Of a stretch of 64,000 nt of DNA, positions 1 to 64,000 are shown one piece after another. Every line of letters starts with the position of its first letter. Positions within the stretch are counted from its first letter, which is position 1. Both the position numbers and the translations under genes were made by a program. Origin of the DNA: a virus. The notes beneath the pieces were generated by a model. That model was not told the origin of the DNA, searched no databases, and saw only the letters and a list, made by a program, of their open reading frames with translations. Where the stretch lies: the IMG/VR virus record IMGVR_UViG_3300029133_000263; one strand, written 5' to 3'.

Positions 1-1
1 T

Positions 2-160
2 CGTTCTAATTCCCAGCCTCAGCAGAAAAACGCTTATGAAGGAAAATCGTTCCGTGAAAGCAACTTTCGAAATGAGCGGAACAACAGGTTCCAGCAAATG
101 ATGCAAGGGAATAAGAATCGCAACGGTTCGAAAAACAAAAAGGATAAGCCGTCCAAGTAA
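2..160 (+). CDS. 3' end of an upstream gene (partial; Asn/Lys/Arg-rich tail)
   Basis: frame open from the window edge to TAA at 158-160; no start visible. Confidence 0.25.
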   Translation, partial: RSNSQPQQKNAYEGKSFRESNFRNERNNRFQQMMQGNKNRNGSKNKKDKPSK

Positions 161-306
161 TTCTTAGACGATACCCTTTTCCCGACTTTCGAAAGAAAGC
201 CGGGTGTCTCACGAAAAAGCCAGCACCTCCACGGGGTGTGAGATGGAAATGTGCAGAATCTTCTACACAGCTGAGACTGGCTTGATTAAGGAAGGAGTGG
301 TGTAAA

Positions 307-2031
307 TTGAGTAATTTAACCGATGAAGCGGTCAATGACGCAAAACAGGGAGCTAAAGCAGTTTCCTCAACAGTACATGCTGTAAAACAAGGCGTTAAGG
401 ATGCTAAGGTCATTGGTAAAGCGGCGGGACAAGCAGCAGCAGGCGATTTTGCCGGTGCTGCTGCCACCATGGTTTCACATCCAGAGACACTGATTAAAGT
501 TATCGCAGTAGTTATTGTTATTGCGCTTATTCCGGTTCTTTTGCTGCTTTTTGGATTTATGTTTATTACTCAAATTCCAGGCACAATTGCAGAAACGACA
601 ATGAGTGCTTTAGGAGAATCGGTTGATGAAGTTGTACTTGAATGGGAGGATTTCAAGGCTCAGCTATCCAATGGCATTGATGACTTTTTGACCTGGATTA
701 CAACAGGGGAAAAAGGCGATGCATCGCAAGCGTATCAGGATGATATTGCGATTGCTTCGGATGAAATTTTCCAATCCTACATGGGAACATCAAATGTTAT
801 TGTTGCGGTTCTGAATAACTACTTCAGAGATGCGTACGACAAATATTCGGAAGACATGAGGTCAAAAGCCCAGGAAGAGGTTGATAAAGCCAAAGACGCT
901 GCTATTGCGAATGGCGTTACGATGGATAATATTTCTTACACCATTCACAAAGACTTGTACGATGGTAAAAATTATCTTAACTGGACATTCTACATTATGG
1001 CCGGAGATAGTTATGCGGCACGTACGGAGGATGGGCTCCATTTCCGGGTCCCTAAGATGGTGAAAGCAGCCCGAGAGCTTGTCGGAGACAAAGTCTGGAA
1101 AACGGAAGCCACAACAACTACAACTTATGGCAAAAAGACCGTCACCAAAATGGAGCCTAAAATGGATGAAGACGGAAATCCGGTTTTTGATGAAGATGGA
1201 ACAATCGTGATGGAGCGCGTAAGTGAAGTAGTGAAGACCGCAACCATCACATGTACCTACAAAGTTTCCCCCTTGGAAGCAGCTAAGAAGAAAATTATGG
1301 AATACTACAATGTTCCGCAAGATGAGGACACGGTTGAGAGTGATACTTCCGAAGCCGACCTTTTTGATGAAGAAGCTGCGACAATGCGGCAGCTGTATAA
1401 TGCCGCTGAAGCAGATTTCGAAGGGGATTCTTCGTTGGATATCGGGGCTGGTGATAGCACTGGTGGCGCTGGTACTGGCACAGTTATCAGCGGTTCTATT
1501 AAGCAAATGATTGAGCAGTTTTATGCAAACCATTCCGACGAACTGTTTGAGTGCCCGGCTTCGGGCCTTCTCCCTGGACCGTGGAGCGGCTGGAAGGCCA
1601 AGGTTACATCCAGCTGGCAATCGCCTCGTGGCGATACGAAGCACAATGGCACTGATATTGTTCCCCCTCATTCGATATATCCAATGAGTGCGCCGTTTAA
1701 GGGTATCATTGTTGGTAAACAGGATGGTTATTCAAACGGTGTGCTTGTTACAAAAGGGAATGGTCAACGCGGTAACATGCTGATGATTTATTACGGGGAA
1801 CGCGGTGGTGTAGTTCCGGGCGAAAAGAATGGCGTTTTCATTCTGTATCAGCATTTGAGCCCGGGCCTTTCGTACAATGTTGATGATACAATTTCTGCTG
1901 GCGCAAAAATCGCTACTACCGGCTACAGTGGCTATTGTCTTAGTAGTCATGGTGGAACGGGTGAACACTTGCACCTTGAACTTTATTACGGCGAAACCCA
2001 AAAAGACCCTGAAATTGAAATGAGCAACTAA
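307..2031 (+). CDS. conjugation-associated cell-wall hydrolase: N-terminal TM anchor, C-terminal M23/LytM peptidase domain
   Basis: TTG start; hydrophobic segment LIKVIAVVIVIALIPVLLLLFGF; C-terminal HNGTD (HxxxD) and HLHLE (HxH) motifs typical of M23 metallopeptidases; position at the head of a T4SS gene block. Confidence 0.75.
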   Translation: MSNLTDEAVNDAKQGAKAVSSTVHAVKQGVKDAKVIGKAAGQAAAGDFAGAAATMVSHPETLIKVIAVVIVIALIPVLLLLFGFMFITQIPGTIAETTMSALGESVDEVVLEWEDFKAQLSNGIDDFLTWITTGEKGDASQAYQDDIAIASDEIFQSYMGTSNVIVAVLNNYFRDAYDKYSEDMRSKAQEEVDKAKDAAIANGVTMDNISYTIHKDLYDGKNYLNWTFYIMAGDSYAARTEDGLHFRVPKMVKAARELVGDKVWKTEATTTTTYGKKTVTKMEPKMDEDGNPVFDEDGTIVMERVSEVVKTATITCTYKVSPLEAAKKKIMEYYNVPQDEDTVESDTSEADLFDEEAATMRQLYNAAEADFEGDSSLDIGAGDSTGGAGTGTVISGSIKQMIEQFYANHSDELFECPASGLLPGPWSGWKAKVTSSWQSPRGDTKHNGTDIVPPHSIYPMSAPFKGIIVGKQDGYSNGVLVTKGNGQRGNMLMIYYGERGGVVPGEKNGVFILYQHLSPGLSYNVDDTISAGAKIATTGYSGYCLSSHGGTGEHLHLELYYGETQKDPEIEMSN

Positions 2032-2048
2032 CCAAAGAAAGGAGTAAG

Positions 2049-2083
2049 GCCCCACCTGAGATAAAAGTGGGGCCGCTTTTATT
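2049..2083 (+). terminator. intrinsic terminator / attenuator between the hydrolase and lipoprotein genes
   Basis: GGCCCCAC...GTGGGGCC stem followed by GCTTTTATT. Confidence 0.55.
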
Positions 2084-3490
2084 ATGGACAACTTTATGAA
2101 AAGCGCCGCCATTTTGGGCGCTTGCCTTTGCTGTCTGACTGCTTGTAAAGGAAACAGCGGAAACGGCAGCACAAATGCTACCAGTTCCACTGCACCGACC
2201 CCGTCCATTCAAAGCACGCCTGAACCGTCTTCGAATCCCGATATTGGCGGTGATGTGGATACATCGGGCGGCACCCAAATGAAGGATGGCGAAATCGTTC
2301 TGACCAAGTTGAATGTTAAGAGTCCAAACAATCTTGATTGCAACGGATACAAGGAAGTGAAAATGGGCGATGGCTCTCCTTTATATAAGGAGAAGGCTCA
2401 GGTAATTGAAAGCATGGGCTTGATTCCGTATACGGATGATAACGGAAACGGCCTTGAGATTTTCAGCGGCCATACCGTATATCTGCGTCCGAACCCGGAA
2501 TACATGGAGCCGGAAGAGACTCCCGTTCCTGACGATGAAGCCTCGGAAAGTGAGACTGTGGATGAGACGCAGATTTCCTCCGATGACTCTGCGTCAAGTG
2601 AAGAATCCGATGGCACGGTTTTGGGCGTTGATGAGAAGGATATCGTTTCGGAATCCGGACACTTTGATGCTGATGGGAACTATGTTGTCGATAGAGTGAG
2701 CACGACTGGATATGACGATTCGAACGGCTATAGCGTTGACGATGAATATTTGAAGTGCATTGTTTCCGGCGAGGAAGTCTATGAGCTTGACAAGGATTCG
2801 CTTGCCATCGATTATCCGACAGATTTCTCACAGCTTCGAAAAGAAGGTTCTTGCGAGCGGCTTTACATCTTCAATTCTCAGGAAGAATACGACCAGGCAA
2901 TCAAGAATCGAGAAGATGGTCAGGCTATCCTGAAAGGCGAAAAGACCGCTCCCACGAAATGCGTTATCTTGAACGGCTCTTTGGTTCCGGGCATGCACTT
3001 CTCCATCAACAGCGATGGCCGCCTGTGCGTTTCGGTTCGAGCATTGGCCGAGGCTTACGACAGCAATACGCAATATGCAGAGGACGCGGGTCTTCTCTAT
3101 GTGCCCATCACTTATGGGCATTGGGAATATGTGCCGTCCGCAAGAGCTTTGACCAAAGCAAGCGAGTATTTTGAAATCCACGGTGACAGGAAAACCTTCA
3201 AATATACGTCGCGCAATACATCGGATGCCTGGACCGATACGATGACGCTGGCCCAAGATAATACGTTCACAATGCCGATTGAAGACGTTTCGAGAATCTT
3301 TGGCTGGGAATTCTGGTACAACGATAATATTTTGAAGGTCGTCACGGATTCTCTTGACGATACAAACCCTAACAACTTTATCTTGCAGGAAGTGGATACG
3401 ACCGTTACAGAAGGAGAAGTTGAGGATTTGGATACTTCCGACAGCGAAGAAGAAACCGAAAACACTGACAGTGAGGTGGACAACCAGTGA
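2084..3490 (+). CDS. acidic Ser/Asp/Glu-rich surface lipoprotein
   Basis: signal peptide with lipobox LCCLTAC-KG; long low-complexity acidic regions; 4-nt overlap with the next gene. Confidence 0.65.
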   Translation: MDNFMKSAAILGACLCCLTACKGNSGNGSTNATSSTAPTPSIQSTPEPSSNPDIGGDVDTSGGTQMKDGEIVLTKLNVKSPNNLDCNGYKEVKMGDGSPLYKEKAQVIESMGLIPYTDDNGNGLEIFSGHTVYLRPNPEYMEPEETPVPDDEASESETVDETQISSDDSASSEESDGTVLGVDEKDIVSESGHFDADGNYVVDRVSTTGYDDSNGYSVDDEYLKCIVSGEEVYELDKDSLAIDYPTDFSQLRKEGSCERLYIFNSQEEYDQAIKNREDGQAILKGEKTAPTKCVILNGSLVPGMHFSINSDGRLCVSVRALAEAYDSNTQYAEDAGLLYVPITYGHWEYVPSARALTKASEYFEIHGDRKTFKYTSRNTSDAWTDTMTLAQDNTFTMPIEDVSRIFGWEFWYNDNILKVVTDSLDDTNPNNFILQEVDTTVTEGEVEDLDTSDSEEETENTDSEVDNQ

Positions 3491-5655
3491 CCAAATGGAA
3501 CGAATTCAAAACGAAAATTCTGATGCTGTCAAAGGGAGAAAAGCTCGTACTTTTGTTCTGCTTTTCCTTCCTTGTCAGCCTTTTCCCGGCAGGATGTATT
3601 GCGAAAGTCTTTGTCGGGGAATGGAATGCGGGGCTTTTGCGGGGGTTCGTGCTTGCCTTGACGACAGGCTACGGCATTGTGACGGCACTTGTCTTTGCGT
3701 GTGCCATTACATTCATTATTATCCGGTTTTCCGTCAATAACACAGACCTCAACGCAACCAAAGAAGTTGATGACCGTGGCGTTGCAACGTCTATGGCAGG
3801 CACATACGGCACAGCTCGCTGGATGAATGAAACGGAAGCCAAAAAAGTCTATGAGGTTGGTCCTGTCGAAAACGTAACGGGTACGATTCTTGGACAATTC
3901 ACGCAAGACGGTGAGGAAGTCATCGCGCTTCCTTTTGAACCTACCGGCAACCGAAACCTTATCCTTATCGGACCTCCGGGTTCAGGTAAGTCTTTTGGCT
4001 ATGTCAGAACGGCGGTATTCCAATCTATTGTGCGTGGCGAATCGGTTGTAGTCACTGACCCGAAAGGCGAAATCCACAACGATATGCGTAAACTTTTGGA
4101 GTCCCGTGGTTATAAGGTCAAGGTCTTTAACCTTATCAATCTGGACCTTTCTAATGCGTGGGATTGTGTTCAGGAAATCTACGACCCGATTACTGGTAAC
4201 ATTGATGACCAGCGTGTGATTACCTTCTGTAAGACCGTTATTGCTAACACGGGAGGCGGTGCAAACAGTAAGGGCGACCCGTTCTGGGAAAGCTCGGAAG
4301 AAAACTTGTTCCGCGTTGCTGTTTCCTATTGTGCGTATATCCGTGAAAAGAGCTTAATTGAGATTTATGAGCGCCGTGCAAAAGAGCTTTTGACTCAGCT
4401 GCCGTATATCACTCAGGAAGATGAGCAATCTCTGATTGAGATTGTAAAGAACCCGGAATCCGCCATGGTGGATAGACGCCGAGTTGTAGAATATCTTGCT
4501 CATTCGTTCTATGGCGATGAAGAAGGGAACAGAAAACTCTCTGAATGGGAGGAGGATGCTCCGACCTGTAACATCTCCGATATCTATGACGCGCTGCTTC
4601 ACAACGACCTGGATAAATGGGAAGCAAACTTCAAGTATGTACCGCTGAGCCATCCGGCCGCATCTGCATGGGCAGTGTTTAAGGGTATGGGTGAGCGCGT
4701 ACAGCCCAACATTGTTGGCGGCTTGAATACTCGACTCCAGCTGTTCATGACCTACAAGGTTCGCCGCGTTATCAGTAACGATGACATTCGCCTGGCAAAT
4801 CTTGGCGCGGAAAAAACCGCATTGTTCCTTATCATTTCCGATGATAACGCTTCTATGCAGCTGCTTTCCTCTCTGCTTTTGAGCTTCCTGTTCAAAGACC
4901 TGAAAGAAGCTTTCGATGCAGTTGGTGGTGAAGGACGCATCCCGGTCAACGTTGTTGCGGACGAGTTGGCAAACACTGGCGTCTGGCCGAACTTTGAAAA
5001 GACGATTGCTACTGCACGTTCTCGTAAGATTGCAGTTTCCCTCATTTTGCAAAGTTTGCCGCAGTTGACTCAGTTGTACGGCGAAGAAAACGCCGAAACT
5101 ATCATCGGCTGCTGCAATACGATGCTGGTTCTGGGCTGTAATGATAAGTATACAGCCGAATACATTTCCGATAAGAGCGGCATTGTTACGATTCGCGCTA
5201 AGAGCGTCAGCGATACTCGTGCTTCCTCTGCCGGAAATCGCGGCGTGATGCAAGGGTATTCGCTCAGTGAAGGCGACGGCAAACGCAATCTTGTGAATCC
5301 TGATGAAGTTCAGCATTTGGACAAGGAACAGATTTTGATTATGACGAATGGCCAGAACATGTTGGAAGCCAAGCGCTTCGGATTTATTCATCATCCTCTG
5401 TTCAATGACCCGCATTTTGTCCCCACCAAATGGGCAGAACTTCCGAAAACCGCAGACCTTTATCCCAATGCCCGGAAACACGACGCAATTGAATCCCGTG
5501 AATCGTCGTTCGGTGATATCCAGCGCCAGAAAGAAATCAATACAGATATTACGCAGAAGCGTTCCGAAGAGCGCATGAAACCGCGTTTGTCCAAGAAAGA
5601 TTTGCTGGCTACGGATGAACCTGCTCCCAAAAAGAAAAACGCATTCAAAAAATAA
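3487..5655 (+). CDS. type IV secretion coupling protein (VirD4/TraG/TraD family ATPase)
   Basis: GTG start overlapping the upstream stop; N-terminal TM helices; Walker A LILIGPPGSGKS; 722 aa; genomic context. Confidence 0.8.
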   Translation: MTKWNEFKTKILMLSKGEKLVLLFCFSFLVSLFPAGCIAKVFVGEWNAGLLRGFVLALTTGYGIVTALVFACAITFIIIRFSVNNTDLNATKEVDDRGVATSMAGTYGTARWMNETEAKKVYEVGPVENVTGTILGQFTQDGEEVIALPFEPTGNRNLILIGPPGSGKSFGYVRTAVFQSIVRGESVVVTDPKGEIHNDMRKLLESRGYKVKVFNLINLDLSNAWDCVQEIYDPITGNIDDQRVITFCKTVIANTGGGANSKGDPFWESSEENLFRVAVSYCAYIREKSLIEIYERRAKELLTQLPYITQEDEQSLIEIVKNPESAMVDRRRVVEYLAHSFYGDEEGNRKLSEWEEDAPTCNISDIYDALLHNDLDKWEANFKYVPLSHPAASAWAVFKGMGERVQPNIVGGLNTRLQLFMTYKVRRVISNDDIRLANLGAEKTALFLIISDDNASMQLLSSLLLSFLFKDLKEAFDAVGGEGRIPVNVVADELANTGVWPNFEKTIATARSRKIAVSLILQSLPQLTQLYGEENAETIIGCCNTMLVLGCNDKYTAEYISDKSGIVTIRAKSVSDTRASSAGNRGVMQGYSLSEGDGKRNLVNPDEVQHLDKEQILIMTNGQNMLEAKRFGFIHHPLFNDPHFVPTKWAELPKTADLYPNARKHDAIESRESSFGDIQRQKEINTDITQKRSEERMKPRLSKKDLLATDEPAPKKKNAFKK

Positions 5656-5856
5656 ATAGTTTGTTCCTTAACCCCTGGTTACTGATTGTGTGACCGGAGG
5701 TTTTCTTTTTCCCTGATTCGCTCCATGCGGGTCAGGAACCACACAAATCGACAGCCTCCGCGCGGCGTGTGGTGGACAGTGCCCGAATCCTGCTACCGGG
5801 CAGCGACAAATGTCGATAATCTCATATTTCTTTTTAATACAAAGGAGACAAATACC

Positions 5857-6993
5857 ATGAACGAAAATGAAATGCTGAATCCCACTGCCGTTGAAACCAA
5901 TGAAGCTGCTGTCGCTGCTGCGCCTGGAGAAAATGTAAACGCCGCGCCGGTATCTGAACCGCAGGAACCGAAAGAGGCTACCGAAGCAGCTCCCGCCGAT
6001 GAGGGCGTTGACGAAGAAGTCAATGAGGTTCCTCGTGCGACTCGCCGCTTCAATGATGATGACTTGGCGATTGGTGCTTTCATTGATGACGGCAACGATA
6101 TGCTGCATGTCGATATGCCCGAAGACCGCCGCGCTCGTGACCTGGCTGAGATGCGCCGCTGCGTTGCTGACAACAAGCACGGTCCTCGACGCTTCCTGCA
6201 GGGCAAGGTCTTTGGCGTTCGCCCGGTTCAGAACGGCAGCGCTGTCGTTGAAGTGAGCCGTGGCACGCTGCGCGTCATGATTCCGGCAGAGGACTTCTTC
6301 TACTTCAGTCTGATGAAGGGCATTGAGGAGAACGATGCGACTACCCGGCAGCGCCGTTATCTGCGTAAGGCAAAGCTGATGAATGGCGCTATCATCAACT
6401 TCTGCCCGTACATGGAAGCCAAGTCTGAGGATGGCGAGGTCGTATTCGCTGGCTCTCGTCAGGACGCTATGCAGCTCCAGCGCAACCGTCACTTCTTTGG
6501 CCGTAATGCGGATGTTCAGAACGGCTCCCGCGCTATCGCTTCTATTCTGTCCAGCGGCCCGGATTACGTCATCGCTGAAGCTCTGGGCGTTGAGACCAGC
6601 ATCGGTGCTGGTGCTCTGTCTGCTTACGAGTATATCGACGATGTATCCAAGAAGTTCCATGTCGGTGAAGGCATTCCCGTGGTCATCGAAGACCTGAACG
6701 TGGATAACGAAAATGGCACTGTCAGCATGCGCATGAACCGCGCTATCCTGGAACGCCGCGCTAATCCCGCAATGAACATCCACAGCCTGGCTCGCAACGG
6801 CGCTTACGGTGCTACCGTGACTTCCGTTCAGGACAACTACTACCGCCTGATTGTGGATGTCGGCAACATTCAGGCTCGCGTTGCTCGTACCGCTTCCGAT
6901 GAACTGCTGACTCGCGGCGACCGCGTGACGCTGCTTGTCTACGGTTACGACGATAAGCGCAACTACGTTTGGGGCGCTTGCCATAAGGCGTAA
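5857..6993 (+). CDS. hypothetical acidic protein of the transfer region
   Basis: ATG at 5857 with AAGGAGA upstream (ORF extends to 5686); no recognisable motif. Confidence 0.5.
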   Translation: MNENEMLNPTAVETNEAAVAAAPGENVNAAPVSEPQEPKEATEAAPADEGVDEEVNEVPRATRRFNDDDLAIGAFIDDGNDMLHVDMPEDRRARDLAEMRRCVADNKHGPRRFLQGKVFGVRPVQNGSAVVEVSRGTLRVMIPAEDFFYFSLMKGIEENDATTRQRRYLRKAKLMNGAIINFCPYMEAKSEDGEVVFAGSRQDAMQLQRNRHFFGRNADVQNGSRAIASILSSGPDYVIAEALGVETSIGAGALSAYEYIDDVSKKFHVGEGIPVVIEDLNVDNENGTVSMRMNRAILERRANPAMNIHSLARNGAYGATVTSVQDNYYRLIVDVGNIQARVARTASDELLTRGDRVTLLVYGYDDKRNYVWGACHKA

Positions 6994-7166
6994 CTGAAAC
7001 CCGGCCACTTACTTTTCTGGCGAGTGGCCGGATACCGCGCATTGTCATCAGCCTTCTCGCGGCGCGTGGTGAGCAACTGCAAAAATTGCAGGCCAATGAT
7101 GACTCTTGTTAAAAATGAATTTATTAAGTGGTGACGAGGTGATTTTTTGTGAGTAGGTGTGCGAAT

Positions 7167-7490
7167 ATGCGGTCGGGAATGTTTCATACGACAATAAATG
7201 ACACAGAAATTTTTGTTACGTGCAGTATAAATGGGCCATGCGTCAAACTGACGGTCTCTGCGTTCTTTGAAAGTGATTTATCTGATATGTGCAGTCAGAT
7301 GCAGGCAATGAAAAGCGAGCCGGTTTTGCTTTCAATGGATGTCTATAAAAACGGTACAGTAGCAAACATCAGCGCTGTTGGATTATTGTCCAGAAAAGAA
7401 AAGGAAGACCAGAATATGCTGATGCAGCTATATCGTAATTGCTGCGCCGCAATGCTTGTATTGGCTCGGCAAAAGGGGGAAGAAGCATGA
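7167..7490 (+). CDS. hypothetical small protein
   Basis: ORF overlapping the downstream start by ATGA; weak RBS. Confidence 0.25.
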   Translation: MRSGMFHTTINDTEIFVTCSINGPCVKLTVSAFFESDLSDMCSQMQAMKSEPVLLSMDVYKNGTVANISAVGLLSRKEKEDQNMLMQLYRNCCAAMLVLARQKGEEA

Positions 7491-8824
7491 GTAAAGAAGA
7501 GCAGAAGCCAAATATTTATCAAATCCCCAAAAACTCGTTTGATACCGGGTATGTGTTGAACGGACAATTCAAAACTCGAAACTTCGTTGAAGGTATCATC
7601 CTGGCACTACCGTTCTTGGGAATTTTCATTTATGGATGGCATGATTTGGGATGGGATGTACAAAGTACCGTGGCCTATTGCGCAATACTCTGTGCTGCTG
7701 CTTTCCTTGGTGCAGCTCACGGTGTTGGCGGCGATAGCTTGTTTGAGTTTATTCAACGTGTTATCCGTTTCCGGCAAAGTCGCAGAATCTCAAAATACAA
7801 TCCTCGTATCAAAACCGAACTTGAACCGGAATATCTGATTCATGACGGGCGGATGCTTCCGAAAGACAAGCTCAAGCAAATGCTTGGCACTGTAAAGGGA
7901 AAAGTCCTTGGTGAAGAGAACGGTCCTATCAGTTCCGATATTACAGATGAAGAGCTCAAGGTCTTCTACGATGATGACTATGGATTCCTGGAAAAACCGG
8001 ATGCCCTCAAATCTAAAGCAGAACTCCGTGCTGAAGCAAAACAGCGTGCGAAAGAAGAGAAGGAATACATTAACTCTTTGCCCCGTTCTGAACGCAAGGC
8101 TGCCAGAGAAGAAATCAAGCGTAAGCGTGAGCAGGAAGAGGCTGAGAAGAAGGCAAAAGAAGCAGAGCGCGAACGCATTATTAACGAAGCTATCAAGAAG
8201 CGTCTGGATAAAGCCGAGCGTGTTAAGACCGCACAGTATTACGAGAAGTTCATGGACCCCGACAATGAGCAGGAAAATAACAAGCCGGAAGAGAATAACG
8301 CTGAACTAAATCCTCAGGCTGTAGAGTTCAAGCCCGTCACTGTAGGGCCGAGCAATAATGCGGTTCAGGATGATGTCGATATCTTTGACAGTGAAGAAAG
8401 CATCGACACCGATGAAGTAGAAGCGAATGTGCAAGCAGATGCGGATACAGAGCTGTTTGAGGACGGCACTGATACCGATATCCAAGCCCCGCAGATTGAT
8501 GATGTAGTCTTTGACGATGAAACGGAAGTACTTGACGTCGATGAGGACTTGGATGACTTATCGGTTGATATCCAGGATACTCAGTCTGCACAGCCCGCAA
8601 AGCAGGGCAGGGGACAAGTCGTGAACAGCGATGACGATGTCAGCTTGGATGATGTAGACCTTTTCGATGACACCACGGTCAGCCGCACAGAGGAAAGACC
8701 TCAGAACGTCAAAACCTCTGGAAAGACGATGGGCTCGCAAAAGCAGCCGCAAACCACACAGAACAACAGCGATATTGATTATATGTCCTTGAATGACATT
8801 TCTATCTTTGATAGTGAGGAGTGA
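7487..8824 (+). CDS. PrgI/VirB3-like T4SS membrane protein with long coiled-coil and acidic C-terminal tail
   Basis: RBS AAAGGGGGAAG; two TM segments near the N-terminus; Lys/Glu coiled coil then Asp-rich tail; immediately precedes and overlaps the VirB4 gene. Confidence 0.55.
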   Translation: MSKEEQKPNIYQIPKNSFDTGYVLNGQFKTRNFVEGIILALPFLGIFIYGWHDLGWDVQSTVAYCAILCAAAFLGAAHGVGGDSLFEFIQRVIRFRQSRRISKYNPRIKTELEPEYLIHDGRMLPKDKLKQMLGTVKGKVLGEENGPISSDITDEELKVFYDDDYGFLEKPDALKSKAELRAEAKQRAKEEKEYINSLPRSERKAAREEIKRKREQEEAEKKAKEAERERIINEAIKKRLDKAERVKTAQYYEKFMDPDNEQENNKPEENNAELNPQAVEFKPVTVGPSNNAVQDDVDIFDSEESIDTDEVEANVQADADTELFEDGTDTDIQAPQIDDVVFDDETEVLDVDEDLDDLSVDIQDTQSAQPAKQGRGQVVNSDDDVSLDDVDLFDDTTVSRTEERPQNVKTSGKTMGSQKQPQTTQNNSDIDYMSLNDISIFDSEE

Positions 8825-8829
8825 AGCCT

Positions 8830-11490
8830 ATGTTTCGATTCAAAAATGGCGGAGAAATCCCCCACGGTGTTGTGGAACAGAGTATCGGTACAATCCCGCT
8901 GACGAAAAAGGAACGCGATGAAATCGCCAAAGAAGAGCGGCGGCGGATGAATCAAAAGCTGGAAGCTCAGAATGAGCGCTATCAAATCATTCGAAGCACA
9001 CAGCGTATCATCCCTATTGAGGATATTTACGGCGGCATTGTTGTGACAAAGGACCACCGATATATCAAAATCATGGAATTTCGCCCTATCAACTTTGCCT
9101 ATATGGACGCGGAAACTCAAAACCGTATTATTTCGCTTTTCTATCAAACGTTCAAAGCAACTCCCTGCAATATCCAGTTCAAAACCTTTTCTCGTAAAGC
9201 TGATGTCGAGAATTCAATCGCGACCGTGACGGACTATTACAAAGCAGAAAAGAATCCGAGTCGTAAGCGAATGTTGCAGGCATACATCGGATTGCTTCGT
9301 AAGACGGCTTTGTCCGTTGGTATTACCCGTCGCTTCTTTGTGGTCGTAGAATTCCAGCGCACTATCAGCAACGATGGTTCTAAATTTGAAATGGTTGTGG
9401 CCGACTTGAATGCCGTTGCGGCAAACGTCCGCTCTCACATGGAACAGTGTGGTAATATCTTTATTCCTGCACTTGGTAACCCTGACGGAAACGAGGACGC
9501 AGGTCTACACCAGCTTTTTTACCAGCTCTTGAACCGTAGAAAAAGCGAGACCATCACGTTCAAGCAGCACATGGACCCCATTGTTGACCGTTATTTTGAA
9601 GCCGAAAAGAATGGCGTTAAGACGTCTTTGCAGGCAACGGAACTGATTGCTCCGGACTGGATTGACTTTACGCATCACGATTACATTGTCATTGATGGCA
9701 AGTTTTATACTTTCGCTTACATTCCCTCGAACGGGTTCAGCCAGCGTGTCTACGCGGGCTGGGTGGCTACGTTCGTAAATGCTGGTGAAGGCATTGACGT
9801 CGATATGTTCTTTGAGCACATGTCCCGTGAAGCTGTCTTCAATAAAATCAGTACACAGCTTCGTCTGAGCCGTGCAAACGCCATGGACAGTCACGATACT
9901 GACTCTGACTATCAGGCGCGTATGGAAAAAATTTCGTCCAGTGAATATATGCTGCGCGGCCTTTCCAGCGGCGAAGAGTTCTATTACCTGTCAATGCTCA
10001 TCACTATCGTGGCAGATACAAAGAAGGAACTCGATTATAAGTTCGATGCTTTGAAAAAGCGTATCGAAGGTCAGAGCATGAAGATTCGCCGTGCGGATTT
10101 CATGATGGAAGAATGCTTCGATTCCTGCCTGCTTCCTCTTGCGAAAATCAATAAGGAGCTGGCAAAGAAATCTCATCGTAATCTTTTGACTTCGGGTGTT
10201 GCATCCTGCTATCCGTTCATCTCGTTTGAAATGCAGGACCCGGGCGGCGTTATGGTCGGTACAAACCATGTCAACAACTCTCTGGTCACCATCGATATGT
10301 TTGATACCCGCGCTCATGCAAACGCAAACGCCGTTATCCTGGGCTCCTCCGGTTACGGCAAGACTTTCACCGCACAGCTGTTCGCACTACGCTTGTCTGA
10401 AATGGACACGCAGGTGTTTATCATCTCTCCTCTGAAAGGTTTGGAGGACTACGGCGGCGGTTGTAAGGCAGTCAATGGTCAGTTCGTCTCCATGGACCCC
10501 TCTTCGGACAACAACATCAACATCATGGACATTCGCGCTCCTGACGATGAGGACGCAAAACTGCTGGATGATTATGAGGCTTCCGGCTCCTTCTTGACCA
10601 AAAAGATTCATACGATTCTTTCGTTCCTGCACCTGGTTGTTCGCAATATGACGCAGGAAGAAGAGCAGCTGATTGACGGCTGCCTGTATGCGACATACGC
10701 AAAGTTCGGCATCACCCGTGATAACAACTCTATCTACGATAAAGATGGCAACTATAAGGTGATGCCGCTGCTGGAAGATTTGCAGGAAGAAATGAGAAAA
10801 AACCCTGAACTGCATACCGTCTGCAACATCTTGAATCCGCTAATTAACGGTTCTATGGCTTGCTTCAATCACCACACCAACGTGGACCTTGACTCCAAGT
10901 ACATCGTATTTGACTTCAATGGTATGAAAGGCTCTTTGCTTACCATGTCTATGTTCGTGGTTCTGGACTTTGTCTGGACGAAAATCAAAGAGGACCGTAC
11001 ACAGCGCAAAGCCGTATTTATTGACGAATGCTGGAAATTGATTGGCACTGACTCCAACGAGCAGGCAGCTGAAGACGTTGTTGAAATCTTCCGTACGATT
11101 CGTGCTTATGGCGGTTCCGCTTTTGCTATGACTCAGGATATTTCTCAGTTCTACGAATACAAGGGCGGCAAATACGGCAAGGCAATTATTGGTAACGCCG
11201 ATACCAAAATCATCATGCACCTGATTCCGTCCGAAGCAAAAGCCCTTCAGGAAGCCATTCAGCTGACCAGCGTTGAGATGGAAGCGGTATCCAGCCTGCC
11301 GCGTGGTCAAGGTCTGGTTTGCTCTGCATCCGCAAAACTGTTCGTCGATTTTGTAGCCGATGACTATGAAGCCAAGGAAATCACAACCGATGCTAAGTCC
11401 TTCTACGAACGCCGCAAGGCTCTGGAAAAGAAAAAGCGGGAAGAAGAAGAGAAGGCGGCGGAAAATACCGTCATTGATGTTGAAATGTGA
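8830..11490 (+). CDS. VirB4/TrbE/CagE-family conjugal transfer ATPase
   Basis: GAGGAG RBS; Walker A AVILGSSGYGKTF; ~887 aa; Walker B-like VFIDECW; context. Confidence 0.85.
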   Translation: MFRFKNGGEIPHGVVEQSIGTIPLTKKERDEIAKEERRRMNQKLEAQNERYQIIRSTQRIIPIEDIYGGIVVTKDHRYIKIMEFRPINFAYMDAETQNRIISLFYQTFKATPCNIQFKTFSRKADVENSIATVTDYYKAEKNPSRKRMLQAYIGLLRKTALSVGITRRFFVVVEFQRTISNDGSKFEMVVADLNAVAANVRSHMEQCGNIFIPALGNPDGNEDAGLHQLFYQLLNRRKSETITFKQHMDPIVDRYFEAEKNGVKTSLQATELIAPDWIDFTHHDYIVIDGKFYTFAYIPSNGFSQRVYAGWVATFVNAGEGIDVDMFFEHMSREAVFNKISTQLRLSRANAMDSHDTDSDYQARMEKISSSEYMLRGLSSGEEFYYLSMLITIVADTKKELDYKFDALKKRIEGQSMKIRRADFMMEECFDSCLLPLAKINKELAKKSHRNLLTSGVASCYPFISFEMQDPGGVMVGTNHVNNSLVTIDMFDTRAHANANAVILGSSGYGKTFTAQLFALRLSEMDTQVFIISPLKGLEDYGGGCKAVNGQFVSMDPSSDNNINIMDIRAPDDEDAKLLDDYEASGSFLTKKIHTILSFLHLVVRNMTQEEEQLIDGCLYATYAKFGITRDNNSIYDKDGNYKVMPLLEDLQEEMRKNPELHTVCNILNPLINGSMACFNHHTNVDLDSKYIVFDFNGMKGSLLTMSMFVVLDFVWTKIKEDRTQRKAVFIDECWKLIGTDSNEQAAEDVVEIFRTIRAYGGSAFAMTQDISQFYEYKGGKYGKAIIGNADTKIIMHLIPSEAKALQEAIQLTSVEMEAVSSLPRGQGLVCSASAKLFVDFVADDYEAKEITTDAKSFYERRKALEKKKREEEEKAAENTVIDVEM

Positions 11491-11744
11491 TATTTGAAAC
11501 GTCAAAATAAGGCAAAGGAGCGCTGATTATTATAAAGAATGATACATTTTGAGTAAAGCTGTGAATGTACACGTTAAAATGTGTTCATTTTGCACTTTCA
11601 AAATGTGTCATTCTTTTTCTTTTATCCATAAAAAGGCACAATTCAATTTCACGTAAGCACAACGCTAATGCGTTTAATTTATGGTTCACAAACGGCAAAA
11701 GAACACATTGGTTCATTTTGCTAGAAATGAAAGGAGACATTTGT

Positions 11745-12335
11745 ATGTCTGAGATTCACAATTCCGATATCCGCGAACTGCTGGATGCTATCCCCGTTAT
11801 TCCCAATGAACTGATGGCCGAGTATCTCACTCGTCAATATCAGGTCAGCAAAAACATGGCACAGGAAATCATTTACAACGCCTGCCGTAAAGGCTCCAAC
11901 CGCCGTCCGGCTTGCTATCCTACCAAAGAAGGGTTGGCGAAAGCCGATTACATCACGATGACGAGCAGTATCCGCAAGCGCTGCCGTGCTTTCCGCGTTG
12001 CATGTGAATTTTTGCCGGAGAGTCGTAATTTTACGATTCCCAGCGGTACCCCCTGGCTTTTGAGCTTCTGCTTTGATGGCAGCGTCTATTATGTCTGCGA
12101 ATTTGAACGTGGTAACGAGCTTATTTTGGGAGACACGATTCGGAGCCTTGGCATTCGTGAGGATATGATGCCGGTCACTTCCCGTATCGCAATCCTGGCC
12201 CCCGGCGCAAATCGAAAGCTTCTGAGTGAATGCGGGATTCGTTATTTCTGCATGGTCAGCGACAACTATGACCTGAATGTGACGGAACAAATTGACGACG
12301 AGGATGTTTGGAATGGCGTTCCCATCATTAAATGA
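11745..12335 (+). CDS. hypothetical protein
   Basis: ATG with AAAGGAGA RBS; upstream tandem AAAATGTGTYCATT repeats. Confidence 0.5.
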   Translation: MSEIHNSDIRELLDAIPVIPNELMAEYLTRQYQVSKNMAQEIIYNACRKGSNRRPACYPTKEGLAKADYITMTSSIRKRCRAFRVACEFLPESRNFTIPSGTPWLLSFCFDGSVYYVCEFERGNELILGDTIRSLGIREDMMPVTSRIAILAPGANRKLLSECGIRYFCMVSDNYDLNVTEQIDDEDVWNGVPIIK

Positions 12336-13080
12336 TTATAAACGTCGCATCGACAAAAACGATGTCAAACGTAACGCCGGTGATGATGCCCCTGAAGCCG
12401 AATATCAAGCCCCGGTTTTATACAATGCATCGACAAAGTTCGTAAAAAGCAAGCTCCAAAAGGCAGTGGATGCTTTGAAATCGGTTCCGGATGATGTTCC
12501 CTTGAAAAAGCTGCCGGATTCCATTCGTAATGATGTCTCGATTGAGATTCTTAAAGCCGAGCGGTCAATCCTTGTCTCATTTGAGAGTGATGAAGCCCCT
12601 GCACCGTATCAGCGAAAAAACATTGCAACGTCAATTCCAAACGATTTCTGTATGGTTTCTATCCCTCAAAACGGCTTTCTCAAGCTCCGGTTTTCTTCCT
12701 TTTTGCCGCCTTTTCAGCATGAGTGGTACAGCCGCAAGGCAAAGGCGAAAGACGCTGGTGGGCAGTATTATCTTGATGCCGAATTCGATTACATCACGGA
12801 GGCTGCTATCAAGGCATTTATCGCTCAAAATGGGCCAATCAACCTGCCTTCCGAACAACTTTTTCTCGTGTTTTGTCGCGGCGTTTCACCCACGAAAAAG
12901 ACCCCGATTGACAGCAACAATGTCTATACGGGAGCCATCACAAATGCCATTTGCAGGGTGCTCCAACACGGTGATGGATGGGATATGATGAGCTTCCTTT
13001 ACACTGCAATTCCGACCGAATATGACCCGTATTTGGAAGTGATTCTTTGCTCAAAAGCCGACCTCTTCCATTGGCTTTAA
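12313..13080 (+). CDS. hypothetical protein
   Basis: ORF 12292-13080; internal ATG 12313 has the best SD spacing. Confidence 0.45.
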   Translation: MAFPSLNDYKRRIDKNDVKRNAGDDAPEAEYQAPVLYNASTKFVKSKLQKAVDALKSVPDDVPLKKLPDSIRNDVSIEILKAERSILVSFESDEAPAPYQRKNIATSIPNDFCMVSIPQNGFLKLRFSSFLPPFQHEWYSRKAKAKDAGGQYYLDAEFDYITEAAIKAFIAQNGPINLPSEQLFLVFCRGVSPTKKTPIDSNNVYTGAITNAICRVLQHGDGWDMMSFLYTAIPTEYDPYLEVILCSKADLFHWL

Positions 13081-13110
13081 CGTAGTCCGGTAGTAACATT
13101 TTAAGGGATA

Positions 13111-13173
13111 TAAAAGAGTAACATTTTTAGGTGTCATATTTTCGTTCCCTAGAAATGTTACTCTTTCTTTTTG
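13111..13173 (+). terminator. terminator-like long inverted repeat
   Basis: AAAAGAGTAACATTT ... AAATGTTACTCTTT followed by CTTTTTG. Confidence 0.45.
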
Positions 13174-13252
13174 ATTTTACGCGGTACGATATGAATTTCA
13201 GCCCTGCGATTCGTATGAGGTACGAAATCGAACGGACAACTTTGGTGGTACT

Positions 13253-14530
13253 ATGACGAACGAACAAAAGCTTCTCGTATATCTCTATGGCGTTGATTCT
13301 ATCCAGCACAAGCAGCTTGCCATTGCTCTCTCTGACATCCCATATCAATGCGTTACCAAAGCTCTGAGAGCGGCCAAAAAGCATGGGTATGTTGAGGTCT
13401 TTATGAGAGATGAATCGCGGTATGTGCGTATCTCTCCGGACGGTCTGAAATACATTCGAAGCACTCAAAAAGACGCTCTGGATGTAGACAAGCGGGCGGC
13501 TATGAAGCGGCGAATCAAAGGCGAACAAGGACGGCTCACCAGGGTGGAAACGACACTCTGCATGTGCCGAGCAGCGGGAATTCAGCCTGCCAAGGAGGCT
13601 GGTATCAAGTTAATCGATGTGCTTGACCCCGAACAGGATGCGACCCAAACTTTCATGAATGACTTCTTCTATGACAAAGGACTTCTTTTCCTGTCCGATG
13701 AAATCTCTGCAACTATCAAGACGAGCACCACAATGGGCGAGGAGTACACGCTCGGTCAAAGCCGTCTGGTAGGTATCGTAATCAACCGCACAGGTATTTC
13801 TTTTCTCTACTGTACGCTCGATAAGCTGATGCGATGGGTTGTGTCTTACGAACAGCGGCGTGTAAGTGCAGTGATGGAACTCTTGAAATCCAGCTCACTT
13901 GCGGCAACGGACGAGGACTTCGCAACAATCTGCAATATGTCTCCTAAGTGCATCGTTATCGGCAAGACCTGCGCTATAGTTCCAAAAATCATTACTGGCG
14001 ATAAGTATGGCAAAGCAATCGACAGCACTGATATTATCAAAACCCATAACGCAACAAGGCTCTTGACGCTCACGAATCTCGAACAAGTCTACAAGTACAG
14101 CTATTTCGTTCCAACAAGTTCTATCGGCGTGGAACTTCTTGCTCGAACAGCAGCTTTAACACGAAACGAACTCAATGAAATGATTTCCGTGTGGCTGGAT
14201 GAGATGGTTGAAAGCCATACAACCGTTACTACTGGGCGATATGTTGAAGCATACATCAATGAACAGAAATGCAAAACCATAACGCTGCCGGTCATTGAGT
14301 TTGAAGAACTCGAATATCAAAAAAACGGACGAGTGCCTTATCATGTCGTTTGTGAGCGAGGAACGCAAGACGGTATCAGCCGGGCACTAGGAAGCAAAGT
14401 TCTCGATTTCAAGGATTTTGACAACATCCCAATGCCAGCACATAAATACGACGACGACGGAATTCGCCGCGATGGGATTAACCCATTGACGCATAATGGA
14501 TACAATGAAGAGGAGATGGATGACCAATGA
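13253..14530 (+). CDS. hypothetical protein with N-terminal winged-helix-like domain (possible replication/DNA-binding protein)
   Basis: N-terminal ~70 aa resemble a wHTH (LAIALSDIPYQCVTKALRAAKKHGYV); translationally coupled to the next ORF (ATGA). Confidence 0.5.
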   Translation: MTNEQKLLVYLYGVDSIQHKQLAIALSDIPYQCVTKALRAAKKHGYVEVFMRDESRYVRISPDGLKYIRSTQKDALDVDKRAAMKRRIKGEQGRLTRVETTLCMCRAAGIQPAKEAGIKLIDVLDPEQDATQTFMNDFFYDKGLLFLSDEISATIKTSTTMGEEYTLGQSRLVGIVINRTGISFLYCTLDKLMRWVVSYEQRRVSAVMELLKSSSLAATDEDFATICNMSPKCIVIGKTCAIVPKIITGDKYGKAIDSTDIIKTHNATRLLTLTNLEQVYKYSYFVPTSSIGVELLARTAALTRNELNEMISVWLDEMVESHTTVTTGRYVEAYINEQKCKTITLPVIEFEELEYQKNGRVPYHVVCERGTQDGISRALGSKVLDFKDFDNIPMPAHKYDDDGIRRDGINPLTHNGYNEEEMDDQ

Positions 14531-14829
14531 TAGCGATTCGAGTATGTCCAACCTGCAAGCGCAAGTTTGAAGCTCGTGTGGGAGAACCCCAAACTTATTG
14601 TGAAGAGTGTCTTGAACTCAAAACCATGAGTGAATCGTCCGTGTGCTCTTGGTTCTTTGATGACGATGACTTCGATGACGATTTCGATATCTCGGAAGCT
14701 GGAAAAGAAGAAAAGGCGGAGACACAAGAGGGAAAGCAGAGTAGACAAGTATTTGACTTGATTCCGCCGCACAAGGAAAAGACAAGACGCATGGACAACG
14801 CTTTCTTCCAGGAAGCATTGAAAGGCTGA
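14527..14829 (+). CDS. small zinc-ribbon protein with acidic tail
   Basis: CPTC...CEEC motif; DDDDFDDDFD tract. Confidence 0.45.
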   Translation: MIAIRVCPTCKRKFEARVGEPQTYCEECLELKTMSESSVCSWFFDDDDFDDDFDISEAGKEEKAETQEGKQSRQVFDLIPPHKEKTRRMDNAFFQEALKG

Positions 14830-14927
14830 CAGAAGGGTTGATGGAGCTACTTCCACCTCTCGTCTGGCAGGCTGGCAACACTTTAACCGCTAATCGTGAA
14901 CTTTCATTTAACAAACCGGCTTCCAAA

Positions 14928-14956
14928 TTGAGAAAAAGTGCAATTTATGGTATAAT
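14928..14956 (+). promoter_or_regulatory. promoter, degenerate member of the repeated promoter family (TTGAGA-N17-TGgTATAAT, spacer AAGTGCAAT, then AAATATAGGA)
   Basis: read directly; drives 15061 gene. Confidence 0.5.
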
Positions 14957-15060
14957 GCAAATATAGGAAAGAAAAATTGTACATACCTCTGACCACAAAT
15001 CATTCAGATGCAATCTAATCAAAGTTTGAGGTTATCTAAATCAAATCGGAAGCATGTCCT

Positions 15061-15729
15061 ATGAAAAGAAAGTTTTTAATTCCATACGCTGCAGCAACAC
15101 TGGCAATGGCAGCCGCAATCTGCACTGCCGGAATACCTTCCGTTGCTTTAGCAAGGACCTATGAGGGCTATAATGGAATGAAGCGTAGCTCGACGGCGGA
15201 AGAGACATTCCAGGAAATCAAAGTTCCTGCCTTTGCCTCCATCAAAGAAGTGACGGCGGAGGAAGCACGAAGCGTAGCTGATGGCATTATCGTTTTTGCA
15301 TTTCCTACCTGCCCTTATTGCCGGAACCTGATGCCGGAACTTATTGAAACCGCAAAAGAGGAGGGAAAGACCCTCTACTATTGCCAGATTGATAACTACC
15401 GCGACAAGTATGAATTTGATGAGACTCTGAATGGCCCGGTCATGACCGTGGCTCCCGGAAAAGGGTATTATGAGCTTCTTGACTGGCTGAGCGATTATCT
15501 CATCGACTATACTGTGAAAGACGAGAACGGCGAAAGCATCAGTATCGGTGAAAAGAGAATCGGAGCGCCCACCATAATTACAGTCCAGAACGGGGTTCCT
15601 GTATCCTCCTGGAAGCTGAGCATGGTAGAGAATGCCGAGTTCCCTGACAATGCGTATACTCGTTGGAGCCAGGAAACGCAGGAAATCGTATCGGAGTCAC
15701 TGCATCAATATTTTGCTGAGGAGGCATAA
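15061..15729 (+). CDS. secreted thioredoxin-fold thiol-disulfide oxidoreductase
   Basis: signal peptide; CPYC active-site motif in the context FAFPTCPYCRNLMPEL. Confidence 0.7.
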   Translation: MKRKFLIPYAAATLAMAAAICTAGIPSVALARTYEGYNGMKRSSTAEETFQEIKVPAFASIKEVTAEEARSVADGIIVFAFPTCPYCRNLMPELIETAKEEGKTLYYCQIDNYRDKYEFDETLNGPVMTVAPGKGYYELLDWLSDYLIDYTVKDENGESISIGEKRIGAPTIITVQNGVPVSSWKLSMVENAEFPDNAYTRWSQETQEIVSESLHQYFAEEA

Positions 15730-15732
15730 ATC

Positions 15733-15957
15733 ATGTCGAATATCACTGTTGGTCGAATCTTGCTTCTGGACCTTGTGTTCCTTGTTAATTCTGCTTTAAC
15801 TCTTGTTGTTTTCAAGTTCGTTGGTCTTTTGGATGTTATGACTACACCGGCCTTGTTCTTTCATTTTGTTGGTTCTTATATTATCCTGGCATATTTCATG
15901 TTTTGGATTTATCCGCAGATTCTGGAAGACCGGGAAAACAACGACGACGATAAATAA
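15733..15957 (+). CDS. small membrane protein
   Basis: two hydrophobic helices; tight spacing after the thioredoxin gene. Confidence 0.4.
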   Translation: MSNITVGRILLLDLVFLVNSALTLVVFKFVGLLDVMTTPALFFHFVGSYIILAYFMFWIYPQILEDRENNDDDK

Positions 15958-15965
15958 CCTGGTCG

Positions 15966-16172
15966 GAACCGTAGGTGCTTGAAACCGTAGGTACTTGCCT
16001 AAAGTTGAGCGAAATGTACTTGCGGGAAGCGTAGCCGCAATAGACTACTCCGAAAGTACCGTAGGCCCGCATACCGTAGGTCATACAATGAAGCGTAGCT
16101 GTTTGTAAAGAAATGAAAGACGGATGACGGAAGCGTAGCCGCTGCCCGGTAACAGGCTGCCGGTTGCGTAGC
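15966..16172 (+). repeat. 8 direct copies of GAA(A/C)CGTAGG / GAAGCGTAGC in a non-coding stretch ending in a T-run
   Basis: copies at 15966, 15981, 16026, 16058, 16071, 16090, 16130, 16165. Confidence 0.6.
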
Positions 16173-16209
16173 TGCCATTCGTCTTTTTTGGTTTAGAGGA
16201 GAGACGAGA

Positions 16210-16443
16210 ATGGTATATGAGATAATTAGTCCACGCCCACATGGTTCAGAAACATTCGTGGGATTGCATACAGAATACCCGGAATGCATCGACCCGTTGA
16301 GTGTGCAGGAAGCGATGCTCAGCGGCGGCAATAAAATCATATTCAAAGGCACCGAAAAGGAATATGAGGCAGTTAAGAAAAAACTGGCAGCCAAAGTCAA
16401 GGTGACCATCATCAAAGAACAGAAAGCGAAGAAAGAAAAATAA
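16210..16443 (+). CDS. hypothetical small Lys-rich protein
   Basis: ORF with GAGGAGAGACGAGA RBS. Confidence 0.45.
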   Translation: MVYEIISPRPHGSETFVGLHTEYPECIDPLSVQEAMLSGGNKIIFKGTEKEYEAVKKKLAAKVKVTIIKEQKAKKEK

Positions 16444-16444
16444 T

Positions 16445-17194
16445 ATGGTAAAGACTGATTTCAAGAACACTTATGAAGCATTTATGCATTGCGATAAAAA
16501 CAAGCTGGCGAAAGAATTTGCTGCCATGTATTCCGATAACGAGGAACAGGCGGCAGCAGTTAAGGAAGTCGATAGAGCATTTGCCAGAATGGAGACCGTC
16601 ACGCCAAAAGCAGTAAACCCGGATGAGCAAAGTATCATTGTGGTTTGCAAGGGATTTGGCGATGAAGGCGATGACACTGTCTGTATCGAAGTGAGAGACC
16701 TCCGTAACTGGAAAGAAAAGCACACGAAAAAGTCTGAGCCTATTAGTGACGAGATACTGACCTTTATGAGCACGGACGAAATCGAAAACGCGGTGATGAA
16801 TCAGGACCTTCCCACGAAATATGCTTTTGAACTCAGCGCTTGGGACGAAATTCTTAGCTGGAAACTTGCACCATCTAGTATCTACATCTACGGCCTTGAG
16901 TTTTGCCTGTCCCGTGTGTTGTGGGAAATGACATTCTTCGGAGTGGATGAATCCGGTGTGGAGTTGGAAAAGGAAAAGCTCGATACGAGATTTGAGGAAG
17001 CGCAGAGGGCTTTTGATGAAAACAAGGAACCTCGAATCGGATTCTCGATTGAAGACATTGCCAAGAAACTTCTCGGTGATGACTATACCGATGACTGGTA
17101 TCCCGAAGAGGAGCAGGAGCGCGACCGCCGGAATATGGTTATTTCCTCCTATAAGGACAACAATGAAATGGAACGGCTGCTCATGATGCTTTAA
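16445..17194 (+). CDS. hypothetical protein
   Basis: ORF adjacent in operon. Confidence 0.45.
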   Translation: MVKTDFKNTYEAFMHCDKNKLAKEFAAMYSDNEEQAAAVKEVDRAFARMETVTPKAVNPDEQSIIVVCKGFGDEGDDTVCIEVRDLRNWKEKHTKKSEPISDEILTFMSTDEIENAVMNQDLPTKYAFELSAWDEILSWKLAPSSIYIYGLEFCLSRVLWEMTFFGVDESGVELEKEKLDTRFEEAQRAFDENKEPRIGFSIEDIAKKLLGDDYTDDWYPEEEQERDRRNMVISSYKDNNEMERLLMML

Positions 17195-17219
17195 GAGAAA
17201 ACGAGAAGGGGAGATGAGG

Positions 17220-18059
17220 ATGAGCGAAATCTTCGTGGCGGGAGATATCCATGGAAACTATCAAGGATTGATGGAATCTCTCAATGCAGCAGGCTGGCAG
17301 GAAGGCGATACCATCATCTGCGTGGGAGATGTCACCGACCGTGGAAAAGATAATGCCAGAACGGTGTCTTTTCTGCAAGAGCATGAATGTGATGTGAGAT
17401 TGGTTCAGGGCAACCATGAGCTTCAACACAGGAAGATGCTTCAGTACTATCATGTGTTAATCAAAGTCCCCCAAATTCGGTTGTTTGCGGCAGGAATATT
17501 CAGAACATACAAGGAAGGATATACTTATCCCAAAACAAAAGAAGAACTCAAAGAGTATGAGTGCAGTGCCGATAAACGAATCGAAATCATTCAGGGAAAG
17601 CCTAAGACCTTCCATGCTTTTGTTCGAGCCTTTATCGCTTATACATTAGCATGGGAAGACGATAGCCTTTGGAAGATTATTCTGTACTTGCTGGAAGTGA
17701 TGTGCGGTAATCCCTATAATGCTGAAAGAACCATCTATGAATATCTCTCTTGTACAAGAAAACAAAGAGCATTATTTGAATGGCTTTGGAATCAGACGGT
17801 TACGGAGGTTAATATAGATTATACAGAGCCATATAGATATCAGCATATAGTGATTACGCATAACAATCCTTTTGGAAGATATTACAGTTACGACCTGGAT
17901 GAGTTACGACCTGGACACGATAAGACGCTCTATGTGTTTGGGCACATCCCGCATTCCGAAATCGTCAGGTTTGACAGGGCTTGTTCCGGATGCACTTATC
18001 TGGACATTGACACATCCCTGAATTCGGTCGGCGTCATTAAGCTGAGTGATTATCTCTAA
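17220..18059 (+). CDS. calcineurin-like metallophosphoesterase (PPP-family Ser/Thr phosphatase-like)
   Basis: GDIHG, GDVTDRG, GNHE signature motifs. Confidence 0.8.
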   Translation: MSEIFVAGDIHGNYQGLMESLNAAGWQEGDTIICVGDVTDRGKDNARTVSFLQEHECDVRLVQGNHELQHRKMLQYYHVLIKVPQIRLFAAGIFRTYKEGYTYPKTKEELKEYECSADKRIEIIQGKPKTFHAFVRAFIAYTLAWEDDSLWKIILYLLEVMCGNPYNAERTIYEYLSCTRKQRALFEWLWNQTVTEVNIDYTEPYRYQHIVITHNNPFGRYYSYDLDELRPGHDKTLYVFGHIPHSEIVRFDRACSGCTYLDIDTSLNSVGVIKLSDYL

Positions 18060-18139
18060 GAAAGCATAAGCGCCATAGGGGCGCAGAGCCTCTGTGGTGC
18101 TTTTTCTTTTTGCATGGGTAAAGTTTCCTTGCTCACACG

Positions 18140-18200
18140 GAAACAATGCACAGGCAAAAAAAGAAAGGAGCCACCCGAAGGTGACTCCAATAGTTTAGGT
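18140..18200 (-). terminator. intrinsic terminator for the minus-strand small gene
   Basis: GGAGTCACC..GGTGGCTCC stem followed by a T-run on the minus strand. Confidence 0.55.
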
Positions 18201-18223
18201 TCCTGTTTTAGCCGTGAAAAGCA

Positions 18224-18445
18224 TCAGGCGGCAGACGGGGTATCCGTTGCTGCGTCAAAGAGCAGTGTGCCTTCGCCGTTATAGCTTGCGTCGTTCAGGG
18301 CGGCGTAGATGTAGTCAATGAAATAGCCATCATCACCATTGTAGGTGGACTTCATGGAGACAAGATTGCCGTTGTCATCATAGGTGTTCTCGAAGGTCTG
18401 TTCGAAGTTGCCCATCGTAGCATCTTTGCCCTGCTGTTTGGTCAT
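18224..18445 (-). CDS. small Asp/Gly/Tyr-rich protein (73 aa), isolated on the minus strand
   Basis: ORF ends just upstream of its own terminator; no signal peptide. Confidence 0.35.
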   Translation of the reverse strand: MTKQQGKDATMGNFEQTFENTYDDNGNLVSMKSTYNGDDGYFIDYIYAALNDASYNGEGTLLFDAATDTPSAA

Positions 18446-18511
18446 ATTACCATCGACATTGTGCGCATCCGTGCTATGACGAACTGCTGCCGCAAGTTCA
18501 AGACGATGTAA

Positions 18512-18552
18512 CTACAAGCCGTCTGCTTTCGGATGGACGGCTTTTTTCTTTT
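18512..18552 (+). terminator. intrinsic terminator
   Basis: AAGCCGTC..GACGGCTT stem followed by TTTTTCTTTT. Confidence 0.55.
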
Positions 18553-18562
18553 GAAAAAATGT

Positions 18563-18590
18563 TTGACGAAACTTGCGAACGGCATACAAT
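18563..18590 (+). promoter_or_regulatory. family promoter (TTGACG-N16-TACAAT, spacer ACTTGCGAAC)
   Basis: read directly. Confidence 0.55.
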
Positions 18591-18681
18591 AAGTGTTGTA
18601 CGACAGATAATAAACCGGCATCAACCATTCATAATCTGACAAATTCAGACAGGCACCAATCGGGTGACCTGTCTTTTTTTG
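18591..18681 (+). ncRNA. short promoter-proximal transcript / leader ending in an intrinsic terminator (starts TGTACGACAGATAA)
   Basis: GACAGGCACC..GGTGACCTGTC hairpin plus T8 at 18648-18681; homologous to the 58269-58382 leader. Confidence 0.4.
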
Positions 18682-18720
18682 TTGCAAGACCGCGTAATGC
18701 GGAGAAAGTCGAGGAAAGCT

Positions 18721-19071
18721 ATGAACACCATTATGAACACCGCCGAATTCATCCGCGTTACCGACCTCCTGAAGAAGGAGAAAATTGCCAAAAATAGCGG
18801 CAACATATTTGCCGCTATGATGGCGATGCGCGAGAACCGCCCCGAAGCAATCTGCGCAGATGGCTTTAAGATGTCTATCCAGGCATCCGAAGACCACTAC
18901 TGCCAGAAGGACGACGAGGGGAGCTACGTGAGCGTAGAAGTCGGGTTCCCGTCTCCGTCCGAGCCATTGCTCGACGAATATGGTGATGACGGAGTGTACG
19001 GCTATGTGCCGCTCACTGTTGTCGATGCCATCATCGCCAAGCACGGTGGAATCCTGCTCGATGAGCAGTAA
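18721..19071 (+). CDS. small conserved protein, paralogue of 59189-59515
   Basis: shared motifs EAICADGF.MSIQAS..HYC ... YVP..VVDAI.AKHGGI in both copies. Confidence 0.55.
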   Translation: MNTIMNTAEFIRVTDLLKKEKIAKNSGNIFAAMMAMRENRPEAICADGFKMSIQASEDHYCQKDDEGSYVSVEVGFPSPSEPLLDEYGDDGVYGYVPLTVVDAIIAKHGGILLDEQ

Positions 19072-19220
19072 GCCACTCTATCCAATTCCAGCATGACATT
19101 CGGCTGCACGCCGTTTGTTCATATATGAAGCGGTTATCATTTCTCTTAATGAGAGCAAAAATGATAGCTGCTATTTTTATTTTACAAGCCTCGAAAATAC
19201 GAGGAGAAAGAGAGTTTGCT

Positions 19221-19919
19221 ATGAACACCAACACTATCACTATCAATTCCAAGAAAGCTATCCCCGGCATCAATGATGTGGCTACTAAGTGCCCTGCAGC
19301 AGCCAACATGTGGGGCAGCAAAAACGCTTGCTCTCCAAATGAGGTATCTGCAGGCAACAACAAAATGGCATGGTTTGTCTGCCCCGATTGCAAACAGGAG
19401 TTTAAGGCTCCCGTTTGCAACGTCGTCAATTCTTTGTTGCATGACAATACCGGTTGCCCTGTTTGTGCAGGTCGCAAAGCTGTTTTCGGCGTCAACGATT
19501 TGGCGACCATGTATCCAAAAGCCGCTGCTATGTGGAGCGGCAAGAACGATTACGCCCCCAGCGAAATTCCTGCTCGGTCGTCCAGACGCGCAATTTTTGC
19601 GTGCCCCGATTGCAAACAAGAGTTTGTGACAAGCGTCCACAACATGACGCGGGCTATTGCATCCGGTGTTACTTGCTGCCCCAATTGCAGAATGCGAGGA
19701 AATACTATCGGTGCGATTTACAAGGATGAGTATGGTTCGCCAAAATCTGTTGGCACTACGATGACGATGAAGGACGGCAGCAAAGCCACCTGCACCGCTT
19801 ATCATGGTGTCAACAACATCACCGTCGAGTTCGAAGACGGGTTCGTTCTGTACCATGCTCGCTGGAATCAGTTTATCCGTGGCGTTCTTCACCACGGTCA
19901 GAAAACCACTGAAGAATAA
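19221..19919 (+). CDS. zinc-ribbon repeat protein (three GxNDLAT...AAMWS...CPDCKxEF units)
   Basis: repeated CxxC-containing units; paralogue of the next gene; conserved 5' leader. Confidence 0.6.
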   Translation: MNTNTITINSKKAIPGINDVATKCPAAANMWGSKNACSPNEVSAGNNKMAWFVCPDCKQEFKAPVCNVVNSLLHDNTGCPVCAGRKAVFGVNDLATMYPKAAAMWSGKNDYAPSEIPARSSRRAIFACPDCKQEFVTSVHNMTRAIASGVTCCPNCRMRGNTIGAIYKDEYGSPKSVGTTMTMKDGSKATCTAYHGVNNITVEFEDGFVLYHARWNQFIRGVLHHGQKTTEE

Positions 19920-20048
19920 TAAAAAGCCATCTGATACGAAGTTGGCTTGTGAATGTGAATGTAGCAGCTATCATCTTCCTCCAGTAGGGGGATGGTCGCT
20001 GCTTTTTTATTACAAGCCTCGAATGTTACGAGGAGAAAGAGAAAAATT

Positions 20049-21608
20049 ATGAATGCTTTTATGAATGTTATGCACACCACCACCTGCAACTGCACTGCTT
20101 GCACGACTGTTCCGACTCTTGGCATTAAGATGCCGTATGAGGAAGAGGAAAAGAAAGCTACTAAAACTAGAAAGACTCGCCAAAAACTGATTGTTGGAGA
20201 AAACGATTTGGCTACGGTCGCTCCTGAAGTTGCCGCAATGCTGAGTGAGAAAGATAAGCACTTTGCTTTTGAAGTTACTGCTGGAAGCAACAGGAAACTT
20301 ACTTTTGTCTGCCCTGACTGCAAGAAAGAGTTTGAGGCTAAAATTTGCAGTGTCACAATAGCAGTTTGCCCATGTCCTTATTGCCGCAAAGTAAAAAAAG
20401 CGCGTCGCAATCCGAAACCTATTGTTGGAGTTAATGATTTGGCTTCGCAATGCCCGCAGGCTGTAGCAATGTGGAGTGAAAAGAATAAATGCTACCCAAC
20501 AGAAGTTTTCGCCCAAAGCACTAAGACTGCAATTTTCAATTGCCCAAAATGTAAGCACGAATTTGAGACGACTGTCACATCCTTTGTGAAAAGCATCAAA
20601 AAATCGAAAGGCAATACTACTGGCTGCCCTATCTGTAATGGGACTAAAGTTGTTGTTGGCTACAATGATTTAGCTACGACCTGCCCCCAAGTAGCTGCTA
20701 TGTTAAGCAAAAAAAACGCTGACTTTGCAACAAAGTACACTATGGGAAGCAATGCGGTTGCAAGTTTTACTTGTCCTGATTGCAAAAAAGAGTTTGAGGC
20801 TAAAATTTGCAAAGTCACAAATGTAGTTTACCCATGTCCTTATTGCCGCGATACGAAAATTCTCGCTAATCATATGGATTTGGAAACTTACTTAAAGAAA
20901 AATAATCGAGAGGATATTCTTAACTGTATTCGTCCAGATAGTCCGTATCAGGCAAGTGAAGTTTCTTATTCCAGCAACAAAACATTATTTCTTAATTGCC
21001 CTGAATGTGGTAATAAATGGGTGATTTCAGCCAATTATCTGACTGCACAAGGCATTAGTTATATGTGTGGTAATTGTAATCAAACGACAAATTTTATTTC
21101 CAAGCCAGAGCAGTATGCTGTTCGTATTGCAATGGGTTTTGCAAGGGAAAACGGAGTTCCAAATGCATTCGATGAAGTTCGTCACATTTTTGGCTATAAC
21201 AACAAATATGGTGTAGATTTTGTCGATAACACTCGCAAGGTTTGCATGGAGTACAATGGTGTATATTGGCATAAAGACAAAAAAAGAGTTGATTGCTATA
21301 AATTCATCAAAATCCATAATGCCGGATATACTTTTATTCGTATACTGGAACCGGGCTTAAAAGCTTTTGACAAAAAATATGACATTGTATTGCCAAAAAA
21401 CTACAAACACGGTAACGAGTATGAATCAAAAATCATGGAGGACCTTGGCTATAAGCTTATTTCTTTATTTGAGGAAATCTATAATTACAAGGCCACTCCT
21501 GAAATTCAAAAATTAGTCGATTTTAAAGAATTCGAAAAGTGGTACGATATTCATCGCAAAAGAATTTCTGCAAAAGCTACCGAAAACGCAGCAAAGAAAG
21601 CTGCCTGA
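20049..21608 (+). CDS. zinc-ribbon repeat protein with C-terminal Vsr/PD-(D/E)xK-like endonuclease-fold domain
   Basis: four zinc-ribbon units; C-terminal FDEV..FGYNNKYGVDFVD...EYNGVYWHKDKK..D resembles very-short-patch-repair-like endonuclease domains. Confidence 0.55.
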   Translation: MNAFMNVMHTTTCNCTACTTVPTLGIKMPYEEEEKKATKTRKTRQKLIVGENDLATVAPEVAAMLSEKDKHFAFEVTAGSNRKLTFVCPDCKKEFEAKICSVTIAVCPCPYCRKVKKARRNPKPIVGVNDLASQCPQAVAMWSEKNKCYPTEVFAQSTKTAIFNCPKCKHEFETTVTSFVKSIKKSKGNTTGCPICNGTKVVVGYNDLATTCPQVAAMLSKKNADFATKYTMGSNAVASFTCPDCKKEFEAKICKVTNVVYPCPYCRDTKILANHMDLETYLKKNNREDILNCIRPDSPYQASEVSYSSNKTLFLNCPECGNKWVISANYLTAQGISYMCGNCNQTTNFISKPEQYAVRIAMGFARENGVPNAFDEVRHIFGYNNKYGVDFVDNTRKVCMEYNGVYWHKDKKRVDCYKFIKIHNAGYTFIRILEPGLKAFDKKYDIVLPKNYKHGNEYESKIMEDLGYKLISLFEEIYNYKATPEIQKLVDFKEFEKWYDIHRKRISAKATENAAKKAA

Positions 21609-21663
21609 TAGATTACAAGACCTCTGACGTATCAGTCGTCTTTTTACATAGATAGCGTTTCCT

Positions 21664-21703
21664 GCCGTTCACCCATAACCGGGTGGGCGGCTTTTTCTTT
21701 TGC
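21664..21703 (+). terminator. intrinsic terminator
   Basis: GCCGTTCACCC..GGGTGGGCGGC followed by TTTTTCTTTT. Confidence 0.55.
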
Positions 21704-21832
21704 CAACTACTTGCCATACGTCAATTTCATGCATGAATTACAAAATAGTAACCGTTCCATACAACCGCTGGCGATAACTACCAGTTGTAGTGTATTTGAT
21801 TGGACTTCCAAATTCTATTTTAGTCGCACATA

Positions 21833-21861
21833 TTGCAACTTACGGTTGTATTTGCTATACT
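21833..21861 (+). promoter_or_regulatory. sigma-70-type promoter TTGCAA-N17-TATACT, followed by three phased ATAACAAC repeats (21863-21901)
   Basis: read directly. Confidence 0.5.
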
Positions 21862-21935
21862 AATAACAACCGATAACAACCAACGAAGCACAAATAACAA
21901 CTAATAGGTGTTACCGCGAACCGAGGAGGCCAATC

Positions 21936-23237
21936 ATGGCGAGCGAACGAGCGATACTTCACTGTGACATGAACTCTTTTTACGCAAGCTGCGAGGCGGC
22001 TTATAACCCAAAGCTGCAGGGTAAGCCGATTGCAGTATGTGGTGACCCGGAAAGGCGAAACGGCATTGTGTTGACTGCCTCGTATCCGGCCAAACGGATG
22101 GGCGTGAAAACCGGGATGGCACTCTGGGAAGCGCAGCAGCATTGCCGTGACATCATCTTTGTTCCGGCTCATTATGACCTATATACCAGGTACAGTGGGT
22201 ATACCAGAGAGATATTCCTCAGATACTCTGACATGGTCGAACCGTTTGGCTTGGATGAAGCATGGCTCGATTGTACCGCAAGCCGGTCTCTCTTTGGAAG
22301 CGGGGAAGAGATAGCCAAGAAAGTATCTGATACCGTGAAGAATGAACTGGGCATTACCTGTTCCATCGGAGTGAGCTGGAATAAAGTCTTTGCCAAGTTG
22401 GGGTCTGATTACAAGAAGCCAGATGCCACCACCGTTATATCAAGGTCAAACTGGAAAGATATTGTGTTCCCGCTGCCTGCCACGGACCTTCTGTATGTTG
22501 GGTCCAGAACGGGGAAAAAGTTATCAAGCTACTGTATCCATACAATCGGTGATTTGGCGACCGCCAATCCAAACTTTCTGAAAGAAAAATTCGGGAAAAT
22601 CGGCCCGATGCTTTGGGGATTCGCCAATGGCCTTGACACGGGAGCAGTGGCGAAATACGAGGGAAGGGAAGCTCAGGTACCTATCAAGAGCATCGGAAAC
22701 AGCTGGACAACGCCACGGGACTTGAAGACTAACCGGGATGTCTGGATTGTTATTTATCTGCTCGCGGAAAGTGTCGCTGCGCGGCTCAGAGAGAACCATT
22801 TCCGATGCCGAGGCGTAGAGGTGAGTCTCCGGGATTCCAGCCTTTTCTCTTTTGAGAGACAGTGCAAGCTCGGCCAGCCAACGATGCAGGAAAAGGATAT
22901 TGCGGAGGCAGCTTACCAGCTGTATAAGAAGAACTACCGGTGGAGTGAGCACCTACGCTCAGTTGGCGTGCGTGCCATTGACCTGCGGCCAGATACGGAA
23001 CCAAACCAGATATCTTTTGAGTACAGCGCCGAAAAGCAGGAAGAGACCGAGCGGCTTGAATCCGCGATTGACGGGATACGGAACCGGTTCGGATACTATT
23101 CCGTACAACGAGCCGTCATGTACAAAGACCGGTTTCTCTCTCATTGTGACGCCAAGGGAGACCACACCATACACCCACACGGGTATTTGCAGGGAAGCAC
23201 AGGGGAGCATCTAATCTATGTCAGAACCAAGAATTAA
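21936..23237 (+). CDS. Y-family (DinB/UmuC-like) translesion DNA polymerase
   Basis: N-terminal HCDMNSFYASCE signature; 433 aa. Confidence 0.9.
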   Translation: MASERAILHCDMNSFYASCEAAYNPKLQGKPIAVCGDPERRNGIVLTASYPAKRMGVKTGMALWEAQQHCRDIIFVPAHYDLYTRYSGYTREIFLRYSDMVEPFGLDEAWLDCTASRSLFGSGEEIAKKVSDTVKNELGITCSIGVSWNKVFAKLGSDYKKPDATTVISRSNWKDIVFPLPATDLLYVGSRTGKKLSSYCIHTIGDLATANPNFLKEKFGKIGPMLWGFANGLDTGAVAKYEGREAQVPIKSIGNSWTTPRDLKTNRDVWIVIYLLAESVAARLRENHFRCRGVEVSLRDSSLFSFERQCKLGQPTMQEKDIAEAAYQLYKKNYRWSEHLRSVGVRAIDLRPDTEPNQISFEYSAEKQEETERLESAIDGIRNRFGYYSVQRAVMYKDRFLSHCDAKGDHTIHPHGYLQGSTGEHLIYVRTKN

Positions 23238-23490
23238 GAAATATGTCGAGGTCATTGCCGATTTCTCTCCTGAAGGCATATTAACGCCTCAGACAGTCAT
23301 CTGGGACACGGGCCAGAGATTCGATATCACCTGCATCTCGGAAGTGTTGCCCCGGAAATACTCGAAAACTGGCGGAGTAGGAGTTCGCTATACCTGCCAG
23401 ATAGGAAGAGCCAAAACATATCTGTTCTTTGAGGAGGACAGGTGGTTCGTGGAAGCAAAGGAAAATGCTGCAGCCGGAGACCCCTGCTAA
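23218..23490 (+). CDS. YolD-like protein (accessory to Y-family polymerases in Firmicutes)
   Basis: ~90 aa; overlaps the polymerase gene; family resemblance. Confidence 0.6.
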   Translation: MSEPRIKKYVEVIADFSPEGILTPQTVIWDTGQRFDITCISEVLPRKYSKTGGVGVRYTCQIGRAKTYLFFEEDRWFVEAKENAAAGDPC

Positions 23491-23876
23491 AAATCGAAGA
23501 AATAATCGCCCGTCAAGACTCCACCAACTTCCATGGTCGAGTTTGGGTCGGGCTTGCAACCAGATTTGCAGCAGAATGACTCCATTTCGGGCGTCAACAC
23601 AGATTGGATAATAATGCGGTGTACGCCGTTTTCTTCGCAGATTTTCTTTAAGGCAAAAAGTATCGCTGTCATCGTACCACAACGTTTGTGAGCAAACTCA
23701 ACGCGAGAAAGAACCAATGCAAAATTTCCAAGGAAAGCAACACGCAGCTCATTTTCCCCGTCGCTAGAAGTAATCCAAATAGTACGCATACTGTTGGAAA
23801 CACTGCAATGACAGTCTTGCTTGCTCTCGATAGTATCTACAAGTTGTTGTATTTGCTCTTTCGTAAGCTCAAGCAT
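23487..23876 (-). CDS. hypothetical protein, possibly GNAT-like
   Basis: GGAGG RBS and TGGTATAAT extended -10 upstream on the minus strand; weak GNAT-like motif. Confidence 0.4.
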   Translation of the reverse strand: MLELTKEQIQQLVDTIESKQDCHCSVSNSMRTIWITSSDGENELRVAFLGNFALVLSRVEFAHKRCGTMTAILFALKKICEENGVHRIIIQSVLTPEMESFCCKSGCKPDPNSTMEVGGVLTGDYFFDF

Positions 23877-23971
23877 ACCTAAAGCCTCCATCATTTTTTG
23901 GTTGTAAAAATTATACCACAAACAGTGTCAAGCAGACGAAGTGATTTTGCAACGAAAGGAGAAGAAACAAG

Positions 23972-24502
23972 GTGAATAGCAAATACCGAGAGCAAACCTG
24001 CTGCTTTGTTGGGCACAAGGATATCCCACCGGGCGAGCAGCTCAAAATATTGGCCAGGGTGGAACACCGGCTTATTCCACTTATCCAGCAGGGAGTCACT
24101 TACTTTGGTATCGGCGGTTCTTTAGGTTTTGATACTCTTATGGCGGATATGCTGGTTTCGTTGAAAGCAGCACATCCCCGAATTCGCGTTATTGAGGTTT
24201 TGCCTTTTGAGGGATACCGTTCTAAATGGAGCTTAGAACAGCAGCGGCATGCCGAGAAAATAGACAAGCAGGTAGACAAAATAGTATATGCTGCGAAAGA
24301 ACCAGGCAGGGGAGTATACCTTCTAAGAGACCGACATCTAGTCGATTACTCTGCTTATTGTATCTCCTATTGCACAAGGACTACCGGCGGCACGGCATAT
24401 ACGGTGAAATACGCTCTGGAACACGGCATAACGGTGTACAACGCCTCCAGTTTCGATGTGAGCGCCTTGCTTCAGGCCCGACCGCTTGCGAAGAACGGAT
24501 GA
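23972..24502 (+). CDS. DUF1273/YpsA-like SLOG-family protein
   Basis: N-terminal CFVGHKDIP motif and overall SLOG-like pattern; GTG start with AAAGGAGA RBS. Confidence 0.55.
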   Translation: MNSKYREQTCCFVGHKDIPPGEQLKILARVEHRLIPLIQQGVTYFGIGGSLGFDTLMADMLVSLKAAHPRIRVIEVLPFEGYRSKWSLEQQRHAEKIDKQVDKIVYAAKEPGRGVYLLRDRHLVDYSAYCISYCTRTTGGTAYTVKYALEHGITVYNASSFDVSALLQARPLAKNG

Positions 24503-24745
24503 AAAAGCGCCCTTGCACAAAACATGAGGGAGATTTCCGGGCGTTTGGAGAAATACCCATAGGACTTTGAGCTTTGCTGCACAAAAACAAGCCTCCGCTC
24601 TTTGGCGGGGGCTCTTCTTGTATTCTCAAAAACGTTGAATTTAATTTCACTGAATTCCGATTCAGCATTATTTGGCGTGGCTCAGCTTGGCCCGACAGCA
24701 CGATACCATGGCGGCCGAACACAATGATTCTCCAGAACGGAATTC

Positions 24746-24773
24746 TCGACATTCGGTGCGAATCGTATATAAT
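24746..24773 (+). promoter_or_regulatory. family promoter (TCGACA-N16-TATAAT, spacer TTCGGTGCGAATCGTA)
   Basis: read directly. Confidence 0.55.
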
Positions 24774-24846
24774 CTAAATAATAAAACAGTATAGGAATAT
24801 AGCTAAGCCGCCAAGCGAGTGAAATCGTTTGGTGGCTTTTCTTTTT
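24774..24846 (+). ncRNA. short promoter-proximal transcript ending in an intrinsic terminator (AGCCGCCAA..TTGGTGGCT + T-run)
   Basis: no ORF; promoter + hairpin + T-run. Confidence 0.4.
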
Positions 24847-24869
24847 GCTACGGAAAAGTAGACATTGTA

Positions 24870-24950
24870 CTTGTCATGAGCTTGTTGCATACTTGCTACG
24901 AACTTGCTAAAAACTTGCTAAGCACTTGCTACGCTTCACCTCGAAGCAAG
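24870..24950 (+). repeat. six tandem 11-bp iterons CTTG(T/C)(T/C)A.... plus one inverted copy (GCAAGTT at 24944-24950)
   Basis: cttgtcatgag / cttgttgcata / cttgctacgaa / cttgctaaaaa / cttgctaagca / cttgctacgct. Confidence 0.7.
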
Positions 24951-25452
24951 TTCATTTTTTTTGCGCGAAAGAATATCGGATAAGTGACGCTTCTTACTCG
25001 TATGACCGAGAGAAAACATGCAAAGACTCTACCATTCTGGTAGGGCTTTTTTGCTGCCCAAAAAGTTGGAAAAATGTCGCAAGCGAGCCGCTGAAACCTC
25101 GGAATTTTGTCGCAGCCTTTCCGAATATGAGATGTATCTCACAAAAGCGAAATGCGCTGCTTCGTATCTGTGGTGAGACAATCGGAACAGGCAAATAGCA
25201 AAATCTCAGCTGCCGCAAATGCTGTCAAGTTCAAATCACAACTCCCAAAAGTTTCGTTTGGGAAAGCCTGCATTAAAAGTTTCGTTCTGGAAAATGCAGA
25301 GGGGAAAGGAAAATGTCGAAGCATATATGCACTGATTTTCTTCTTGCTATTTGTGCAATCCGCTCAAATTGGCGATAAATATTCCCAAAATAAATAAGTC
25401 AAAGTGCTTTTGGTGTATAATGGCTCTGACAAACAGAAAAAAGGAGAACACT

Positions 25453-26535
25453 ATGAAAAAGGTTGTATCATTAGCACTTTCGACTTTGCTCGTCCTCTCG
25501 TTGGCTGCCTGCGGCAAGGCGAATAGTTCCGCTGCAACAGCCGCAAGTGAATCCAAGTCAAGTGCTTCGTCAAATAGCACTTCCAATAGCACGCAAGATT
25601 ACAGCCCTGACGGGATTAAAGTAGGAGAGACATATACTACAGAAGACGGCAAAACATATGAAAGGGTGTGGAACGGCACAGGCAGCGATTTACCTACGCC
25701 GTCCCCCGAACCCAAAATTACATACGATAATGATTTCCAGGCACAGACACTTGTTGATAATGAAGAATGCACCATTATCTTGCAGAGCGTAGGCTACGAT
25801 GATGATTACGGCTATTATTGGAAGCTTTACTTCAAGAATAAGACATCAGATAAAAAACTCGGTTACTCGTTTGGCGACTGCACATTGAATGGCGTGGGTG
25901 CGAGCCTTTGGCTTACGAGTGTTGAACCTGGTCAAGAGGAAACGGAGATTCATCATTGGGAAAGTTCCGGGCTTAAAATTTATAACATCAATCCGCAGGA
26001 TATCAATACGGTAAGTTTTTATCTCGATGTCTATAACGAATTAGATTATGATGTTATCCCACGGCATGACTTTGTTGATGACGATTTCGTGGTTTATCCA
26101 AAAGGGGAAGAAAACGCAACCGAGCCAAAGCATGAAACCCAACCCACAGACCTCGTACTGGCCGACAATGACGCTTGCACTCTGATGATTTGTGGATTTG
26201 ACCCCGATGGCCTGCACGGTTATACGACCAAAGCTTACATAGAAAACAAGACGGATAAAGAAATCATGTTTGCCTTTAGAAGCGGAGGCTCTATAAACGG
26301 TTTTGAGTGCTTCCCTGAAACAGATACAATGGGAATTGATGCGCACACTAATGCCTATGTAGACATCTACTATTACGATTATTTAGATACTTATGAGGCC
26401 AACGGTAAAGACCCCACCTCTGTCACCGAAATGGTGATGCCAATCGTTATAAACAATTCCAGCACTCGGGACATCTATGTAGATGAGACTTTCACTATTA
26501 ACCCTCAGACAAATTCCGTGACAACATCGGAATAA
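25453..26535 (+). CDS. lipoprotein with two tandem copies of a ~130-aa domain
   Basis: signal peptide + lipobox LAAC; internal repeat (…NDACT.MICGFD…GF.C.PE…NAY.DI.). Confidence 0.6.
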   Translation: MKKVVSLALSTLLVLSLAACGKANSSAATAASESKSSASSNSTSNSTQDYSPDGIKVGETYTTEDGKTYERVWNGTGSDLPTPSPEPKITYDNDFQAQTLVDNEECTIILQSVGYDDDYGYYWKLYFKNKTSDKKLGYSFGDCTLNGVGASLWLTSVEPGQEETEIHHWESSGLKIYNINPQDINTVSFYLDVYNELDYDVIPRHDFVDDDFVVYPKGEENATEPKHETQPTDLVLADNDACTLMICGFDPDGLHGYTTKAYIENKTDKEIMFAFRSGGSINGFECFPETDTMGIDAHTNAYVDIYYYDYLDTYEANGKDPTSVTEMVMPIVINNSSTRDIYVDETFTINPQTNSVTTSE

Positions 26536-26749
26536 TTTGACGCCCTCCTGCGATTAAAATTATTAACTTTCCCGGGCTTCGTTTGCAACTTTGTAAATAA
26601 AGGTTTCGTTCTGGAAAACACGGTGGAAAATTGACACCTCCCACGATTGAAATCGTGGGATTCCTGGGCGGCGCGGCAAGGTTCATCGCCAAATCGTGTC
26701 TGAAACAGCGAGTTATGCGGTTTCCCATCATACGCTACGGGTGTAGCGC

Positions 26750-27217
26750 ATGACGAGCATCCAGCCAAAATATCCGAAAGGTGAAGAGAAAGCGACAAAA
26801 CCAAAACACGAGATTCAGCCCACGGATATTGTGCTGTTCGACAATAATGCCTGCAGCATGGTCGTTTGCGGATTTTATTCTGATAGTTTCATGGGCTATA
26901 CGGCAAAAGCCTACTACGAAAACAAAACCAACGACCGTATCGATGTCATTCTGGACAAAGGCTCTATCAATGGTTTTGAGTGTACCCCGGAAGGGACAAC
27001 GCTGCTGGAACCACATTCTAACGCCTATATTGATATTCGTTGGCAGGAATATGCCGAAACCTACGCAGAAAATGGCAATGACCCAACATCCATCACAAAA
27101 ATTGTAATGCCAGTTTTTGTGAGAAAAGACACAGGGAGCAATACGGTATACATTGACGCCACTTATTCCATTGACCCGCAGGCAAGAACTGCAACGCCGA
27201 TAGTGAACCCCCAATGA
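26750..27217 (+). pseudogene. truncated paralogue of the lipoprotein repeat domain (no signal peptide, starts inside the domain)
   Basis: sequence parallels the second repeat of the 25453 gene. Confidence 0.4.
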
Positions 27218-27349
27218 TAGTCGCATGATTTTCCGAAACCAAAAACTACTGGAAAAGCAGCAAAATTTTTCTGAGTTCAGAAAACTTTTGGTACTTTGGG
27301 GAAAAGTTTTCTGGAATGGGAAAACTCTCCGACTTTTTGGAATAAAAAA

Positions 27350-27386
27350 ATAAAAGCGCTCACCATTTTTCGGTGGGCGCTTTTCT
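27350..27386. terminator. bidirectional intrinsic terminator
   Basis: GCGCTCACC..GGTGGGCGC stem with T-runs on both strands. Confidence 0.6.
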
Positions 27387-28916
27387 TCATTCTTCGGTTT
27401 TCTTTTTCAGCCACTGCCTTCTAACGAACGGCGTTACATAGGTTTCATCACTCTTCAGCTCATAGCCATAGCTTTCAGCTATCAGGATGGCACGTTCGCT
27501 TGCTTTCTGTCCGGCAGGCAGGTGGCGAATGAAACCATTGATGTTTTTGGACGAAGCATCATATTTGGACTTGTCGAACACCCGCAGCGGCTCGTCGTCA
27601 TCATTGCCTTTCTTGCGATAATCGCGGGGCTTTCCGCCAATCATCAGACAACGAATCCCGAATGGAGTATCCGCGTGTGTCACAAACGAAGACCGGAACG
27701 ACGCATCAGTGGGCAGGACATCCGGCAAATCACAGGCGAGAGAAGTGTACAGCCAGAGAATCAGATTCGTGACGCTGTCAACCAGCTCTGGAAATTGAGC
27801 CCGGTCAGTCAAAATATAAAACCACTCGGTGCTTGTGTTATAGTATCCGGCCAGGTCACCAAACTTGGTTACGATTTTATACAGACACACAATCTCGTTG
27901 TCGCGGCAAGTCTCTTTCAGCTTAATTTCCTGTATCAGCTGGCAGGCATCAAACTGAAACAATGCACCGTTGGCGGGAAGAGTTCTGCGGCGATGGTGCA
28001 GCGTATCTTTCAGAAACTCTGTCGTATATTTGGGTGAGATGGGCTTTGGCCACCAGGACCACATGTTCGGAGTATTCTCAATCAGCGGCTTGTCCGGCAG
28101 CATGTCCACGGTATACTCGTTCACATAGGTAGCCATCGAAAGGACTGTGTTCGTATACAAATGTGAGAGCAAAGCAAGGTTGTTGATGCTGTCGAAGTCG
28201 GCAACGCCCTCATAACCATAACGCTTATAGTACGAAAAGACCATATCCAAGCGTCTGTCTTCAGAAATCTGAGATTCACATTTGTCGTATGGCCGATTGT
28301 TGAAAAGAGCATCACTATAATAGACAGGAACATCGGCGAGGGGATAGGGGTCCCGGATGATGATTGGCTCGTTCTCAGTTGAGATACCGACAATGTTGTT
28401 CACAATATCGAATTCCTGAGGCTTGAGGTATTCGCTCCCCTGCATCAGCATATCGATTACCGCGTACAGGACAGAATCATTACGTTCCACATTTCCGTCA
28501 ATGGATAATCCTGAATGAACACATTCCTGCACATAAGCAATGGTCTTAAAGTACAGAGCATAGTCCTTATTCTTCTTGATGGGCTTTGTGAGCTCCTGCA
28601 TGAGCCGATGATATCCCTTGATGAATTTGTCAGAGTTCGCCATAGCAAGCTCTATCTGAGAGTTAATGGCCTCAATGATAGGCTTACATTCCTCGGCTTC
28701 ACGAGCCAAGTGAAAAAGGAAAGTGGACGCTTTCCCGAAATCTGCATCATGCAGCGTCGCCACGACCTGGCAAGCACTGGACAGGGTTCTTCTCTGAAAT
28801 ACCCAGATAGACTCGCCTTTGCTCCGATACTTCTTATCCCATACCGGTGCGTATTTATCGACTAAGGCATTACCGAAATCTTCCTGCACTGCCAAAACAC
28901 CATTTTCGTTCTGCAC
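27387..28916 (-). CDS. hypothetical 509-aa protein, second gene of a minus-strand operon
   Basis: long ORF; starts 10 nt after the upstream HD-domain gene's stop. Confidence 0.6.
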   Translation of the reverse strand: MQNENGVLAVQEDFGNALVDKYAPVWDKKYRSKGESIWVFQRRTLSSACQVVATLHDADFGKASTFLFHLAREAEECKPIIEAINSQIELAMANSDKFIKGYHRLMQELTKPIKKNKDYALYFKTIAYVQECVHSGLSIDGNVERNDSVLYAVIDMLMQGSEYLKPQEFDIVNNIVGISTENEPIIIRDPYPLADVPVYYSDALFNNRPYDKCESQISEDRRLDMVFSYYKRYGYEGVADFDSINNLALLSHLYTNTVLSMATYVNEYTVDMLPDKPLIENTPNMWSWWPKPISPKYTTEFLKDTLHHRRRTLPANGALFQFDACQLIQEIKLKETCRDNEIVCLYKIVTKFGDLAGYYNTSTEWFYILTDRAQFPELVDSVTNLILWLYTSLACDLPDVLPTDASFRSSFVTHADTPFGIRCLMIGGKPRDYRKKGNDDDEPLRVFDKSKYDASSKNINGFIRHLPAGQKASERAILIAESYGYELKSDETYVTPFVRRQWLKKKTEE

Positions 28917-28926
28917 GGTATCCTCC

Positions 28927-30324
28927 TTACAACTTTAACTGCCCCACACAACTCTGCGCAGTGGGCAGTAGTTTGTGGGCCATCTCGTTGCGGAAATACT
29001 TAGGGTCTACGGCTCGCATCCCGAACCGCACACGGTCTAAAGCATCTGCGTCTTTCAGAATCGTATACAGCAGCCACACCCGTTCTTTGTCCCGGATATT
29101 GGATGCTTTGAGGTCTGCAAGAGCTTTGCGGTCGTCTAAGCAATGATATTTGATGAGGAAAGCAGTTGCCGAATTGCAGTCGGAGTCTGCGTCATAATAA
29201 ATGTCCCTGGACTTTGCTCCGTGACTGTCATCGACATCATCATTCGTCCGCCCAATATCATGATAAAGAATCGCATCACATAGCTGGTGGGATTCTTTTT
29301 TTGTTAAGGCAATGCCCTGAACCTGGACAAGGAGCAGAGCATCAAAGAGAACCCGCAGCGTGTGCTCGGCATTGTGCTCCTCGTCATCAATCCGGCCATA
29401 ATCATCGTACAGTGCGGAGATACGGCTCCGGTAGCGCTGGTAGAGAGGGTAGAACGCCTGAATTTCATCTGTCAGAGCGTTAATGCCGTATAGTGTATCG
29501 ACCTTTCTATCTTTTACAGCAGCCGGTGGGACAAGGACCTCTTTTTCTTCATCATTCGGAAAATACTCGATGATGTCACATTTGCTGACATGGGCAGTGA
29601 TGATTCTGCTGTTCTCGAGACTCGGGATGCGGCAGGCAAAGAAACAGGCTGCCTTGTAGCTTGTGGTCCAGGAGAAAGATTTCTCGTATGGAGTTGACTT
29701 ACTCCCTTCCCCACGATAGATGGTCACAATATCCGGCAGGCTGGATAGCTTCTTTTCAGTGTCCTGCTTTTGCTTCTGAGACTTTCCAGAAAAGACTTTC
29801 TGAAGGTTATCCTCTTTGAGAGCCGAGAACCCAAAATCACTGGTACGATAGAAGTCCAGAAAAAGTGCGTATAGATTCTCACCCGGACTGGACAACTCAA
29901 TGTACCTGGAAAGAACAGACACACGAAGGCTGTTTTCCAGGGAAAAGAGGTAGCTGCGAATGAAGGGGGCGTTTCCCGATGAGATTTTCTCGGCCATATC
30001 CAGAACTCTCTGCTGAAACTTTTCGTCCGATTCGCCGTTCACAGCCAGACGCTTGTCCCCGTAAATGTTCAGAGAAAGAACAATGGGAACGGTCGTGCTA
30101 TCGAGCTCGCAATAATAAAGAGGAGCAAGCATATTGTGCGCAGCATAAATCTTGTCGACGGGGAGTCTCGGATACTTTTTAGCGAATTCAGTGGCCGTTA
30201 TACCGATGCTGTAGCCTTCTTTGTAGTACCGTTCAATGTCAGCACTTGTCTGCACTGCAGTGAGGGGTAGCATCGTCTCGAGACTTGCTTGGTTGATGCT
30301 TACAAGAATATCCCCGACCGTCAT
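28927..30324 (-). CDS. HD-domain phosphohydrolase-fold protein with unknown N-terminal domain
   Basis: C-terminal H..L..LYHDIGR...D motifs (HD); GGGAGGAG RBS; TATAAT upstream. Confidence 0.6.
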   Translation of the reverse strand: MTVGDILVSINQASLETMLPLTAVQTSADIERYYKEGYSIGITATEFAKKYPRLPVDKIYAAHNMLAPLYYCELDSTTVPIVLSLNIYGDKRLAVNGESDEKFQQRVLDMAEKISSGNAPFIRSYLFSLENSLRVSVLSRYIELSSPGENLYALFLDFYRTSDFGFSALKEDNLQKVFSGKSQKQKQDTEKKLSSLPDIVTIYRGEGSKSTPYEKSFSWTTSYKAACFFACRIPSLENSRIITAHVSKCDIIEYFPNDEEKEVLVPPAAVKDRKVDTLYGINALTDEIQAFYPLYQRYRSRISALYDDYGRIDDEEHNAEHTLRVLFDALLLVQVQGIALTKKESHQLCDAILYHDIGRTNDDVDDSHGAKSRDIYYDADSDCNSATAFLIKYHCLDDRKALADLKASNIRDKERVWLLYTILKDADALDRVRFGMRAVDPKYFRNEMAHKLLPTAQSCVGQLKL

Positions 30325-30614
30325 TGTTTTTCTCCTCCCACAATTCTTTCTAACATAATTATATCATATTTTACAGATGGACGGGCCAAAATCGCAACTT
30401 TGTTCATGAATACTTAAACTTTATGCACGAGATTTATTGTTGCCCTAATATATAAAACTAGAACCCCGTCATCTTGGATGGGGCTCTTGAGTTGTAACTG
30501 GAGGTGTATCTCATTTTGTGCCAGGGGTATTGTATGGTAGTTTTCGAAAATGAGTGCAAAAAAACAAACACCAGAAGTCGAACTCAAAAATATCTTAGTC
30601 TTGGCAAGTTTACC

Positions 30615-30642
30615 CTTGCGCCGCTGTGCGAACTTCGTACAA
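30615..30642 (+). promoter_or_regulatory. family promoter (TTGCGC-N16-TACAAT, spacer CGCTGTGCGAACTTCG)
   Basis: read directly. Confidence 0.55.
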
Positions 30643-30781
30643 TAAGAATTGTACAAGAGAAACGGCAAGAGACATTTGTAGTGATTGTAGTTGGTCGCCA
30701 CGAATCGATGCCGTGTCTGCTTGCGCATAATTACCTCTTTTCGAAGCCCACAGGTCATTCTCTCACCTGTGGGTTTTGTTT
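30643..30781 (+). ncRNA. promoter-proximal transcript ending in a terminator (CCCACAGGT..ACCTGTGGG + TTTTGTTT)
   Basis: no convincing ORF. Confidence 0.4.
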
Positions 30782-30782
30782 A

Positions 30783-30810
30783 TTGCGGAATCGTGCGAAT
30801 TGCAGACAAT
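30783..30810 (+). promoter_or_regulatory. family promoter (TTGCGG-N16-GACAAT, spacer AATCGTGCGAATTGCA)
   Basis: read directly; followed by a ~390-nt leader. Confidence 0.55.
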
Positions 30811-31198
30811 TAAAGACAGAGCGATTGTGAGATGGGGCGATACCGATGCAGTAGGAATGAGAATCTTAGCAGCTAAAAGAGTCAACAACCCCGCCTAAAC
30901 CGGTTCGCCGGTTATAGACGGGGCTTGCGGGGCAACCTGTAAGCCCAGTTGATTAGCCTAAGCCCATTGCTCCGGCAGTGGGGAAAACTACGTTGTGTAC
31001 TAATAATATAGGCACCTTATCCATGCTCCACAAGTGGTGAGCTCTGCAGGCGTTTCGTTAAACATCTCCGAGGGGAGGAGAAGTGCGAGCGTCATGTCGA
31101 AAGGCTAAAACAGTGCATAACATTGGCGAAGTGGACCACAGGACGCAAGTCCTGACTTATAGTTTTATTACTATTTTACGAATGGAGAAACAAAAATT

Positions 31199-32842
31199 AT
31201 GGTATATGTGATTGCGATTGTGGCAGCCCTGATTATTCTCTTTGGATTTCTCTGCTACAAGAAAGCTCCGCCCACGGAGGCTATCGTTGTGACCGGCTTT
31301 GGTCTGTCTAAGCCTAAAGTAGTTTGCGGAAAAGGTACATTTGTTCTGCCCGTTCTTCAGCGGGCTGACCGGCTAAATATGCGCCTTCTGAAAATTGACG
31401 TCAAAACTCCTGAAACAGGTGTTAAGACGAAGAACGGCGTAAGTCTCTGGATTGACTCTGTTGTCACGATTCAAGTCTACAGCGAAAACTCTACCGTTCT
31501 GGATGAAGAAGTGAAGGCATCCGGTCTGAAAGACGCCAAGGCGTACATCATGTCCCGCCAACAGGCAGCCATCTCGAACTTTCTGGGCATGAACGAGCAG
31601 GGCATCAATGAGAAAGTTAATGACGTTCTGCAGGGCAATTTGCGTGAGATTGTCTCTGACATGACCGTCGACCAAATTCTGACGAACCGCAAGCAGATGG
31701 CTGTGAGCGTTATCGAGAATGCTCGCCCCGACCTTGCTAAGATGGGACTTGAGGTCGTGACTTTTAACGTCCAGGATATCAGGGATGCGGTGGATGTTCA
31801 GGGCCACAACCACGGCGTCATTGAGGCTATCGGCATTGAACAGGAAGAGCTTGTGAAAAAACAGGCTGAAATTGCCCGTGCTCAGGCTGCCCGTGATGTA
31901 GCCTGCGCGAAGGCCGATGCTGAGATGGCTGCAAATGCCAAGGAAGTTGAAGCGCAGACTGCGATTGCAAAACGCAACAATGAATTGCAGCTCGCCAAGG
32001 CAAAGCTGAAAGCTGAAGCTGATAAAGCTGCGGCTGACGCAGATGCTGCCGGTCAGATTCAGATGAATCTCCGCGCCAAAGAAATCAAAGAAGCGGAAGC
32101 GGATGCTGAAATCGCCAAGCAGAAGAAAATGGTAGACCTTGCCGCACAGGAAGCCGAGGTCCAGCAACGCAAACTGGATGCGGAAGTCCGCAAACAGGCA
32201 GATGCTGACCTGTACCGCCGCCAGAAAGAGGCAGAAGCCAAGAAATATGAGGCGGAACGTGCAGCTGAGGCACAGAAGTTCTCCAAGCAGCAGGAAGCAG
32301 AAGGCATTGAACTTGTCGGTAAGGCAGAAGCTGAAGCGATTCGTCAGAAAGGCTTGGCTGAAGCGGAAGCCATGAAACAGAAAGCAGAGGCATATAAGCA
32401 GTATAACGATGCGGCTGTGGCTGAAATGCTCATCAAGGTTCTTCCTGACATTGCCAAAAGCGTGGCTCAGCCTTTGTCCAGCATTGATAAGGTTTCTATC
32501 ATTGGCGGTGACGCCTCCGGCGTATCCGGCGTTTCCGGGAACGTTCCTATCCTGATGGCTCAAACCATGCAGACGGTGAAAGAAGCGACCGGAATCGACA
32601 TGGGCGAAATTGTCCGTGCCAACAGCATCCAGGCAAAGACCGACCGCAACATCAACATCATGAATCAAGGCGAACAGCCTGTGAATAGTGAAAAGGAAGG
32701 AGGTGTCAATGCTATGGAACGCGTAGAAGGCGGCTATCTAATTCATGAGAAGCGTCTCAACGGTGAGGAAGTCACTCATTTTCGACCGGATGTGACCGAA
32801 GAAGAGAAGGCTATCATGAAAGACAAAAAGGCCAAAGATTAA
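31199..32842 (+). CDS. SPFH/band-7 flotillin-like membrane protein with long Ala/Glu/Lys coiled coil
   Basis: N-terminal TM, SPFH-like region, long heptad-rich AEAKAEA segment; 547 aa. Confidence 0.75.
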   Translation: MVYVIAIVAALIILFGFLCYKKAPPTEAIVVTGFGLSKPKVVCGKGTFVLPVLQRADRLNMRLLKIDVKTPETGVKTKNGVSLWIDSVVTIQVYSENSTVLDEEVKASGLKDAKAYIMSRQQAAISNFLGMNEQGINEKVNDVLQGNLREIVSDMTVDQILTNRKQMAVSVIENARPDLAKMGLEVVTFNVQDIRDAVDVQGHNHGVIEAIGIEQEELVKKQAEIARAQAARDVACAKADAEMAANAKEVEAQTAIAKRNNELQLAKAKLKAEADKAAADADAAGQIQMNLRAKEIKEAEADAEIAKQKKMVDLAAQEAEVQQRKLDAEVRKQADADLYRRQKEAEAKKYEAERAAEAQKFSKQQEAEGIELVGKAEAEAIRQKGLAEAEAMKQKAEAYKQYNDAAVAEMLIKVLPDIAKSVAQPLSSIDKVSIIGGDASGVSGVSGNVPILMAQTMQTVKEATGIDMGEIVRANSIQAKTDRNINIMNQGEQPVNSEKEGGVNAMERVEGGYLIHEKRLNGEEVTHFRPDVTEEEKAIMKDKKAKD

Positions 32843-32964
32843 AGACAACGAATAAAAAGAGGGTGACTCGAAAGAGCCATCCTTTTTTCTGTTGTGACGC
32901 AAACGAAAAGTTCATGGTAGCCATCCAATTAGGGTGACTGTCTTTTTTGCATGTTAAGGCTTTG

Positions 32965-32992
32965 TTGCTGAATCGTGCGAATCGAAGATAAT
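32965..32992 (+). promoter_or_regulatory. family promoter (TTGCTG-N16-GATAAT, spacer AATCGTGCGAATCGAA)
   Basis: read directly. Confidence 0.55.
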
Positions 32993-33062
32993 TAGAAGCA
33001 AAAGATACTTCGTATCAAGCCCTCTTGATAGCAAATAGAGTAAAACCGGAGAGGTGAAGTTA

Positions 33063-33866
33063 ATGCTCGGCGTGAGTTTGATTATCATAGCAGCGGCTAT
33101 AGTCTACATGGTCGAAACCTATATCAGCACCTATTACACTATCGAATACATGCACGGAACATCGCTGTTCCTTATCCTCCTTGCGAAATATGGCACGCCA
33201 GTCCTGTTCCTGCTGCTCTGCGCCTACATTGCATATCGCAATTTTCTCAAAAAGCAGAAAGCTGCGGCTTCTGCTGCATCTGAACGGCCTACAAGCAAAG
33301 AAGAGCTGTATACCAACAAAATTCAAACGGCAGTAAAGACAAAAAGCGTCTTCTCAGAGCAGGCTGACCAAATGCTGTATCAGGTACGGCGCTTCGGGCA
33401 AAAAATGGCCGTTGCCTACAGCATGACCCAGGATAGCAAGACATCCGGGGAACAAACCAAGTGCCTAACGTTATTGGAATCCGCAGAACGTATCTTCTAT
33501 GACCGACTGGATGACGCGATTCGCTCGGCTTCAATGTTTGATGAAACGGAATACAAGGCTTTCTGTCAAGGCTCTATCTCGTTTGGAAACAAAGAAGAAG
33601 CGCAGAAAAAGAAAGAAATCTACAATGGTATCGTAAGTACCGTGGATAAGGTAGTTCATGACAATGAGCGCTTAATCCTCCGATTGGATTCTTTAGCATA
33701 CGCTCTGAACCAACGTTCTGCCCAGAATCCGTGGGATACAGAGGTTGTGCTCGCAATGTCAAAGCTCGATGCTGTCATTAACAAGACGACGCAGGATATT
33801 GAACAGGATGAAGATATCAGTCGTGAGGCTATGAAACGATATAACAACTTGAAAGGAGAAATTTAA
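33063..33866 (+). CDS. membrane protein (two N-terminal TMs, coiled-coil C-terminal region)
   Basis: ATG with GGAGAGGTG RBS; hydrophobic N-terminus. Confidence 0.5.
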   Translation: MLGVSLIIIAAAIVYMVETYISTYYTIEYMHGTSLFLILLAKYGTPVLFLLLCAYIAYRNFLKKQKAAASAASERPTSKEELYTNKIQTAVKTKSVFSEQADQMLYQVRRFGQKMAVAYSMTQDSKTSGEQTKCLTLLESAERIFYDRLDDAIRSASMFDETEYKAFCQGSISFGNKEEAQKKKEIYNGIVSTVDKVVHDNERLILRLDSLAYALNQRSAQNPWDTEVVLAMSKLDAVINKTTQDIEQDEDISREAMKRYNNLKGEI

Positions 33867-33867
33867 C

Positions 33868-35562
33868 GTGACAAAAAAGAACATTTTCCCTGTGGTTGCA
33901 ACCATTGCTGTGGTAGGCGTTGTTCTCGGAGTATTTTCGATGACGGTGATGAGGGACTCAAACGTCAGCATTAGTACAATGACGTCCGAGCAGGCATATG
34001 CCAACTTGAGCAGCAAGATGAAGCGCATCGGCGTGCAGGAGGTCAAGGTCAATCCTCAGCAGCTGGATGTCTCTGAATTCCTTGATGCAAAGGATGAACT
34101 GCCCGACATTGAATCCTCCTACCCATTCGTGGTCGTAGGAAACGGAGATGTGAACATCGAAATCTTTTCCTCTGGCGAGAAAGCAGCAGAGTCCGGCTCA
34201 GATTCTTTCCTGACCGAAATGGCAAAGAAGTTCAACGCCCAGCACAACAAGACTTCCGGAGACAAGACTATGAGTGTCTCCCTGCGCTCCATTCCGTCCG
34301 GTACGGCGGCTGAGTACATCTCGACGGGAAAGTATCAGCCCGAGTGCTATACCCCCTCAAATACGCTCTTTGGCGAGCTGGTGAAGAACGAGGGCGTAGA
34401 ATTGACCGTTGAGGCTGACCGTCTGGTCGGCAATGTGGCGGGTATTCTCGTATCAAAGAAGACAGGGGATATGCTTCGCTCTGAATACGGTGAAGCGTCT
34501 GTTTCTTCCGTTCTGAACGCAACCATCGATGGCAAACTCATGATGGGATACTCGAACCCCTACACAAGTGCTACGGGTCTTAATTTTCTGCTTGAGGCTC
34601 TTGCGAGCAGCGGCAGCGATACGATTGTCGATACGGCTGCTGTTGAGAATTTCCAGAAATTTCAAGCGAACGTCCCTCTCGTATCCTTCACGACCCAGCA
34701 GATGGTCCAGTCGGCAGACAAGGGCATCGTGGACGGCGTTGTCATGGAGTATCAGTCTTATCAGAATGACCCGACCTTACAGCGCAACTACGAGTTCATC
34801 CCGTTCGGTGTACGGCACGATAATCCTCTGTATTCCATCGGGAATGTCTCTGCGGAGAAGAAGGAAGTTATTGCTGCCTTCGTTTCCTTCTGCGCTCAGA
34901 ACCAGGCAGAGGCGACCAAGGACGGATTCAATGGTCTTGACGACTATGCTTATACAGGCAAGGCATACGATGGCAACACCATCGCACAGGCTCAGAGTGT
35001 CTGGAAAGAAGAGAAGGACTCAGGCATTCCTATTGTGGCAGAGTTCGTTGTCGATACTTCCGGCTCGATGCGCGGCGAACCCCTGAATGCCCTGAAAACC
35101 GCGATGATAAACACCATCCAGTATATCAATGACGACAACTATATCGGCATCATTGGCTTTGATTCAGATGTCAGGGAATACCTGCCCATTAACCAGTTCT
35201 CTCTGACCCAGAAAACTCTGTATAAGGGTGCCGTGAACTCCCTCGATGCGAACGGCAGCACCGCAATGTACAACGGTCTTTGCGTTGCTATGGACCGCAT
35301 CTACCAGAAATCTCAGGAACTGGGTGGGAATTGCACGCCCATCATCTTTGTGCTCACGGACGGTGACAACAATACCGGATATGGCTTCTCCGATACGAAG
35401 AACATCATTGCCGGTATGGATATCCCTATCTATACCATCAGCTACAACTACGCAGCGGATAGTCTTTCGGAGCTCGCTTCCATCAACGAAGCGGCAGCTA
35501 TCGTCGGCAACAGCGAGGATATCACCTACAAGCTCCGCAACCTGTTTAACGCAGAGATGTAA
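33868..35562 (+). CDS. membrane-anchored von Willebrand factor A (vWA) domain protein
   Basis: GTG start with AAAGGAGA RBS; N-terminal TM; C-terminal MIDAS motif DTSGSM...NGSTAM...TDGDNNTGY. Confidence 0.7.
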   Translation: MTKKNIFPVVATIAVVGVVLGVFSMTVMRDSNVSISTMTSEQAYANLSSKMKRIGVQEVKVNPQQLDVSEFLDAKDELPDIESSYPFVVVGNGDVNIEIFSSGEKAAESGSDSFLTEMAKKFNAQHNKTSGDKTMSVSLRSIPSGTAAEYISTGKYQPECYTPSNTLFGELVKNEGVELTVEADRLVGNVAGILVSKKTGDMLRSEYGEASVSSVLNATIDGKLMMGYSNPYTSATGLNFLLEALASSGSDTIVDTAAVENFQKFQANVPLVSFTTQQMVQSADKGIVDGVVMEYQSYQNDPTLQRNYEFIPFGVRHDNPLYSIGNVSAEKKEVIAAFVSFCAQNQAEATKDGFNGLDDYAYTGKAYDGNTIAQAQSVWKEEKDSGIPIVAEFVVDTSGSMRGEPLNALKTAMINTIQYINDDNYIGIIGFDSDVREYLPINQFSLTQKTLYKGAVNSLDANGSTAMYNGLCVAMDRIYQKSQELGGNCTPIIFVLTDGDNNTGYGFSDTKNIIAGMDIPIYTISYNYAADSLSELASINEAAAIVGNSEDITYKLRNLFNAEM

Positions 35563-35681
35563 CTCAAAAGCGCGGTTTTGTCCGCGCAGCTGCTCCAAAA
35601 GACAGCCTCCACGCGGCGAGCAGCGGGCAACGGGAGACAGTCCCGGCAAATTGTCTTTGAGACGGAAGGAAGAAGTGCCCT

Positions 35682-36071
35682 ATGCGAGTACAACAGGTTC
35701 CGAACTCACCCTATTTCATCCATTACGACGATGAGGGCTTTTGCTGTATATCCAAAAGCAGAGAAAGCCAAGAACCTATCCCGGAATCTGAGATGCAAGC
35801 GTTCCTTGATGCAGTAGCCAACGGGTTACTCTACATCGAGAAAGAGCGAAAGAGCAGATACCAGCGCATCGAAGAAGCCGAAAAAGCAGCTTTTGCCAAG
35901 GGTGAAGCGGAAGGTCGAGAAGATAAGCTGCTCGCCACAGTCAAGGAGCTGAAGGAAGAACAAGCGTCAAGAGCAGAGTATGAGCGCAAGCTGCAATATG
36001 AAGTATATGCTCATCATACTTCGCACACCACGAAAACCGAGTGGGTTCGCCTTGGTCGTGGAGGATGGTGA
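35682..36071 (+). CDS. hypothetical protein
   Basis: ORF. Confidence 0.4.
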   Translation: MRVQQVPNSPYFIHYDDEGFCCISKSRESQEPIPESEMQAFLDAVANGLLYIEKERKSRYQRIEEAEKAAFAKGEAEGREDKLLATVKELKEEQASRAEYERKLQYEVYAHHTSHTTKTEWVRLGRGGW

Positions 36072-36076
36072 TTGAC

Positions 36077-36422
36077 ATGATGGGAAGCATTCCGATTCCG
36101 AATACAAGATTTTATCTGACCAGCATCGATGGCAAAAAGTGGTTCGTAACAGAATACTACAGAACCGCACCATTTAACCCCGACAAAGAGACCTATGACT
36201 TGTACAAGGCGTTTGCGGAAGCATTCAGAAAGAACGAAATGGAAGAGCAGGAGTTTCAAGAGGAGCTCAAAAAGGCCGTCAATAAAGCTTACGGAAACGG
36301 CTTATACGCCGGACGGCATAGTGTTGATTTCTGGCGGCAACCAGCTTATCATGAACTACGAGCAGGCACAGGAATTGTTCGGCATCAAGTTTCGGCGCTG
36401 GCTGGGCATCTTTAACCTCTAA
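36077..36422 (+). pseudogene. hypothetical gene apparently split by a frameshift near 36300 (ORFs 36041-36415 and 36195-36422)
   Basis: two overlapping frames, each with protein-like sequence (…KAYGNGLY / TPDGIVLISGG…). Confidence 0.3.
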
Positions 36423-36426
36423 TATG

Positions 36427-36463
36427 CATGGCAGGTTCTTTTCGGAGCCTGCCTTCTTATTTC
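36427..36463 (+). terminator. intrinsic terminator
   Basis: GGCAGG..CCTGCC stem followed by TTCTTATTT. Confidence 0.55.
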
Positions 36464-36473
36464 GCAAAAATAG

Positions 36474-36501
36474 TTGCCCATTTGTGCGAATTGCAGACAA
36501 T
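36474..36501 (+). promoter_or_regulatory. family promoter (TTGCCC-N16-GACAAT, spacer ATTTGTGCGAATTGCA)
   Basis: read directly. Confidence 0.55.
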
Positions 36502-36584
36502 CAGAAATAAAGCGTAAAGCAAAGGAGTTGAGTACCATCTCAAAATTTGCAAGCAAAAAGTTGATTGAGCGAAATTGCAATATC

Positions 36585-36713
36585 ATGAAAGACTACGGCA
36601 ACGGCTATTCCATTGAGGAGCTTGCCGCAAAATACAGGTTGAGCGTCCGTACATGCTATCGAGCGTTAGACGACGCGAAACAGGAGGCCAGTACAAGGTT
36701 ATCCAGCGAGTGA
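36585..36713 (+). CDS. small HTH protein (42 aa; sigma-70 region-4-like / HTH_23-like)
   Basis: YSIEELAAKYRLSVRTCYRAL motif. Confidence 0.4.
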   Translation: MKDYGNGYSIEELAAKYRLSVRTCYRALDDAKQEASTRLSSE

Positions 36714-36737
36714 GAAGGCAAAAGGAGGCGATGAGTC

Positions 36738-37376
36738 TTGCAATGGATTGTGAAGCAAACCAAATCGAAAGGATATGAGTTCACCTTCGATATCGTGAAA
36801 GGCAAGGCCGTTATCGGGCAGGCACACTATATCCCGAAATTGCTACGGCAGGGTTATGGCATCCGGCTGAATGATTCCAAGTTCCTGCTGCAATACATGC
36901 CAGCTGCTGACGCAAGGGCGTACATGCGCGGCATCAACACAAAAGATATTCTGAGACACCCTTTTGCTATCCGTGAGAACAACTGCACGGTAGGCGAGAT
37001 TTCCGTCATCCATACAAAAACCGGATTCCTCCAAGGATACAATTCTATCGCCATGCAGCTGTATGGCGAGGAATACCAGAGCTACAAAATTGGTTTTGGA
37101 AAAGAAGGAGTATGCTGCCCTGTATTTCTTGGCGGACAGCAAATCGCCCAAATCAATAAGAGCGCGGTGGTCAAGGATAATCTGGATGAATACCTGATTT
37201 ACGCAGTGAATGAAAAGGCACTGATGCCGTCCGTCATGTTCGCCATTTATATTGATGGAATATACTACGCAAACCGAGGCATGTATGTGGATGACGCAAC
37301 GACTATCAACTGCGAATACAGCTTGAACGAGGAAGTCCTGTCCCACTACGACCCGAATTTTGTCAAAGGACTATGA
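36738..37376 (+). CDS. hypothetical protein
   Basis: TTG start 9 nt after AAGGAGG. Confidence 0.45.
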   Translation: MQWIVKQTKSKGYEFTFDIVKGKAVIGQAHYIPKLLRQGYGIRLNDSKFLLQYMPAADARAYMRGINTKDILRHPFAIRENNCTVGEISVIHTKTGFLQGYNSIAMQLYGEEYQSYKIGFGKEGVCCPVFLGGQQIAQINKSAVVKDNLDEYLIYAVNEKALMPSVMFAIYIDGIYYANRGMYVDDATTINCEYSLNEEVLSHYDPNFVKGL

Positions 37377-37409
37377 CTCCGATAACTGGTATTCACAGAC
37401 AATATCATG

Positions 37410-37437
37410 TTGCGAAACTGTGCGAATTGCAGACAAT
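37410..37437 (+). promoter_or_regulatory. family promoter (TTGCGA-N16-GACAAT, spacer AACTGTGCGAATTGCA)
   Basis: read directly. Confidence 0.55.
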
Positions 37438-37476
37438 TAAAAGTGAATGAATTACAAAAGCTACAGAGGATAAACA

Positions 37477-38076
37477 ATGAGCTATGAACCCATTATCACA
37501 CCGGGCAGGAATTTCTTTCTTGTCTCGACGGAGTACAAAGAGAGCAGCTCTGCCTGGTGCCGCAAGCAAATTAGAGCGACACTGAGGACCTGTCAGGGAC
37601 GAGTCATCATCATTGATGCAACGGGCGAGTACGCGGACTTGGCGCTTGAACATGACAGATTGATTCGAGAGAAAATCCCGTCCATCATTTATCGGTATAA
37701 GCTGGTGGACGGGAAACCGTATATTGCTCATGTCATTGAAGTTGATACGGAAGCAAATGAAGCACCGCACCTGATTGTATACGATATCAGCCGGACCATA
37801 ATCACCAGCTGGAAGGTCGGCGTGGAGGCAATTGATAAAATCCTACAATCCTATGCCGTGATGCAGGACAGTGAAATCGCGTGGCTGTATGTTCCGCTGG
37901 ACTTATATACCAATGTCAAGCCCGAAAGCGAATCCTGGAACATTTTGGAACGAACTATCAAGGGTAATGAAGGCAAGCTCATGACAGTACTGACGACTCG
38001 CAAATTCACCATTGGGATGGTCCAGCGCTGTTTGCATATGGCAAAAATCAAAAATAATTTGGAGGATAACAAATGA
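37477..38076 (+). CDS. hypothetical protein
   Basis: ORF; overlaps the next gene. Confidence 0.45.
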   Translation: MSYEPIITPGRNFFLVSTEYKESSSAWCRKQIRATLRTCQGRVIIIDATGEYADLALEHDRLIREKIPSIIYRYKLVDGKPYIAHVIEVDTEANEAPHLIVYDISRTIITSWKVGVEAIDKILQSYAVMQDSEIAWLYVPLDLYTNVKPESESWNILERTIKGNEGKLMTVLTTRKFTIGMVQRCLHMAKIKNNLEDNK

Positions 38077-38960
38077 CCAATGAACAGCTGAGAATCGCAT
38101 TGACGGCGAATGCCGTTACCAAACAAACCCGAAACCATTTTGGATTCAGTGACCCGTGTGGAAAAACGCTGGAAGAATACAACAAGTCCGCGATGCTGTG
38201 CTGCATGACAGCGGCGCAGAGAATGAACACGCCGGGTTTTGAGCGTGTTTTGGCTGCGCAGATTTTTCCCTGCTTTACCATTGGCTGCTGGAATCAGACG
38301 AAGACGGTCTATGATTTTGACTACGAGTTTCAGAAAATGCTGATGGATACGGATGACGTGGCAATTCATCAGGATATCCTGCAGCGACTCCCGGTTCGTG
38401 ATTTCTTTATCCCGGTGTATGACAGCTACGACTACAACGGTATGTTCGTGCATGTGGAATTCGACGAAAAAGAGAAAACCACAGCTTTCGGTATCGTTCT
38501 TGTCGGCCCCACTAAGGGCAGCCACGATGATTTCACGTTCCTGACTCTGCCTGCCTGGGCCAAGGAAAATCAGAGTTTGACGGAAGCAACTCGGAGCACG
38601 AAAGAATACCTGGAAAAGGCAGCAGGGCAGCGGCAAGTAAATGGTATCAGCGTACCGGCTGTGATGGAAGCAGTCCCTTCGGTCTTTGACGGCGGCACAC
38701 CTTATGTCCGGCTGGCAATCCTGTGCGCCAACTATCTTGCCAGCAAGAACCCTGATGTCTGCTTGGAAACTTCCAAAAAGCGTGACCGCCCGGTATTCGT
38801 GTTTCAGGGAAAGGCACAGCGAATCAACGTCAAGACATATACCGTTGGTGAGAATGCGGCCAAAGAATACAAAAAGAATGGGGAAGGCAAAACTCCCCGC
38901 TGGCGGCATTACTGGTGCGGCAATGGCCGGGAACGCCGGGAATGCAAGTTTATTTACTGA
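38073..38960 (+). CDS. hypothetical protein
   Basis: ORF. Confidence 0.45.
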   Translation: MTNEQLRIALTANAVTKQTRNHFGFSDPCGKTLEEYNKSAMLCCMTAAQRMNTPGFERVLAAQIFPCFTIGCWNQTKTVYDFDYEFQKMLMDTDDVAIHQDILQRLPVRDFFIPVYDSYDYNGMFVHVEFDEKEKTTAFGIVLVGPTKGSHDDFTFLTLPAWAKENQSLTEATRSTKEYLEKAAGQRQVNGISVPAVMEAVPSVFDGGTPYVRLAILCANYLASKNPDVCLETSKKRDRPVFVFQGKAQRINVKTYTVGENAAKEYKKNGEGKTPRWRHYWCGNGRERRECKFIY

Positions 38961-38978
38961 TGGCGGTGAGGGTGAATC

Positions 38979-39686
38979 ATGGCTCCCCATACTTATCAGG
39001 ACCCGATTGGGTTCTATGAATGGTTCGATGACCTTCCTTATGCTATCCAGGATAGTATTCTGAAACACCTGCCGCATATGGAAGACGAGGAATGGCTCAT
39101 TGTCATTATCCTTGCAGCTCTTCTTCTGATGATTCTGGTTTCAGCGTATCTGTGCTATGCAAGGCATAATGTCAGAAAGACGAGTGAACGACTCAACGCT
39201 CTGAAAGAACTGAATGCTGCAACAAAGTTTATACCGGTCGAGACGCAGTACCGATACTACCTACGCTCTGATACGAAACTGGAATACGAGGAGTTTTCAC
39301 TCCCGAAATTCTTCCGCCGCGAAGTGAGAGAAAACTTTAAGCTGTTCAACACTCTTCTTGGCAATGCTCGGGCAAACACGATATTTTATGAAACATACGG
39401 CCGCGAAATCCAGGAACTCCCGGATTGGACAGAATCGGATGACGATTGCGGGCGGCATATCCCGTTCTTCCTCTACCACAACATCGAGAAAGAGTTGTAC
39501 GATGAAACTGTCCTGGACTGCCCTGTAACGAGCCCTGAGTTTGTCTGTACGAAAAGCTATCTGCCCAAAGATGCCAAAGAGCCGATTGAGACGGAAGAAA
39601 CCTATACGCTGGAAGAGCTCGAAGAGTACATACGCCGCTTGAAGGTTGCAGCCGATGTCAAGAAGAACAGCCAGAACGCAGGCTGA
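38979..39686 (+). CDS. hypothetical membrane protein (single TM)
   Basis: WLIVIILAALLLMILVSAYLCYA helix. Confidence 0.45.
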   Translation: MAPHTYQDPIGFYEWFDDLPYAIQDSILKHLPHMEDEEWLIVIILAALLLMILVSAYLCYARHNVRKTSERLNALKELNAATKFIPVETQYRYYLRSDTKLEYEEFSLPKFFRREVRENFKLFNTLLGNARANTIFYETYGREIQELPDWTESDDDCGRHIPFFLYHNIEKELYDETVLDCPVTSPEFVCTKSYLPKDAKEPIETEETYTLEELEEYIRRLKVAADVKKNSQNAG

Positions 39687-39825
39687 AAAAAGTCAGCAGC
39701 CATAAGCAAGAAGCAGGGCCCTGTGTTTCATGGTTCCAGAACGTCTTCCCACCTTAATTTTACCAGTACTTTGATATTTTGTGGCCATTGACAAACGGCG
39801 CAAAAGGTGCTTGGGTTAAAAGCCC

Positions 39826-39853
39826 TTGCAAAAAAGTGCAATATCCATATAAT
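39826..39853 (+). promoter_or_regulatory. family promoter, degenerate (TTGCAA-N16-TATAAT, spacer AAAAGTGCAATATCCA)
   Basis: read directly. Confidence 0.5.
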
Positions 39854-39880
39854 AAGAAATCCAAAAGGGAGATACACATT

Positions 39881-40489
39881 ATGAGTGAACAGAAAGAAAA
39901 TGCTCAGCTCGAAGCTTATCGGAAGCTCGTTGAAGATTTCAAGCGCTTCGTCAGTTCTGAAATTCGGGCAGAAGAGAACAGCTACAGGATTGTGGACATG
40001 ACTTCCGAAGATGCCGAAATCGATGACCCGAGCGTTCCGGTGACTCAACTGGAGGACGAAAAAGCAGAGAAGCTTGCCGGTATCTGCATGGACCTGTCCA
40101 ACGCTACGCTGTGGCTCTACTACAACCGCGATAAGTTTGCGAACGTTGAGTTTATGCCTCTGAAAGAGGAGACTTTGAAGGAATACCAGAAGCAGGCTCA
40201 GAATGCTCTGAATGAGCCGAAGAGCCCGCTGTTCCTGAAATCCTGGTATCAGCTCATTGAAATGTTGAGTCAGGAATGTATCCCGCAGCGCTACGAGGAC
40301 GACGGTCAGCGATATACAGACGTCTATGTGAACACCTATATGCTCATGTACCTGACCATGACCCGACTCAAGAACGGCGGAACTTTTACACGCCTTGCAA
40401 ACGGGCAGGGAAGCGATGCTGTGAAAATCACGACCATCGCAATGTACTACTTCTCCAGCCTTTTGACGGTTCTCTGCACCGAGTACTAA
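39881..40489 (+). CDS. hypothetical protein
   Basis: AAAAGGGAGA RBS. Confidence 0.45.
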   Translation: MSEQKENAQLEAYRKLVEDFKRFVSSEIRAEENSYRIVDMTSEDAEIDDPSVPVTQLEDEKAEKLAGICMDLSNATLWLYYNRDKFANVEFMPLKEETLKEYQKQAQNALNEPKSPLFLKSWYQLIEMLSQECIPQRYEDDGQRYTDVYVNTYMLMYLTMTRLKNGGTFTRLANGQGSDAVKITTIAMYYFSSLLTVLCTEY

Positions 40490-40546
40490 GCAGCATTTTC
40501 CCGCGTGAGTGATAGCGCTCATGCGGGAATTTTTTGTAATTTTCTA

Positions 40547-40574
40547 TTGCTAATCTGTGCGAATTGCGTACAAT
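40547..40574 (+). promoter_or_regulatory. family promoter (TTGCTA-N16-TACAAT, spacer ATCTGTGCGAATTGCG)
   Basis: read directly. Confidence 0.6.
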
Positions 40575-40644
40575 AGCAAATATAAAGTAGAAGTATATCG
40601 AATCGCTGCCCCGCATGAATTGCTTGTGCGGGGCTTTTTGTTTG
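40575..40644 (+). ncRNA. ~60-nt leader ending in an intrinsic terminator (GCCCCGCA..TGCGGGGC + T-run)
   Basis: promoter-proximal hairpin + U-tract directly before the 40659 gene. Confidence 0.4.
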
Positions 40645-40658
40645 CGGAAAGGAAATGC

Positions 40659-40859
40659 ATGATGTACGGTTTATCAGAAGAGAGCTTAACGATTGTTGGT
40701 GTTATTTTGATTGTGGTTGGTGTCGCTATGATTGGTTGGGGATTTGAATGGAATCAGGACATTACCAATGATAAACGGGTCGGAACCGTTGTCAGAGACA
40801 TTGGCGTTATGGTTTTGGCAACCGGCATCATATTTGTGATGCAGCGGGCAATGAACTAA
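40659..40859 (+). CDS. small two-TM membrane protein
   Basis: 66 aa, hydrophobic. Confidence 0.4.
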   Translation: MMYGLSEESLTIVGVILIVVGVAMIGWGFEWNQDITNDKRVGTVVRDIGVMVLATGIIFVMQRAMN

Positions 40860-40873
40860 ATTGGGAAAATGTA

Positions 40874-40907
40874 AGGCAGGCTCATTTCGGGCCTGCTTGT
40901 TTTTTTA
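40874..40907 (+). terminator. intrinsic terminator
   Basis: GGCAGGC..GCCTGC stem followed by T8. Confidence 0.6.
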
Positions 40908-40915
40908 GGTGAAAT

Positions 40916-43111
40916 ATGACAATGACAAAGAAGATTGACTCCCGGCCCTACCAACAGGAAGCTGCTGCAGCGATTCACAGGGAGTGGGATGCCGGGAATA
41001 AGAAAACGCTGGTTGTGATGCCGACCGGAACCGGCAAAACTATTGTGTTTGCAAGCATCGTGAACGACCAGGTGGCAAAGGGCGAACACGTTTTGATTCT
41101 TGCGCACCGGGAAGAGCTTTTACAGCAGGCAAGCGACAAGCTCAAGATGGTGACGGGGCTAGAGACCGCGTTAGAGAAAGCACAAAGCTCGGCGCTCGAT
41201 TCCGATAAGATGGTCGTGGTTGCCAGTGTACAGACTCTCTCTAAGCAGAATCGGTTAATGAAGTATCCGCGTGATTATTTCGGGACTATCATCATTGATG
41301 AAGCGCATCACACGGCAACCAAAACTTACAAGGGAATTCTCGAGCATTTCATCGATGCCAAAGTGTTGGGCGTGACCGCAACACCCGACCGAAGCGACAT
41401 GAAATCCCTATCTGATATCTTTGATAGTCTTGCATTTGAATATAAGCTTCCGGATGCAATTCGGGAAGGTTATCTCTGCAAAATCAACACGAAGACGATT
41501 CCTGTCAAGGTGGATATCAGCAAAGTCCATATCAACGCCGGTGATTTCAGTGCTCAGGACCTCGGCAATGTTCTTGACCTGTATCTGGACACGATTGCGG
41601 ATGCCATTGTACGAGAATGCCAGAACCGAAAGACCGTTATCTTTACGCCTCTGGTACGAATCAGCAAAAGACTGTGCAATATCCTCAATAAGCGGAACTT
41701 CAAGACTGCAGAAGTCAATGGCGCGTCTGCGGACCGCGAGGACGTTCTGAAAGGATTCGACAACGGCGAGTACAAGGCGCTCACGAACGCGATGCTTCTG
41801 ACGGAAGGCTGGGATTGCCCGACCGTTGACTGCATCATTTGCCTGCGTCCTACCAGGAGCCGCAGCCTGTATGCGCAGATTGTGGGACGCGGAACACGTC
41901 TGTGTGAAGGGAAAAAGAATCTTCTCGTGCTGGATTTCCTGTGGCTGACAAAGAAACATAGTCTTTGCCATCCTGCTGATATTTTCTGTGAAGACCAAGA
42001 AGTGGCACAAAAGACCACCGATATGCTGGCGGATGCGGCACTCACCGGTTCGAATAGCCAGGAGAATTTCGGGAGTCCTGAATTGGGGCTGATTGAGGCA
42101 ATCGAGGAAGCACAGACTGAGCTGGACGAGGAAAAGCGGAAAGCACTGTGTGAACTCGAAAAGCAGGATACGATTCAGCGTAAACTCCAGGCACAGCGTC
42201 AAAAGCCGAGAGGGCTCGTTGACCCTCTGCAGTATATCTTCAGCATCGAAGCGCCGGAACTCAACGACTATCAGCCGATGTTTGAGAGTGAGAGGCAGGA
42301 GCCTTCCGATGACATCATCGATAGTATTTCGTGCTACGGCGTAAAAGGGGATGCCATCAAATCTCAGGGCCTTGCCGCTGCAATTCTCAAACGACTCATT
42401 GCTCGCAGAGCCAGCGGAATGGCTACCCCGAAACAGATTCGGTGTCTTGAAAGTTTTGGGTTCGTCCATGTTGGGCGCTGGACAATGCAGTATGCAAGCA
42501 GTTTCCTGAACGTCATCAGTTCTCATGACTGGGAGCTTCCAAATGGGTTCGACGCATCTACGCTGGACCCGGAAAAGAATACGGCGGACGACCTCGCCAA
42601 GCTGTATCCAGACTACAAGGAGGATGAGACGAAGAAAGCACCGCGTGGGGATGCTTTCATCTGCTGCTACTACGATGCAGGGTATAATTTAGCACGCAAG
42701 AAGGTCTGCAGCAGCGAGAAAGAAATGCTTAATATGTATTATTCGCTGTTCAACAATTGTGAAGCAAAGTACTTCTATTATATGAAGGAAGCTGATGCCT
42801 GGATGGCAGAAAAGCAGAATCTAATTGCCAGAAAGACCGGAACACCGATTTCTGCCGCACAGCCGACTCAGGCAACACCCGCAGTACCTCCTCCCTTTGT
42901 CCCGACAGCTCCCGCCAAGAGCCACGAATATTACTGCTGCCTTGCCCGATGGGATGGGTCCTACATTGGCTATGAAACTTACAAGAGTGAGCAGGCAGCA
43001 CAGAATGCCCGAAAGCAGATTGCCCGGCGCGGTGAGACGGCTGTGTATGCCACAGTAGAGGAAGCTGAAGCGTGGGTTGACAAGCAGAAGGCCGCAAGAA
43101 CTAGGAGGTAA
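40916..43111 (+). CDS. SF2 DEAH/ResIII-type helicase with ~350-aa C-terminal extension
   Basis: motif I VVMPTGTGKT, motif II IIIDEAHH, motif III GVTATPDR, motif VI QIVGRGTR. Confidence 0.8.
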   Translation: MTMTKKIDSRPYQQEAAAAIHREWDAGNKKTLVVMPTGTGKTIVFASIVNDQVAKGEHVLILAHREELLQQASDKLKMVTGLETALEKAQSSALDSDKMVVVASVQTLSKQNRLMKYPRDYFGTIIIDEAHHTATKTYKGILEHFIDAKVLGVTATPDRSDMKSLSDIFDSLAFEYKLPDAIREGYLCKINTKTIPVKVDISKVHINAGDFSAQDLGNVLDLYLDTIADAIVRECQNRKTVIFTPLVRISKRLCNILNKRNFKTAEVNGASADREDVLKGFDNGEYKALTNAMLLTEGWDCPTVDCIICLRPTRSRSLYAQIVGRGTRLCEGKKNLLVLDFLWLTKKHSLCHPADIFCEDQEVAQKTTDMLADAALTGSNSQENFGSPELGLIEAIEEAQTELDEEKRKALCELEKQDTIQRKLQAQRQKPRGLVDPLQYIFSIEAPELNDYQPMFESERQEPSDDIIDSISCYGVKGDAIKSQGLAAAILKRLIARRASGMATPKQIRCLESFGFVHVGRWTMQYASSFLNVISSHDWELPNGFDASTLDPEKNTADDLAKLYPDYKEDETKKAPRGDAFICCYYDAGYNLARKKVCSSEKEMLNMYYSLFNNCEAKYFYYMKEADAWMAEKQNLIARKTGTPISAAQPTQATPAVPPPFVPTAPAKSHEYYCCLARWDGSYIGYETYKSEQAAQNARKQIARRGETAVYATVEEAEAWVDKQKAARTRR

Positions 43112-43115
43112 TCAT

Positions 43116-43670
43116 ATGCGTACAGACAAGACGGCAAGCCACATTTGCTACGAGCTTGACCACGATGTGCAGGAATATGCGAAACGGCTTTTAGCCAAAA
43201 AAATTCTGCACGCGGCACAGCAGGACAATGCCGTTCCGTTCCCTGATGAAACGGCAAAGAGAATTGCCGAGACGGCGGTGTTTCTGACCGAACGCCTCAC
43301 GCTTTTGTATGAGGTCAGTTCTGGCTTTCGAGGCATTCGGTTCAGCGATTCCGGGAAACAACCCGCTGTTTATACTACCATGGTTCAGCGCAATGCTCCT
43401 TTGTACGATGAGCCGATGCTTGGGCGGGCCTACAACCTCGCCAGCTTCCTTGCCGCTGAAAATGCGGATATCAGAGAAGTGGTTTTGATGAAGCATGGGG
43501 TTTTGGCGGCAATTTATAATGCTGCTGCGCACATGAAAGAGCGGACTCCGGAGCCGGGGAAAATCACGGTTCAGAGCCAGCTGTTTGTGTCCACGGCGGT
43601 TGAGCTGTTCGATGGCCTTTCGGATGCGGCGACAGAAAAGAAGAACGACAGCGATAAAAGCGCTGCCTGA
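43116..43670 (+). CDS. hypothetical protein
   Basis: AGGAGG RBS. Confidence 0.5.
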   Translation: MRTDKTASHICYELDHDVQEYAKRLLAKKILHAAQQDNAVPFPDETAKRIAETAVFLTERLTLLYEVSSGFRGIRFSDSGKQPAVYTTMVQRNAPLYDEPMLGRAYNLASFLAAENADIREVVLMKHGVLAAIYNAAAHMKERTPEPGKITVQSQLFVSTAVELFDGLSDAATEKKNDSDKSAA

Positions 43671-43692
43671 GCTATAAATTAGGAGAATTTGT

Positions 43693-44145
43693 ATGATTCG
43701 ATTCAGAAAAGATACCCCTCGCTACTGGTTTATGAGTAACTATTATCCTTGCGAATTCGTGATGGATGGGATTCGTTACAAGAATGCCGAAGCAGCGTTT
43801 CAGAGCCACAAGGTTCCGCTGGAAGAGCGCAAACAATTTTCAGACATGCCTCCGGCAACGGCTAAGCATTTTGGCCGTCATGTGGCTTTTCCTGCCAACT
43901 GGGACGAAACCCGGGACGATGTAATGCGCCGCGTGGTGATGGCCAAATTCGAGCAGAATGAGGACCTCAAACAGCGCCTCCTCGAAACGGGTACGCAGCC
44001 TATTGAGGAAGACACGACCAGCTGGCATGACAACTATTGGGGCAACTGCCACTGCCCGAAATGCCGGAACATCCCGGGCCAGAATCGGCTCGGTATCATT
44101 CTGATGGAAACCAGGGACAAGCTGAAAAAGCAAGCGGCCAAATAA
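43693..44145 (+). CDS. NADAR / YbiA-like (DUF1768) domain protein
   Basis: FMSNYYPCEFVMDGIRYKNAEAAFQSHK closely follows the YbiA/NADAR N-terminal signature. Confidence 0.65.
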   Translation: MIRFRKDTPRYWFMSNYYPCEFVMDGIRYKNAEAAFQSHKVPLEERKQFSDMPPATAKHFGRHVAFPANWDETRDDVMRRVVMAKFEQNEDLKQRLLETGTQPIEEDTTSWHDNYWGNCHCPKCRNIPGQNRLGIILMETRDKLKKQAAK

Positions 44146-44260
44146 TGCTTGCAATGGCTTGCGGGTTCCATGTAATTAAAGGTGTAATCAAAAAGAATTA
44201 TCTTTTGCGAGGACTCCGTTGCTGACGGCGTTCTCGTTCTCTTTTTTTACAAAGACAAAA

Positions 44261-44298
44261 GGCTGCCGCCCATCATGGGCAGCAGCCTTCTTTTTTTG
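44261..44298. terminator. bidirectional intrinsic terminator
   Basis: GGCTGCCGCCCATCATGGGCAGCAGCC followed by a T-run. Confidence 0.6.
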
Positions 44299-44348
44299 TT
44301 TGTATCAACCGATAGGGCAGCAAATCATCTTGCCGCATTCAGAACGAC

Positions 44349-46235
44349 TCACTGAACAACCTCGCCAAGGTCGTTTGCATATTTCGGGTCACACATCATG
44401 AAGTAGTTGACGGGGCCGTACTCCAGACCGAGCTCCTGCGCGTATGCCTTGATGGCTTCCAGGACGTCCTCTTTCTTGAGGCCAAACTTGGAATGCAGAC
44501 GGGCAAACTCTTTGTCAGAGACAGAAACGCAAGAGCAATTTTCTGCATCGGTTTCTTTGCTGCCCAGCATCCCGTCAAAGATGTCCTGTCCTGCACAGAG
44601 AATCGTCTCATTGTTCATCACATAGGCGATAACGGAAGCCTTACAGTCAAAGTCGCTGTCTTCCACAAGGAAATCCTCAGGGCGGCCGTGACGTTCAACA
44701 ACGTTTTCATAGATGTCCCGGAGTTCGATAGGAGCAGAAGGAGCGGTCAGCGCTGCTTTATGAAGGCGCATGAATTCCACGAACTTTTCATCCGAGAGGG
44801 TATCGGTATAAAAGCCGATGCCGGAAACGCGAACCTTCACTTCGCTGGCAAAGTAATCGTCAATTTTGGAGACGATTTTCTGCTGGACCCGCTTGTATGC
44901 TTCCTGAACATTGGAAGCCGTGTAAAATACCGGAAACTTCATGATGTCGATTTCCTCCGGCAGACTCGCGTCATAGGCCGCATCAATGCCGCCTCGCAGC
45001 GCCGGAACCGCGTCATGCAGCTCTTTCACAGAAGAAATGTATCCGGTAATGTACAGCTCATCGTTTTTGCTGTAATGCCCGATAAGTCCCACATAGAGGG
45101 TCTGCATCAGCATCCGCTTGAAGCTGAACCAGCAAAGTCGAATAGGAAGAATGACGTTTGCGGCCGAACCTTCCGCGTGATAGTTGCTGGGTGCAGAGAC
45201 CTTTTCCAGCAGAATCTGGCCGTTCTTGTCACCGTATTTTTCCTTGAAAAGAGCTTGAAGAATTTCAGTGGACGAAAGAGGAGTGGACATTGGAATCGTT
45301 TCATTCAGAAAAGAGAGGAATGCATCCACGTTGTCTTTCTGCCATGCGTCATCAGACATGCTTGCACGCTGCATAGAGAGCTTGTCTTTCCCGTCGTCAG
45401 GCAAGGGCTCATACCCACAGGCGATACGAAGCTCGTTCTCCGTGACAGCATCCGTTGCGCTTGCAATTTTCTTGAGGGTGTTTTCGGTCGGCTGAGCTTT
45501 TGCGTTGCCATTCACGAGGCTGCTGATATACCCACGAGTCAGTCCTGCCTGAAACGCAAACTTACCCTGTGTTCGGGTTCCGATGGCTTTTTTGACCAGC
45601 GATGCCAGCCTTTGAAAGTCGGGCTCTTTGGGAAAGGTGGCCTCCGTATCCTTATTGCTGTTCTTTTCAAGTACCGACTTGTCCCAACCGGTGACAAGAG
45701 AATACCCAATATCCTTCAAGGATTGGTAGGCAACCCCGTTCTGGTCAAGAGCCGGGGAGAATGTACCGCTGTTATCTTCCAGCTGCTCTACTGCCTCACG
45801 CACCATCCTTGCTTCGTTCATCAGGATGACGTCCGGGGCTTCAAGCCGGGCAAGACTCTTGTACCGACTATTGAGGCGCTCGACTCGTGCGGCCAATGCA
45901 GTGATGTTGGCAACTTGGCCCTTCGTTGCATGGGCAGAGATATCTGCACCAAGTTCAAAATGGTTCAGTGCAGGAATATCCACGCTTTTGCTCTTGGCGA
46001 ATTCCACAATGGCTTCCGCGCCATAGAAACGCTTCTCATGGGCTGCGACAACTTTCGTTATCGTGTCGGCCGAGTTGTCCAGCTCAAGCACTTCACCTTT
46101 TCCGGCATCCTCGACATAACACCTGGCGTTGGTGAGAAAGCCTTTCAAAAAATCAGCATCCACATCCAGCTTCTTAGCGATGCCGGGCAGCTGCTTATAG
46201 AAAATCACGGGTGTGGCGAGGTTAACAGAAATCAT
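44349..46235 (-). CDS. large (628 aa) protein with central XRE-family HTH domain; candidate element regulator
   Basis: HTH_3-like segment GKFAFQAGLTRGYISSLVNGNAKAQPTENTLKKIA; divergent from tandem family promoters. Confidence 0.6.
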   Translation of the reverse strand: MISVNLATPVIFYKQLPGIAKKLDVDADFLKGFLTNARCYVEDAGKGEVLELDNSADTITKVVAAHEKRFYGAEAIVEFAKSKSVDIPALNHFELGADISAHATKGQVANITALAARVERLNSRYKSLARLEAPDVILMNEARMVREAVEQLEDNSGTFSPALDQNGVAYQSLKDIGYSLVTGWDKSVLEKNSNKDTEATFPKEPDFQRLASLVKKAIGTRTQGKFAFQAGLTRGYISSLVNGNAKAQPTENTLKKIASATDAVTENELRIACGYEPLPDDGKDKLSMQRASMSDDAWQKDNVDAFLSFLNETIPMSTPLSSTEILQALFKEKYGDKNGQILLEKVSAPSNYHAEGSAANVILPIRLCWFSFKRMLMQTLYVGLIGHYSKNDELYITGYISSVKELHDAVPALRGGIDAAYDASLPEEIDIMKFPVFYTASNVQEAYKRVQQKIVSKIDDYFASEVKVRVSGIGFYTDTLSDEKFVEFMRLHKAALTAPSAPIELRDIYENVVERHGRPEDFLVEDSDFDCKASVIAYVMNNETILCAGQDIFDGMLGSKETDAENCSCVSVSDKEFARLHSKFGLKKEDVLEAIKAYAQELGLEYGPVNYFMMCDPKYANDLGEVVQ

Positions 46236-46472
46236 GGTGTACTCCTTTCAAATATGTCATTAGGTGTACAATGCTGTCATCTTCTGTAATTATAATAGCA
46301 CATCCCGCACCAAAAAGCAAGCAAGAATTTACAATAAATGACAAGAAAATACACGAGATGACATATTTGAGTGTGACGGCTGATTTTTGAGTCTTTCCTG
46401 TTCAGCAGCGGAACAAGCCTTGTGCGTCTTGTCTATGCCATGACTTTGCCACTGTTTTGCCACAGTTTTGCC

Positions 46473-46500
46473 TTGTGCATCCGTGCAAATTGAATATTAT
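46473..46500 (+). promoter_or_regulatory. family promoter (TTGTGC-N16-TATTAT, spacer ATCCGTGCAAATTGAA)
   Basis: read directly. Confidence 0.55.
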
Positions 46501-46560
46501 TGTAAATATAGGATGAATCAGTGTGAGCTGCAGAGATTAGGAATTCTGCGGCTCTTTCTT
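46501..46560 (+). ncRNA. ~58-nt transcript ending in a terminator (GAGCTGCAGAG..TCTGCGGCTC + T-run); tandem copy 1
   Basis: starts AAATATAGGA; no ORF. Confidence 0.4.
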
Positions 46561-46688
46561 ATGTGGCCCCTAAAAGTCGTGATAAATGCACGCGTGCGTT
46601 CTAAAAATGTGTGCGTGCGTTTTTTGTGTATTTTCACGCATTTATCGCTCGTTATTTGTGTGGGGTAGTGTTTTGCCATAATTTTGCC

Positions 46689-46716
46689 TTGTGCATCCGT
46701 GCGAATTAAATATGAT
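46689..46716 (+). promoter_or_regulatory. family promoter (TTGTGC-N16-TATGAT, spacer ATCCGTGCGAATTAAA)
   Basis: read directly. Confidence 0.55.
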
Positions 46717-46779
46717 AAGAAATATAAGATAAATAAGTGTGAGCCGTAGAGATTGAGTTTCTGCGGCTCCTTTCTTTTG
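46717..46779 (+). ncRNA. ~60-nt transcript ending in a terminator; tandem copy 2, followed by a second hairpin terminator at 46784-46821
   Basis: GAGCCGTAGAG..CTGCGGCTC + T-run. Confidence 0.4.
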
Positions 46780-46825
46780 TGGTCCCCATGCGGATGAAAA
46801 TGTCTGCGTGGGGTTTTTTTTAATT

Positions 46826-48016
46826 ATGGAATACTTGTATAAGCAATATAACAACGAACCCGGGAAAGCTCCGACAGGAGAAAAATATATATACGTTATT
46901 ACTGAAATAGAAACAGGAAAAATGTATATAGGACAAACCAGTAATTTCCACGCTCGTATGCGTTCGCATAGAACCTGCAAGTGCAACCAACATAGCGCAA
47001 TTGATAGAGCTATTCAAGAAAAAGGTGCGGACGCATTCCAATATGAGATTTTAGAGTTGTGTGCTGCTGATGACGCTGATAGCAGAGAACGATATTGGAT
47101 AGAAAAATCCGATTCTTGCAATGAACAAAAAGGTTTCAATACGTTTAAGGGCGGCCAAAAGAGTTTTTCAGATGAAAACTACTCTATGCTTGTAGAAATG
47201 CTTCAGCAAGGAATGACATTAAAGACTGCGTGTGACGCTATAAATACCTCTATTGCTTCTGCAAGGAGAGAATTGAAGAGGCGAGACACAAATTTGTCGG
47301 AAATCCGCTGTTCGGCAGCCGAACATAAATATCTGCGCCGCAAAAGCACTCTCGGAAAAGAAATCAATATAGCTGACGTACTGAAAATGTATCAAAATGG
47401 CATGTCATCGAAAGAAATAGCAGAGCACTATGGTATGAACTCATCCGCTTTTTATCGCCGGTTAAAAGAAAATGGGTTGAGCGCCAGAGCAATTGCTCAG
47501 CCAAATTACGGAACAGCATCTGCTCTTTTCGACAAAGATAAAGCTATTGCAATGTGTAAAGACGGATATTCTGCCAGCGAGATAGGCGATGCTATGGGAT
47601 TGCCGTATTACACAATAGAGAGGCTTCTTCGAAAGTCTGGATATTCTATATCATTGATTGCAGATGAAGAAGCAGCAGATAAAAGAAAGAAGCGAAACAA
47701 AAAACGAAGCCAAAATGGAAACTTCAATTTTGAAATGGCCGTTGATTTTTTAAGAGAAGGTTACAAGATACAAGCGATAGCTGATTTGATGGGCATATCA
47801 GATGCTCACCTAAGAACAAAGCTCAAACAAAACGGCTTTGATTTAGAAAAAACGCTTCCAATTATAGTCTGTGACGAAACGGGCGAAACGTTTCTTACAA
47901 TGATAGAAGCGGCAAAAGCGTACAACGTAAGCTATACATCACTACGGAAATGTTTTGAAAAAAAGCAGGGTTACTGTGGCGGCTACCATTGGCACAAAGA
48001 AAAGCAGAATTTTTGA
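46826..48016 (+). CDS. GIY-YIG nuclease domain protein with three HTH repeats and NUMOD-like C-terminus (homing-endonuclease-like)
   Basis: KYIYVITEIETGKMYIGQT...R..H GIY-YIG motif; repeated (Y/M)..G.S..EI......S...Y.RL..NG units. Confidence 0.65.
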   Translation: MEYLYKQYNNEPGKAPTGEKYIYVITEIETGKMYIGQTSNFHARMRSHRTCKCNQHSAIDRAIQEKGADAFQYEILELCAADDADSRERYWIEKSDSCNEQKGFNTFKGGQKSFSDENYSMLVEMLQQGMTLKTACDAINTSIASARRELKRRDTNLSEIRCSAAEHKYLRRKSTLGKEINIADVLKMYQNGMSSKEIAEHYGMNSSAFYRRLKENGLSARAIAQPNYGTASALFDKDKAIAMCKDGYSASEIGDAMGLPYYTIERLLRKSGYSISLIADEEAADKRKKRNKKRSQNGNFNFEMAVDFLREGYKIQAIADLMGISDAHLRTKLKQNGFDLEKTLPIIVCDETGETFLTMIEAAKAYNVSYTSLRKCFEKKQGYCGGYHWHKEKQNF

Positions 48017-48063
48017 CTCCAATGCAAAATACAGCATCGGATTTTTTATTGGGAGATATAGAC

Positions 48064-49050
48064 ATGGCAAAGAATGAGAATCTGCACAAGGCAAAGGACG
48101 CGAAGAACGACGAGTTTTATACCAGAATCGAGGATGTTGCAGAGGAACTACGGCACTACAAAAAGCATTTCGCGGGCAAGGTCGTATTCTGCAACTGCGA
48201 TGACCCGACATGGTCCGCTTTCTGGCGGTATTTCCACCTGAACTTTGCAGAACTTGGCTTAAAGAAGCTGATTTCCACGCACTACGACCGTACAGAACCC
48301 ACCTATAAAATGGAGTACGAGGGCGGAGATGACAACAATGTAGAAGTCGGAGTCAAGACTCCGCTGGAAGGCAACGGTGATTTCCGGAACAAAGAATGCC
48401 TTGACCTGCTGGATGAGTGCGACATCGTAGTCACAAATCCTCCATTCAGCTTAGCTAGAGCCTATGTCCAGTATCTACGTGAGCACAATAAGCAATTCGT
48501 TATTATTGGGGACCTCAACTGGATTACATACAAAGAAATTTTCCCGATGCTGAAAGATAATGAAATCTGGCTGGGATATTCTTCTGTAAAAGAGTTCACG
48601 CAACCTGACGGGACAATCAAGAAGTTCGGGAATAAATTGTGGTATACCAACCTCGACATCCAGAAACGTCACGAGAAGCTGATTCTCTGGCAGCGGTACT
48701 ATGACGATGACGGGAATCCGCTGCCGGATGCAGAGGAGCGCTACCCCCACTATGATAACTACGACGCTATCAACGTGGATAGGGTCGCCGATATTCCGAT
48801 GGATTATCAAGGTGTAATGGGTGTGCCGATTACATTCTTGAATGGTTACAATCCGGAGCAGTTTGAAATTGTGGAGTTAAGTAGATATCTTAACCATGAA
48901 GGAATGTCTAAGAAATTCGTTGAAACGTATTACAAACAAGGCGGAAAAGGCCAAATTAAAGAAGGTCATCCAGACCTTTGCTATTATGATGACAAAGGTA
49001 AAGCAATCGTTCCATACATGCGAGTCCTTATAAAGAAAACAATTGCTTGA
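48064..49050 (+). CDS. putative N6-adenine DNA methyltransferase (orphan)
   Basis: catalytic-type DIVVTNPPFS motif; GGGAGA RBS; no cognate restriction gene recognised. Confidence 0.6.
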   Translation: MAKNENLHKAKDAKNDEFYTRIEDVAEELRHYKKHFAGKVVFCNCDDPTWSAFWRYFHLNFAELGLKKLISTHYDRTEPTYKMEYEGGDDNNVEVGVKTPLEGNGDFRNKECLDLLDECDIVVTNPPFSLARAYVQYLREHNKQFVIIGDLNWITYKEIFPMLKDNEIWLGYSSVKEFTQPDGTIKKFGNKLWYTNLDIQKRHEKLILWQRYYDDDGNPLPDAEERYPHYDNYDAINVDRVADIPMDYQGVMGVPITFLNGYNPEQFEIVELSRYLNHEGMSKKFVETYYKQGGKGQIKEGHPDLCYYDDKGKAIVPYMRVLIKKTIA

Positions 49051-49103
49051 AATTGAATGTAATGTGCTTATTCTTTTTGTAAATAATGAGAGGAGAAAAA
49101 GCA

Positions 49104-49886
49104 ATGAAACTGATTGAATATCCCACGATGAACGCGGATATGTATTCACGCGTTACATCAAATTATTCGTACTCTCCTTTTGAGTGTGTTACAACACCGT
49201 GGAGAAGCTATCCAAGCACACCTATTAAAGTACCTCATCCCGATACATGTCCATGCTGCAATAAAGTAATGTCGGATGATTTGAGCCCGGTAATGGCAAT
49301 TAACAACATCAACATCGGAGAAGAAAAATACGAAAAATGCAAAGTAGTATCAGTTTATAGATGTGCATCGTGTAATTCGCTATTTGCAATTTGGAGTGAA
49401 CATAAAGCAATCGAGCAAGACGAAACAACATTGGAAAATTTATCATATACATGCAAAATACTTGCCATGTTTCCTTTTGAAAAAGTTACAGTATTTACTC
49501 AAAACATTACCAATTTGTCTGCGGAATTTGTATCTGTATTTAATCAAACTGAAATCGCAGAAGCGCAAAATTTGAATGATATTTGTGGTATGGGGTACAG
49601 GAGAGCATTAGAGTTTTTGGTGGATGCTTACATACGGAAAAATAGACCCGCAGAAACCATTGATGCGAGCCTCCCTCTCAGCAAAAAAATACGCGATTAT
49701 ATCGATAACGAGCAAATTAAAACATTAGCACAAAAATCGGCGTGGCTTGGAAATGATGCTACGCACATTGTAAACAATCATCCAGATAGAAGTGTAAAAG
49801 ATGTCAAAAAATTTATAAAAGCTATAACAGCAATAATTGATGCCGAATTTGCTTGTGAAGACGCAAGTACCATAGAAAGGAATTGA
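49104..49886 (+). CDS. hypothetical protein with N-terminal Cys4 zinc ribbon and DUF4145-like C-terminus
   Basis: CPCC...CASC; C-terminal ..WLGNDATHIVN.. resembles DUF4145. Confidence 0.45.
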   Translation: MKLIEYPTMNADMYSRVTSNYSYSPFECVTTPWRSYPSTPIKVPHPDTCPCCNKVMSDDLSPVMAINNINIGEEKYEKCKVVSVYRCASCNSLFAIWSEHKAIEQDETTLENLSYTCKILAMFPFEKVTVFTQNITNLSAEFVSVFNQTEIAEAQNLNDICGMGYRRALEFLVDAYIRKNRPAETIDASLPLSKKIRDYIDNEQIKTLAQKSAWLGNDATHIVNNHPDRSVKDVKKFIKAITAIIDAEFACEDASTIERN

Positions 49887-49892
49887 ACAACA

Positions 49893-50396
49893 ATGAAAAT
49901 CACAGAAACGAAAATCAAGGTATCTGACCTTGTCGAGAACTACAAGGACAATGGTGATGGCGGAGTCTTTGGCTACAACGACCGCCTTACGATTCGCCCG
50001 TCTTTCCAGCGCGAGTTCATTTATGGAGAAAAACAGCGTGCAGCCGTCATCGATTCCGTAATGAACGGATTCCCTCTGAACGTCATGTACTGGTCTAAGA
50101 CCGGGACTGACACATACGAGGTTCTTGATGGGCAGCAGCGTACCGTCTCTATTGCTCAGTACATCAACAAGGATTTTCCTATCAAAATCAATGGCAACGA
50201 TAAGTTCTTCCAAAACTTGACCAACGAGGAAAAGCAGACAATTCTGGACTATGAACTGACGGTTTATGTCTGCGAAGGTACTGAGGCAGAGAAGCTGGAA
50301 TGGTTTAAGCGCATCAACATCGCTGGTGAAGTTCTGACTCCGCAGGAACTGCTGAATGCTACTTATACAGGACCGTGGCGTGGCCGGTTCGCCTGA
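49893..50396 (+). CDS. DUF262 (ParB/Srx-fold, GmrSD-N-like) domain protein, apparently truncated
   Basis: RPSFQREF and VLDGQQRTVS motifs. Confidence 0.55.
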   Translation: MKITETKIKVSDLVENYKDNGDGGVFGYNDRLTIRPSFQREFIYGEKQRAAVIDSVMNGFPLNVMYWSKTGTDTYEVLDGQQRTVSIAQYINKDFPIKINGNDKFFQNLTNEEKQTILDYELTVYVCEGTEAEKLEWFKRINIAGEVLTPQELLNATYTGPWRGRFA

Positions 50397-51231
50397 AATT
50401 TTGGGATTCAATCATTTTGAGCAGGCAATCGATAACCAAACGGATACCGTCATCTACGCGGTCAACAAATTCGTCAGTTTGCTTGTGCAGGGCAACCCCA
50501 ACATTATCGAACTTCTTGGCAATGACCCGGAGTTGTACGTTAATATGACACCGGAAGGCCAAATGCTGCTCGACAACAAAGAGCTATTTTTGACTCGCCG
50601 CATTGCCTATAGCTACGGCGGATTTGCGAACGACCAGCTCAGACGCCTGCAGATGGGCCTTCTTCGGAATGGGACCTCGCCAGAAGCATTTAAGAACAAA
50701 TTTGAGAAGAGGAGCTTGGAACGGTCGATTGCCGGTTGGGGTAAGGATGACATTTTTGAAATCTCCATCAGCGAAGATGCGGATGAAGAAGGCAAACATC
50801 CGCTCCTGATTTCCGGCAATTTGAACGATTATCCGGTCACCTCTCTCAAGTCCCTGCTAAAGAGTCTGACTACGACCATCGACCAGTATGAGCAGCCGCA
50901 GCATCCGAAAGCACAAAAAGATGCTGCCCACATCAACAAACACGCGATGCACATTGTGCGGCTGTACTACACCGCGTTCGATATCCTGGAAAAGGGCGAA
51001 ATCATCACTCGCCGGGACAAAGAGCGAGAAGAGCTGTTGGCGATTCGCAACGGCAAGTACCTGCGTGAAGACGGGTCGTATGCACCGGAATTCTTCGAGT
51101 TTGTTGATGCGCTTGAAAAGAGATTTCAGGATGATGCAAGGAAGACTGCACTTCCTGCGAAACCTGACTTTGGAAAAATTGAGGAGCTTCTGGTGGAAAT
51201 CAACAAGGAATATTTGCGGCGTATCGTGTAA
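50356..51231 (+). CDS. hypothetical protein; possibly the frameshifted continuation of the DUF262 gene
   Basis: overlaps the previous ORF by 41 nt in another frame; no independent RBS. Confidence 0.35.
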   Translation: MLLIQDRGVAGSPEILGFNHFEQAIDNQTDTVIYAVNKFVSLLVQGNPNIIELLGNDPELYVNMTPEGQMLLDNKELFLTRRIAYSYGGFANDQLRRLQMGLLRNGTSPEAFKNKFEKRSLERSIAGWGKDDIFEISISEDADEEGKHPLLISGNLNDYPVTSLKSLLKSLTTTIDQYEQPQHPKAQKDAAHINKHAMHIVRLYYTAFDILEKGEIITRRDKEREELLAIRNGKYLREDGSYAPEFFEFVDALEKRFQDDARKTALPAKPDFGKIEELLVEINKEYLRRIV

Positions 51232-51348
51232 AGCGGAACACCAACGACAACAACCATCAAGGTTGTACAAGATTATGCGCTCATCCGCAAAATGCGGGTG
51301 GGCGTTCTTTTTTTGCAAAAAAACAAAAATAAAACATAGCAAAAAACC

Positions 51349-51376
51349 TTGCACATCTGTGCGAATCAGATATAAT
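51349..51376 (+). promoter_or_regulatory. family promoter (TTGCAC-N16-TATAAT, spacer ATCTGTGCGAATCAGA)
   Basis: read directly. Confidence 0.6.
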
Positions 51377-51444
51377 AACCCTAATAAGATAAGAATTGTG
51401 CCCTGGCGGCTTCTGAATTGGATGCTGCCGGGGCATTTTGTTTG
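51377..51444 (+). ncRNA. ~60-nt leader ending in a terminator (GCCCTGGCGGC..GCTGCCGGGGC + ATTTTGTTTG) directly before the helicase gene
   Basis: hairpin with two G-U pairs followed by a U-tract. Confidence 0.4.
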
Positions 51445-51461
51445 TTAAGGAGAATTTGGCT

Positions 51462-54182
51462 ATGACACTGAACGACTTGTCAAGCGAACAACAGGAATTC
51501 GTACATTTGGCATTGTCGGGCAAAAACGTATTATGTGATGCCTGCATTGGCAGCGGAAAAACATCGACCATCAACGTGCTCTGTGATGCGTACCCTCCAG
51601 AACGGCGTATCCTGTACTTGACCTATAACCGATTACTCAAACTTGACGCCAAAGACAAAATCAAAAATCATAATGTCTTGGTTCAGAACTATCATGGATT
51701 TGCAAGCCTGCTGCTGAACAAAAAGGGAATCCGGAATTGCGGGCAGGGTGAACAGCTTGCCATGGTATTGGAAAAGAAAATTCCGATTCCGCCAATTGAT
51801 ACTCTTATCATTGACGAGTATCAGGATATCAATGACGAGATTGCAGAACTGCTCAAATATATCCGTTCTCAGAATCCGGGCCTTCAAATCGTCGCAGTGG
51901 GCGATATGAAGCAGAAAATCTACGATGATACAGCGCTGGATGTCTGGGAGTTCATGCAGGATTTTCTCGGCCGCCATGAACAGGTGGTTTTCACGAAATG
52001 CTTCCGTATTTCTCATGACTTGGCAGAACGACTCGGCAATATCTGGGGCAAGACCATCAACGGCGTAAATGGTTCCTGCATCGTGGAACAGATGTCAGTC
52101 GATGAGGTGACGGAGTTTCTGAATAAACAAAATCCGAAAGATGTTTTGTGTCTGGGCGCTCGAATCGGGGCTATGACGAAGGTTCTCAATGACCTGGAAA
52201 ATCGCCCCGGAAACCTCTATGACAAGCATCATGTCTATGCAAGTATCGCGGACAATGACGGAGACAAGGCGGTAGCACCTTCCTCAGATGTCGGCATCTT
52301 CACGACTTTTGACGGCAGCAAAGGTATGGAGCGACCTATCTGTGTCGTGTTCGATTTCACGGAAGAATACTGGTCGTCCCGCACAAACAAGCCGATGTCA
52401 CGATATGAGATTCTTCGGAATCTGTTTTGTGTCGCAGCAAGCCGAGGAAAGCAGCGGATTATCTTCGTGAACTATGACCATCCGTTGAGCGATAAATCCC
52501 TGATGACTCCGACTGGAATGAATTGCGTGTTCCGGCATCCGTTTTCGTTCTCCGAGATGTTCGACCACAAATTCATCGAAGATGTGGATGCCTGCTATAA
52601 GCTGCTGGAAGTCACACCGATTGAGCACAACGACAATACGACCATCGATGTGCAGGCAGCGGATGCCATGATTGACTTGTCTCCCTGCATCAGCATCTAT
52701 ATGCAGGCAGGGTTCTTCAACTCCTACGACATTGATGACGCACTTGCATATTATATGGACCTGCATGATGATATGCAGTATTTGAAAATCAAGAAGGGGG
52801 CAACGGTCGAGGATAAGGTTCTGCTGCTCACGGCGCTTGAAACGAATCAGTGCCGGTATGTAAAACAGGTCAAGCCTCCTTTTGTGAACGCAAAAGCCAA
52901 AATGTCGCTCAGTATGCGGCTTGGCACCGTGTTCACTCCCGATGAGTATGTTCAGGCACGCGGAGATATCGACATCCATACTAATGACCATAAAGTAATT
53001 TATACTTCGGGCCTTGCGGATGTCGTAAAGAACAACACCGTCTACTGCATCAAGTTCATCAGCAGTCTGGCACACAAGCATTTTCTGCAGTGTGCGTGTT
53101 CTATGATTGCGCTGGGTCTTCCATATGGCGTTGTCTGGAACGTCAAAAGCAACCTGATGTACAGCGTAAAAATCAAGGATAAGGACGCTCTGATTGACGC
53201 AATCCTCAAGTGCATCACGAAACGAGCTTACAACGGCGCGGATTATTACACCTGCCGAAAAGGCTTTGTACAGGATACGGCATCGATTATCGACCGCTGG
53301 ACTGACGACGGATATGCGGAAGAACCCATCGCCATCACTTCCGGCGACGGTATCGCCATCATCAAGCAGGGAACTCGCTATTTTGTGATGGACGGGGCAC
53401 GCCGAAACACTCTGAACGATAATTTAGGGCTTGGTTTTGCCGATGTAAAAGATGCCTGTCTTGCATATGCAAAAAGCTGTGAACTACAGAAAGCCGTGGA
53501 CCGTGATTCTCCTTATTCCGAAGTTGAGTTTTGGCTCGACCAGAACAAGGCATTTGAGGAATACATGACGCAGGCGAGCCATGAAATCGAACAGCACGAA
53601 GAAGGACCGTATGCCAAATACAAGTCTTTCGCTGCGCCTGTCGTCCGAAAGATGCTGGCGGAAAAGGGACTGACCATCACGTTCCCGGAAAAAGCCCTCA
53701 TCAAGGTTTGGAAGATGCGCCGCGCCGAAGATGCCATGTATCAGAAAATCGAGGAAGCAAAGAAGCAGAACAATTCTAATGTACCGCTTGATGAAGCGTT
53801 CTTTGATTCTGAACTGGTGGATTCCGTCGAGGGAAATACCGAAAGCGCTAAGGCAAAAACCAAACCCAAAAAGGAATCGGCACTGCCGTTTTCCAAGTAC
53901 GGTGCAGATGAAAAGAAGAGTTACCGTGTCGTGAAAAGCGATGAGCTCTCAAAGCCCAACCAGCCCCGTTATGTTGTGGTCGAGACGGCTACCGATAAGG
54001 TCCTGGACAACGCAAACGGATACGGATACCTCTCCTATCAGGCTGCCTGGAAAGGGTATTCGTACAAGAGCAAGCATCATCTGGATGGGGCAAAGAAGCC
54101 TATGAGCAAGAGCGCAAAAGAACGGGCTAAGAAAAAGGCAGCTTTCTTCTCGACCGATTCGGAACAGCTCAGTTTCGGCTGA
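51462..54182 (+). CDS. SF1 (UvrD/AAA_19-like) DNA helicase, 906 aa, Lys-rich C-terminal tail
   Basis: Walker A DACIGSGKTST; Walker B LIIDEYQD; AAGGAG RBS. Confidence 0.75.
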   Translation: MTLNDLSSEQQEFVHLALSGKNVLCDACIGSGKTSTINVLCDAYPPERRILYLTYNRLLKLDAKDKIKNHNVLVQNYHGFASLLLNKKGIRNCGQGEQLAMVLEKKIPIPPIDTLIIDEYQDINDEIAELLKYIRSQNPGLQIVAVGDMKQKIYDDTALDVWEFMQDFLGRHEQVVFTKCFRISHDLAERLGNIWGKTINGVNGSCIVEQMSVDEVTEFLNKQNPKDVLCLGARIGAMTKVLNDLENRPGNLYDKHHVYASIADNDGDKAVAPSSDVGIFTTFDGSKGMERPICVVFDFTEEYWSSRTNKPMSRYEILRNLFCVAASRGKQRIIFVNYDHPLSDKSLMTPTGMNCVFRHPFSFSEMFDHKFIEDVDACYKLLEVTPIEHNDNTTIDVQAADAMIDLSPCISIYMQAGFFNSYDIDDALAYYMDLHDDMQYLKIKKGATVEDKVLLLTALETNQCRYVKQVKPPFVNAKAKMSLSMRLGTVFTPDEYVQARGDIDIHTNDHKVIYTSGLADVVKNNTVYCIKFISSLAHKHFLQCACSMIALGLPYGVVWNVKSNLMYSVKIKDKDALIDAILKCITKRAYNGADYYTCRKGFVQDTASIIDRWTDDGYAEEPIAITSGDGIAIIKQGTRYFVMDGARRNTLNDNLGLGFADVKDACLAYAKSCELQKAVDRDSPYSEVEFWLDQNKAFEEYMTQASHEIEQHEEGPYAKYKSFAAPVVRKMLAEKGLTITFPEKALIKVWKMRRAEDAMYQKIEEAKKQNNSNVPLDEAFFDSELVDSVEGNTESAKAKTKPKKESALPFSKYGADEKKSYRVVKSDELSKPNQPRYVVVETATDKVLDNANGYGYLSYQAAWKGYSYKSKHHLDGAKKPMSKSAKERAKKKAAFFSTDSEQLSFG

Positions 54183-54336
54183 TTATTACTGCCGATGAGA
54201 GGAGGTGTATCAAGCGCAGCTTCAGGACGTTGCACGTTGTTTTCCAACACAAATAAAATCACAAATCGGAAAATCCTTCTGAATATCACATAACAAATAT
54301 CAGACATATGCCCACATAGGCAGAAAGGAATTACAG

Positions 54337-55203
54337 ATGGGACGCTATAATTTTAATCAGAGGACTCGGGACGGCTACGAAATCTCGCCCGAACAGGCGG
54401 CAAGATGGCTTGAAAGAAACGACAATAATCGAAACGTCAACGTCGCTAAAGTCAAAAAGATGGCAAAGGACATGAGAGAAGGGCATTGGGATACAACGCA
54501 TCAGGGTATTGCCATCGCCTCCGATGGTACGCTGGTCGATGGACAGCACCGGCTGCTTGCTATCGTTGAATCCGGTGTGACCGTGCGTATGAACGTGACC
54601 TTTAATGCCGCCAAGTCTCAGCACATCGATTCCGGAAACATCCGCTCCATGGCAAATCGCGTGCAGATGTCTGAGTACGATATGAGCTGGACAAACAATA
54701 CGATTCTCTCCGCAGCAAATCTCATTGGCCGCGTATTCACGGGTTCCAACCTCAGTCACGAGGAAGCCTTGAGTGAATGGCTGATGAAATACCGCACGCA
54801 AATCGAATCTGCCACCAAATGCATCAAGAAGGCTACGCTGCCGGGACTCAATTCTGCAGGCACAACAGCCGCTATCATTGTAGCCGCCATGAACGATGTC
54901 CCCGCCATCTACATTGAGAAATTCATGGACGTGTTCTATTCTGGATTCACCAACAACGAAGCCGAGCATTATGCTATCACGCTGCGGGACGAACTGCTGC
55001 GCGAAAACCGTGTCAAGCGCGGCACACAGTATGCAAGGTTTGCCTTTTTCCGTACTGCCAATCGCCTGAACCAGTATTACAAGACTGCCACCGGGCAGCG
55101 GGTTGCCAAGCGTGTCAACAATGGGGATTTTCCGTACAACGTCTATGACGCAAACGGCGGAATCGTAAAGCCCGAAACCAAGAAAACCAAGAAGGCTGTG
55201 TAA
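54337..55203 (+). CDS. ParB N-terminal domain (ParB/Srx-fold) nuclease-like protein
   Basis: LVDGQHRLLAI motif typical of ParBc-like domains. Confidence 0.55.
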   Translation: MGRYNFNQRTRDGYEISPEQAARWLERNDNNRNVNVAKVKKMAKDMREGHWDTTHQGIAIASDGTLVDGQHRLLAIVESGVTVRMNVTFNAAKSQHIDSGNIRSMANRVQMSEYDMSWTNNTILSAANLIGRVFTGSNLSHEEALSEWLMKYRTQIESATKCIKKATLPGLNSAGTTAAIIVAAMNDVPAIYIEKFMDVFYSGFTNNEAEHYAITLRDELLRENRVKRGTQYARFAFFRTANRLNQYYKTATGQRVAKRVNNGDFPYNVYDANGGIVKPETKKTKKAV

Positions 55204-55313
55204 TTTCAAAATGGCTTGAATCTTTGAGGTTGTATATATGTTGCAAAGTTCAGATACAACCCCAAAAATTCCGATAAATCGCATAAAAGATTGTTGCAAG
55301 GAGGACAAAAACC

Positions 55314-55589
55314 ATGAATAAGTTTGAAGCAAGGAGCACGCTGGGGAGCGAGGCTGTCCCGGTTTTCGACGATGACGGTGAGCTCACAGAATGGCTGCAC
55401 CGGGACAACTATACTGTCGAGGAATTGGAACTGATGAACTTTGTCGGCAATGAAAAGCCCGTCATCAAAAAGGACGGTGTGAAAATCATCCGGGATGGCA
55501 CGGTCATTCGGAGAACCAACACTGAAACAAGAAAAACTGAATTTCTGTTCATTCCGCGCATTGTCGTCGATGAGCAGAAAACCGTGTGA
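55314..55589 (+). CDS. hypothetical small protein
   Basis: AGGAGGACAAAAACC RBS. Confidence 0.45.
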   Translation: MNKFEARSTLGSEAVPVFDDDGELTEWLHRDNYTVEELELMNFVGNEKPVIKKDGVKIIRDGTVIRRTNTETRKTEFLFIPRIVVDEQKTV

Positions 55590-55879
55590 GGTGCAGCGTG
55601 GTAAAAATTTACGGGTCGAGTGATGACCTTGTCTGCCTGGATAATTCCAACTATGGGGTCGATGAAATTGGTTGCTTCGATGTCAAGGGAGTTCGGCTAT
55701 TTCTGGACGACGACACCATTTTGGTAGTGCGCTATACGAACGGTATCTGGCGCATCGAAATCGAGCGAAAAGGCACGGCACCGTATCAACGCACGGTTTG
55801 TCCTGGCGATGATGAGGACGATTATAGCGATGTGTTTTGTACGGAGTCCGATATCATCGCACATGAAATCATTCGATAA
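55586..55879 (+). CDS. hypothetical small acidic protein (GTG start; 55586 or 55598)
   Basis: ORF coupled to the previous gene. Confidence 0.35.
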   Translation: MRCSVVKIYGSSDDLVCLDNSNYGVDEIGCFDVKGVRLFLDDDTILVVRYTNGIWRIEIERKGTAPYQRTVCPGDDEDDYSDVFCTESDIIAHEIIR

Positions 55880-55893
55880 GGATTGGAGTAGCC

Positions 55894-56559
55894 ATGGCAA
55901 AAACTCTTCTGACTCAAAAAATAGAATCAGCGCTAAAGGTTTGGCATCCTGCCAACTATGGTGGATACCGGGTTGATTCGTTCCGTCAAGGCTTCGACGC
56001 TCTGGAAGTACCTGTCGAGTGTGGCTCGATAAAATCCGGCCTTGTTGACTTCGTTCGGGTTCAAGAGTGCTTCACATCAGAAACAAAATGTGGGACCTGC
56101 AAGCTGTCGATGTACAAAGACGAAGACAAAGACTTAGTTATGCCGTCCATCCAACAATGGACGCAGGAAGTGTCATGCCCTAAAGACATCTCCAGCTGGA
56201 ATTTTCGAAACGAACCCTGCACGGAACGGTTCTGCAGGCTGTACAAAACGAAACATACATACACCATCGACACTGTCATCACCTGTGTGGAAATCAAAGT
56301 TTCGGTAGGGGATTTTCATTCTGACCACGGCCACAACTTTGTAGGGCACTGCAACTACTACGCAATGCCGTTAGCGTTGTATAAGAAAGTGAAAGACGAG
56401 ATTCCTGACGGCATAGGCGTTTTGATTCATTATGACGGCGAAAACGCCTGCGGAATTCGCAAGAAAGTGGAGTGCAAGCCTCATCAGCTTTCAGAAGAAA
56501 GCCAAAAATGGCTCATCATGTCGGTTGCGAAACGGCTTGCAAAAGCAAGTGGAAGTTGA
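55894..56559 (+). CDS. hypothetical protein, possible PD-(D/E)xK nuclease fold
   Basis: D...EIK arrangement (VDFVRV ... CVEIKVSVGDF); many Cys/His. Confidence 0.4.
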   Translation: MAKTLLTQKIESALKVWHPANYGGYRVDSFRQGFDALEVPVECGSIKSGLVDFVRVQECFTSETKCGTCKLSMYKDEDKDLVMPSIQQWTQEVSCPKDISSWNFRNEPCTERFCRLYKTKHTYTIDTVITCVEIKVSVGDFHSDHGHNFVGHCNYYAMPLALYKKVKDEIPDGIGVLIHYDGENACGIRKKVECKPHQLSEESQKWLIMSVAKRLAKASGS

Positions 56560-56707
56560 GCATTTCTTAATTTGAAAAAGGAGAAAGTAATGAGAAAGTT
56601 TCTAAAGTTAATTGTTATCGCATTTTTGGCAGGATTCGCTATTTTCTGGTATGCTGAAACCCGAAAGCGCCGAACACTGATTCCGCTTGAATTCCGAGGC
56701 GAATGAA

Positions 56708-56920
56708 ATGCGGCAAAACATTAAAATTCTACTGGAAACCATCTGGTATCTGGTTCTGCCGGTGTTTATTTTTGTACTTAACATTAGATACTGGCATGGA
56801 TATCTTGCGAATCCTGGCTGGTCCTTGACCCATCCGTCATATGTTGTTCTTGGATTTGTCTTGAGCGCTGCGTTGTGCTTTGAGATTGTATATATCGACA
56901 TCAAGTTTGGGGAAAAATAG
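56708..56920 (+). CDS. small membrane protein
   Basis: two TM helices; a possible 39-aa membrane peptide ORF lies at 56590-56709. Confidence 0.35.
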   Translation: MRQNIKILLETIWYLVLPVFIFVLNIRYWHGYLANPGWSLTHPSYVVLGFVLSAALCFEIVYIDIKFGEK

Positions 56921-57061
56921 CGCTTGCTATATTATTCGATTTCGGTAAAATATAAAATGTAAACAGATACTAAGAACCAGTAGGATTCACAATCTGTATG
57001 TTTAGCGGACTTATCCCATCGTGGGGTAGGTCCGCTTTTTTTGTTGAAAGGAGAAGAATTC

Positions 57062-58222
57062 ATGAAAATCAAAAACAAGCTTTTACGGAGTACAGCGGCA
57101 ATCATCGCTGCACTCTTTGCACTCAGCTTCACCGGCTGCGGTCAGAGTCCGATAACCTCGGAAAGTCCATCCAGCACCGGGGTCGTCTCAGAAAGCACTG
57201 CAAGCAGTGAACAGACGGCTGGCGGTTCGGTGGACGGCAGCTTTACTATTCACTTTTTAGACGTAGGACAGGCGGATTCAGCTCTTATCACCTGCGACGG
57301 CCACTCAATGCTGATTGATGGCGGCAATGTAGATGATTCTAACCTCTTATATTCTGTCATGCAGCGTGAAACCGATGGGCACCTGGATTATGTCGTTGGG
57401 ACTCACGCGCACGAAGACCACATCGGCGGCTTGTCTGGTGCTTTTGAAGCCGTTACTGCGGACATGACTCTATGCCCTGTGACAGAATACGACAGCAAAG
57501 CATTTCGGAACTTTGCAAGCTACGCGGAACAAAAAGGCGGAGGCATCACGATACCGGATGTGGGTGAAACCTACACTCTGGGGGAAGCGAAATTCACGAT
57601 AGTTGGTGTTAATTCTGTTCCCGATGATACGAACAATGCATCAATTGTTCTGCGCATCGTTTATGGGAATACTTCGTTCCTCTTTACTGGTGATGCTGAA
57701 CAGGAAGCCGAAAATGTGATACTTGCATCGGGACAAGACATTCAGTCAACGGTTCTGAAAGTAGGTCATCACGGTTCAAGCACATCTACCTCAGAGGCTT
57801 TTCTGGACGCAGTGAATCCGACCTATGCTGTGATTTCCTGTGGAGCAGGGAACAGCTATGGCCATCCGCATCAGGAAACACTCGACAAGCTGCAAAACAA
57901 AGGTGTTGAGGTTTATCGTACAGACCTGCTGGGCGATATCTATTGTACATCGGATGGCAAAGAGGTAAGTTTCACTACCGGAGAATATCATGATGAGAAT
58001 CGGATTGAAGCCGGTTCTGCTGCAGAGTCCAATGATGAACAAAACAGCAGACCTCTTGTAATAGACAAAACATACGTTCTGAACACAAGTACCATGAAGT
58101 TTCACAGGCCCGATTGTTCTGCAGTCGAATCGATGAGCCAGAAGAATAGAATCGACTATATGGGTTCACGTGACGAGCTCATCCAGGAAGGGTATTCGGC
58201 GTGCGGGATTTGCAAACCATAA
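57062..58222 (+). CDS. MBL-fold metallo-hydrolase lipoprotein (ComEC C-terminal-domain-like) with C-terminal Cys4/His metal-binding tail
   Basis: lipobox FTGC; GTHAHEDHIGG (HxHxDH); C-terminal FHRPDC...CGICKP. Confidence 0.65.
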   Translation: MKIKNKLLRSTAAIIAALFALSFTGCGQSPITSESPSSTGVVSESTASSEQTAGGSVDGSFTIHFLDVGQADSALITCDGHSMLIDGGNVDDSNLLYSVMQRETDGHLDYVVGTHAHEDHIGGLSGAFEAVTADMTLCPVTEYDSKAFRNFASYAEQKGGGITIPDVGETYTLGEAKFTIVGVNSVPDDTNNASIVLRIVYGNTSFLFTGDAEQEAENVILASGQDIQSTVLKVGHHGSSTSTSEAFLDAVNPTYAVISCGAGNSYGHPHQETLDKLQNKGVEVYRTDLLGDIYCTSDGKEVSFTTGEYHDENRIEAGSAAESNDEQNSRPLVIDKTYVLNTSTMKFHRPDCSAVESMSQKNRIDYMGSRDELIQEGYSACGICKP

Positions 58223-58240
58223 AAATTGCACCTGATTTAC

Positions 58241-58268
58241 TCGACAAGCTGTGCGAACTGACTACAAT
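58241..58268 (+). promoter_or_regulatory. family promoter (TCGACA-N16-TACAAT, spacer AGCTGTGCGAACTGAC)
   Basis: read directly. Confidence 0.55.
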
Positions 58269-58382
58269 AAAAAATGTACGATAGATAACAAACATCGAAA
58301 AAGGCATTCTGCCTTTCGTACAATTCACAATTCTGCAGACATAAGGCAGACTCACCGTCTTGGTGGGCCTGCCTTTTTTGTT
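58269..58382 (+). ncRNA. ~110-nt leader ending in a terminator (GGCAGACTCACC..GGTGGGCCTGCC + T-run); homologous to 18591-18681
   Basis: shared TGTACGAYAGATAA start and ATTCAYAATYTG core. Confidence 0.4.
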
Positions 58383-58412
58383 TGCGCAACTATAAAAAAG
58401 GAGTATAACGCA

Positions 58413-59153
58413 ATGTTCAAAATTCACAATGACAAAGTCTATTTCGTCGCCGAGACCCCCGATATCAACAAAGTTATCGAAATCTTCCTACCCAAGGATG
58501 GCCATGGCACCATTATGAATTCACACGAAATTCGTGTGGACCTGTGCCGTGCCGTCATTCACATGGAGAAGAAGGGTATCCGTGTCTTGAAGGTCCGCAA
58601 CATTGAGGATACCAACAAGGCAAACATCGACGTCTGGCACATGCCGGAATATCAGGAGGCTGCAGAGTCTCCCACGAGCGATGTGGTCGATGCCTGCATC
58701 GAGTCCAACTTTGATTCCGGCGCAACGTTCAACCTGCCCTGCAAAGCAAACCGCAAGACTCGCGAAGTCTTCGACATTGAGTGCGGCGCTTGCCCTAATG
58801 ACGATGACACGTTCAGCTATGCAGAGGTTAAAGTTAATGGATGGCACTATCCGGTCAACAACATCACCGACATTATGGAGGAAAACGATGTTGACAGTGC
58901 GTTGGATGAGCTCTACCGCATCCAGCAGAAAGGCGAGTATTGGGAAGCATACGAGGGCAAATCGCTCACGGATGCCATCCACGAATTCCGCTGGGCTATC
59001 CTGAAGGATGCCATTCAGAAGCGCGGACATGAGGCTGTTGCTGATTTTGTCGGAACCGACATTTCCAGTGACGCTTATGACCGCGTGATGGACGAAACCG
59101 AAACCCAGATGCCGAACGAAGAATTCGAGCGCTTCTGGGAAAAGTACATCTAA
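58413..59153 (+). CDS. hypothetical acidic protein
   Basis: AAAAAGGAG RBS. Confidence 0.5.
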   Translation: MFKIHNDKVYFVAETPDINKVIEIFLPKDGHGTIMNSHEIRVDLCRAVIHMEKKGIRVLKVRNIEDTNKANIDVWHMPEYQEAAESPTSDVVDACIESNFDSGATFNLPCKANRKTREVFDIECGACPNDDDTFSYAEVKVNGWHYPVNNITDIMEENDVDSALDELYRIQQKGEYWEAYEGKSLTDAIHEFRWAILKDAIQKRGHEAVADFVGTDISSDAYDRVMDETETQMPNEEFERFWEKYI

Positions 59154-59188
59154 GAAACATCTCACACACAGAAAGGGAGCATATTACT

Positions 59189-59515
59189 ATGGCTATTTTC
59201 AACACCAACGATTTCCTTCGCAAAACCTTCAGCAAGACCATTTTTGGTACTGCTGCACTTCGTCCGGAAGCGGTTTGTGCAGACGGCTTCACCCTGTCTA
59301 TTCAGGCAAGCAGCATGCACTACTGTATACCGAGTGAGGACCTGTCGGACGGCGATTACTCTAAGGTCGAACTCAGCTACTTGTCTGAGGAGGTCGAAGA
59401 GTTTCTGCCGTTTGCTGAAGACGACGAGGCTCCGCTGGCTACGGTCTACGGGTATGTGCCTGTAGAAATCGTGGATGCGGTTCTTGCCAAGCACGGCGGC
59501 ATCGTCAACGTTTAA
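59189..59515 (+). CDS. small conserved protein, paralogue of 18721-19071
   Basis: shared motifs with the 18721 gene. Confidence 0.55.
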   Translation: MAIFNTNDFLRKTFSKTIFGTAALRPEAVCADGFTLSIQASSMHYCIPSEDLSDGDYSKVELSYLSEEVEEFLPFAEDDEAPLATVYGYVPVEIVDAVLAKHGGIVNV

Positions 59516-59530
59516 GAAGGAGGGATACCA

Positions 59531-59872
59531 ATGTTAAAGACTTTTACTGTCGTTGCCAATGAAGTTATTGGCTTATCCGCAACGGAATGCACGCTGATGC
59601 AGTTCAACTACAATCCGGAACAGATTCATGACCCCGAAACCGTTCTGCGCAGTGCCGTTAAGGACTATCTCCTGACGGATGAAGGCAAGCGTCAGTTGGA
59701 ACTCAACTGTGGCTGCTGGAACTGGGGCGATGTCGATGACATTCCCGACTCGTTCTTTTTGAACTATGGCCTAGCTAAAGTTGCTCCGCTTGATGTGGAT
59801 ATTGTCGTTGACCGCAACGAAAGCTTTACGGATGGCTGCGACGAGGACGAGGAGGAGTTATGCAATGAGTAA
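59531..59872 (+). CDS. hypothetical acidic Cys-containing protein (113 aa)
   Basis: GAAGGAGGG RBS; overlaps the next ORF. Confidence 0.45.
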   Translation: MLKTFTVVANEVIGLSATECTLMQFNYNPEQIHDPETVLRSAVKDYLLTDEGKRQLELNCGCWNWGDVDDIPDSFFLNYGLAKVAPLDVDIVVDRNESFTDGCDEDEEELCNE

Positions 59873-60029
59873 GTTGTACATTAACGGCGAAGTTGTGCAA
59901 AACGCTATTGGCTGGCGCTTGACCGCAGTTCCCGAACTGGGTTGGGCTATTTTGCTGAGTGATGGCACGCAGAGCTTTATCCCGAAAACAGAAATCAAAT
60001 TCATGTACGTTGAAAAGGGAGATGAATAA
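59865..60029 (+). CDS. small protein (54 aa), candidate precursor-like peptide immediately upstream of the radical SAM gene
   Basis: GGAGGAG RBS 7 nt upstream; coupled to its neighbours. Confidence 0.4.
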   Translation: MSKLYINGEVVQNAIGWRLTAVPELGWAILLSDGTQSFIPKTEIKFMYVEKGDE

Positions 60030-60030
60030 C

Positions 60031-60771
60031 ATGCGCATTTGTAGTGTAAGCAATGTGGTCATAGAAATCACGCGCCGGTGCAATATGTGTTGTGCGCACT
60101 GCCTGCGCGGAGATGCCGAAAATGTCGATATTCAGGAAAGATACATAGATGCTTTTCTTGACAGCTTTGAGAAAGGCGCTTGTATCAGCTATATCGTTTT
60201 CAGCGGTGGAGAGATTTCTCTGAATATCCCGGCAATTCGGTATATTCTGAAAGCCGTTAAAGAGCGAAACATCTCGGTTGGCAGCTTCTATATGGTCACC
60301 AATGGCAAGGCTGTCGATAAGATGGCGGACCTTGCTTTGGCGAGTCTTGAATGGTGGAACTACTGTTGCGACAAAGACGACGACATGTGCGGTCTTTGTA
60401 TCAGCAGCGACAACTTCCACGAGAAAATCCCGCATGAAAGCGAAGGCTTCTTTAGTGGCTTGAAATACAGCCACGACGATAAGGTGACGGACTTTCGCTT
60501 TCATCCCCTTATCAACGAAGGCCGCGCCGAAACCATCAATTCGAGTCTCTACAGAAAATGCGAACCATGCGTGGAGAAGCTCGAATACGAAATCAATGGA
60601 GATGACGGTATCGATTTCTGGTGCAGCGAGATGTACCTGAACGCTGTTGGTGATGTTGTCTCCGGCTGTAACTGGTCTTATGAGTCTCAGAAAAAGTACC
60701 GTATCGGGAACGTGATGGACAAAAACTGGCTGGATAATATCTCCGACAGCGAATGGTGCATTGCGAACTAA
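60031..60771 (+). CDS. radical SAM enzyme with Cys-rich SPASM/twitch-like C-terminal domain
   Basis: CNMCCAHC (Cx3Cx2C) near the N-terminus; about nine further Cys in C-terminal clusters (CCDKDDDMCGLC, CEPC, WCSE, GC, WC). Confidence 0.7.
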   Translation: MRICSVSNVVIEITRRCNMCCAHCLRGDAENVDIQERYIDAFLDSFEKGACISYIVFSGGEISLNIPAIRYILKAVKERNISVGSFYMVTNGKAVDKMADLALASLEWWNYCCDKDDDMCGLCISSDNFHEKIPHESEGFFSGLKYSHDDKVTDFRFHPLINEGRAETINSSLYRKCEPCVEKLEYEINGDDGIDFWCSEMYLNAVGDVVSGCNWSYESQKKYRIGNVMDKNWLDNISDSEWCIAN

Positions 60772-60790
60772 AAAATATCATCAACAAATA

Positions 60791-60827
60791 GCCACCGCCT
60801 CCTTAACGGGAACGGTGGCCTTTTTTC
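60791..60827 (+). terminator. intrinsic terminator between the radical SAM and ATP-grasp-like genes
   Basis: GCCACCG..CGGTGGC followed by T6. Confidence 0.6.
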
Positions 60828-60844
60828 AAAAAGGAGACCAAAAA

Positions 60845-62278
60845 ATGGCTGAAATTAAGAACATGCTTGCACAAATCGGTGCAATGCTGACCAATAAAAA
60901 AGATAAACCATTTTCTTACGAAGAACTTGCAGCAATGCTCAAAACCGACCCGGATGCTCTCAAGACCTTTGATGAAGTTTATAAGACTCAGGTCCTGGAA
61001 AGCCGAGAACTGCATGAGAACATGCTCCAGTGGAATTCGGCTACTATCAAAGCAATTCTCGACAAAAAGGTCTATTTTCCGCCAGAACTCAATTCACTGA
61101 TTGACCGCATCGTTGATGAACTGATTCCTGAAACGCGTCTGTATATCTACAATGCGAAACACGGCGGTTATTACGTGAAATACTCTGCCAACCGCGATTT
61201 TGTGACGGATGTGACGAACAAAGAGCTCAATCGCTACCCGGAGGAACTTCGTCCGCAGCTTACCGGAAAGTTGATGATGGTTGATGTTTCGGAGCCGTCG
61301 TACAAGTCACTGCTCCAGAATTACGCAGAATACAAGAACGCCAAAAACGACCGCATGAAAATGCTCTACTACAACCTCTTCCGTCAGGGTCTTGATATCC
61401 TTGACCTTGACGACTTCACTTATCAGATGTTGGAGATGAATCCCATTTCTATGGGTTTCTGGCTCCCGCCTCTGGTAGGAGGGTTGTACGGTAACAAGTT
61501 CTTCAAAGTGCCGGATACGAAGATTCTTCACGTTCCCATCACGATGCTGCAGCTTACCCGTCTTGGCTTTGAGACTCTAAATCCCGTGACGAAAGAAATC
61601 GTGAACCGCTATTGCCAGAAGGTCTTCCATCTCGACAGACACGAAGATTATTTCATTAAGACGGGCACGTACTCCTCCAAATACGAATTCCGAAACGCTC
61701 ATATCCACGAGCCTAAGGAAGTCGATGAGATGGGCGAGTATTTCCTGCTCCTAAATCATCTGACTTGCTCTATGGCAGCTCCCACGAATAACCGCAGTTT
61801 CTACGGCGCAAACACCACCAATGAGTGGGTTGTCCGAGAGTATATCAAGGATAAGGAAAACAATCCCACCATCTACAATGGCCTGCCGCTTCATACCGAA
61901 TATCGCGTGTTTGTGGATTTTGACACGAAGGAAATTCTTGGTGTGAGTCCCTATTGGCGCAGTGACGTTATGAAGAATAAGTTCAAGGAAGTCGCCAGCC
62001 CACAGGAACGCCATGATTACGTTGTCTACCAGATACACGAAGATGTTCTGAACCAACGTTACCATGAGAGCGTTCAGACCGTTCTGAATGAGATGGAAAA
62101 GGTCATTCCTCGAATTAAGCTGACAGGGCAGTGGAGTATTGATGTAATGCGCAATGGTGATGACTACTATATCATCGACATGGCCCTTGCTGAACATTCC
62201 GCTCTGAACGACTGCGTACCGAAAAATCTGCTTCGCGCTTATCCTCAGCAGTGGCTGCCGGGGGAATCGAACGGCTGA
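60845..62278 (+). CDS. hypothetical protein with ATP-grasp-like motif pattern
   Basis: FIKTGTYSSK ... EYRVFVDF ... WSIDVMRNGDDYYIIDMA resembles ATP-grasp nucleotide-binding elements; AAAGGAGACC RBS. Confidence 0.4.
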   Translation: MAEIKNMLAQIGAMLTNKKDKPFSYEELAAMLKTDPDALKTFDEVYKTQVLESRELHENMLQWNSATIKAILDKKVYFPPELNSLIDRIVDELIPETRLYIYNAKHGGYYVKYSANRDFVTDVTNKELNRYPEELRPQLTGKLMMVDVSEPSYKSLLQNYAEYKNAKNDRMKMLYYNLFRQGLDILDLDDFTYQMLEMNPISMGFWLPPLVGGLYGNKFFKVPDTKILHVPITMLQLTRLGFETLNPVTKEIVNRYCQKVFHLDRHEDYFIKTGTYSSKYEFRNAHIHEPKEVDEMGEYFLLLNHLTCSMAAPTNNRSFYGANTTNEWVVREYIKDKENNPTIYNGLPLHTEYRVFVDFDTKEILGVSPYWRSDVMKNKFKEVASPQERHDYVVYQIHEDVLNQRYHESVQTVLNEMEKVIPRIKLTGQWSIDVMRNGDDYYIIDMALAEHSALNDCVPKNLLRAYPQQWLPGESNG

Positions 62279-62314
62279 TTACAAACAACTAATAACATTT
62301 TGGGAGGTAAAATT

Positions 62315-63394
62315 ATGGCCACTATTAACGACGTAAAATATCTGACAGAAGAAGGAATTTATGAATTTCTTCACAACCCGAACGAAAATTATCTTGAGGG
62401 GTTCGCGGTAGATAAGGAACCCGCTTTCTATTGCCCTAGCAACTGCGAAGATGGAACGTATCTAAGGCTCTTCAAGGCCCCGGTTAACAGTAGGATGACA
62501 GAGTTGCTTATGCAGGATTTTAGATGGAGCGCACGAGAAGGCTGTTACAACACGCCGCTCCCTGAAGACTGCACAATCAGCTTTAAGCGTGCCGGATTTA
62601 TTGCCGATTCATCCAAGTTCTGGATTCTGTCGGATTATCTTCTTAAAGTTTGCCCTAAATTGAAACCTGAATTAACAGATTTCCGTCAGCAGTTTGAACG
62701 GGCATTCTGCAAGAAAATTCTCGACGATTTCAGTATGAGCCGTGACCTAATCAATAGCAAAGAAGCAGAAGGACGTGCAGAGCAGTATGCCATCTATGCT
62801 ATGCTCAAGAAGAAGCCGGTTTATCATGAATATGTAATTGACGATGCAATGAGTATTGTTCGCAGTTTTGGCTTTAGAAGCATGGCAAACTATATCCTTG
62901 ACGCGAATGATTATCTTGAAAGTGCATTAGCCAACCTCAAAGATAGAGTAATAAGAAGCTTTGTTTTTCAAGGAGTATGGTACAGCAGACGAGCATGTGA
63001 TTTTCCTAAAAAAGTTGAAGCTGCAAGACTGGCTGATAAAATTGCACATACGTTCATTGCTGCCGACAATGACTCTCAACGTATTGCAAAAAGTGTATGT
63101 GCATATTGCTCACGGGAACTTAATGATAGAAAAAACGTGACCATCACGATTGGAACCAGCGATGATAACGGTATTCCCGTTAAAGTTTCTTGCGATACCC
63201 TGCTTCATTATGAGCCAACCTCCAAAGAGATTTTTATCAATGTCAAATCCGCAAGCAAGAACGAACGCGAAAAAATCAATCAATACGTAAAAGATAACGG
63301 CGCTTTTGTAAGCGAAGACCTTGTTCCAATGAACCTTTTACAGTCTGTTATCTCCTACGGTTGGGAACATTGGAATCGAGATTTTCCTGAATAA
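62315..63394 (+). CDS. hypothetical protein
   Basis: GGGAGG RBS. Confidence 0.5.
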   Translation: MATINDVKYLTEEGIYEFLHNPNENYLEGFAVDKEPAFYCPSNCEDGTYLRLFKAPVNSRMTELLMQDFRWSAREGCYNTPLPEDCTISFKRAGFIADSSKFWILSDYLLKVCPKLKPELTDFRQQFERAFCKKILDDFSMSRDLINSKEAEGRAEQYAIYAMLKKKPVYHEYVIDDAMSIVRSFGFRSMANYILDANDYLESALANLKDRVIRSFVFQGVWYSRRACDFPKKVEAARLADKIAHTFIAADNDSQRIAKSVCAYCSRELNDRKNVTITIGTSDDNGIPVKVSCDTLLHYEPTSKEIFINVKSASKNEREKINQYVKDNGAFVSEDLVPMNLLQSVISYGWEHWNRDFPE

Positions 63395-63467
63395 TAATCC
63401 TAGATATTTGTATCACTCATACAAAGCTGGAAAACTCCTGGATTGACTTTCCCAAAAAATAACAGTT

Positions 63468-63507
63468 AAGACCACTGCCCCGAAAAGGGTAGTGGTCTTA
63501 TTTTTTT
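63468..63507 (+). terminator. intrinsic terminator
   Basis: AAGACCACT..AGTGGTCTT stem followed by T7. Confidence 0.65.
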
Positions 63508-63544
63508 GCACAATACTTACCATAAATTACCAGAAAGAAAAACG

Positions 63545-63572
63545 TTGTGCATCTGTGCGAATTGCATATAAT
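63545..63572 (+). promoter_or_regulatory. family promoter (TTGTGC-N16-TATAAT, spacer ATCTGTGCGAATTGCA)
   Basis: read directly. Confidence 0.6.
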
Positions 63573-63689
63573 ACAAAATATAGAACGAAAGGCATCAAAA
63601 AATATCGTTGGTCGGGCAAAATCGGACCAAAAGGCTAGGGCAGCTCGGAAATACAGAAGGAGTCAAATCTAATGGAAAGGAGGCTTCAC

Positions 63690-64000
63690 GGTGAAAATAA
63701 CTTCAAGCTATGCCGTAGAAATAAAAAAGCAGCGGATGTTCGATGATACTATAAAATTGTATCGTGAAGCCGTTTCTTTCTTGATTGACTGCTTTAACAA
63801 AGAATGGCCAGCCATTCAAGCCGTTGATAAAGCAAAAGCTAAGTTCAACTTTGCTGAAAAGTTGGTACACACAACTAAATACAATGTAGCAAAGTATGAT
63901 TTTGATGCAAAATTTTATAAATTCCCTAGTTATTTGCGCAGAGCTGCTATTCAAGCGGCGCTGGGCTCCGTAAGCAGTTACCGCAGCAACTATAAAAACT
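63690..64000 (+). CDS. 5' part of a gene running off the window (hypothetical; begins VKITSSYAVEIKKQ)
   Basis: GTG start 7 nt after AAGGAGG; open to the window end. Confidence 0.4.

Follow-up and report, generated by a model that had tools for sequence, protein, structure and literature searches.

Predicted intrinsic-terminator hairpins of full strength sit in the 5' leaders of accessory operons in conjugative elements of gut Clostridia. They are part of a module that heads many unrelated cargo operons in a large family of these elements and that comprises, in order, an upstream terminator (T_up, often present), a sigma-A-type promoter with TGCGAA in its spacer, a leader and a terminator. As read from the sequences, the cargo genes are probably kept off until some factor permits RNA polymerase to read through. 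The best explanation, to which we give a probability of about 40%, is that a trans-acting factor gates these operons by a form of processive antitermination that is loaded at the promoter, as with lambda Q and Pseudomonas AlpA.

The window, a stretch of 64,000 nt, comes from a large conjugative element of uncultured gut Clostridia. A sequence-only reading had listed eight hairpins with T tracts, and all eight were recovered in place by terminator scans, direct reading and RNA folds. Their distance from the -10, given there as 55-130 nt, was approximately right: the hairpins begin 22-102 nt 3' of the -10 and the T tracts end 60-143 nt past the hexamer. Three further sites were found, namely second hairpins at 46584-46622 and 46784-46813 and a new unit at 56924-57046, and a leader terminator is present behind nine of the 15 family promoters of the window (Table 1). 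The hairpins are GC-rich, fold with energies between -16 and -28 kcal/mol and run straight into a T-rich tail (U tract in the RNA), the sequence hallmark of an intrinsic terminator. Whole-leader folds reach z-scores of -1.9 to -7.8, whereas family leaders devoid of a hairpin stay above -1.1. The 11 leader hairpins are indistinguishable in strength from the 14 gene-end terminators of the window (dG -20.7 vs -19.7 kcal/mol, tail score 4.76 vs 4.42). The stretches that run from a family -10 to the following gene make up 20% of the intergenic DNA but contain 11 of its 24 strong + strand terminators (binomial P = 0.004).

Table 1. Promoters, leaders and terminators of the module family in the window
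Feature	Position	Strand	Remarks
T_up of the 18563 module	18516..18543	+	Terminator scan; kept together with the promoter in L001-L010 and IMG/VR loci
Family promoter TTGACG, 16 nt, TACAAT	18563..18590	+	TTGCGAA box in spacer
AGATA-type leader	18597..18684	+	Before ATG 18721; fold z -2.4; alignment A1; 5' box TGTACGACAGATAAT, linker ATTCATAAT, terminator hairpin 18647-18674 then T tract; covariance model R1 61 bits, E 7e-10
Family promoter TCGACA, 16 nt, TATAAT	24746..24773	+	
Orphan terminator hairpin adjoining promoter 24746 (empty cassette)	24805..24846	+	Scan, fold
Family promoter TTGCGC, TACAAT	30616..30643	+	TGCGAA in spacer
K-type leader: long 5' hairpin, then terminator 30742-30778	30651..30786	+	Fold dG -49.9 kcal/mol, z -4.3; kept in L014 and L097; directly 5' of promoter 30784-30810
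Family promoter without leader terminator, -10 GACAAT	30784..30810	+	Contrast class; drives HEARO RNA and flotillin operon
Other contrast-class promoters (TGCGAA box starts)	32976, 36485, 37421, 39837, 63556		
Family promoter TTGCTA, 16 nt, TACAAT	40547..40574	+	T_up at 40498-40529; -10-like hexamer TAAAGT at 40583-40588
Leader terminator	40608..40644	+	Scan, fold; 15 nt before ATG 40659 (66-aa membrane protein); compensatory variant GTCCCGC/GCGGGAC in L029 and others
Family promoter, first tandem copy	46473..46500	+	Tandem duplication 46453-46538 / 46669-46754, a family promoter in each copy
Two leader terminators, 46525-46554 and 46584-46622	46525..46630	+	Each with T tract
Family promoter, second tandem copy	46689..46716	+	-10-like hexamer TAAGAT at 46725-46730
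Tandem leader terminators, 46741-46769 and 46784-46813	46741..46821	+	Fold z -7.8; end 13 nt before ATG 46826; compensatory variant AAGCC/GGCTT; operon products GIY-YIG/HTH, EcoRI-like methylase, GmrSD_N, RlaP-like (Pfam)
Family promoter TTGCAC, TATAAT	51349..51376	+	TGCGAA in spacer; T_up at 51277-51305
Leader terminator	51398..51444	+	dG -28 kcal/mol; 18 nt before ATG 51462 (UvrD-like helicase); -10-like hexamer TAAGAT at 51385-51390
Promoter TTGCTA, 16 nt, TAAAAT	56924..56951	+	Without TGCGAA box
New AGATA-type leader, terminator 57004-57036	56958..57047	+	Before ATG 57063 (MBL-fold protein); R1 36 bits, E 4e-5
Family promoter TCGACA, 16 nt, TACAAT	58241..58268	+	TGTGCGAA box
AGATA-type leader, terminator 58343-58375	58275..58384	+	Before ATG 58413; fold z -4.6; 5' box TGTACGATAGATAAC including -10-like TACGAT at 58277-58282, P1 hairpin, linker ATTCACAATT; R1 89 bits; 35 distinct relatives

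The sharing of 5' leader sequence, proposed in the same reading, was found to be real for TGTACGAYAGATAA, which occurs at 18597 and 58275. It is less general for AAATATAGGA, assigned to four units: this sequence is exact at 46505 and 14959 only, with AAATATAAGA at 46721 and a partial match at 24780, and the 14957 unit has no terminator.

The leader terminators are conserved in related metagenomic contigs, which number in the hundreds and measure 25-390 kb. The refuting condition set by the sequence-only reading, hairpins that are not conserved in homologous elements, therefore does not hold: they are kept, with compensatory stem changes. Alignment of the leaders with covariance models recovered a conserved hairpin structure whose stem covaries. 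Among 19 distinct leaders, compensatory changes affect seven of the 10 pairs of the terminator stem, and 91.6% of the cells are paired; the covariation score is 0.60, compared to 0.30 in shuffles (none of 500 reaching 0.60) and 0.10-0.24 for slid partners. Leader types other than AGATA also keep their hairpins through compensatory changes. Invariant sequence blocks persist in the alignment while stems and the P1 hairpin diverge.

Leaders of the same kind are found before at least 15 different, unrelated cargo ORFs, and one promoter occurs with differing downstream cassettes. The module is also the joint at which cargo cassettes are exchanged, with recombination breakpoints at or inside it, as in the hybrid leader of locus L164. 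A separate T_up is absent in 14 of 32 cases, so that the leader hairpin serves as terminator of the upstream operon as well (57004 and 58343 in the window), and the presence of T_up is independent of that of a leader terminator.

Gating is indicated by six units (those before 18721, 40659, 46826, 51462, 57063 and 58413), in which the 13-45 nt between T tract and start codon are promoter-free. The genes behind them are intact and conserved. As these six operons have no other promoter, their expression therefore needs terminator read-through. Four of these hairpins (before 40659, 46826, 51462 and 58413) had already been placed directly in front of genes, a correct list that lacked the 18648 hairpin before ATG 18721. 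The remaining units had been described as ending before the next promoter, which holds for those at 30651 and 46507, but these are upstream tandem promoters that feed the same operon as the promoter after them. Where terminators stand in tandem (46741 and 46784, or four in a row behind promoter 46473), a processive mechanism is required. Between the gated operons and the small RNA family that had been offered as alternatives, this logic and the comparison with relatives support the former, and the latter is not favoured as the main function. A self-contained RNA switch fits less well: no conserved antiterminator pairing was found in 16 leaders, the best pairings between linker and 5' arm being no stabler than with shuffled upstream segments. 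A riboswitch or classical attenuator was rejected, as these folds support no conserved alternative structure and the leaders match no Rfam family.

The layout of the promoters suggests what kind of factor might act. The lambda Q cassette consists of a promoter, a sigma-dependent pause element, a terminator and the downstream genes (PMC9388147), and the AlpA promoter carries the ABE GGGACG (-25 to -20) and, after a gap of 18 nt, CACGAT (-1 to +5), with terminator tB downstream (PMC9371919). The family promoters (TTGnnn, 16 nt, TAYAAT) hold an invariant (G)TGCGAA box, of a size that would suit a factor site, between -35 and -10, 5 nt 5' of the latter and at about -23 to -18 if the start site is correctly assumed. 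On the same assumption, an xACGAT hexamer lies just past the start. In terminator-bearing leaders, this -10-like hexamer (TACGAT, TAAGAT, AACGAT) occupies a single register that begins 9 nt after the -10 and 19 nt past the box; the sequence of a candidate pause element, as at Q/AlpA sites, is present at a fixed register. Its A2 and T6 occur together in 59% of terminator-bearing leaders and in 16% of terminator-less ones. The corresponding counts for TANNNT are 17 of 32 and six of 57 (Fisher 2e-5, a test that overstates independence as the leaders are mutually homologous), the strict motif being missing in the other 15 of 32. An intrinsic terminator lies between promoter and regulated genes, as in both known systems, and a short RNA would here too be the default product (PMC9371919, PMC9388147).

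This cis layout points to processive antitermination. By default, RNA polymerase from family promoters would stop after ~60-140 nt, leaving a short RNA and a silent operon. Read-through would be conferred by a trans-acting factor for which the spacer TGCGAA is the putative DNA site: the hexamer 19 nt 3' of the box would induce sigma-dependent pausing close to the promoter, the factor would load at this pause, and the modified polymerase would pass the leader terminator or terminators, tandem ones included. A single factor could turn on many cargo cassettes together.

Known Q-type systems have one or few target promoters and belong mainly to proteobacterial phages. Here, by contrast, dozens of candidate target promoters are present per element, and the carrier is a conjugative element of a Gram-positive Clostridia lineage instead of a lambdoid phage. 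The hexamer is ~3 nt farther from the -10, and its role as a pause element is predicted from sequence. The box is also found on promoters without hexamer or terminator, at least as conserved there, and the 56924 unit lacks it. The box, being on ungated promoters too, may be a plain repressor operator.

Searches of the window and of related loci totalling 1.7 Mb, which sample a part of each of these 200-390 kb elements, identified no protein resembling Q, AlpA, NusG or a sigma factor. In the window, Pfam, PHROGs and PDB sequence searches gave no match to a Q/AlpA-like protein. A NusG/LoaP paralogue, which the sequence-only reading had suggested looking for, did not appear: phmmer with NusG and RfaH gave no match at E <= 1 among 6607 ORF fragments from the window and 187 loci of partly sampled elements. 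A conAn-like system was not found in the window and sampled related loci either.

A rival account, on balance unlikely yet deserving real weight, takes the hairpins for constitutive attenuators or insulators: a fixed small leak would keep potentially toxic cargo very low and upstream read-through would be stopped, any regulation being exerted at initiation only, with TGCGAA as the operator. The presence of the box on all family promoters, terminator or not, agrees with this, as do the 14 of 32 leader hairpins that double as upstream-operon terminators, the failure to find an antiterminator gene in the window or sampled loci, and the use of a terminator as insulator in Tn916 (PMC11658703). Nevertheless, leader terminators are not weaker than gene-end ones and some are doubled, the independence of T_up from them fits poorly, and a passive damper needs neither invariant blocks nor a register-fixed hexamer. 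Alternatively, the units might have no selected function and be accidents of cassette shuffling, in which recombination joined promoters to terminators left over from the 3' ends of lost genes. Sequence comparison shows this for the 24806 unit: in L126 a helicase-like ORF remnant has the identical hairpin past its stop codon, and in L003/L004 promoter 24746 directly drives a Metallophos gene. As a general account it is very improbable, since leaders of the AGATA, G, H and I types are found again, together with their terminators, in numerous elements and ahead of numerous genes, with compensatory stem changes and conserved accessory blocks.

Two further readings centre on the leader. NusG-paralogue systems (RfaH/ops, LoaP, UpxY) use a short conserved 5'-leader element upstream of terminators in several operons, a layout that the module shares. 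In leader-specific antitermination through RNA or through a NusG paralogue (LoaP-, RfaH-, UpxY- or conAn-like), a protein would bind nascent RNA or non-template DNA at the invariant 5' box (U)GUACGAUAGAUAAC, at the linker AUUCAYAWU or at GCRGAC in the terminator 5' arm, so that the hairpin is blocked or polymerase made processive. The variable P1 hairpin is flanked by invariant blocks that it would bring together, the terminator 5' arm is conserved beyond pairing need (C80, G82, C84 in alignment A3), and AGATA in the first 28 nt tracks the terminator (23/28 vs 9/61). We nonetheless hold this improbable: the boxes are not common to all types (G, H and I have AAGATAA only or nothing), the 5' box occurs in terminator-less leaders as well, and phmmer gave no NusG/RfaH-like ORF among the 6607 fragments from the sampled loci. 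Moreover, the element is fixed at +2 to +16 of the promoter and not at a variable leader distance, a position more in keeping with an element tied to the DNA or to initiation than with an ops-like site. Distinctly improbable, too, is that the terminated 60-140-nt RNAs are themselves the product, acting in trans on mRNAs of the host or plasmid, with the conserved single-stranded 5' box and linker as seeds, and with downstream expression incidental. The arrangement of 5' hairpin, conserved single-stranded linker and Rho-independent terminator resembles that of an sRNA gene, several paralogous copies exist per element, and units 30651 and 46507 have no ORF directly after them. Against this, a cis role is unavoidable in the six units that are promoter-free between terminator and conserved operon, the stand-alone units are followed at once by another promoter that serves the same operon, Rfam gave no match, and a search of the window for complementary targets or antisense copies gave none.

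Other known arrangements share parts of the module. In the PeSL of T4-like phages, conserved promoter and stem-loop motifs flank ORFan genes and serve as homologous-recombination joints (PMC2839356, PMC4122927); the present module likewise flanks variable genes, with breakpoints at or inside it. The PeSL stem-loop, situated in the -35/-10 spacer or across the -10, stops upstream transcripts only (PMC2839356), whereas the hairpin and U tract described here lie in the transcribed leader of a conjugative plasmid-like replicon and necessarily affect transcripts that start at the module itself. Early terminators are also known in conjugative elements: conAn and the zipper-type cATT of pLS20, canT and the T1 insulator of Tn916 (PMC8191782, PMC13401043, PMC11658703). 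They similarly keep genes off or insulated until bypassed, but act once, at the head of a long conjugation operon, while many short independent cargo cassettes are each gated here. A leader of this kind is absent from the T4SS genes of the window. pLS20 and Tn916 use a large leader RNA or long zipper stem, and no zipper complementarity is supported in our leaders. A pLS20 zipper-type attenuator was rejected: P1 starts at the first transcribed bases, without a 5' flanking segment. P1 is missing in several leader types. An Frpo/ssi single-strand promoter, whose long ssDNA hairpin would pair -35 with -10, was also rejected, as both elements remain mostly unpaired when three of the promoter regions are folded as DNA.

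Even on a conservative reading, an uncatalogued conserved leader motif is defined, and the use of promoter/terminator cassettes as recombination joints is seen not to be confined to T4-like phages. Going further than promoter-loaded antitermination as such, we propose tentatively, and with some doubt, a regulon-scale Q/AlpA-type system in a Gram-positive conjugative megaplasmid, in which one plasmid-encoded factor would load at all of these promoters and turn on the entire accessory genome together. Dozens of cargo cassettes, probably for anti-defence or establishment, would each carry a qut-like promoter and one or two full-strength terminators, and the module would double as a recombination linker, so that cassettes are swapped with their control kept. 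If true, processive antitermination would be a modular, copy-and-paste control of the accessory genome, beyond a one-promoter phage switch, in very abundant, uncultured gut plasmids. It would explain how many potentially toxic nucleases, helicases and methylases are silently carried, yet jointly deployed, and the cis motif (box, 19 nt, hexamer, terminator) offers a search handle for a new antiterminator family in Firmicutes.

A motif search revealed 14 promoters of one family in the window, all on the plus strand and none on the minus strand. Each is composed of TTGnnn, a spacer, 5 nt and TAYAAT/GAYAAT, and an invariant box, (G)TGCGAA(TTGC), lies in the spacer; 89 distinct copies give the consensus gTTGC..AtctGTGCGAATTGCATACAAT. 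The eight promoter-proximal hairpin/T-tract sites listed in the sequence-only reading were all recovered by terminator scans and direct reading, and two second hairpins and a further unit were added. A leader terminator is found behind 9 of 15 promoters. Eleven of the 24 strong plus-strand terminators fall within the 20% of intergenic DNA that runs from a family -10 to the next gene (P = 0.004, computed against intergenic DNA only), and the hairpin leaders are far more stable than shuffles (z -1.9 to -7.8), unlike those behind the remaining family promoters. One promoter-leader unit is tandemly duplicated, so that a polymerase from the first copy has four terminator hairpins to pass before it reaches the ATG at 46826. 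To note, the leader 5' box TGTACGAT resembles the spacer box TGTGCGAA, the two forming a direct repeat 25 bp apart.

Positions of promoters, leaders, genes and RNAs in the window
Feature	Position	Remarks
Family promoter boxes	18574, 24757, 30627, 30794, 32976, 36485, 37421, 39837, 40558, 46484, 46700, 51360, 58252, 63556	plus strand
Tandem promoter-leader unit	46453-46538 / 46669-46754	216 bp apart, 85% identity
Added second hairpins	46584; 46784	
Added unit	56924-57046	
Covariance-model matches	58275-58384; 18597-18684; 56958-57047	last one new
Type IV secretion system	1-15,000	M23 peptidase, VirD4-type coupling protein, VirB4-like ATPase
Cargo-like genes	~15-64 kb	UmuC, YpsA, flotillin, VWA protein, ResIII helicase, NADAR, GIY-YIG/HTH, orphan EcoRI-like methylase, GmrSD_N, UvrD-like helicase, MBL-fold protein, radical-SAM protein
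~110-aa family, two paralogues	18721-19071; 59189-59515	
ACTTGCTA repeat array	24891-24931	11-bp period, 3.7 copies, then inverted copy
HEARO RNA	30881-31141, within 30877-31190	Rfam RF02033, 91 bits
Flotillin/SPFH gene	31199-32842	
VWA-domain gene	33868-35562	
HDV-like ribozyme	35589-35658	RF02682 'HDV-F-prausnitzii', 60 bits
Truncated triple-HTH gene	36585-36713	42 aa
DGQHR protein gene	54337-55203	288 aa

Two IMG/VR pattern scans provided 175 further loci which, together with the window, contain 89 distinct leaders behind TGCGAA promoters. All those starting with (T)GTACGATAGATA(A/C)C have a hairpin and T tract at their end, at +50 to +110. In the alignment of the AGATA-type leaders, 19 distinct versions share a near-invariant 5' box, a linker ATTCAYAWT and the terminator stem. 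This stem exhibits compensatory substitutions in 7 of its 10 pairs, with 91.6% of cells paired, and its covariation score reaches 0.60, as compared to 0.30 when shuffled (0/500 reach 0.60) and 0.10-0.24 for slid partners. The hairpins first noticed in a single sequence are thus conserved in homologous elements, with compensatory changes. In nine types, 5' box and linker are separated by a 5'-terminal hairpin, P1, which is variable and has UGUACG:CGUACA as its closing pairs (z -1.6 to -4.0); it is absent from the shorter types. A covariance model built from the alignment finds three sites in the window, and conservation extends to the other leader types (40608; 46525/46741; 51398), two of which show compensatory changes. 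Rfam, searched at the gathering threshold for the whole window and at an E-value threshold for one leader, returned only the HEARO RNA and the HDV-like ribozyme listed above and nothing on the leaders, and leader blastn against sequenced plasmids yielded chance matches only and no similar leader. A ~110-aa protein family (motif CADGF..SIQAS...YGYVP..VDA..AKHGGI; two paralogues in the window, another in the related locus L127) recurs directly behind AGATA-type leaders. In several related loci (L033:8600-8800, L042 and L149), the 250-400-nt UTR between leader terminator and next ORF is occupied by a further conserved non-coding segment (for example CAGCACGTACACGCTGCGTTAATGCG ... GCCGCGTACCGCCGCGATAGTGCATTAGAATATA), possibly a structured RNA as well, which is absent from the window.

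The T tracts of six units stop 13-45 nt short of a start codon; the genes that follow are intact and conserved, and include the operon of a 906-aa helicase and a second operon with five genes. As this leaves no room for a promoter after the T tract, these genes are expressible only by terminator read-through. The operon behind the 51398 leader terminator includes a 288-aa protein devoid of Pfam match, in which a ParB-N-like DGQHR motif is visible by eye. A cis antiterminator, in which the linker pairs with the terminator 5' arm, looked convincing by eye (UCUGC:GCAGA versus UUCGCUU:GGGCGGA, with small, seemingly covarying hairpins) until the shuffled control: across 16 leaders it does no better than shuffled upstream sequence. 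A zipper-type attenuator is impossible, since the leaders lack a 5' partner segment. With no built-in switch supported, two options are left for read-through, a constant leak or one conferred in trans. For the 5' box and linker, neither antisense nor target copies turned up in the window. Other candidates were discarded: the fold of an Frpo-like ssDNA promoter was not seen in three promoter regions; a second promoter using TGCGAA as -35 and the leader hexamer described below as -10 would have a spacing of 19-20 nt, too long, and no extended -10; the mini-ORF AUG UAC GAU AGA UAA exists in the window copy only, with UUG or CUG elsewhere. The TGCGAA box also calls to mind the Spo0A box TGNCGAA, an idea only, as the two differ by one base in length.

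In the terminator-bearing leaders, a -10-like hexamer begins at a constant register, namely 9 nt after the -10 hexamer and 19 nt downstream of the TGCGAA box: TAAGAT (7), TACGAT (7), AACGAT, AACAAT, TACGAC and others. This register is common to leader types that are otherwise unalignable. A2 and T6 occur together in 59% of terminator-bearing leaders versus 16% of those without terminator, and TANNNT in 17/32 versus 6/57 (Fisher 2e-5), although the leaders are related by descent and hence not independent. The Pseudomonas aeruginosa factor AlpA binds between -35 and -10, to a 6-bp element at -25 to -20; it depends on a -10-like CACGAT at -1 to +5 (18-nt gap) to bring about a sigma-dependent pause, and then takes RNA polymerase past the terminator tB, which lies just downstream (PMC9371919). 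The lambdoid Q cassette likewise comprises a promoter, a sigma-dependent pause element and a terminator ahead of the downstream genes, and without Q the polymerase pauses and terminates (PMC9388147). With assumed leader start sites, the cis anatomy agrees with lambda Q/AlpA on all three points: spacer box as a candidate factor site, putative pause hexamer and downstream terminator. This layout suggests that the leader terminators would be default-off gates at the promoters, opened in trans, most likely by a promoter-loaded candidate factor of the Q/AlpA type (probability about 0.4). The doubled terminators fit a processive mechanism.

Pfam and other searches of the window proteins, and of related loci, found no Q/AlpA candidate protein, and a PDB sequence search with four proteins of 197-212 aa without known function was negative. 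In related elements, the gene behind promoter 36485 codes for a 147-aa protein that has three short HTH repeats (Pfam Mor/HTH_23; L005:17302-17745). In the window it is truncated by a 276-bp internal deletion and a frameshift, making it an unlikely factor, or at least a non-functional one here.

The module is, judging from the loci compared, portable and a recombination joint. At least 15 different ORFs follow the same leader types; in the hybrid leader of locus L164, P1 comes from one type and the terminator from another, the two meeting in the conserved linker; and the upstream cassettes of the 18563 module differ immediately 5' of its upstream terminator. Such upstream terminators accompany 55/88 promoters, independently of the presence of a leader terminator. 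Promoter 24746 is followed by a hairpin in the window and by an RBS and Metallophos gene in L003/L004, with a breakpoint ~10 nt after the -10. In L126, the 24806 hairpin lies after the stop codon of an ORF remnant, which makes this unit an 'empty cassette' in which a promoter has been joined to a lost gene's terminator, and a recombination scar among the sites proposed as gates or small RNAs. This shuffling parallels that of the PeSL cassettes of T4-like phages, but the PeSL stem-loop is inside the promoter, while here the hairpin is transcribed. Just after the orphan terminator of unit 24806, the ACTTGCTA array varies from ~2 to 5 copies among otherwise identical loci and looks like a protein-binding iteron or centromere-like site.

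That all leader hairpins are pure by-products of such shuffling, as shown for unit 24806, is the least probable explanation. The sequence-only reading had left the choice between gated operons and small RNAs: the absence of a promoter between T tract and gene in six units favors the former and makes small RNA genes hardly probable, the more so as the 'stand-alone' units 30651 and 46507 serve the same operons as tandem promoters further upstream. RNA- or NusG-type leader-specific antitermination is quite improbable; phmmer searches of ORF fragments with NusG, RfaH and RpoE were negative in the window and sampled related loci, and the suggested NusG/LoaP paralogue did not turn up there.

Constitutive attenuation or insulation is unlikely, albeit with some points in its favor: the TGCGAA box is equally conserved on promoters without hexamer and terminator, 29/31 promoters with a GACAAT or GATAAT -10 are ungated, and the box may be an ordinary operator. 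Against it, the leader terminators are indistinguishable from the operon-end terminators of the window in hairpin energy and T-tract score.

Because the window encodes a type IV secretion system, its gene content argues for a conjugative plasmid-like element, contrary to its viral listing; no virion genes were seen in it. A matching contig has a pilin and a RecD2-like helicase immediately upstream. From ~15 kb to 64 kb, nearly all genes are on the plus strand and have the appearance of cargo with accessory or anti-defence roles; one window gene has a homologue annotated as AcrVA2-like. The HEARO RNA, of the IscB/IsrB omega-RNA family, lies in the flotillin 5' UTR with no adjoining IscB ORF; it is a ~315-nt insertion, as L014 has the same family promoter and leader joined directly to the flotillin RBS. 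RRXRR/IscB-like and TnpB genes occur elsewhere in related loci. The HDV-like ribozyme directly follows the VWA-domain gene, and the variant leader of L044 (about 187-640) contains a sequence that looks similar by eye.

The 116-aa product of 18721-19071 has exact copies in 1741 blocks of the assembly collection, on 200-300-kb contigs from human-gut metagenomes. A genome-contig scan with VirD4 matched a single MAG contig (224 kb, 83% identity, labelled 'Clostridiales bacterium'); the UvrD-like helicase gave no match. Many related contigs of 25-390 kb are entered as viral in IMG/VR; long contigs of the family include IMGVR_UViG_3300045988_181067 (389 kb) and DYBQ01000001.1 (224 kb), and one relative was binned as a separate 'genome', HRGM_Genome_2451. 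The nearest sequenced plasmids are large ones of Subdoligranulum and Vescimonas (Oscillospiraceae), with VirB4 identity of ~38%; 25 kb of the window had no megablast match in phage and plasmid collections, and the promoter family is absent from 42 kb examined of the Vescimonas plasmid pMM35_02, a cultured relative. Leader terminators, antitermination and shuffling cassettes of promoter and terminator each belong to known kinds; the novelty lies in combining them into a multiplied and portable module that has its own uncatalogued leader motif and is carried by an uncultured, abundant gut element.

Follow-up and report, generated by a model that had tools for sequence, protein, structure and literature searches.

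What does a short, regularly spaced repeat array do on a large mobile element? The question is raised by the stretch of DNA analysed here (64,000 nt of IMG/VR virus record IMGVR_UViG_3300029133_000263; hereafter "the window"), which carries such an array near 24.9 kb. A sequence-only reading had proposed a plasmid replication origin next to a small RNA, and had named a centromere-like site and an origin of transfer (oriT) among the alternatives. Its view of the element as a plasmid holds up, on grounds other than the array: in contig size, source, GC and gene content it agrees with the 'Hodor'-type conjugative megaplasmids of human gut bacteria, roughly 350 kb in size (PMC12934698).

Both lineages of the family compared below share a conserved T4SS-linked block (VirD4, VirB4, a 425-aa protein, DUF6557 and Metallophos), and at its distal end is an extensive non-coding gap that holds the array. 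Among the genes near the array are a Y-family polymerase, an orphan-like methylase and cassettes for defence or anti-defence; it also adjoins a hotspot where cassettes are gained and lost. The lipoprotein beside it is identical in 65 blocks of the assembly collection. BLAST of positions 23900–26600 against PLSDB plasmids and GenBank phages returned no match, and a pattern scan of GTDB genomes recovered only unrelated perfect tandem repeats, the family itself being absent from the species representatives. The available flanks of distant relatives (41–55% identity) and of a Vescimonas plasmid held no array.

Architecture of the repeat module

The core of the array consists of four exact copies of ACTTGCTA at 24891, 24902, 24913 and 24924, in strict 11-bp spacing, and no other exact copy occurs in the whole 64-kb window outside 24891–24931. 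Tandem Repeats Finder (TRF) reported the same interval with a period of 11, 3.7 copies and a score of 61. The two-unit pattern CTTGCTANNNNCTTGCTA, allowing up to two mismatches, matched four times against 0.40 expected, and none of 100 shuffles reached four. TRF, exact matching and the shuffle test thus bear out the earlier description of a helically phased direct-repeat array in non-coding DNA, in which the 3-bp spacers put all 8-bp boxes on one helix face. The count of six 11-bp units at 24870–24935 needs qualification. In register with the ACTTGCTA box, CTTGTCATGAG matches at 6/8 positions and CTTGTTGCATA at 5/8; these decayed units differ among sister loci (e.g., CTTATCA, CTTTTTG) and are absent from the main array of the other lineage. 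The array is accordingly four perfect plus two degenerate units, not six equal ones.

The inverted copy noted earlier is also real. TCGAAGCAAGT, at 24941–24951, is 91% complementary to ACTTGCTACGA, lies about two helix turns from the last direct box and closes the array. The resulting 11-6-11 palindrome, whose arms match at 9/11 positions, occurs once in the window against 0.05 expected. Upstream, the AAAAGTAGACATT box has no second exact copy in the window, and its two-mismatch matches at 11697, 11729 and 50230 are within chance expectation; downstream, the GCGCGAAAGAAT flank has one exact copy and a one-mismatch match at 38596. The module comprises at least three different conserved motifs, namely the AAAAGTAGACATT box, the ACTTGCTA boxes and the T-tract with GCGYGAAAGAAT (Table 1).

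Table 1. Features of the array region, numbered from the first letter of the window.
Feature	Position	Strand	Basis or remark
Sigma-70-type promoter, TCGACA-16-TATAAT	24746..24773	+	Scan score 11/12
Deletion junction, TAAA microhomology	24782..24785	.	Junctions of the window, L004, L006 and L013 compared
Strong intrinsic terminator, 14-pair stem and T-run	24805..24848 (hairpin 24805–24838)	+	
AAAAGTAGACATT box, one copy	24854..24866	+	Conserved between two lineages
Two decayed repeat units, CTTGTCATGAG (24870) and CTTGTTGCATA (24881)	24870..24890	+	Read from sequence
Four perfect ACTTGCTA boxes, array core, 3-bp variable spacers, 11-bp period	24891..24934	+	Exact match, TRF
Imperfect palindrome 11-6-11, ACTTGCTACGC / TTCACC / TCGAAGCAAGT, last box and inverted box	24924..24951	.	
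T8 tract and GCGCGAAAGAAT, conserved 3' flank of the module	24955..24974	+	
Non-coding tail to the lipoprotein gene	24975..25452	.	No conserved ORF

The 'promoter-sRNA unit' seen immediately upstream had a different history. Promoter and hairpin exist, both picked up by the scan, yet in loci L004 and L006 the promoter is followed by an RBS, an ATG, an operon, and then a stop codon and the hairpin 24805–24838. BLAST placed an insert of 6.3 kb (L004) or 7.4 kb (L006) at the junction, and in these two loci the operon was confirmed to be complete, filling the 6.3–7.4 kb from promoter to hairpin. The operon (Metallophos / Eco57I-like methylase / ResIII+T5orf172) is defence-like, and its 3' end, the ResIII/T5orf172 stop codon, lies directly before the hairpin in 29 of 47 sister loci. 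In the window, loss of this 6–7 kb defence-like operon has fused the promoter to the terminator. The terminator has a folding energy of −23.2 kcal/mol, and the substitutions in its arms differ between sub-lineages. This promoter-terminator pair is a scar left by a deletion and has no relation to the array; no annotation is warranted for the neighbouring 'sRNA'.

The non-coding tail beyond the module holds a small terminator-like hairpin (25027–25045), short repeats and, near 25410, the lipoprotein promoter TTGGTGTATAAT. It had been described as some 450 bp of AT-richer sequence without a credible ORF. The second part stands, whereas the AT bias is mild, with 41.6% GC at 24952–25400 against 46.8% in the window (9th percentile of 450-bp windows). 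No gene was called between the YpsA-like and lipoprotein genes in any of 10 sister contigs. Small ORFs in 24950–25450 were considered and rejected, since gene finders never call them and their frames are broken by the 14-nt and 29-nt indels that relatives carry in the tail. The divergence of the tail is mosaic among sister loci, and it is unalignable to the other lineage. Neither a promoter scan nor reading by eye found a promoter beside the array for it to regulate.

Conservation between two lineages

The array is real and conserved. For each of seven IMG/VR contigs of the element (72–389 kb), the scan returned it at a single place. Family diversity is low, with essentially two lineages. Between these diverged lineages a 75-bp core (boxes, inverted box, T-tract and GCGYGAAAGAAT) is 87% identical, the flanking genes share 64–73% nucleotide identity, and the non-coding DNA flanking the core can no longer be aligned. 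All 24 box positions are identical between the lineages but only six of nine spacer positions, i.e., differences fall on 3/9 spacer and 0/24 box positions (Fisher p ∼0.015), in a sample biased by scan patterns that demanded perfect boxes. The third unit, which no search pattern demanded, is invariant in all sister loci. On the 3' side, T6–8 plus GCGYGAAAGAAT is kept in both lineages and similarity stops directly after it. The orientation of the array relative to the co-directional backbone genes is also the same in both, despite different neighbour genes.

Other aspects of the module vary. Box copy number is three to four (four in the window, three in L006 and L055, three to four in the other lineage), two boxes of sister locus L061 follow each other at 13 bp, and the interval within the palindrome is shorter by one base in the other lineage, where AAAAGTAGACATT occurs in three copies at 21-bp spacing adjoining the array (L003). 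The near-identity of the first 345 nt in L006 resembles a recombination tract.

The constraint appears to act on DNA rather than on RNA, because the hairpin is weak, inner pairs are lost without compensation and no fold stands out. As an RNA hairpin the palindrome reaches −8.6 kcal/mol in the window and −6.2 kcal/mol in L055 and the other lineage, and its inner C-G pairs are lost in L055 with no compensating change. Neither ssDNA nor RNA folds stood out against shuffles (z-scores −0.7 to −2.4), an Rfam search gave only sub-threshold chance hits, and alignment folding found almost no covariation. An RNA element or a single-strand origin was rejected on these fold scores, the lack of an Rfam match and the scant covariation.

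Less likely readings: replication, recombination or no function

Rep_3-type iteron origins, such as those of the lactococcal pCI305-type theta replicons, carry phased direct repeats in non-coding DNA. The array resembles them in having such repeats, and the other lineage adds its three 21-bp repeats; it differs in having no adjacent rep, AT-rich unwinding element or DnaA box, and in a unit that is shorter. As a vegetative replication origin, the interpretation first offered, the array is not supported, for want of a Rep or Par gene, a DnaA box and a GC-skew extremum and in view of the short 11-bp unit. It is also very unlikely, in our estimation, that the array is a secondary origin or copy-control (handcuffing) cluster for the plasmid's Rep_3 initiator. 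Helical phasing, the T-tract that follows the array, the long non-coding gap and the AAAAGTAGACATT repeats of the other lineage, whose 21-bp size is typical of Rep_3 iterons, are all compatible with that idea. However, the interval from about −43 to +39 kb contains neither a Rep nor a Par gene, and no Rep, Par or recombinase Pfam hit was obtained in the window ORFs or ∼18 kb further upstream (likewise none for NCBIfam Rep models). A search of the non-coding gap for DnaA boxes with at most one mismatch found none. The AT bias is only mild, there is no GC-skew extremum at 24.9 kb, and the 11-bp unit with its 8-bp core is shorter than Rep_3-type units (∼17–22 bp). The skew analysis suggested earlier as a check, applied to the 64-kb window, showed the cumulative curve rising through the site from a minimum at the window start to a maximum at the window end.

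Hodor plasmids are reported to carry Rep_3 beside a separate non-coding region of >2 kb (PMC12934698). No other ACTTGCTA cluster, with a period of 11 bp or of 17–25 bp, was found among the seven element contigs, so the Rep_3 origin does not use this box. The 425-aa protein encoded at 13253–14530, a winged-helix candidate for Rep in the sequence-only reading, was rejected in that role. It has no family or PDB hit, and synteny makes it a T4SS-cluster protein that always follows VirB4 and two small genes, in relatives down to 41–55% identity.

The palindrome might instead be the crossover core of a tyrosine recombinase, with the boxes as accessory elements, in a site for site-specific recombination such as multimer resolution. 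We consider this quite improbable, also in the variant in which a heterobivalent integrase would use the boxes as its arm-type sites. The internal resolution site of Tn4430 combines an IR1-IR2 core with DR1-DR2 accessory motifs for the tyrosine recombinase TnpI, and the module is similar in using the same motif for direct accessory copies and for an inverted pair (11-6-11, a possible core). It differs from Tn4430 in having no nearby recombinase, in the contiguity of its direct copies at 11 bp and in that no recombination junction was seen at the palindrome. In outline the palindrome fits the geometry of core sites, these generally being inverted repeats of 10–14 bp with a 6–8-bp spacer (PMC5587640); the palindrome is unique in the window, and the cassette hotspot lies next to the array. 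At one locus (L161), a tyrosine integrase gene is preceded at ∼110 bp by similar ACTTGCTA(CG) boxes; judged by eye, the N-terminus of this integrase looks like an arm-binding domain of the Tn916/lambda type. This is a single case, however, and no homologous integrase was found near other arrays. Nor does the window hold an integrase, resolvase or recombinase gene, and the examined element sequences contain no second palindrome copy and no Xer/pdif-like modules. Rearrangement and deletion breakpoints fall 60–140 bp away, outside the spacer, which itself is one base shorter in the other lineage, and contiguous 11-bp boxes leave little space for recombinase monomers.

The array could also lack a dedicated function and be a slippage-prone 11-bp minisatellite by a weak back-up terminator, retained through chance or because plasmids recombined recently; this we hold to be unlikely. 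The variable copy number (3–4), the 13-bp spacing at one locus and the tract-like stretch of L006 would fit such an origin. So would the T-run after the palindrome, on the strand of the upstream genes. Perfect tandem repeats of ACTTGCTA also turn up, unrelated to this array, in many genomes and phages, in one phage family within a coding region, so the box itself is not special. Against this, boxes, spacing, inverted box and 3' flank are kept while other intergenic DNA is unalignable, and substitutions avoid the boxes. A strong terminator already exists 85 bp upstream of the palindrome, whose own hairpin is weak and separated from the T-run by a 3-nt gap. The palindrome does not qualify as an intrinsic terminator: two terminators nearby fold at −17.6 and −23.2 kcal/mol, the palindrome at −8.6 kcal/mol (in L055 and the other lineage, −6.2).

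Leading readings: a proposed protein-docking site or a possible oriT

The two remaining alternatives of the sequence-only reading, a centromere-like site and an oriT, are now the two leading readings. We tentatively favor, with a probability of roughly 0.38, a docking site for a small DNA-binding protein of the ParR/StbA type that serves partition or transfer control. Such a protein would be of the centromere-binding or plasmid-regulator kind, either ribbon-helix-helix (ParR-like) or HTH (StbA-like). Its dimers may bind adjacent boxes cooperatively and form a one-sided filament or solenoid, and the resulting complex could ensure positioning and segregation of the plasmid, or else regulate DNA transfer or nearby genes.

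Two kinds of established system have this geometry. R1 ParR needs two 11-bp repeats, and ParR_B of Clostridium perfringens recognizes a pair of 8-bp repeats with 3 bp between them (PMC9426499). Like the parC sites (the ten 11-bp iterons of R1; parC_B of pJIR4165), the array has an 11-bp period, made up of an 8-bp core and a 3-bp spacer, in several contiguous copies in non-coding DNA, and its plasmid, from a host of the Clostridia type, is also reported to encode ParM (PMC9426499; PMC12934698). It differs in that R1 parC has two sets of five repeats and the array is one cluster, with extra motifs (AAAAGTAGACATT, T-tract plus GCGYGAAAGAAT) and a closing inverted box. Moreover, parC sites normally lie directly upstream of parM and overlap its promoter (PMC9426499), whereas the array has no par gene within tens of kb. 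The second system, StbA of R388, recognizes boxes of 9 bp set 2 bp apart, which form arrays of 2, 3, 5 or 10 and in some cases occupy leading-region promoters far from stbA (bioRxiv 10.1101/2022.04.29.490116), and it has a dual role in segregation and conjugation control (bioRxiv 10.1101/2022.04.29.490116; PMC3098194). The R388 sites (stbDR; stbS next to oriT) share the 11-bp period, and their scattering through the maintenance and leading region, away from stbA, parallels an array that likewise has no adjacent binder gene. However, StbA arrays sit in promoters and none was found at this array; R388 carries several arrays where only one was found per plasmid contig here, and no StbA homologue was identified.

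That ParA, ParB and ParM are reported for the Hodor class (PMC12934698) speaks for docking. Hits to ParA, ParM, ParR or ParB were found neither in the window nor in the flanks of the other lineage, and no par, rep or small DNA-binding gene lies next to the array in either lineage. No protein common to unrelated ACTTGCTA-array loci emerged as a candidate binder. Those loci are heterogeneous (some intergenic in phages; in one phage family inside a DnaA-C-like coding region), and recurrence of the box elsewhere is taken to be mostly chance. The 13-bp spacing in L061 counts against docking, as do the low diversity of the family and the make-up of the module: a plain centromere less typically holds at least three different motifs than does an oriT, an oriV or a recombination site.

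An oriT core, the main rival, is possible, though we think it doubtful. The direct repeats would then bind a relaxosome accessory protein, the palindrome would be the recognition hairpin of the relaxase, and the nick site would lie within the T-tract plus GCGYGAAAGAAT, a few bases 3' of the palindrome. Transfer would proceed rightwards on the + strand, so that the T4SS cluster to the left enters last. The oriT of the enterococcal plasmids pAD1 and pAM373, as reportedly described by Francia and Clewell in 2002, has a large inverted repeat beside short direct repeats that set specificity. The likeness lies in an inverted repeat that adjoins helically phased short direct repeats on a Gram-positive conjugative plasmid; the difference is one of size and context, the pAD1/pAM373 inverted repeat being ∼140 bp with the relaxase gene close, and the palindrome here 28 bp with none adjacent.

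The layout itself speaks for transfer. Repeats, inverted repeat and, ∼4 nt later, a conserved flank after which lineage similarity ends follow the classical order, and oriTs commonly combine inverted and direct repeats (PMC5587640). Several different motifs in one module, its conserved orientation, its position in the extensive non-coding gap where the T4SS-linked block has its distal end and its neighbours, which are typical of leading regions (Y-family polymerase, orphan-like methylase, defence/anti-defence genes), fit as well. The published Hodor oriT is moreover a guess from context only (PMC12934698), which in the second lineage appears to abut a TnpB gene. Against an oriT stand the lack of an adjacent relaxase or accessory gene, a short and weak palindrome stem, a region that is not strongly AT-rich and a conserved 3' flank that matches no known nick consensus. 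A RecD2-like helicase is encoded ∼33 kb upstream of the array. The HD-domain gene 28927–30324 fits the published 'MOBH-like relaxase'. It lies 4 kb from the array in the window; in the other lineage the distance exceeds 10 kb, no array being present within 10 kb of its ortholog on either side.

Two candidates were rejected. ATAAGTGACGC at 24980 resembles a MOBQ nick motif but differs from one sister locus to another and is missing from the other lineage. The HD-domain protein was discarded as an adjacent relaxase, there being no TIGR03760 or PDB sequence match and no linkage to the array in the other lineage.

More generally, the module may be the true cis DNA-handling site of Hodor plasmids, either the real oriT, missed by the published prediction from context, or a distant centromere; this too is possible rather than probable. 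Such a DNA-handling module would begin with the AAAAGTAGACATT box, include the ACTTGCTA array and the palindrome, and end with the T-tract plus GCGYGAAAGAAT. A distant centromere would work tens of kb from the partition genes.

The main practical gain of the analysis is negative, in that the array is not to be annotated as a replication origin. Hodor-type megaplasmids are widespread in human gut metagenomes, and their oriT and centromere are known only as gene-context guesses. A short, unique and conserved cis element is the most concrete experimental handle on them yet, and the array may serve as bait for its binding protein, as a candidate test fragment and as a marker for tracking these plasmids.

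Anatomy and conservation of the array

The box ACTTGCTA occurs as four exact copies in a non-coding gap and nowhere else in the 64-kb window. A two-unit pattern allowing up to two mismatches matched four times against 0.40 expected, with none of 100 shuffled sequences scoring as high, and Tandem Repeats Finder returned a period of 11, 3.7 copies and a score of 61. The repeats thus lie where the sequence-only reading had placed them; of its six consecutive 11-bp units four are perfect boxes, while the two left-hand units match the box at only 6/8 and 5/8 positions and so are decayed copies. Its inverted copy was also recovered, as TCGAAGCAAGT, whose complementarity to a direct unit is 91% and which forms with the last of these an imperfect 11-6-11 palindrome, the sole such arrangement within the window (0.05 expected). 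A T8 tract and then GCGCGAAAGAAT lie 3' of the palindrome. The DNA beyond is non-coding, as had been proposed, but its AT richness is mild (GC 41.6% vs. 46.8% window-wide, the 9th percentile of 450-bp windows). Two blocks of this tail, which vary little, are kept even in L055, the most diverged sister locus; one conserved block carries (A/T)TGTCGCA twice, 33 bp apart, and another a candidate CTCAC...GTGAG hairpin.

Positions of features in the window, with the parts of the conserved module
Feature	Position	Strand	Remarks
M23 peptidase	307-2031		Gram-positive-type T4SS
VirD4	3487-5655		Gram-positive-type T4SS
VirB4-like ATPase	8821-11490		Gram-positive-type T4SS
425-aa protein	13253-14530	+	
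Upstream cassette hotspot	24600-24785		L004 2594-8935; L006 236-7674; also L013
TAAA microhomology	24782-24785		
Terminator hairpin	24805-24838		
Module: AAAAGTAGACATT box			1 copy in window; 3 at 21-bp spacing in L003
Left-hand units	24870, 24881 (starts)		
Module: ACTTGCTA boxes	24891, 24902, 24913, 24924 (starts)		3 or 4, spacing 11 bp
Module: inverted box	24941-24951		
Module: T6-8 tract, then GCGYGAAAGAAT			
Conserved tail blocks	25060-25115, 25130-25175		
HD-domain protein, 465 aa	28927-30324	-	ortholog in second lineage 58% identical (L134 region 9007-11404)
HEARO (IscB omega-RNA)	30881-31141	+	Rfam 91.2 bits, above gathering score
Band_7/flotillin gene	31199-32842		
VWA-domain gene	33868-35562		
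HDV-like ribozyme	35589-35658	+	Rfam 60.4 bits vs. gathering score 44

Collection scans returned at least ~47 near-identical window-type copies and at least eight from a second lineage, represented by locus L003. Homologous genes of the two lineages share 64-73% nucleotide identity, and their intergenic DNA is unalignable except for a module of ~115 bp. The 75-bp core of this module is 87% identical, with substitutions at 0/24 box positions and 3/9 spacer positions. Unit number varies (three in L006 and L055, four in L039 of the second lineage), one interval between boxes is 13 bp in L061, and substitutions accumulate in the decayed units. Array neighbors also differ: in the window the array comes after the Y-polymerase and YpsA genes, and in L003 it comes before the gene for the Y-polymerase. 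Both lineages nevertheless share one orientation of the array with respect to their co-directional backbone genes. Each contig of the element carries one array site among the matches listed, and L003 (6230-6273 and 6078-6135) has a second, decayed 11-bp array ~175 bp upstream of the main one with its own inverted AGCAAGT, the two being separated by three 21-bp AAAAGTAGACATT repeats in a non-coding gap of 1.7 kb in total. The anatomy, conservation and uniqueness of the array are direct observations.

The palindrome folds weakly (−8.6 kcal/mol in the window, −6.2 in L055 and the second lineage) compared with two neighboring terminators (−17.6 and −23.2 kcal/mol), and 3 nt separate its stem from the T-run. 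Both inner C-G pairs have been lost in L055 by CpG transitions, without compensation. Folding of either strand as RNA or ssDNA gave z-scores of −0.7 to −2.4, and alignment folding yielded almost no covariation. Constraint therefore acts on box sequence and spacing, a pattern that points to protein binding to duplex DNA. A functionless minisatellite plus a weak terminator is an improbable reading of the site.

The promoter-terminator pair upstream

At loci L004 and L006 the promoter seen in the window (TCGACR-16-TATAAT) is followed by the RBS and ATG of a metallophosphatase gene and by a 6.3-7.4 kb operon, which includes an Eco57I-like methylase, a 1098-aa ResIII+T5orf172 protein and, in L006, an additional HipA-like gene, and whose stop codon lies ~20 nt upstream of the hairpin. 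The window lacks all DNA between promoter and terminator, the break falling across a TAAA microhomology. The operon 3' end precedes the hairpin in 29/47 sister loci and the scar is found in 18/47, a proportion biased by the recovery of 10 of the 18 scar loci via a window-identical protein. The hairpin, which folds at −23.2 kcal/mol, is a true, strong terminator; its arms carry substitutions between sub-lineages. An Rfam search for a small RNA at the promoter-hairpin unit gave sub-threshold noise only. What had been taken for a promoter-sRNA unit is, on comparison of the loci, a deletion scar, and nothing suggests a selected small RNA.

Directly upstream of the array lies a hotspot at which cassettes are gained and lost. 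Its variants are a 6.3-kb operon in L004 (metallophosphatase, 331-aa protein, Eco57I-like methylase, ResIII+T5orf172), a 7.4-kb version with the HipA-like gene in L006, a 264-bp remnant in L013, and the clean deletion in the window.

The element and its replication and transfer genes

In addition to its T4SS, the window encodes a Y-family polymerase, a YpsA/SLOG protein, zinc-ribbon proteins, helicases, and restriction and defense genes. The assembly collection has 65 blocks that encode an identical copy of the lipoprotein whose gene adjoins the array, on contigs of up to 260 kb and with one human gut metagenome sample among the sources; in IMG/VR the array lies on seven contigs of 72-389 kb among the matches listed. 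The nearest PLSDB plasmids are those of Subdoligranulum and Vescimonas (Oscillospiraceae), with a VirB4 identity of ~38%. The element resembles the "Hodor" conjugative megaplasmids of the human gut in size, source, former filing as "huge phages," TnpB insertions and a T4SS without canonical relaxase, and the second lineage's HD-domain gene has the upstream layout described for that class (PMC12934698). Pooled GC is 47.1% for window-type loci and lower for the second lineage; Hodor values are 47.1% in group G1 and 44.6% in G2 (PMC12934698). We consider the element very likely a Hodor megaplasmid (PMC12934698), graded so because the hallmark Rep_3, Par and sortase genes sit outside the window.

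Upstream of the HD-domain ortholog in L134 are a 153-aa ORF, a 294-bp spacer and a divergent TnpB gene. The published "G2 OriT," predicted from context only, spans 268-381 bp with a hypothetical CDS between oriT and HD nuclease (PMC12934698); the L134 layout fits this description, and the predicted oriT may therefore abut an IS605-family end. No IscB ORF follows the HEARO match in the window, where the next gene is Band_7/flotillin; in L027, L029 and L031 a TnpB (OrfB_IS605) gene occupies this gap between the HD-domain and Band_7 genes, and an IscB-like (RRXRR/HNH) gene is present elsewhere on the element. The HDV-like ribozyme, of the Rfam family originally found in F. prausnitzii, lies 27 nt past the VWA-domain gene's stop codon.

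Rep, Par and recombinase families had no match among ORFs scanned across the window or in ~18 kb further upstream, which encodes a RecD2-like helicase, a T4SS pilin, a 1772-aa protein, YqaJ and DUF2325. The non-coding gap contains no DnaA box, and cumulative GC skew across the window climbs straight through the array site. In view of these results the array is not the vegetative origin, and the sequence-only reading's headline of an origin beside an sRNA fails. The 425-aa protein, its candidate initiator, has no family or structure match; relatives at 41-55% identity always directly follow VirB4 and two small genes, and the order VirD4 ... VirB4, DUF5697-like gene, ~265-aa gene, 425-aa protein, 90-aa gene is kept down to 41% identity. 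It is part of the transfer apparatus. Some of the relatives come from far smaller contigs, and in one case RepL and Mob_Pre genes lie close by. Use of the array as secondary replication iterons is very unlikely: on the seven element contigs, the matches listed include neither box clusters spaced 17-25 bp apart nor a further cluster with an 11-bp period, and iterons beside Rep_3, if any, therefore use a box other than ACTTGCTA.

Candidate roles of the array

The box and spacer geometry is that of plasmid centromere-binding proteins and regulators, and from this we tentatively infer, at a probability of roughly 0.38, that the array is a docking site for a protein of this type. Such proteins would dock on the 8-bp boxes separated by 3-bp spacers, all on one helix face, and the bound protein would assemble as a cooperative one-sided filament. 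ParR_B of C. perfringens likewise binds two 8-bp repeats 3 bp apart, and R1 ParR requires two repeats of 11 bp, equal to the period here (PMC9426499). StbA of R388 recognizes 9-bp boxes separated by 2-bp spacers, two to ten per array, and some of these arrays are situated in leading-region promoters distant from the stbA gene (bioRxiv 10.1101/2022.04.29.490116); StbA couples segregation to conjugation control (bioRxiv 10.1101/2022.04.29.490116; PMC3098194). Counting against a docking site, we found neither a par or regulator gene adjoining the array nor a promoter that it could control, and the module holds three different conserved motifs.

The strongest rival, though rather unlikely, is that array, palindrome and flank form an oriT core. 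Repeats, palindrome and a conserved flank starting a few bases on follow the textbook order, similarity between lineages ends directly after that flank, and the site occupies the distal end of the T4SS-linked block, amid leading-region-like genes. T4SS genes usually enter the recipient last, as they would after a + strand nick just 3' of the palindrome. However, no relaxase or accessory gene was found adjoining the array, the HD-domain gene fitting the published putative relaxase is 4 kb away in the window and >10 kb in the other lineage, and the site has no known nick motif.

A tyrosine-recombinase site with accessory repeats is quite improbable, and no integrase homologous to that of locus L161 was found near any other array. 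L161 (IMG/VR contig 3300045988_186543) carries at 900-1060 four to five irregularly spaced ACTTGCTA(CG)-type boxes, ~110 bp upstream of the gene for a tyrosine integrase. Judged by eye, the N-terminus of this integrase resembles a Tn916/lambda-type arm-binding domain; in this single case the boxes look like arm-type sites. Unrelated phages and genomes have the box as well, but their contexts are inconsistent and no neighboring protein is common to them; we read this recurrence, L161 included, as mostly coincidence that speaks neither for nor against any model.

Helically phased arrays of protein-binding boxes are a well-known kind of plasmid feature, and the present instance is undescribed: the word "iteron" is absent from the Hodor paper, and its two uses of "repeat" are not tied to this site (PMC12934698). 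For experiments on this prevalent and poorly understood gut megaplasmid, the array offers a useful handle.

Follow-up and report, generated by a model that had tools for sequence, protein, structure and literature searches.

What is an isolated minus-strand operon doing in a mobile element whose neighbouring genes run almost entirely on the other strand? We analysed a window of 64,000 nucleotides (IMG/VR virus record IMGVR_UViG_3300029133_000263), in which two adjacent genes, here called gene A and gene B, had been proposed as a candidate defence or signalling module consisting of an HD-domain protein and a partner. VirD4 and VirB4 genes are found within the window, and the A-B locus belongs to a conjugative element carried by a Clostridia bacterium of the human gut. 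ADP-ribosylation plays a central part in the conflicts among bacteria, phages and plasmids, and it is to this chemistry that the first gene of the operon appears to belong.

The predicted operon was recovered as described, with open reading frames of 465 and 509 amino acids, a tight junction and neighbours that are nearly all on the + strand (Table 1). Direct reading places the TAA stop of gene A at 28929-28927 on the minus strand and a spacer of 4 nt between the ribosome-binding motif of gene B and its GTG start; translational coupling of the two genes is likely. Purifying selection acts on both genes (dN/dS 0.09-0.15). The operon had also been credited with its own promoter and a bidirectional terminator. 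Upstream of gene A, we found a putative -35 element TTGCGA (30397-92) and, after 18 nt, a -10 element TAAAAT (30373-68), together with an overlapping, putative extended -10 element TGATATAAT at 30366-58, all on the minus strand; these are consensus matches, and 8 such sites occur in the region when 5.9 are expected. A hairpin lying 3 nt past the stop of gene B is plausibly a strong bidirectional intrinsic terminator common to this operon and the converging + strand genes.

Table 1 Coordinates of the A-B operon, its modules and its putative signals in the window.
Feature	Position	Strand	Basis and details
Gene A	28927-30324	-	ORF; 465 aa, ATG start
Gene A, small alpha/beta N-terminal domain	30031-30324	-	Residues 1-98; conservation and AF2
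Gene A, ART-like module	29470-30027	-	Residues 100-285 (helical subdomain and six-strand core); conservation, AF2 DSSP and hhalign
Gene A, HD phosphohydrolase/phosphodiesterase module	28930-29427	-	Residues 300-465; H321, H355-D356, H368, H394, D425; LKDADALDRVRFG
Gene B	27387-28916	-	ORF; 509 aa, GTG start
Shine-Dalgarno of gene B	28921-28926	-	GGAGGA, directly after the gene A stop; direct reading
Shine-Dalgarno of gene A	30332-30339	-	GGGAGGAG, 7 nt before the ATG; direct reading
Promoter-like region of the operon	30358-30397	-	Consensus scan and direct reading; consensus matches only
Hairpin	27352-27384		13-bp G+C-rich stem between an A-run and a T-run; putative terminator

The protein encoded by gene A consists of three modules: an N-terminal domain, an ADP-ribosyltransferase (ART)-like module of the R-S-ExE type and an HD phosphohydrolase. 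The AF2 model has a pLDDT of 90.4. At least 375 homologs were found, and 147 divergent representatives with only 22-47 % identity were compared. The ART-like and HD modules are conserved in one chain in 109 + 5 of the 147, the 109 having the full three-module architecture and the five having ART and HD alone. The N-terminal domain, with its invariant residues G37-Y38, G41, T43, P55, Y71 and P80-I81, is missing in some members, such as the 269-aa protein of the C. perfringens plasmid pJFP838A. Since the HD module is missing in 23 of the 147 representatives, the ART-like module can apparently function alone.

The roughly 300 residues that precede the HD module had been regarded as unknown sequence, and it is here that the ART-like module was found. 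Its motifs are Y159, Y203-R204-G205 on strand 1, S218-W219-T on strand 2 and E260-x-E262 on strand 5, of which the last three give the signature of the R-S-E clade (a strand-1 arginine, a strand-2 serine followed by a helix, and a strand-5 ExE). In the AF2 model, DSSP assigned the first of the three signature motifs to a strand at 199-206, the second to a strand at 218-220, followed by a helix at 223-231, and the third to a strand at 262-264. Conservation of these residues is nearly complete across the representatives (R204 and S218 in 146 of 147 each, E260 in 140 and E262 in 144). Profile-profile alignment by hhalign with T4 ModA/ModB gave a moderate rather than decisive probability of 66-71 % (E 3.6-5.8e-5) and lined up all three motifs, the 71 % run (E 3.6e-5) using a ModA/ModB alignment of 7 sequences, while controls with reversed profiles, the HD module and gene B stayed at or below 0.2 %. 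In addition, the region matched phrog_4776 (6.6e-14) and gave weak Pfam matches to FRG, NarE and KptA. When sets of 18, 92 and 53 family members were scanned with Pfam, no ART model was significant; neither the shallow (A3) nor the deep (A7) profile of the module found an entry among PDB sequences, and no ART structural match was seen in two fold-search hit lists, both of which were saturated by HD matches. These motifs and alignments point to a probable NAD-using ADP-ribosyltransferase in the middle of gene A.

The C-terminal HD domain of the original prediction was borne out. The domain has the HD fold, matches the Pfam profile PF01966 and contains an intact H...HD...D metal-binding motif; the ligands H321, H355-D356 and D425, together with H368 and H394, show no variation in A1 and are kept in 109-115 of the 116 HD-bearing representatives. 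The best fold matches were SidE-family phosphodiesterases, with a marginal lead over generic HD domains, and the fold neighbours include HD-GYP and cyclic-nucleotide phosphodiesterases. Pfam SidE_PDE gave weak hits (E 8e-4) for 2 of the 92 members scanned, and a SidE-type domain, as defined by SidE_PDE and a metal-independent His/His/Glu site, was not found in the gene A HD module. Against PDB sequences, the HD profile had 2pq7 as its sole match (E 0.014), and full-length gene A and gene B produced noise only.

Comparisons beyond the gene A family further show that the same HD family is found as the C-terminal module in giant proteins of Bacteroidales that carry a DarT annotation (PF14487), one of which (L048) has 1,846 aa, and that it occurs as a standalone protein in a Sir2-Sir2-HD-NAPRT-isochorismatase operon of Paenibacillus pART37. 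The gene A and giant-protein HD modules aligned in hhalign at 99.3 % (E 4e-20), and tblastn gave 29-39 % identity to the Bacteroidales and Paenibacillus relatives; phmmer searches with two giant HD-bearing ORFs found nothing in PDB, and hhalign found no similarity between the ART-like module and the giant DarT-annotated proteins. The DarT fusions and the Sir2/NAD-salvage operon indicate that this HD family has been coupled to NAD-consuming enzymes repeatedly and independently. The HD module had been viewed as a possible nuclease; because an ART-like module precedes it, a phosphodiesterase acting on NAD or ADP-ribose products is likelier.

We next consider where the family resides. It comprises 4,917 clusters at 50 % identity (E <= 1e-3) and is found on conjugative elements, megaplasmids and phages, including genomes of lytic Herelleviridae and mycobacteriophages, and near-identical DNA was absent from the plasmid and phage collections searched. 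About one third of the close relatives of gene A are truncated or disrupted by IS elements, which suggests that the gene is readily lost, and homologs in two genomes contain in-frame stops. The proposal of an uncharacterised accessory module on a mobile element holds. A housekeeping HD enzyme (dGTPase, (p)ppGpp hydrolase or NTP pyrophosphohydrolase) beside an unrelated neighbour is extremely improbable and is contradicted by distribution and architecture: NCBIfam and Pfam gave no matches to dGTPase, SpoT/Mesh1 or YpgQ-type families, the gene occurs on mobile elements only and shows no conserved chromosomal synteny, its HD module is fused to an ART-like module, and IS disruption is frequent. 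NCBIfam searches of both genes returned nothing useful, and the PHROGs matches for the A/B region were only to families of unknown function. Literature searches found no description of the gene A family or of an ART-HD fusion, and a search for 'HD-CE' returned unrelated medical papers only; the meaning 'HD of conjugative elements' was considered for this label and is not claimed here.

The accessory region of the conjugative element places AcrVA2-like, NADAR and YpsA-SLOG genes beside gene A, and the AcrVA2-like and NADAR genes recur near its relatives in the tiers of 58 %, 51 % and 38 % identity. These neighbours, as well as the HD-GYP and cyclic-nucleotide phosphodiesterases among the fold neighbours, would suit a counter-defence protein that protects the element in a new host, the HD module cleaving immune signals (cADPR isomers or cyclic oligonucleotides) and the ART-like module binding such signals or inactivating a defence protein. 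Phage domains that process ADP-ribose have been proposed to counter NAD-derived or nucleotide immune signals (PMC9503650). We consider this unlikely, as the near-universal R, S and ExE residues argue for NAD+ transferase or hydrolase chemistry rather than mere ligand binding, gene A is oriented opposite to the surrounding cargo genes, and no link to a known anti-defence protein, by homology or experiment, was found. Host defence, which had been suggested specifically, was unsupported, since the PADLOC-DB v2 search (E <= 1) matched neither gene to a known defence system and the family is carried by conjugative elements, megaplasmids and phages; the setting fits an element-encoded effector or a counter-defence role at least as well.

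Gene B was correctly described as lacking a recognisable motif, in that sequence and fold searches identified no family or fold. It has an N-terminal helical bundle and conserved NEYxxD, RRRTLxxNG, GGK and C-terminal ETxVxPF motifs. Its distribution bears on whether the two genes form a toxin-antitoxin or effector-immunity pair, in which a toxic ART of gene A would be neutralised by gene B or, in cis, by the fused HD. Pairs of an ART toxin and a hydrolase antidote are well known, as in DarT-DarG (PMC9503650), and the tight, translationally coupled operon, the in-frame stops in gene A homologs and the presence of gene B beside A-family genes in three divergent contexts are in keeping with such a pair. 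One of these contexts, at 30 % identity and with the gene order swapped, is locus L089, which also encodes an LPD1-domain protein. Against this, gene A is intact at all loci of the 58 % tier and gene B at only about one third, the remaining loci having a remnant of 45-98 aa or no gene B; it is wholly absent in six further tiers (51-28 % identity); and gene A at such loci keeps all catalytic residues with dN/dS of 0.07-0.10. Gene B is also found without gene A, beside unrelated genes. Gene B is dispensable for gene A, and its loss in most related lineages beside an intact and constrained gene A shows that the two do not form an obligate two-gene system or a toxin-antitoxin pair. The co-occurrence and selection data, in which gene B is not retained as a partner, largely refute an antitoxin role, and we regard a reading of this kind as very unlikely.

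The same data bear on an abortive-infection or defence effector that depletes NAD+, with the ART-like module acting as an NAD+ glycohydrolase (an activity also proposed for the Frg and RES clades), the HD module degrading ADP-ribose and gene B sensing infection and controlling gene A. Frg is a putative NADase of the ART superfamily (PMC9503650), and FRG (PF08867) was weakly matched by 9 of 53 ART segments, but over only about 20 residues (the S-x-x...A..FA stretch), with E >= 0.015 and under the 25-bit threshold. A standalone HD of the same family within a Sir2/NAD-salvage operon, the frequency of defence systems on mobile elements and the repeated disruption of the locus, which fits a costly gene, also point this way. 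However, the true transferases ModA/ModB give the better alignment to the module, which keeps the ExE typical of arginine-specific transfer, neither gene has a PADLOC match, and the family is present in lytic phages. Gene A moreover persists under constraint without gene B or another conserved partner, and cells would not easily tolerate an NADase that escapes regulation. Taken together, such an effector seems improbable.

We therefore lean, tentatively and with something short of even confidence, towards gene A as a bifunctional NAD+/ADP-ribose enzyme, an effector of Bacillota mobile elements (ICEs, megaplasmids and phages) that would first modify a target with ADP-ribose and afterwards process this group. 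The ModA/ModB-like R-S-ExE module would transfer ADP-ribose from NAD+ to a target, most likely a protein of the host or of a rival element, because arginine-directed transferases typically have the ExE motif. Next, the HD phosphodiesterase fused to it would act on the ADP-ribose moiety, most likely by cleaving the pyrophosphate, which would release AMP and leave a phosphoribosyl mark resistant to ordinary ADP-ribosyl hydrolases. Gene B, co-transcribed and probably translationally coupled, is an optional accessory that may serve in specificity or regulation or have a cargo function of its own. That the protein is an active enzyme, the sequence of its two reactions, the kind of target it modifies and its part in establishment or counter-defence are inferences.

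Gene A belongs to a large family (about 4,900 clusters at 50 % identity) that lacks a Pfam model for its ART-like half, its carriers are mobile elements abundant in the human gut, and the pairing of ART and HD may be common among mobile elements. To our knowledge, the SidE family is the only characterised case of an ART joined to an HD-fold phosphodiesterase, and its phosphoribosyl linkages resist the normal erasers. If the two-step chemistry is true, conjugative elements, plasmids and phages would widely use phosphoribosylation as a weapon, beyond Legionella, and the same logic would have been invented in parallel in the DarT-HD and Sir2-HD couplings. If the domains act in sequence, they would offer a route to new NAD-dependent modifications and recipient-cell targets, and insight into how conjugative elements establish themselves or combat host immunity. 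Even under another mechanism, an annotation gap is filled, as current labels are only 'HD domain-containing protein' or 'hypothetical'.

Among known systems, Legionella SidE/SdeA-C and Lem26 resemble gene A in joining a mART and a phosphodiesterase in one chain. SidE shows no significant sequence similarity to gene A, and its fold score is not clearly above that of generic HD domains. SidE phosphodiesterases are metal-independent His/His/Glu enzymes, whereas the gene A HD keeps the canonical H...HD...D metal ligands, so its chemistry may differ. Gene A also lacks the DUB and coiled-coil domains of SidE, and its target must differ, since ubiquitin is absent from the Gram-positive gut anaerobe that hosts it. 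In SidE, the ART acts before the phosphodiesterase to form phosphoribosyl linkages, and in Lem26 the domains are in reversed order (PMC12522546, PMC11668277). A SidE-like two-step chemistry in bacteria, with ADP-ribosylation followed by phosphodiester cleavage to an irreversible phosphoribosyl mark or cross-link, is a doubtful but conceivable version of our reading.

The giant DarT proteins of Bacteroidales and the pART37 Sir2-HD operon share with gene A the HD family and its association with an NAD-consuming enzyme, although that enzyme is a sirtuin or comes from another ART clade and the architectures are wholly different. Frg has the (F/Y)RG motif on strand 1, as gene A does, and is classed in the ART superfamily (PMC9503650, PMC12522546), with a very different spacing from the RG to the S motif. 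Polyvalent proteins are likewise multi-enzyme products of conjugative elements and phages, often with ARTs, and have been proposed to act early in a new host (PMC5512222); their ARTs are of the H-Y-D type rather than R-S-E, and an HD module is not mentioned for them in that study (Iyer et al. 2017). Gene A, unlike these proteins, is small (465 aa), with no LPD domain detected.

At the level of sequence, the middle module is closest to T4 ModA/ModB/Alt. In the alignment of ModA/ModB with gene A, the R, S and ExE motifs line up, as does the A..FA helix, and a short spacing between strands 1 and 2 is shared, at an identity of about 19 %. Membership of the Alt/Mod clade is supported as far as motif-level similarity goes. 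The T4 enzymes have no HD fusion, and gene A has the extra N-terminal domain. Like gene A, ModA, ModB and Alt are encoded by a mobile genome, and they modify host proteins.

We found that gene A, the 465-aa member of the minus-strand pair, encodes three modules, on the basis of an alignment of 18 homologs (39-93% identity) and an AF2 model (pLDDT 90.4): a small N-terminal alpha/beta domain (residues 1-98), a middle module (residues ~100-285) in which six strands and a helix come after a helical subdomain, and an all-helical HD domain (residues ~300-465). The C-terminal HD motif of the original prediction was borne out, as Pfam HD was matched by 18/18 homologs, with the window's own protein under threshold, and H321, H355-D356, H368, H394 and D425 were invariant in the alignment and kept in 109-115 of 116 HD-bearing representatives; the identity of this module is secure. 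The roughly 300 residues ahead of it, previously taken as unknown sequence, instead include an ADP-ribosyltransferase (ART)-like module. Y203-R204-G205 lies on predicted strand 1 of the middle module, S218-W219-T on strand 2, ahead of a helix bearing A226, F229 and A230, and E260-x-E262 at strand 5, which is the motif order of the R-S-E ADP-ribosyltransferase layout. A profile of the module matched 4,917 cluster representatives (50% identity) at E <= 1e-3, and among the 147 best of these, at just 22-47% identity, R204 and S218 were each kept in 146, E262 in 144 and E260 in 140.

Pfam did not recognize the ART-like module, giving just short sub-threshold matches to FRG (9 of 53 segments), NarE and KptA, which are all families of the ART superfamily. 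PDB sequence searches with the module were empty, and both match lists of the fold searches were filled with HD matches. Profile-profile alignment against T4 ModA, ModB and five divergent Tevenvirinae homologs taken from phage genomes gave a probability of 71% (E 3.6e-5) for the core module and 66% (E 5.8e-5) for the extended module, whereas the controls (reversed profiles, the HD module and gene B) reached <=0.2%. The paired motifs, gene A first, were YRG with WRG, S-W-T...A..FFA with S-A-S...A..HFA, and E-x-E-V-L-V-P with E-Q-E-V-M-I-P. Judged from sequence, the middle module is probably an ART-superfamily domain of R-S-ExE type.

The 147 representatives comprised 109 with the full architecture, 23 without HD and 5 with ART and HD alone, such as the 269-aa protein of C. 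perfringens pJFP838A, and the conserved unit is the ART-HD pairing. Members of the family are carried by Bacillota megaplasmids, where they are annotated as "HD domain-containing protein" or "hypothetical", and ART-only forms occur in lytic phages of Lysinibacillus, Mycobacterium and Gordonia; the alternative of a housekeeping HD enzyme is refuted. The HD module was also found by itself in ~200-aa proteins from many phyla, and in a Paenibacillus plasmid operon, an NAD-consuming and NAD-salvage cluster whose isochorismatase-family gene is nicotinamidase-like by family. In addition, it forms the C-terminus of 1,800-2,050-aa Bacteroidales proteins (hhalign 99.3%, E 4e-20), which had no sequence relatives in the PDB and whose homologs are annotated with PF14487 (DarT ADP-ribosyltransferase). 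One HD family is thus coupled independently to three NAD+-consuming enzymes, R-S-E ART, DarT and Sir2, and these couplings are the strongest contextual evidence that the HD domain of gene A would act on NAD+- or ADP-ribose-derived substrates.

The analysis establishes the architecture, conservation and contextual couplings of gene A; from there on we infer its activities, reaction order, target and biological role. The reading with the best support is that gene A encodes a mobile-element effector acting in two successive steps, after the model of SidE, the sole characterised precedent of an ART fused to an HD-fold phosphodiesterase (PDE). The ART-like module would move ADP-ribose from NAD+ onto a target, and the fused HD phosphodiesterase would then process the ADP-ribose, most plausibly by cleaving the pyrophosphate so that AMP is freed and phosphoribose stays. 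A phosphoribose left in this way would withstand macrodomain, ARH or NADAR erasers, giving an arms-race advantage. A rival is an abortive-infection effector that depletes NAD+; the pair, put forward earlier as a candidate defence module, matched no defence-system model.

The pair had also been regarded as a two-gene system, which did not hold across ~70 loci with full-length gene A. At >=89% identity to gene A, gene B was always adjacent and gene A was intact save one frameshifted copy (L109). In the 58% tier, gene A was intact in all loci and gene B in about one third, being otherwise a 45-98-aa remnant or absent, and in the 51, 41, 39, 38, 29 and 28% tiers gene A was intact and gene B absent. 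Loci without gene B kept every catalytic residue of gene A, with dN/dS of 0.07-0.10, and distant gene B homologs (28-42% identity) adjoin unrelated mobile-element genes (zeta-like kinase, DnaG primase, DUF4942, RNase H-like protein). Because gene A stays intact and constrained without gene B, and gene B occurs elsewhere, gene B is excluded as an antitoxin, immunity protein or obligatory subunit, and a toxin-antitoxin pair is largely refuted. In one locus (L089), the gene directly after a gene B homolog (30% identity) encodes an ART-only protein of 233 aa from the gene A family (E 2e-29), and the association of gene B with the ART-like module is recurrent but facultative. The gene order there is the reverse of that in the window, and PIN7 and LPD1-domain genes lie on the same contig.

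Both ORFs lie exactly where the original prediction placed them, as an isolated minus-strand operon among genes nearly all on the plus strand. The TAA stop of gene A is directly followed by GGAGGA, a 4-nt spacer and the GTG of gene B; therefore the two genes are co-transcribed and probably translationally coupled. Gene A is preceded by a Shine-Dalgarno of good quality and by promoter-like elements (TTGCGA-18-TAAAAT with the extended -10 TGATATAAT), and the predicted promoter stands as consensus matches only. The predicted bidirectional terminator corresponds to a G+C-rich hairpin with a 13-bp stem between an A-run and a T-run, 3 bases beyond the gene B stop, which would end transcripts arriving from either side. 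Both genes, where intact, are under strong purifying selection, with dN/dS of 0.09-0.15 for gene A and 0.09-0.13 for gene B against loci at 89-95% identity.

Decay was frequent: among the cluster representatives that are at least 80% identical to gene A, 28 of 86 are truncated or chimeric. The loci L099 and L100 have lost the 5' end of gene A to an IS200/IS605 element (TnpA and TnpB), and their gene B is interrupted by an IscB gene; IscB and TnpA/TnpB elements are inserted within or next to the two genes in these loci and in L083, L086 and L097. The window itself has a solo HEARO/omega-RNA, with no IscB ORF adjoining, in the 875-nt intergenic region 5' of gene A. Two full-length homologs with in-frame stops are either pseudogenes or the result of sequencing errors. 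This locus can be dispensed with and is an insertion hotspot, as would be expected of accessory conflict genes. Among chimeric gene products in metagenome assemblies, P0115 joins residues 1-200 of gene A to the C-terminal part of gene B, which points to a deletion, and in P0108-P0110 and P0112 the N-terminal part is A-like and is fused to FtsH/AAA or radical-SAM domains; all these chimeras may be assembly or gene-calling artefacts.

Features of the window and of the compared loci
Feature	Locus	Position	Strand	Details
Gene A	window	28927-30324	-	ORF, 465 aa, ATG start
Gene B	window	27387-28916	-	ORF, 509 aa, GTG start
HEARO RNA (omega-RNA of IscB/IS200-IS605 elements)	window	30881-31141	+	RF02033, 91 bits, full-length model
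NADAR protein	window	43693-44145	+	1.3e-26
YpsA-SLOG protein	window	23972-24502	+	2.8e-14
AcrVA2-like protein	window	38073-38960	+	PF26125 annotation
HDV-like ribozyme, F. prausnitzii type	window	35589-35658	+	RF02682, 60 bits; just 3' of VWA gene
GIY-YIG endonuclease with multiple HTH domains, then EcoRI-type adenine methyltransferase	window	46808-49050	+	methyltransferase 1e-105
Predicted lipoprotein	window	25351-26535	+	394 aa, internally repeated module
155-aa ORF	window	26750-27217	+	carries repeat module of adjacent lipoprotein
Operon of Paenibacillus sp. 37 plasmid pART37	L183	1680-6226		Sir2, Sir2, HD (192 aa, gene A's HD family), nicotinate phosphoribosyltransferase, isochorismatase-family hydrolase
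Giant HD-ended protein, Bacteroidales and IMG/VR	L048	4964-10501	+	also L055, L062, L064, L067, L171-L176
Gene A homolog, one in-frame stop	L003	10001-11389		Catenibacillus scindens DSM 106146
Gene A homolog, one in-frame stop	L002	10001-11404		stop at conserved Trp codon
Gene B homolog and ART-only gene	L089	8001-10168
Gene A of 51%-identity lineage	L181	8187-11168		antisense to neighbours

The window is a conjugative element, encoding a VirD4/TraG coupling protein, a VirB4-like ATPase and an M23 peptidase, together with a Y-family polymerase, a YpsA-SLOG protein, treble-clef zinc-finger proteins, a SNF2-type helicase, a NADAR protein, an orphan EcoRI-type methylase and a UvrD-like helicase. 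The AcrVA2-like call comes from the precomputed annotation of identical contigs and was not reproduced by our own Pfam scan. With gene A, the NADAR, YpsA-SLOG and AcrVA2-like genes look like an NAD/ADP-ribose-centred, anti-defence cargo set, a neighbourhood favouring the rival view that gene A is a counter-defence enzyme destroying NAD-derived signals. NADAR or AcrVA2-like genes again lie near gene A homologs of other lineages (L131/L181, L110, L144). Gene A once more runs antisense to its neighbours in L181, and what comes after it there, in place of gene B, is an HD_4 gene (RelA/SpoT-type hydrolase-like) and an ORF of 239 aa, with NrdD, TROVE and NADAR genes close by. The methyltransferase had no obvious cognate restriction enzyme and could be an orphan, anti-restriction-type methylase of the element. 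The predicted lipoprotein and the 155-aa ORF had no family match; their paralogous modules share ~52% identity, as measured in L101. Contigs from human-gut metagenomes, up to 260 kb long, carry identical copies of gene A; its full-length relatives in reference genomes were from Clostridia only (L001-L005), and the HDV-like ribozyme of Faecalibacterium prausnitzii type, 5 kb from the locus, hints at the host lineage.

Compared with known systems, the ART-like half of gene A is closest to T4 ModA/ModB, at ~19% identity, and is unlike the ARTs of polyvalent proteins, whose type is H-Y-D (PMC5512222). In the SidE family, ADP-ribosyl-ubiquitin made by the ART is turned by the PDE into phosphoribosyl linkages, and Lem26 has the reverse domain order (PMC12522546, PMC11668277); gene A is alike in domain logic but falls outside the SidE family by its membership tests. 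No description of the ART-HD fusion was found in a limited literature search. We rate gene A as representing a very widespread, hitherto unrecognised clade of probable R-S-ExE ARTs that mobile elements carry hard-wired to an HD phosphodiesterase, which opens a specific and unusual chemistry to direct testing.
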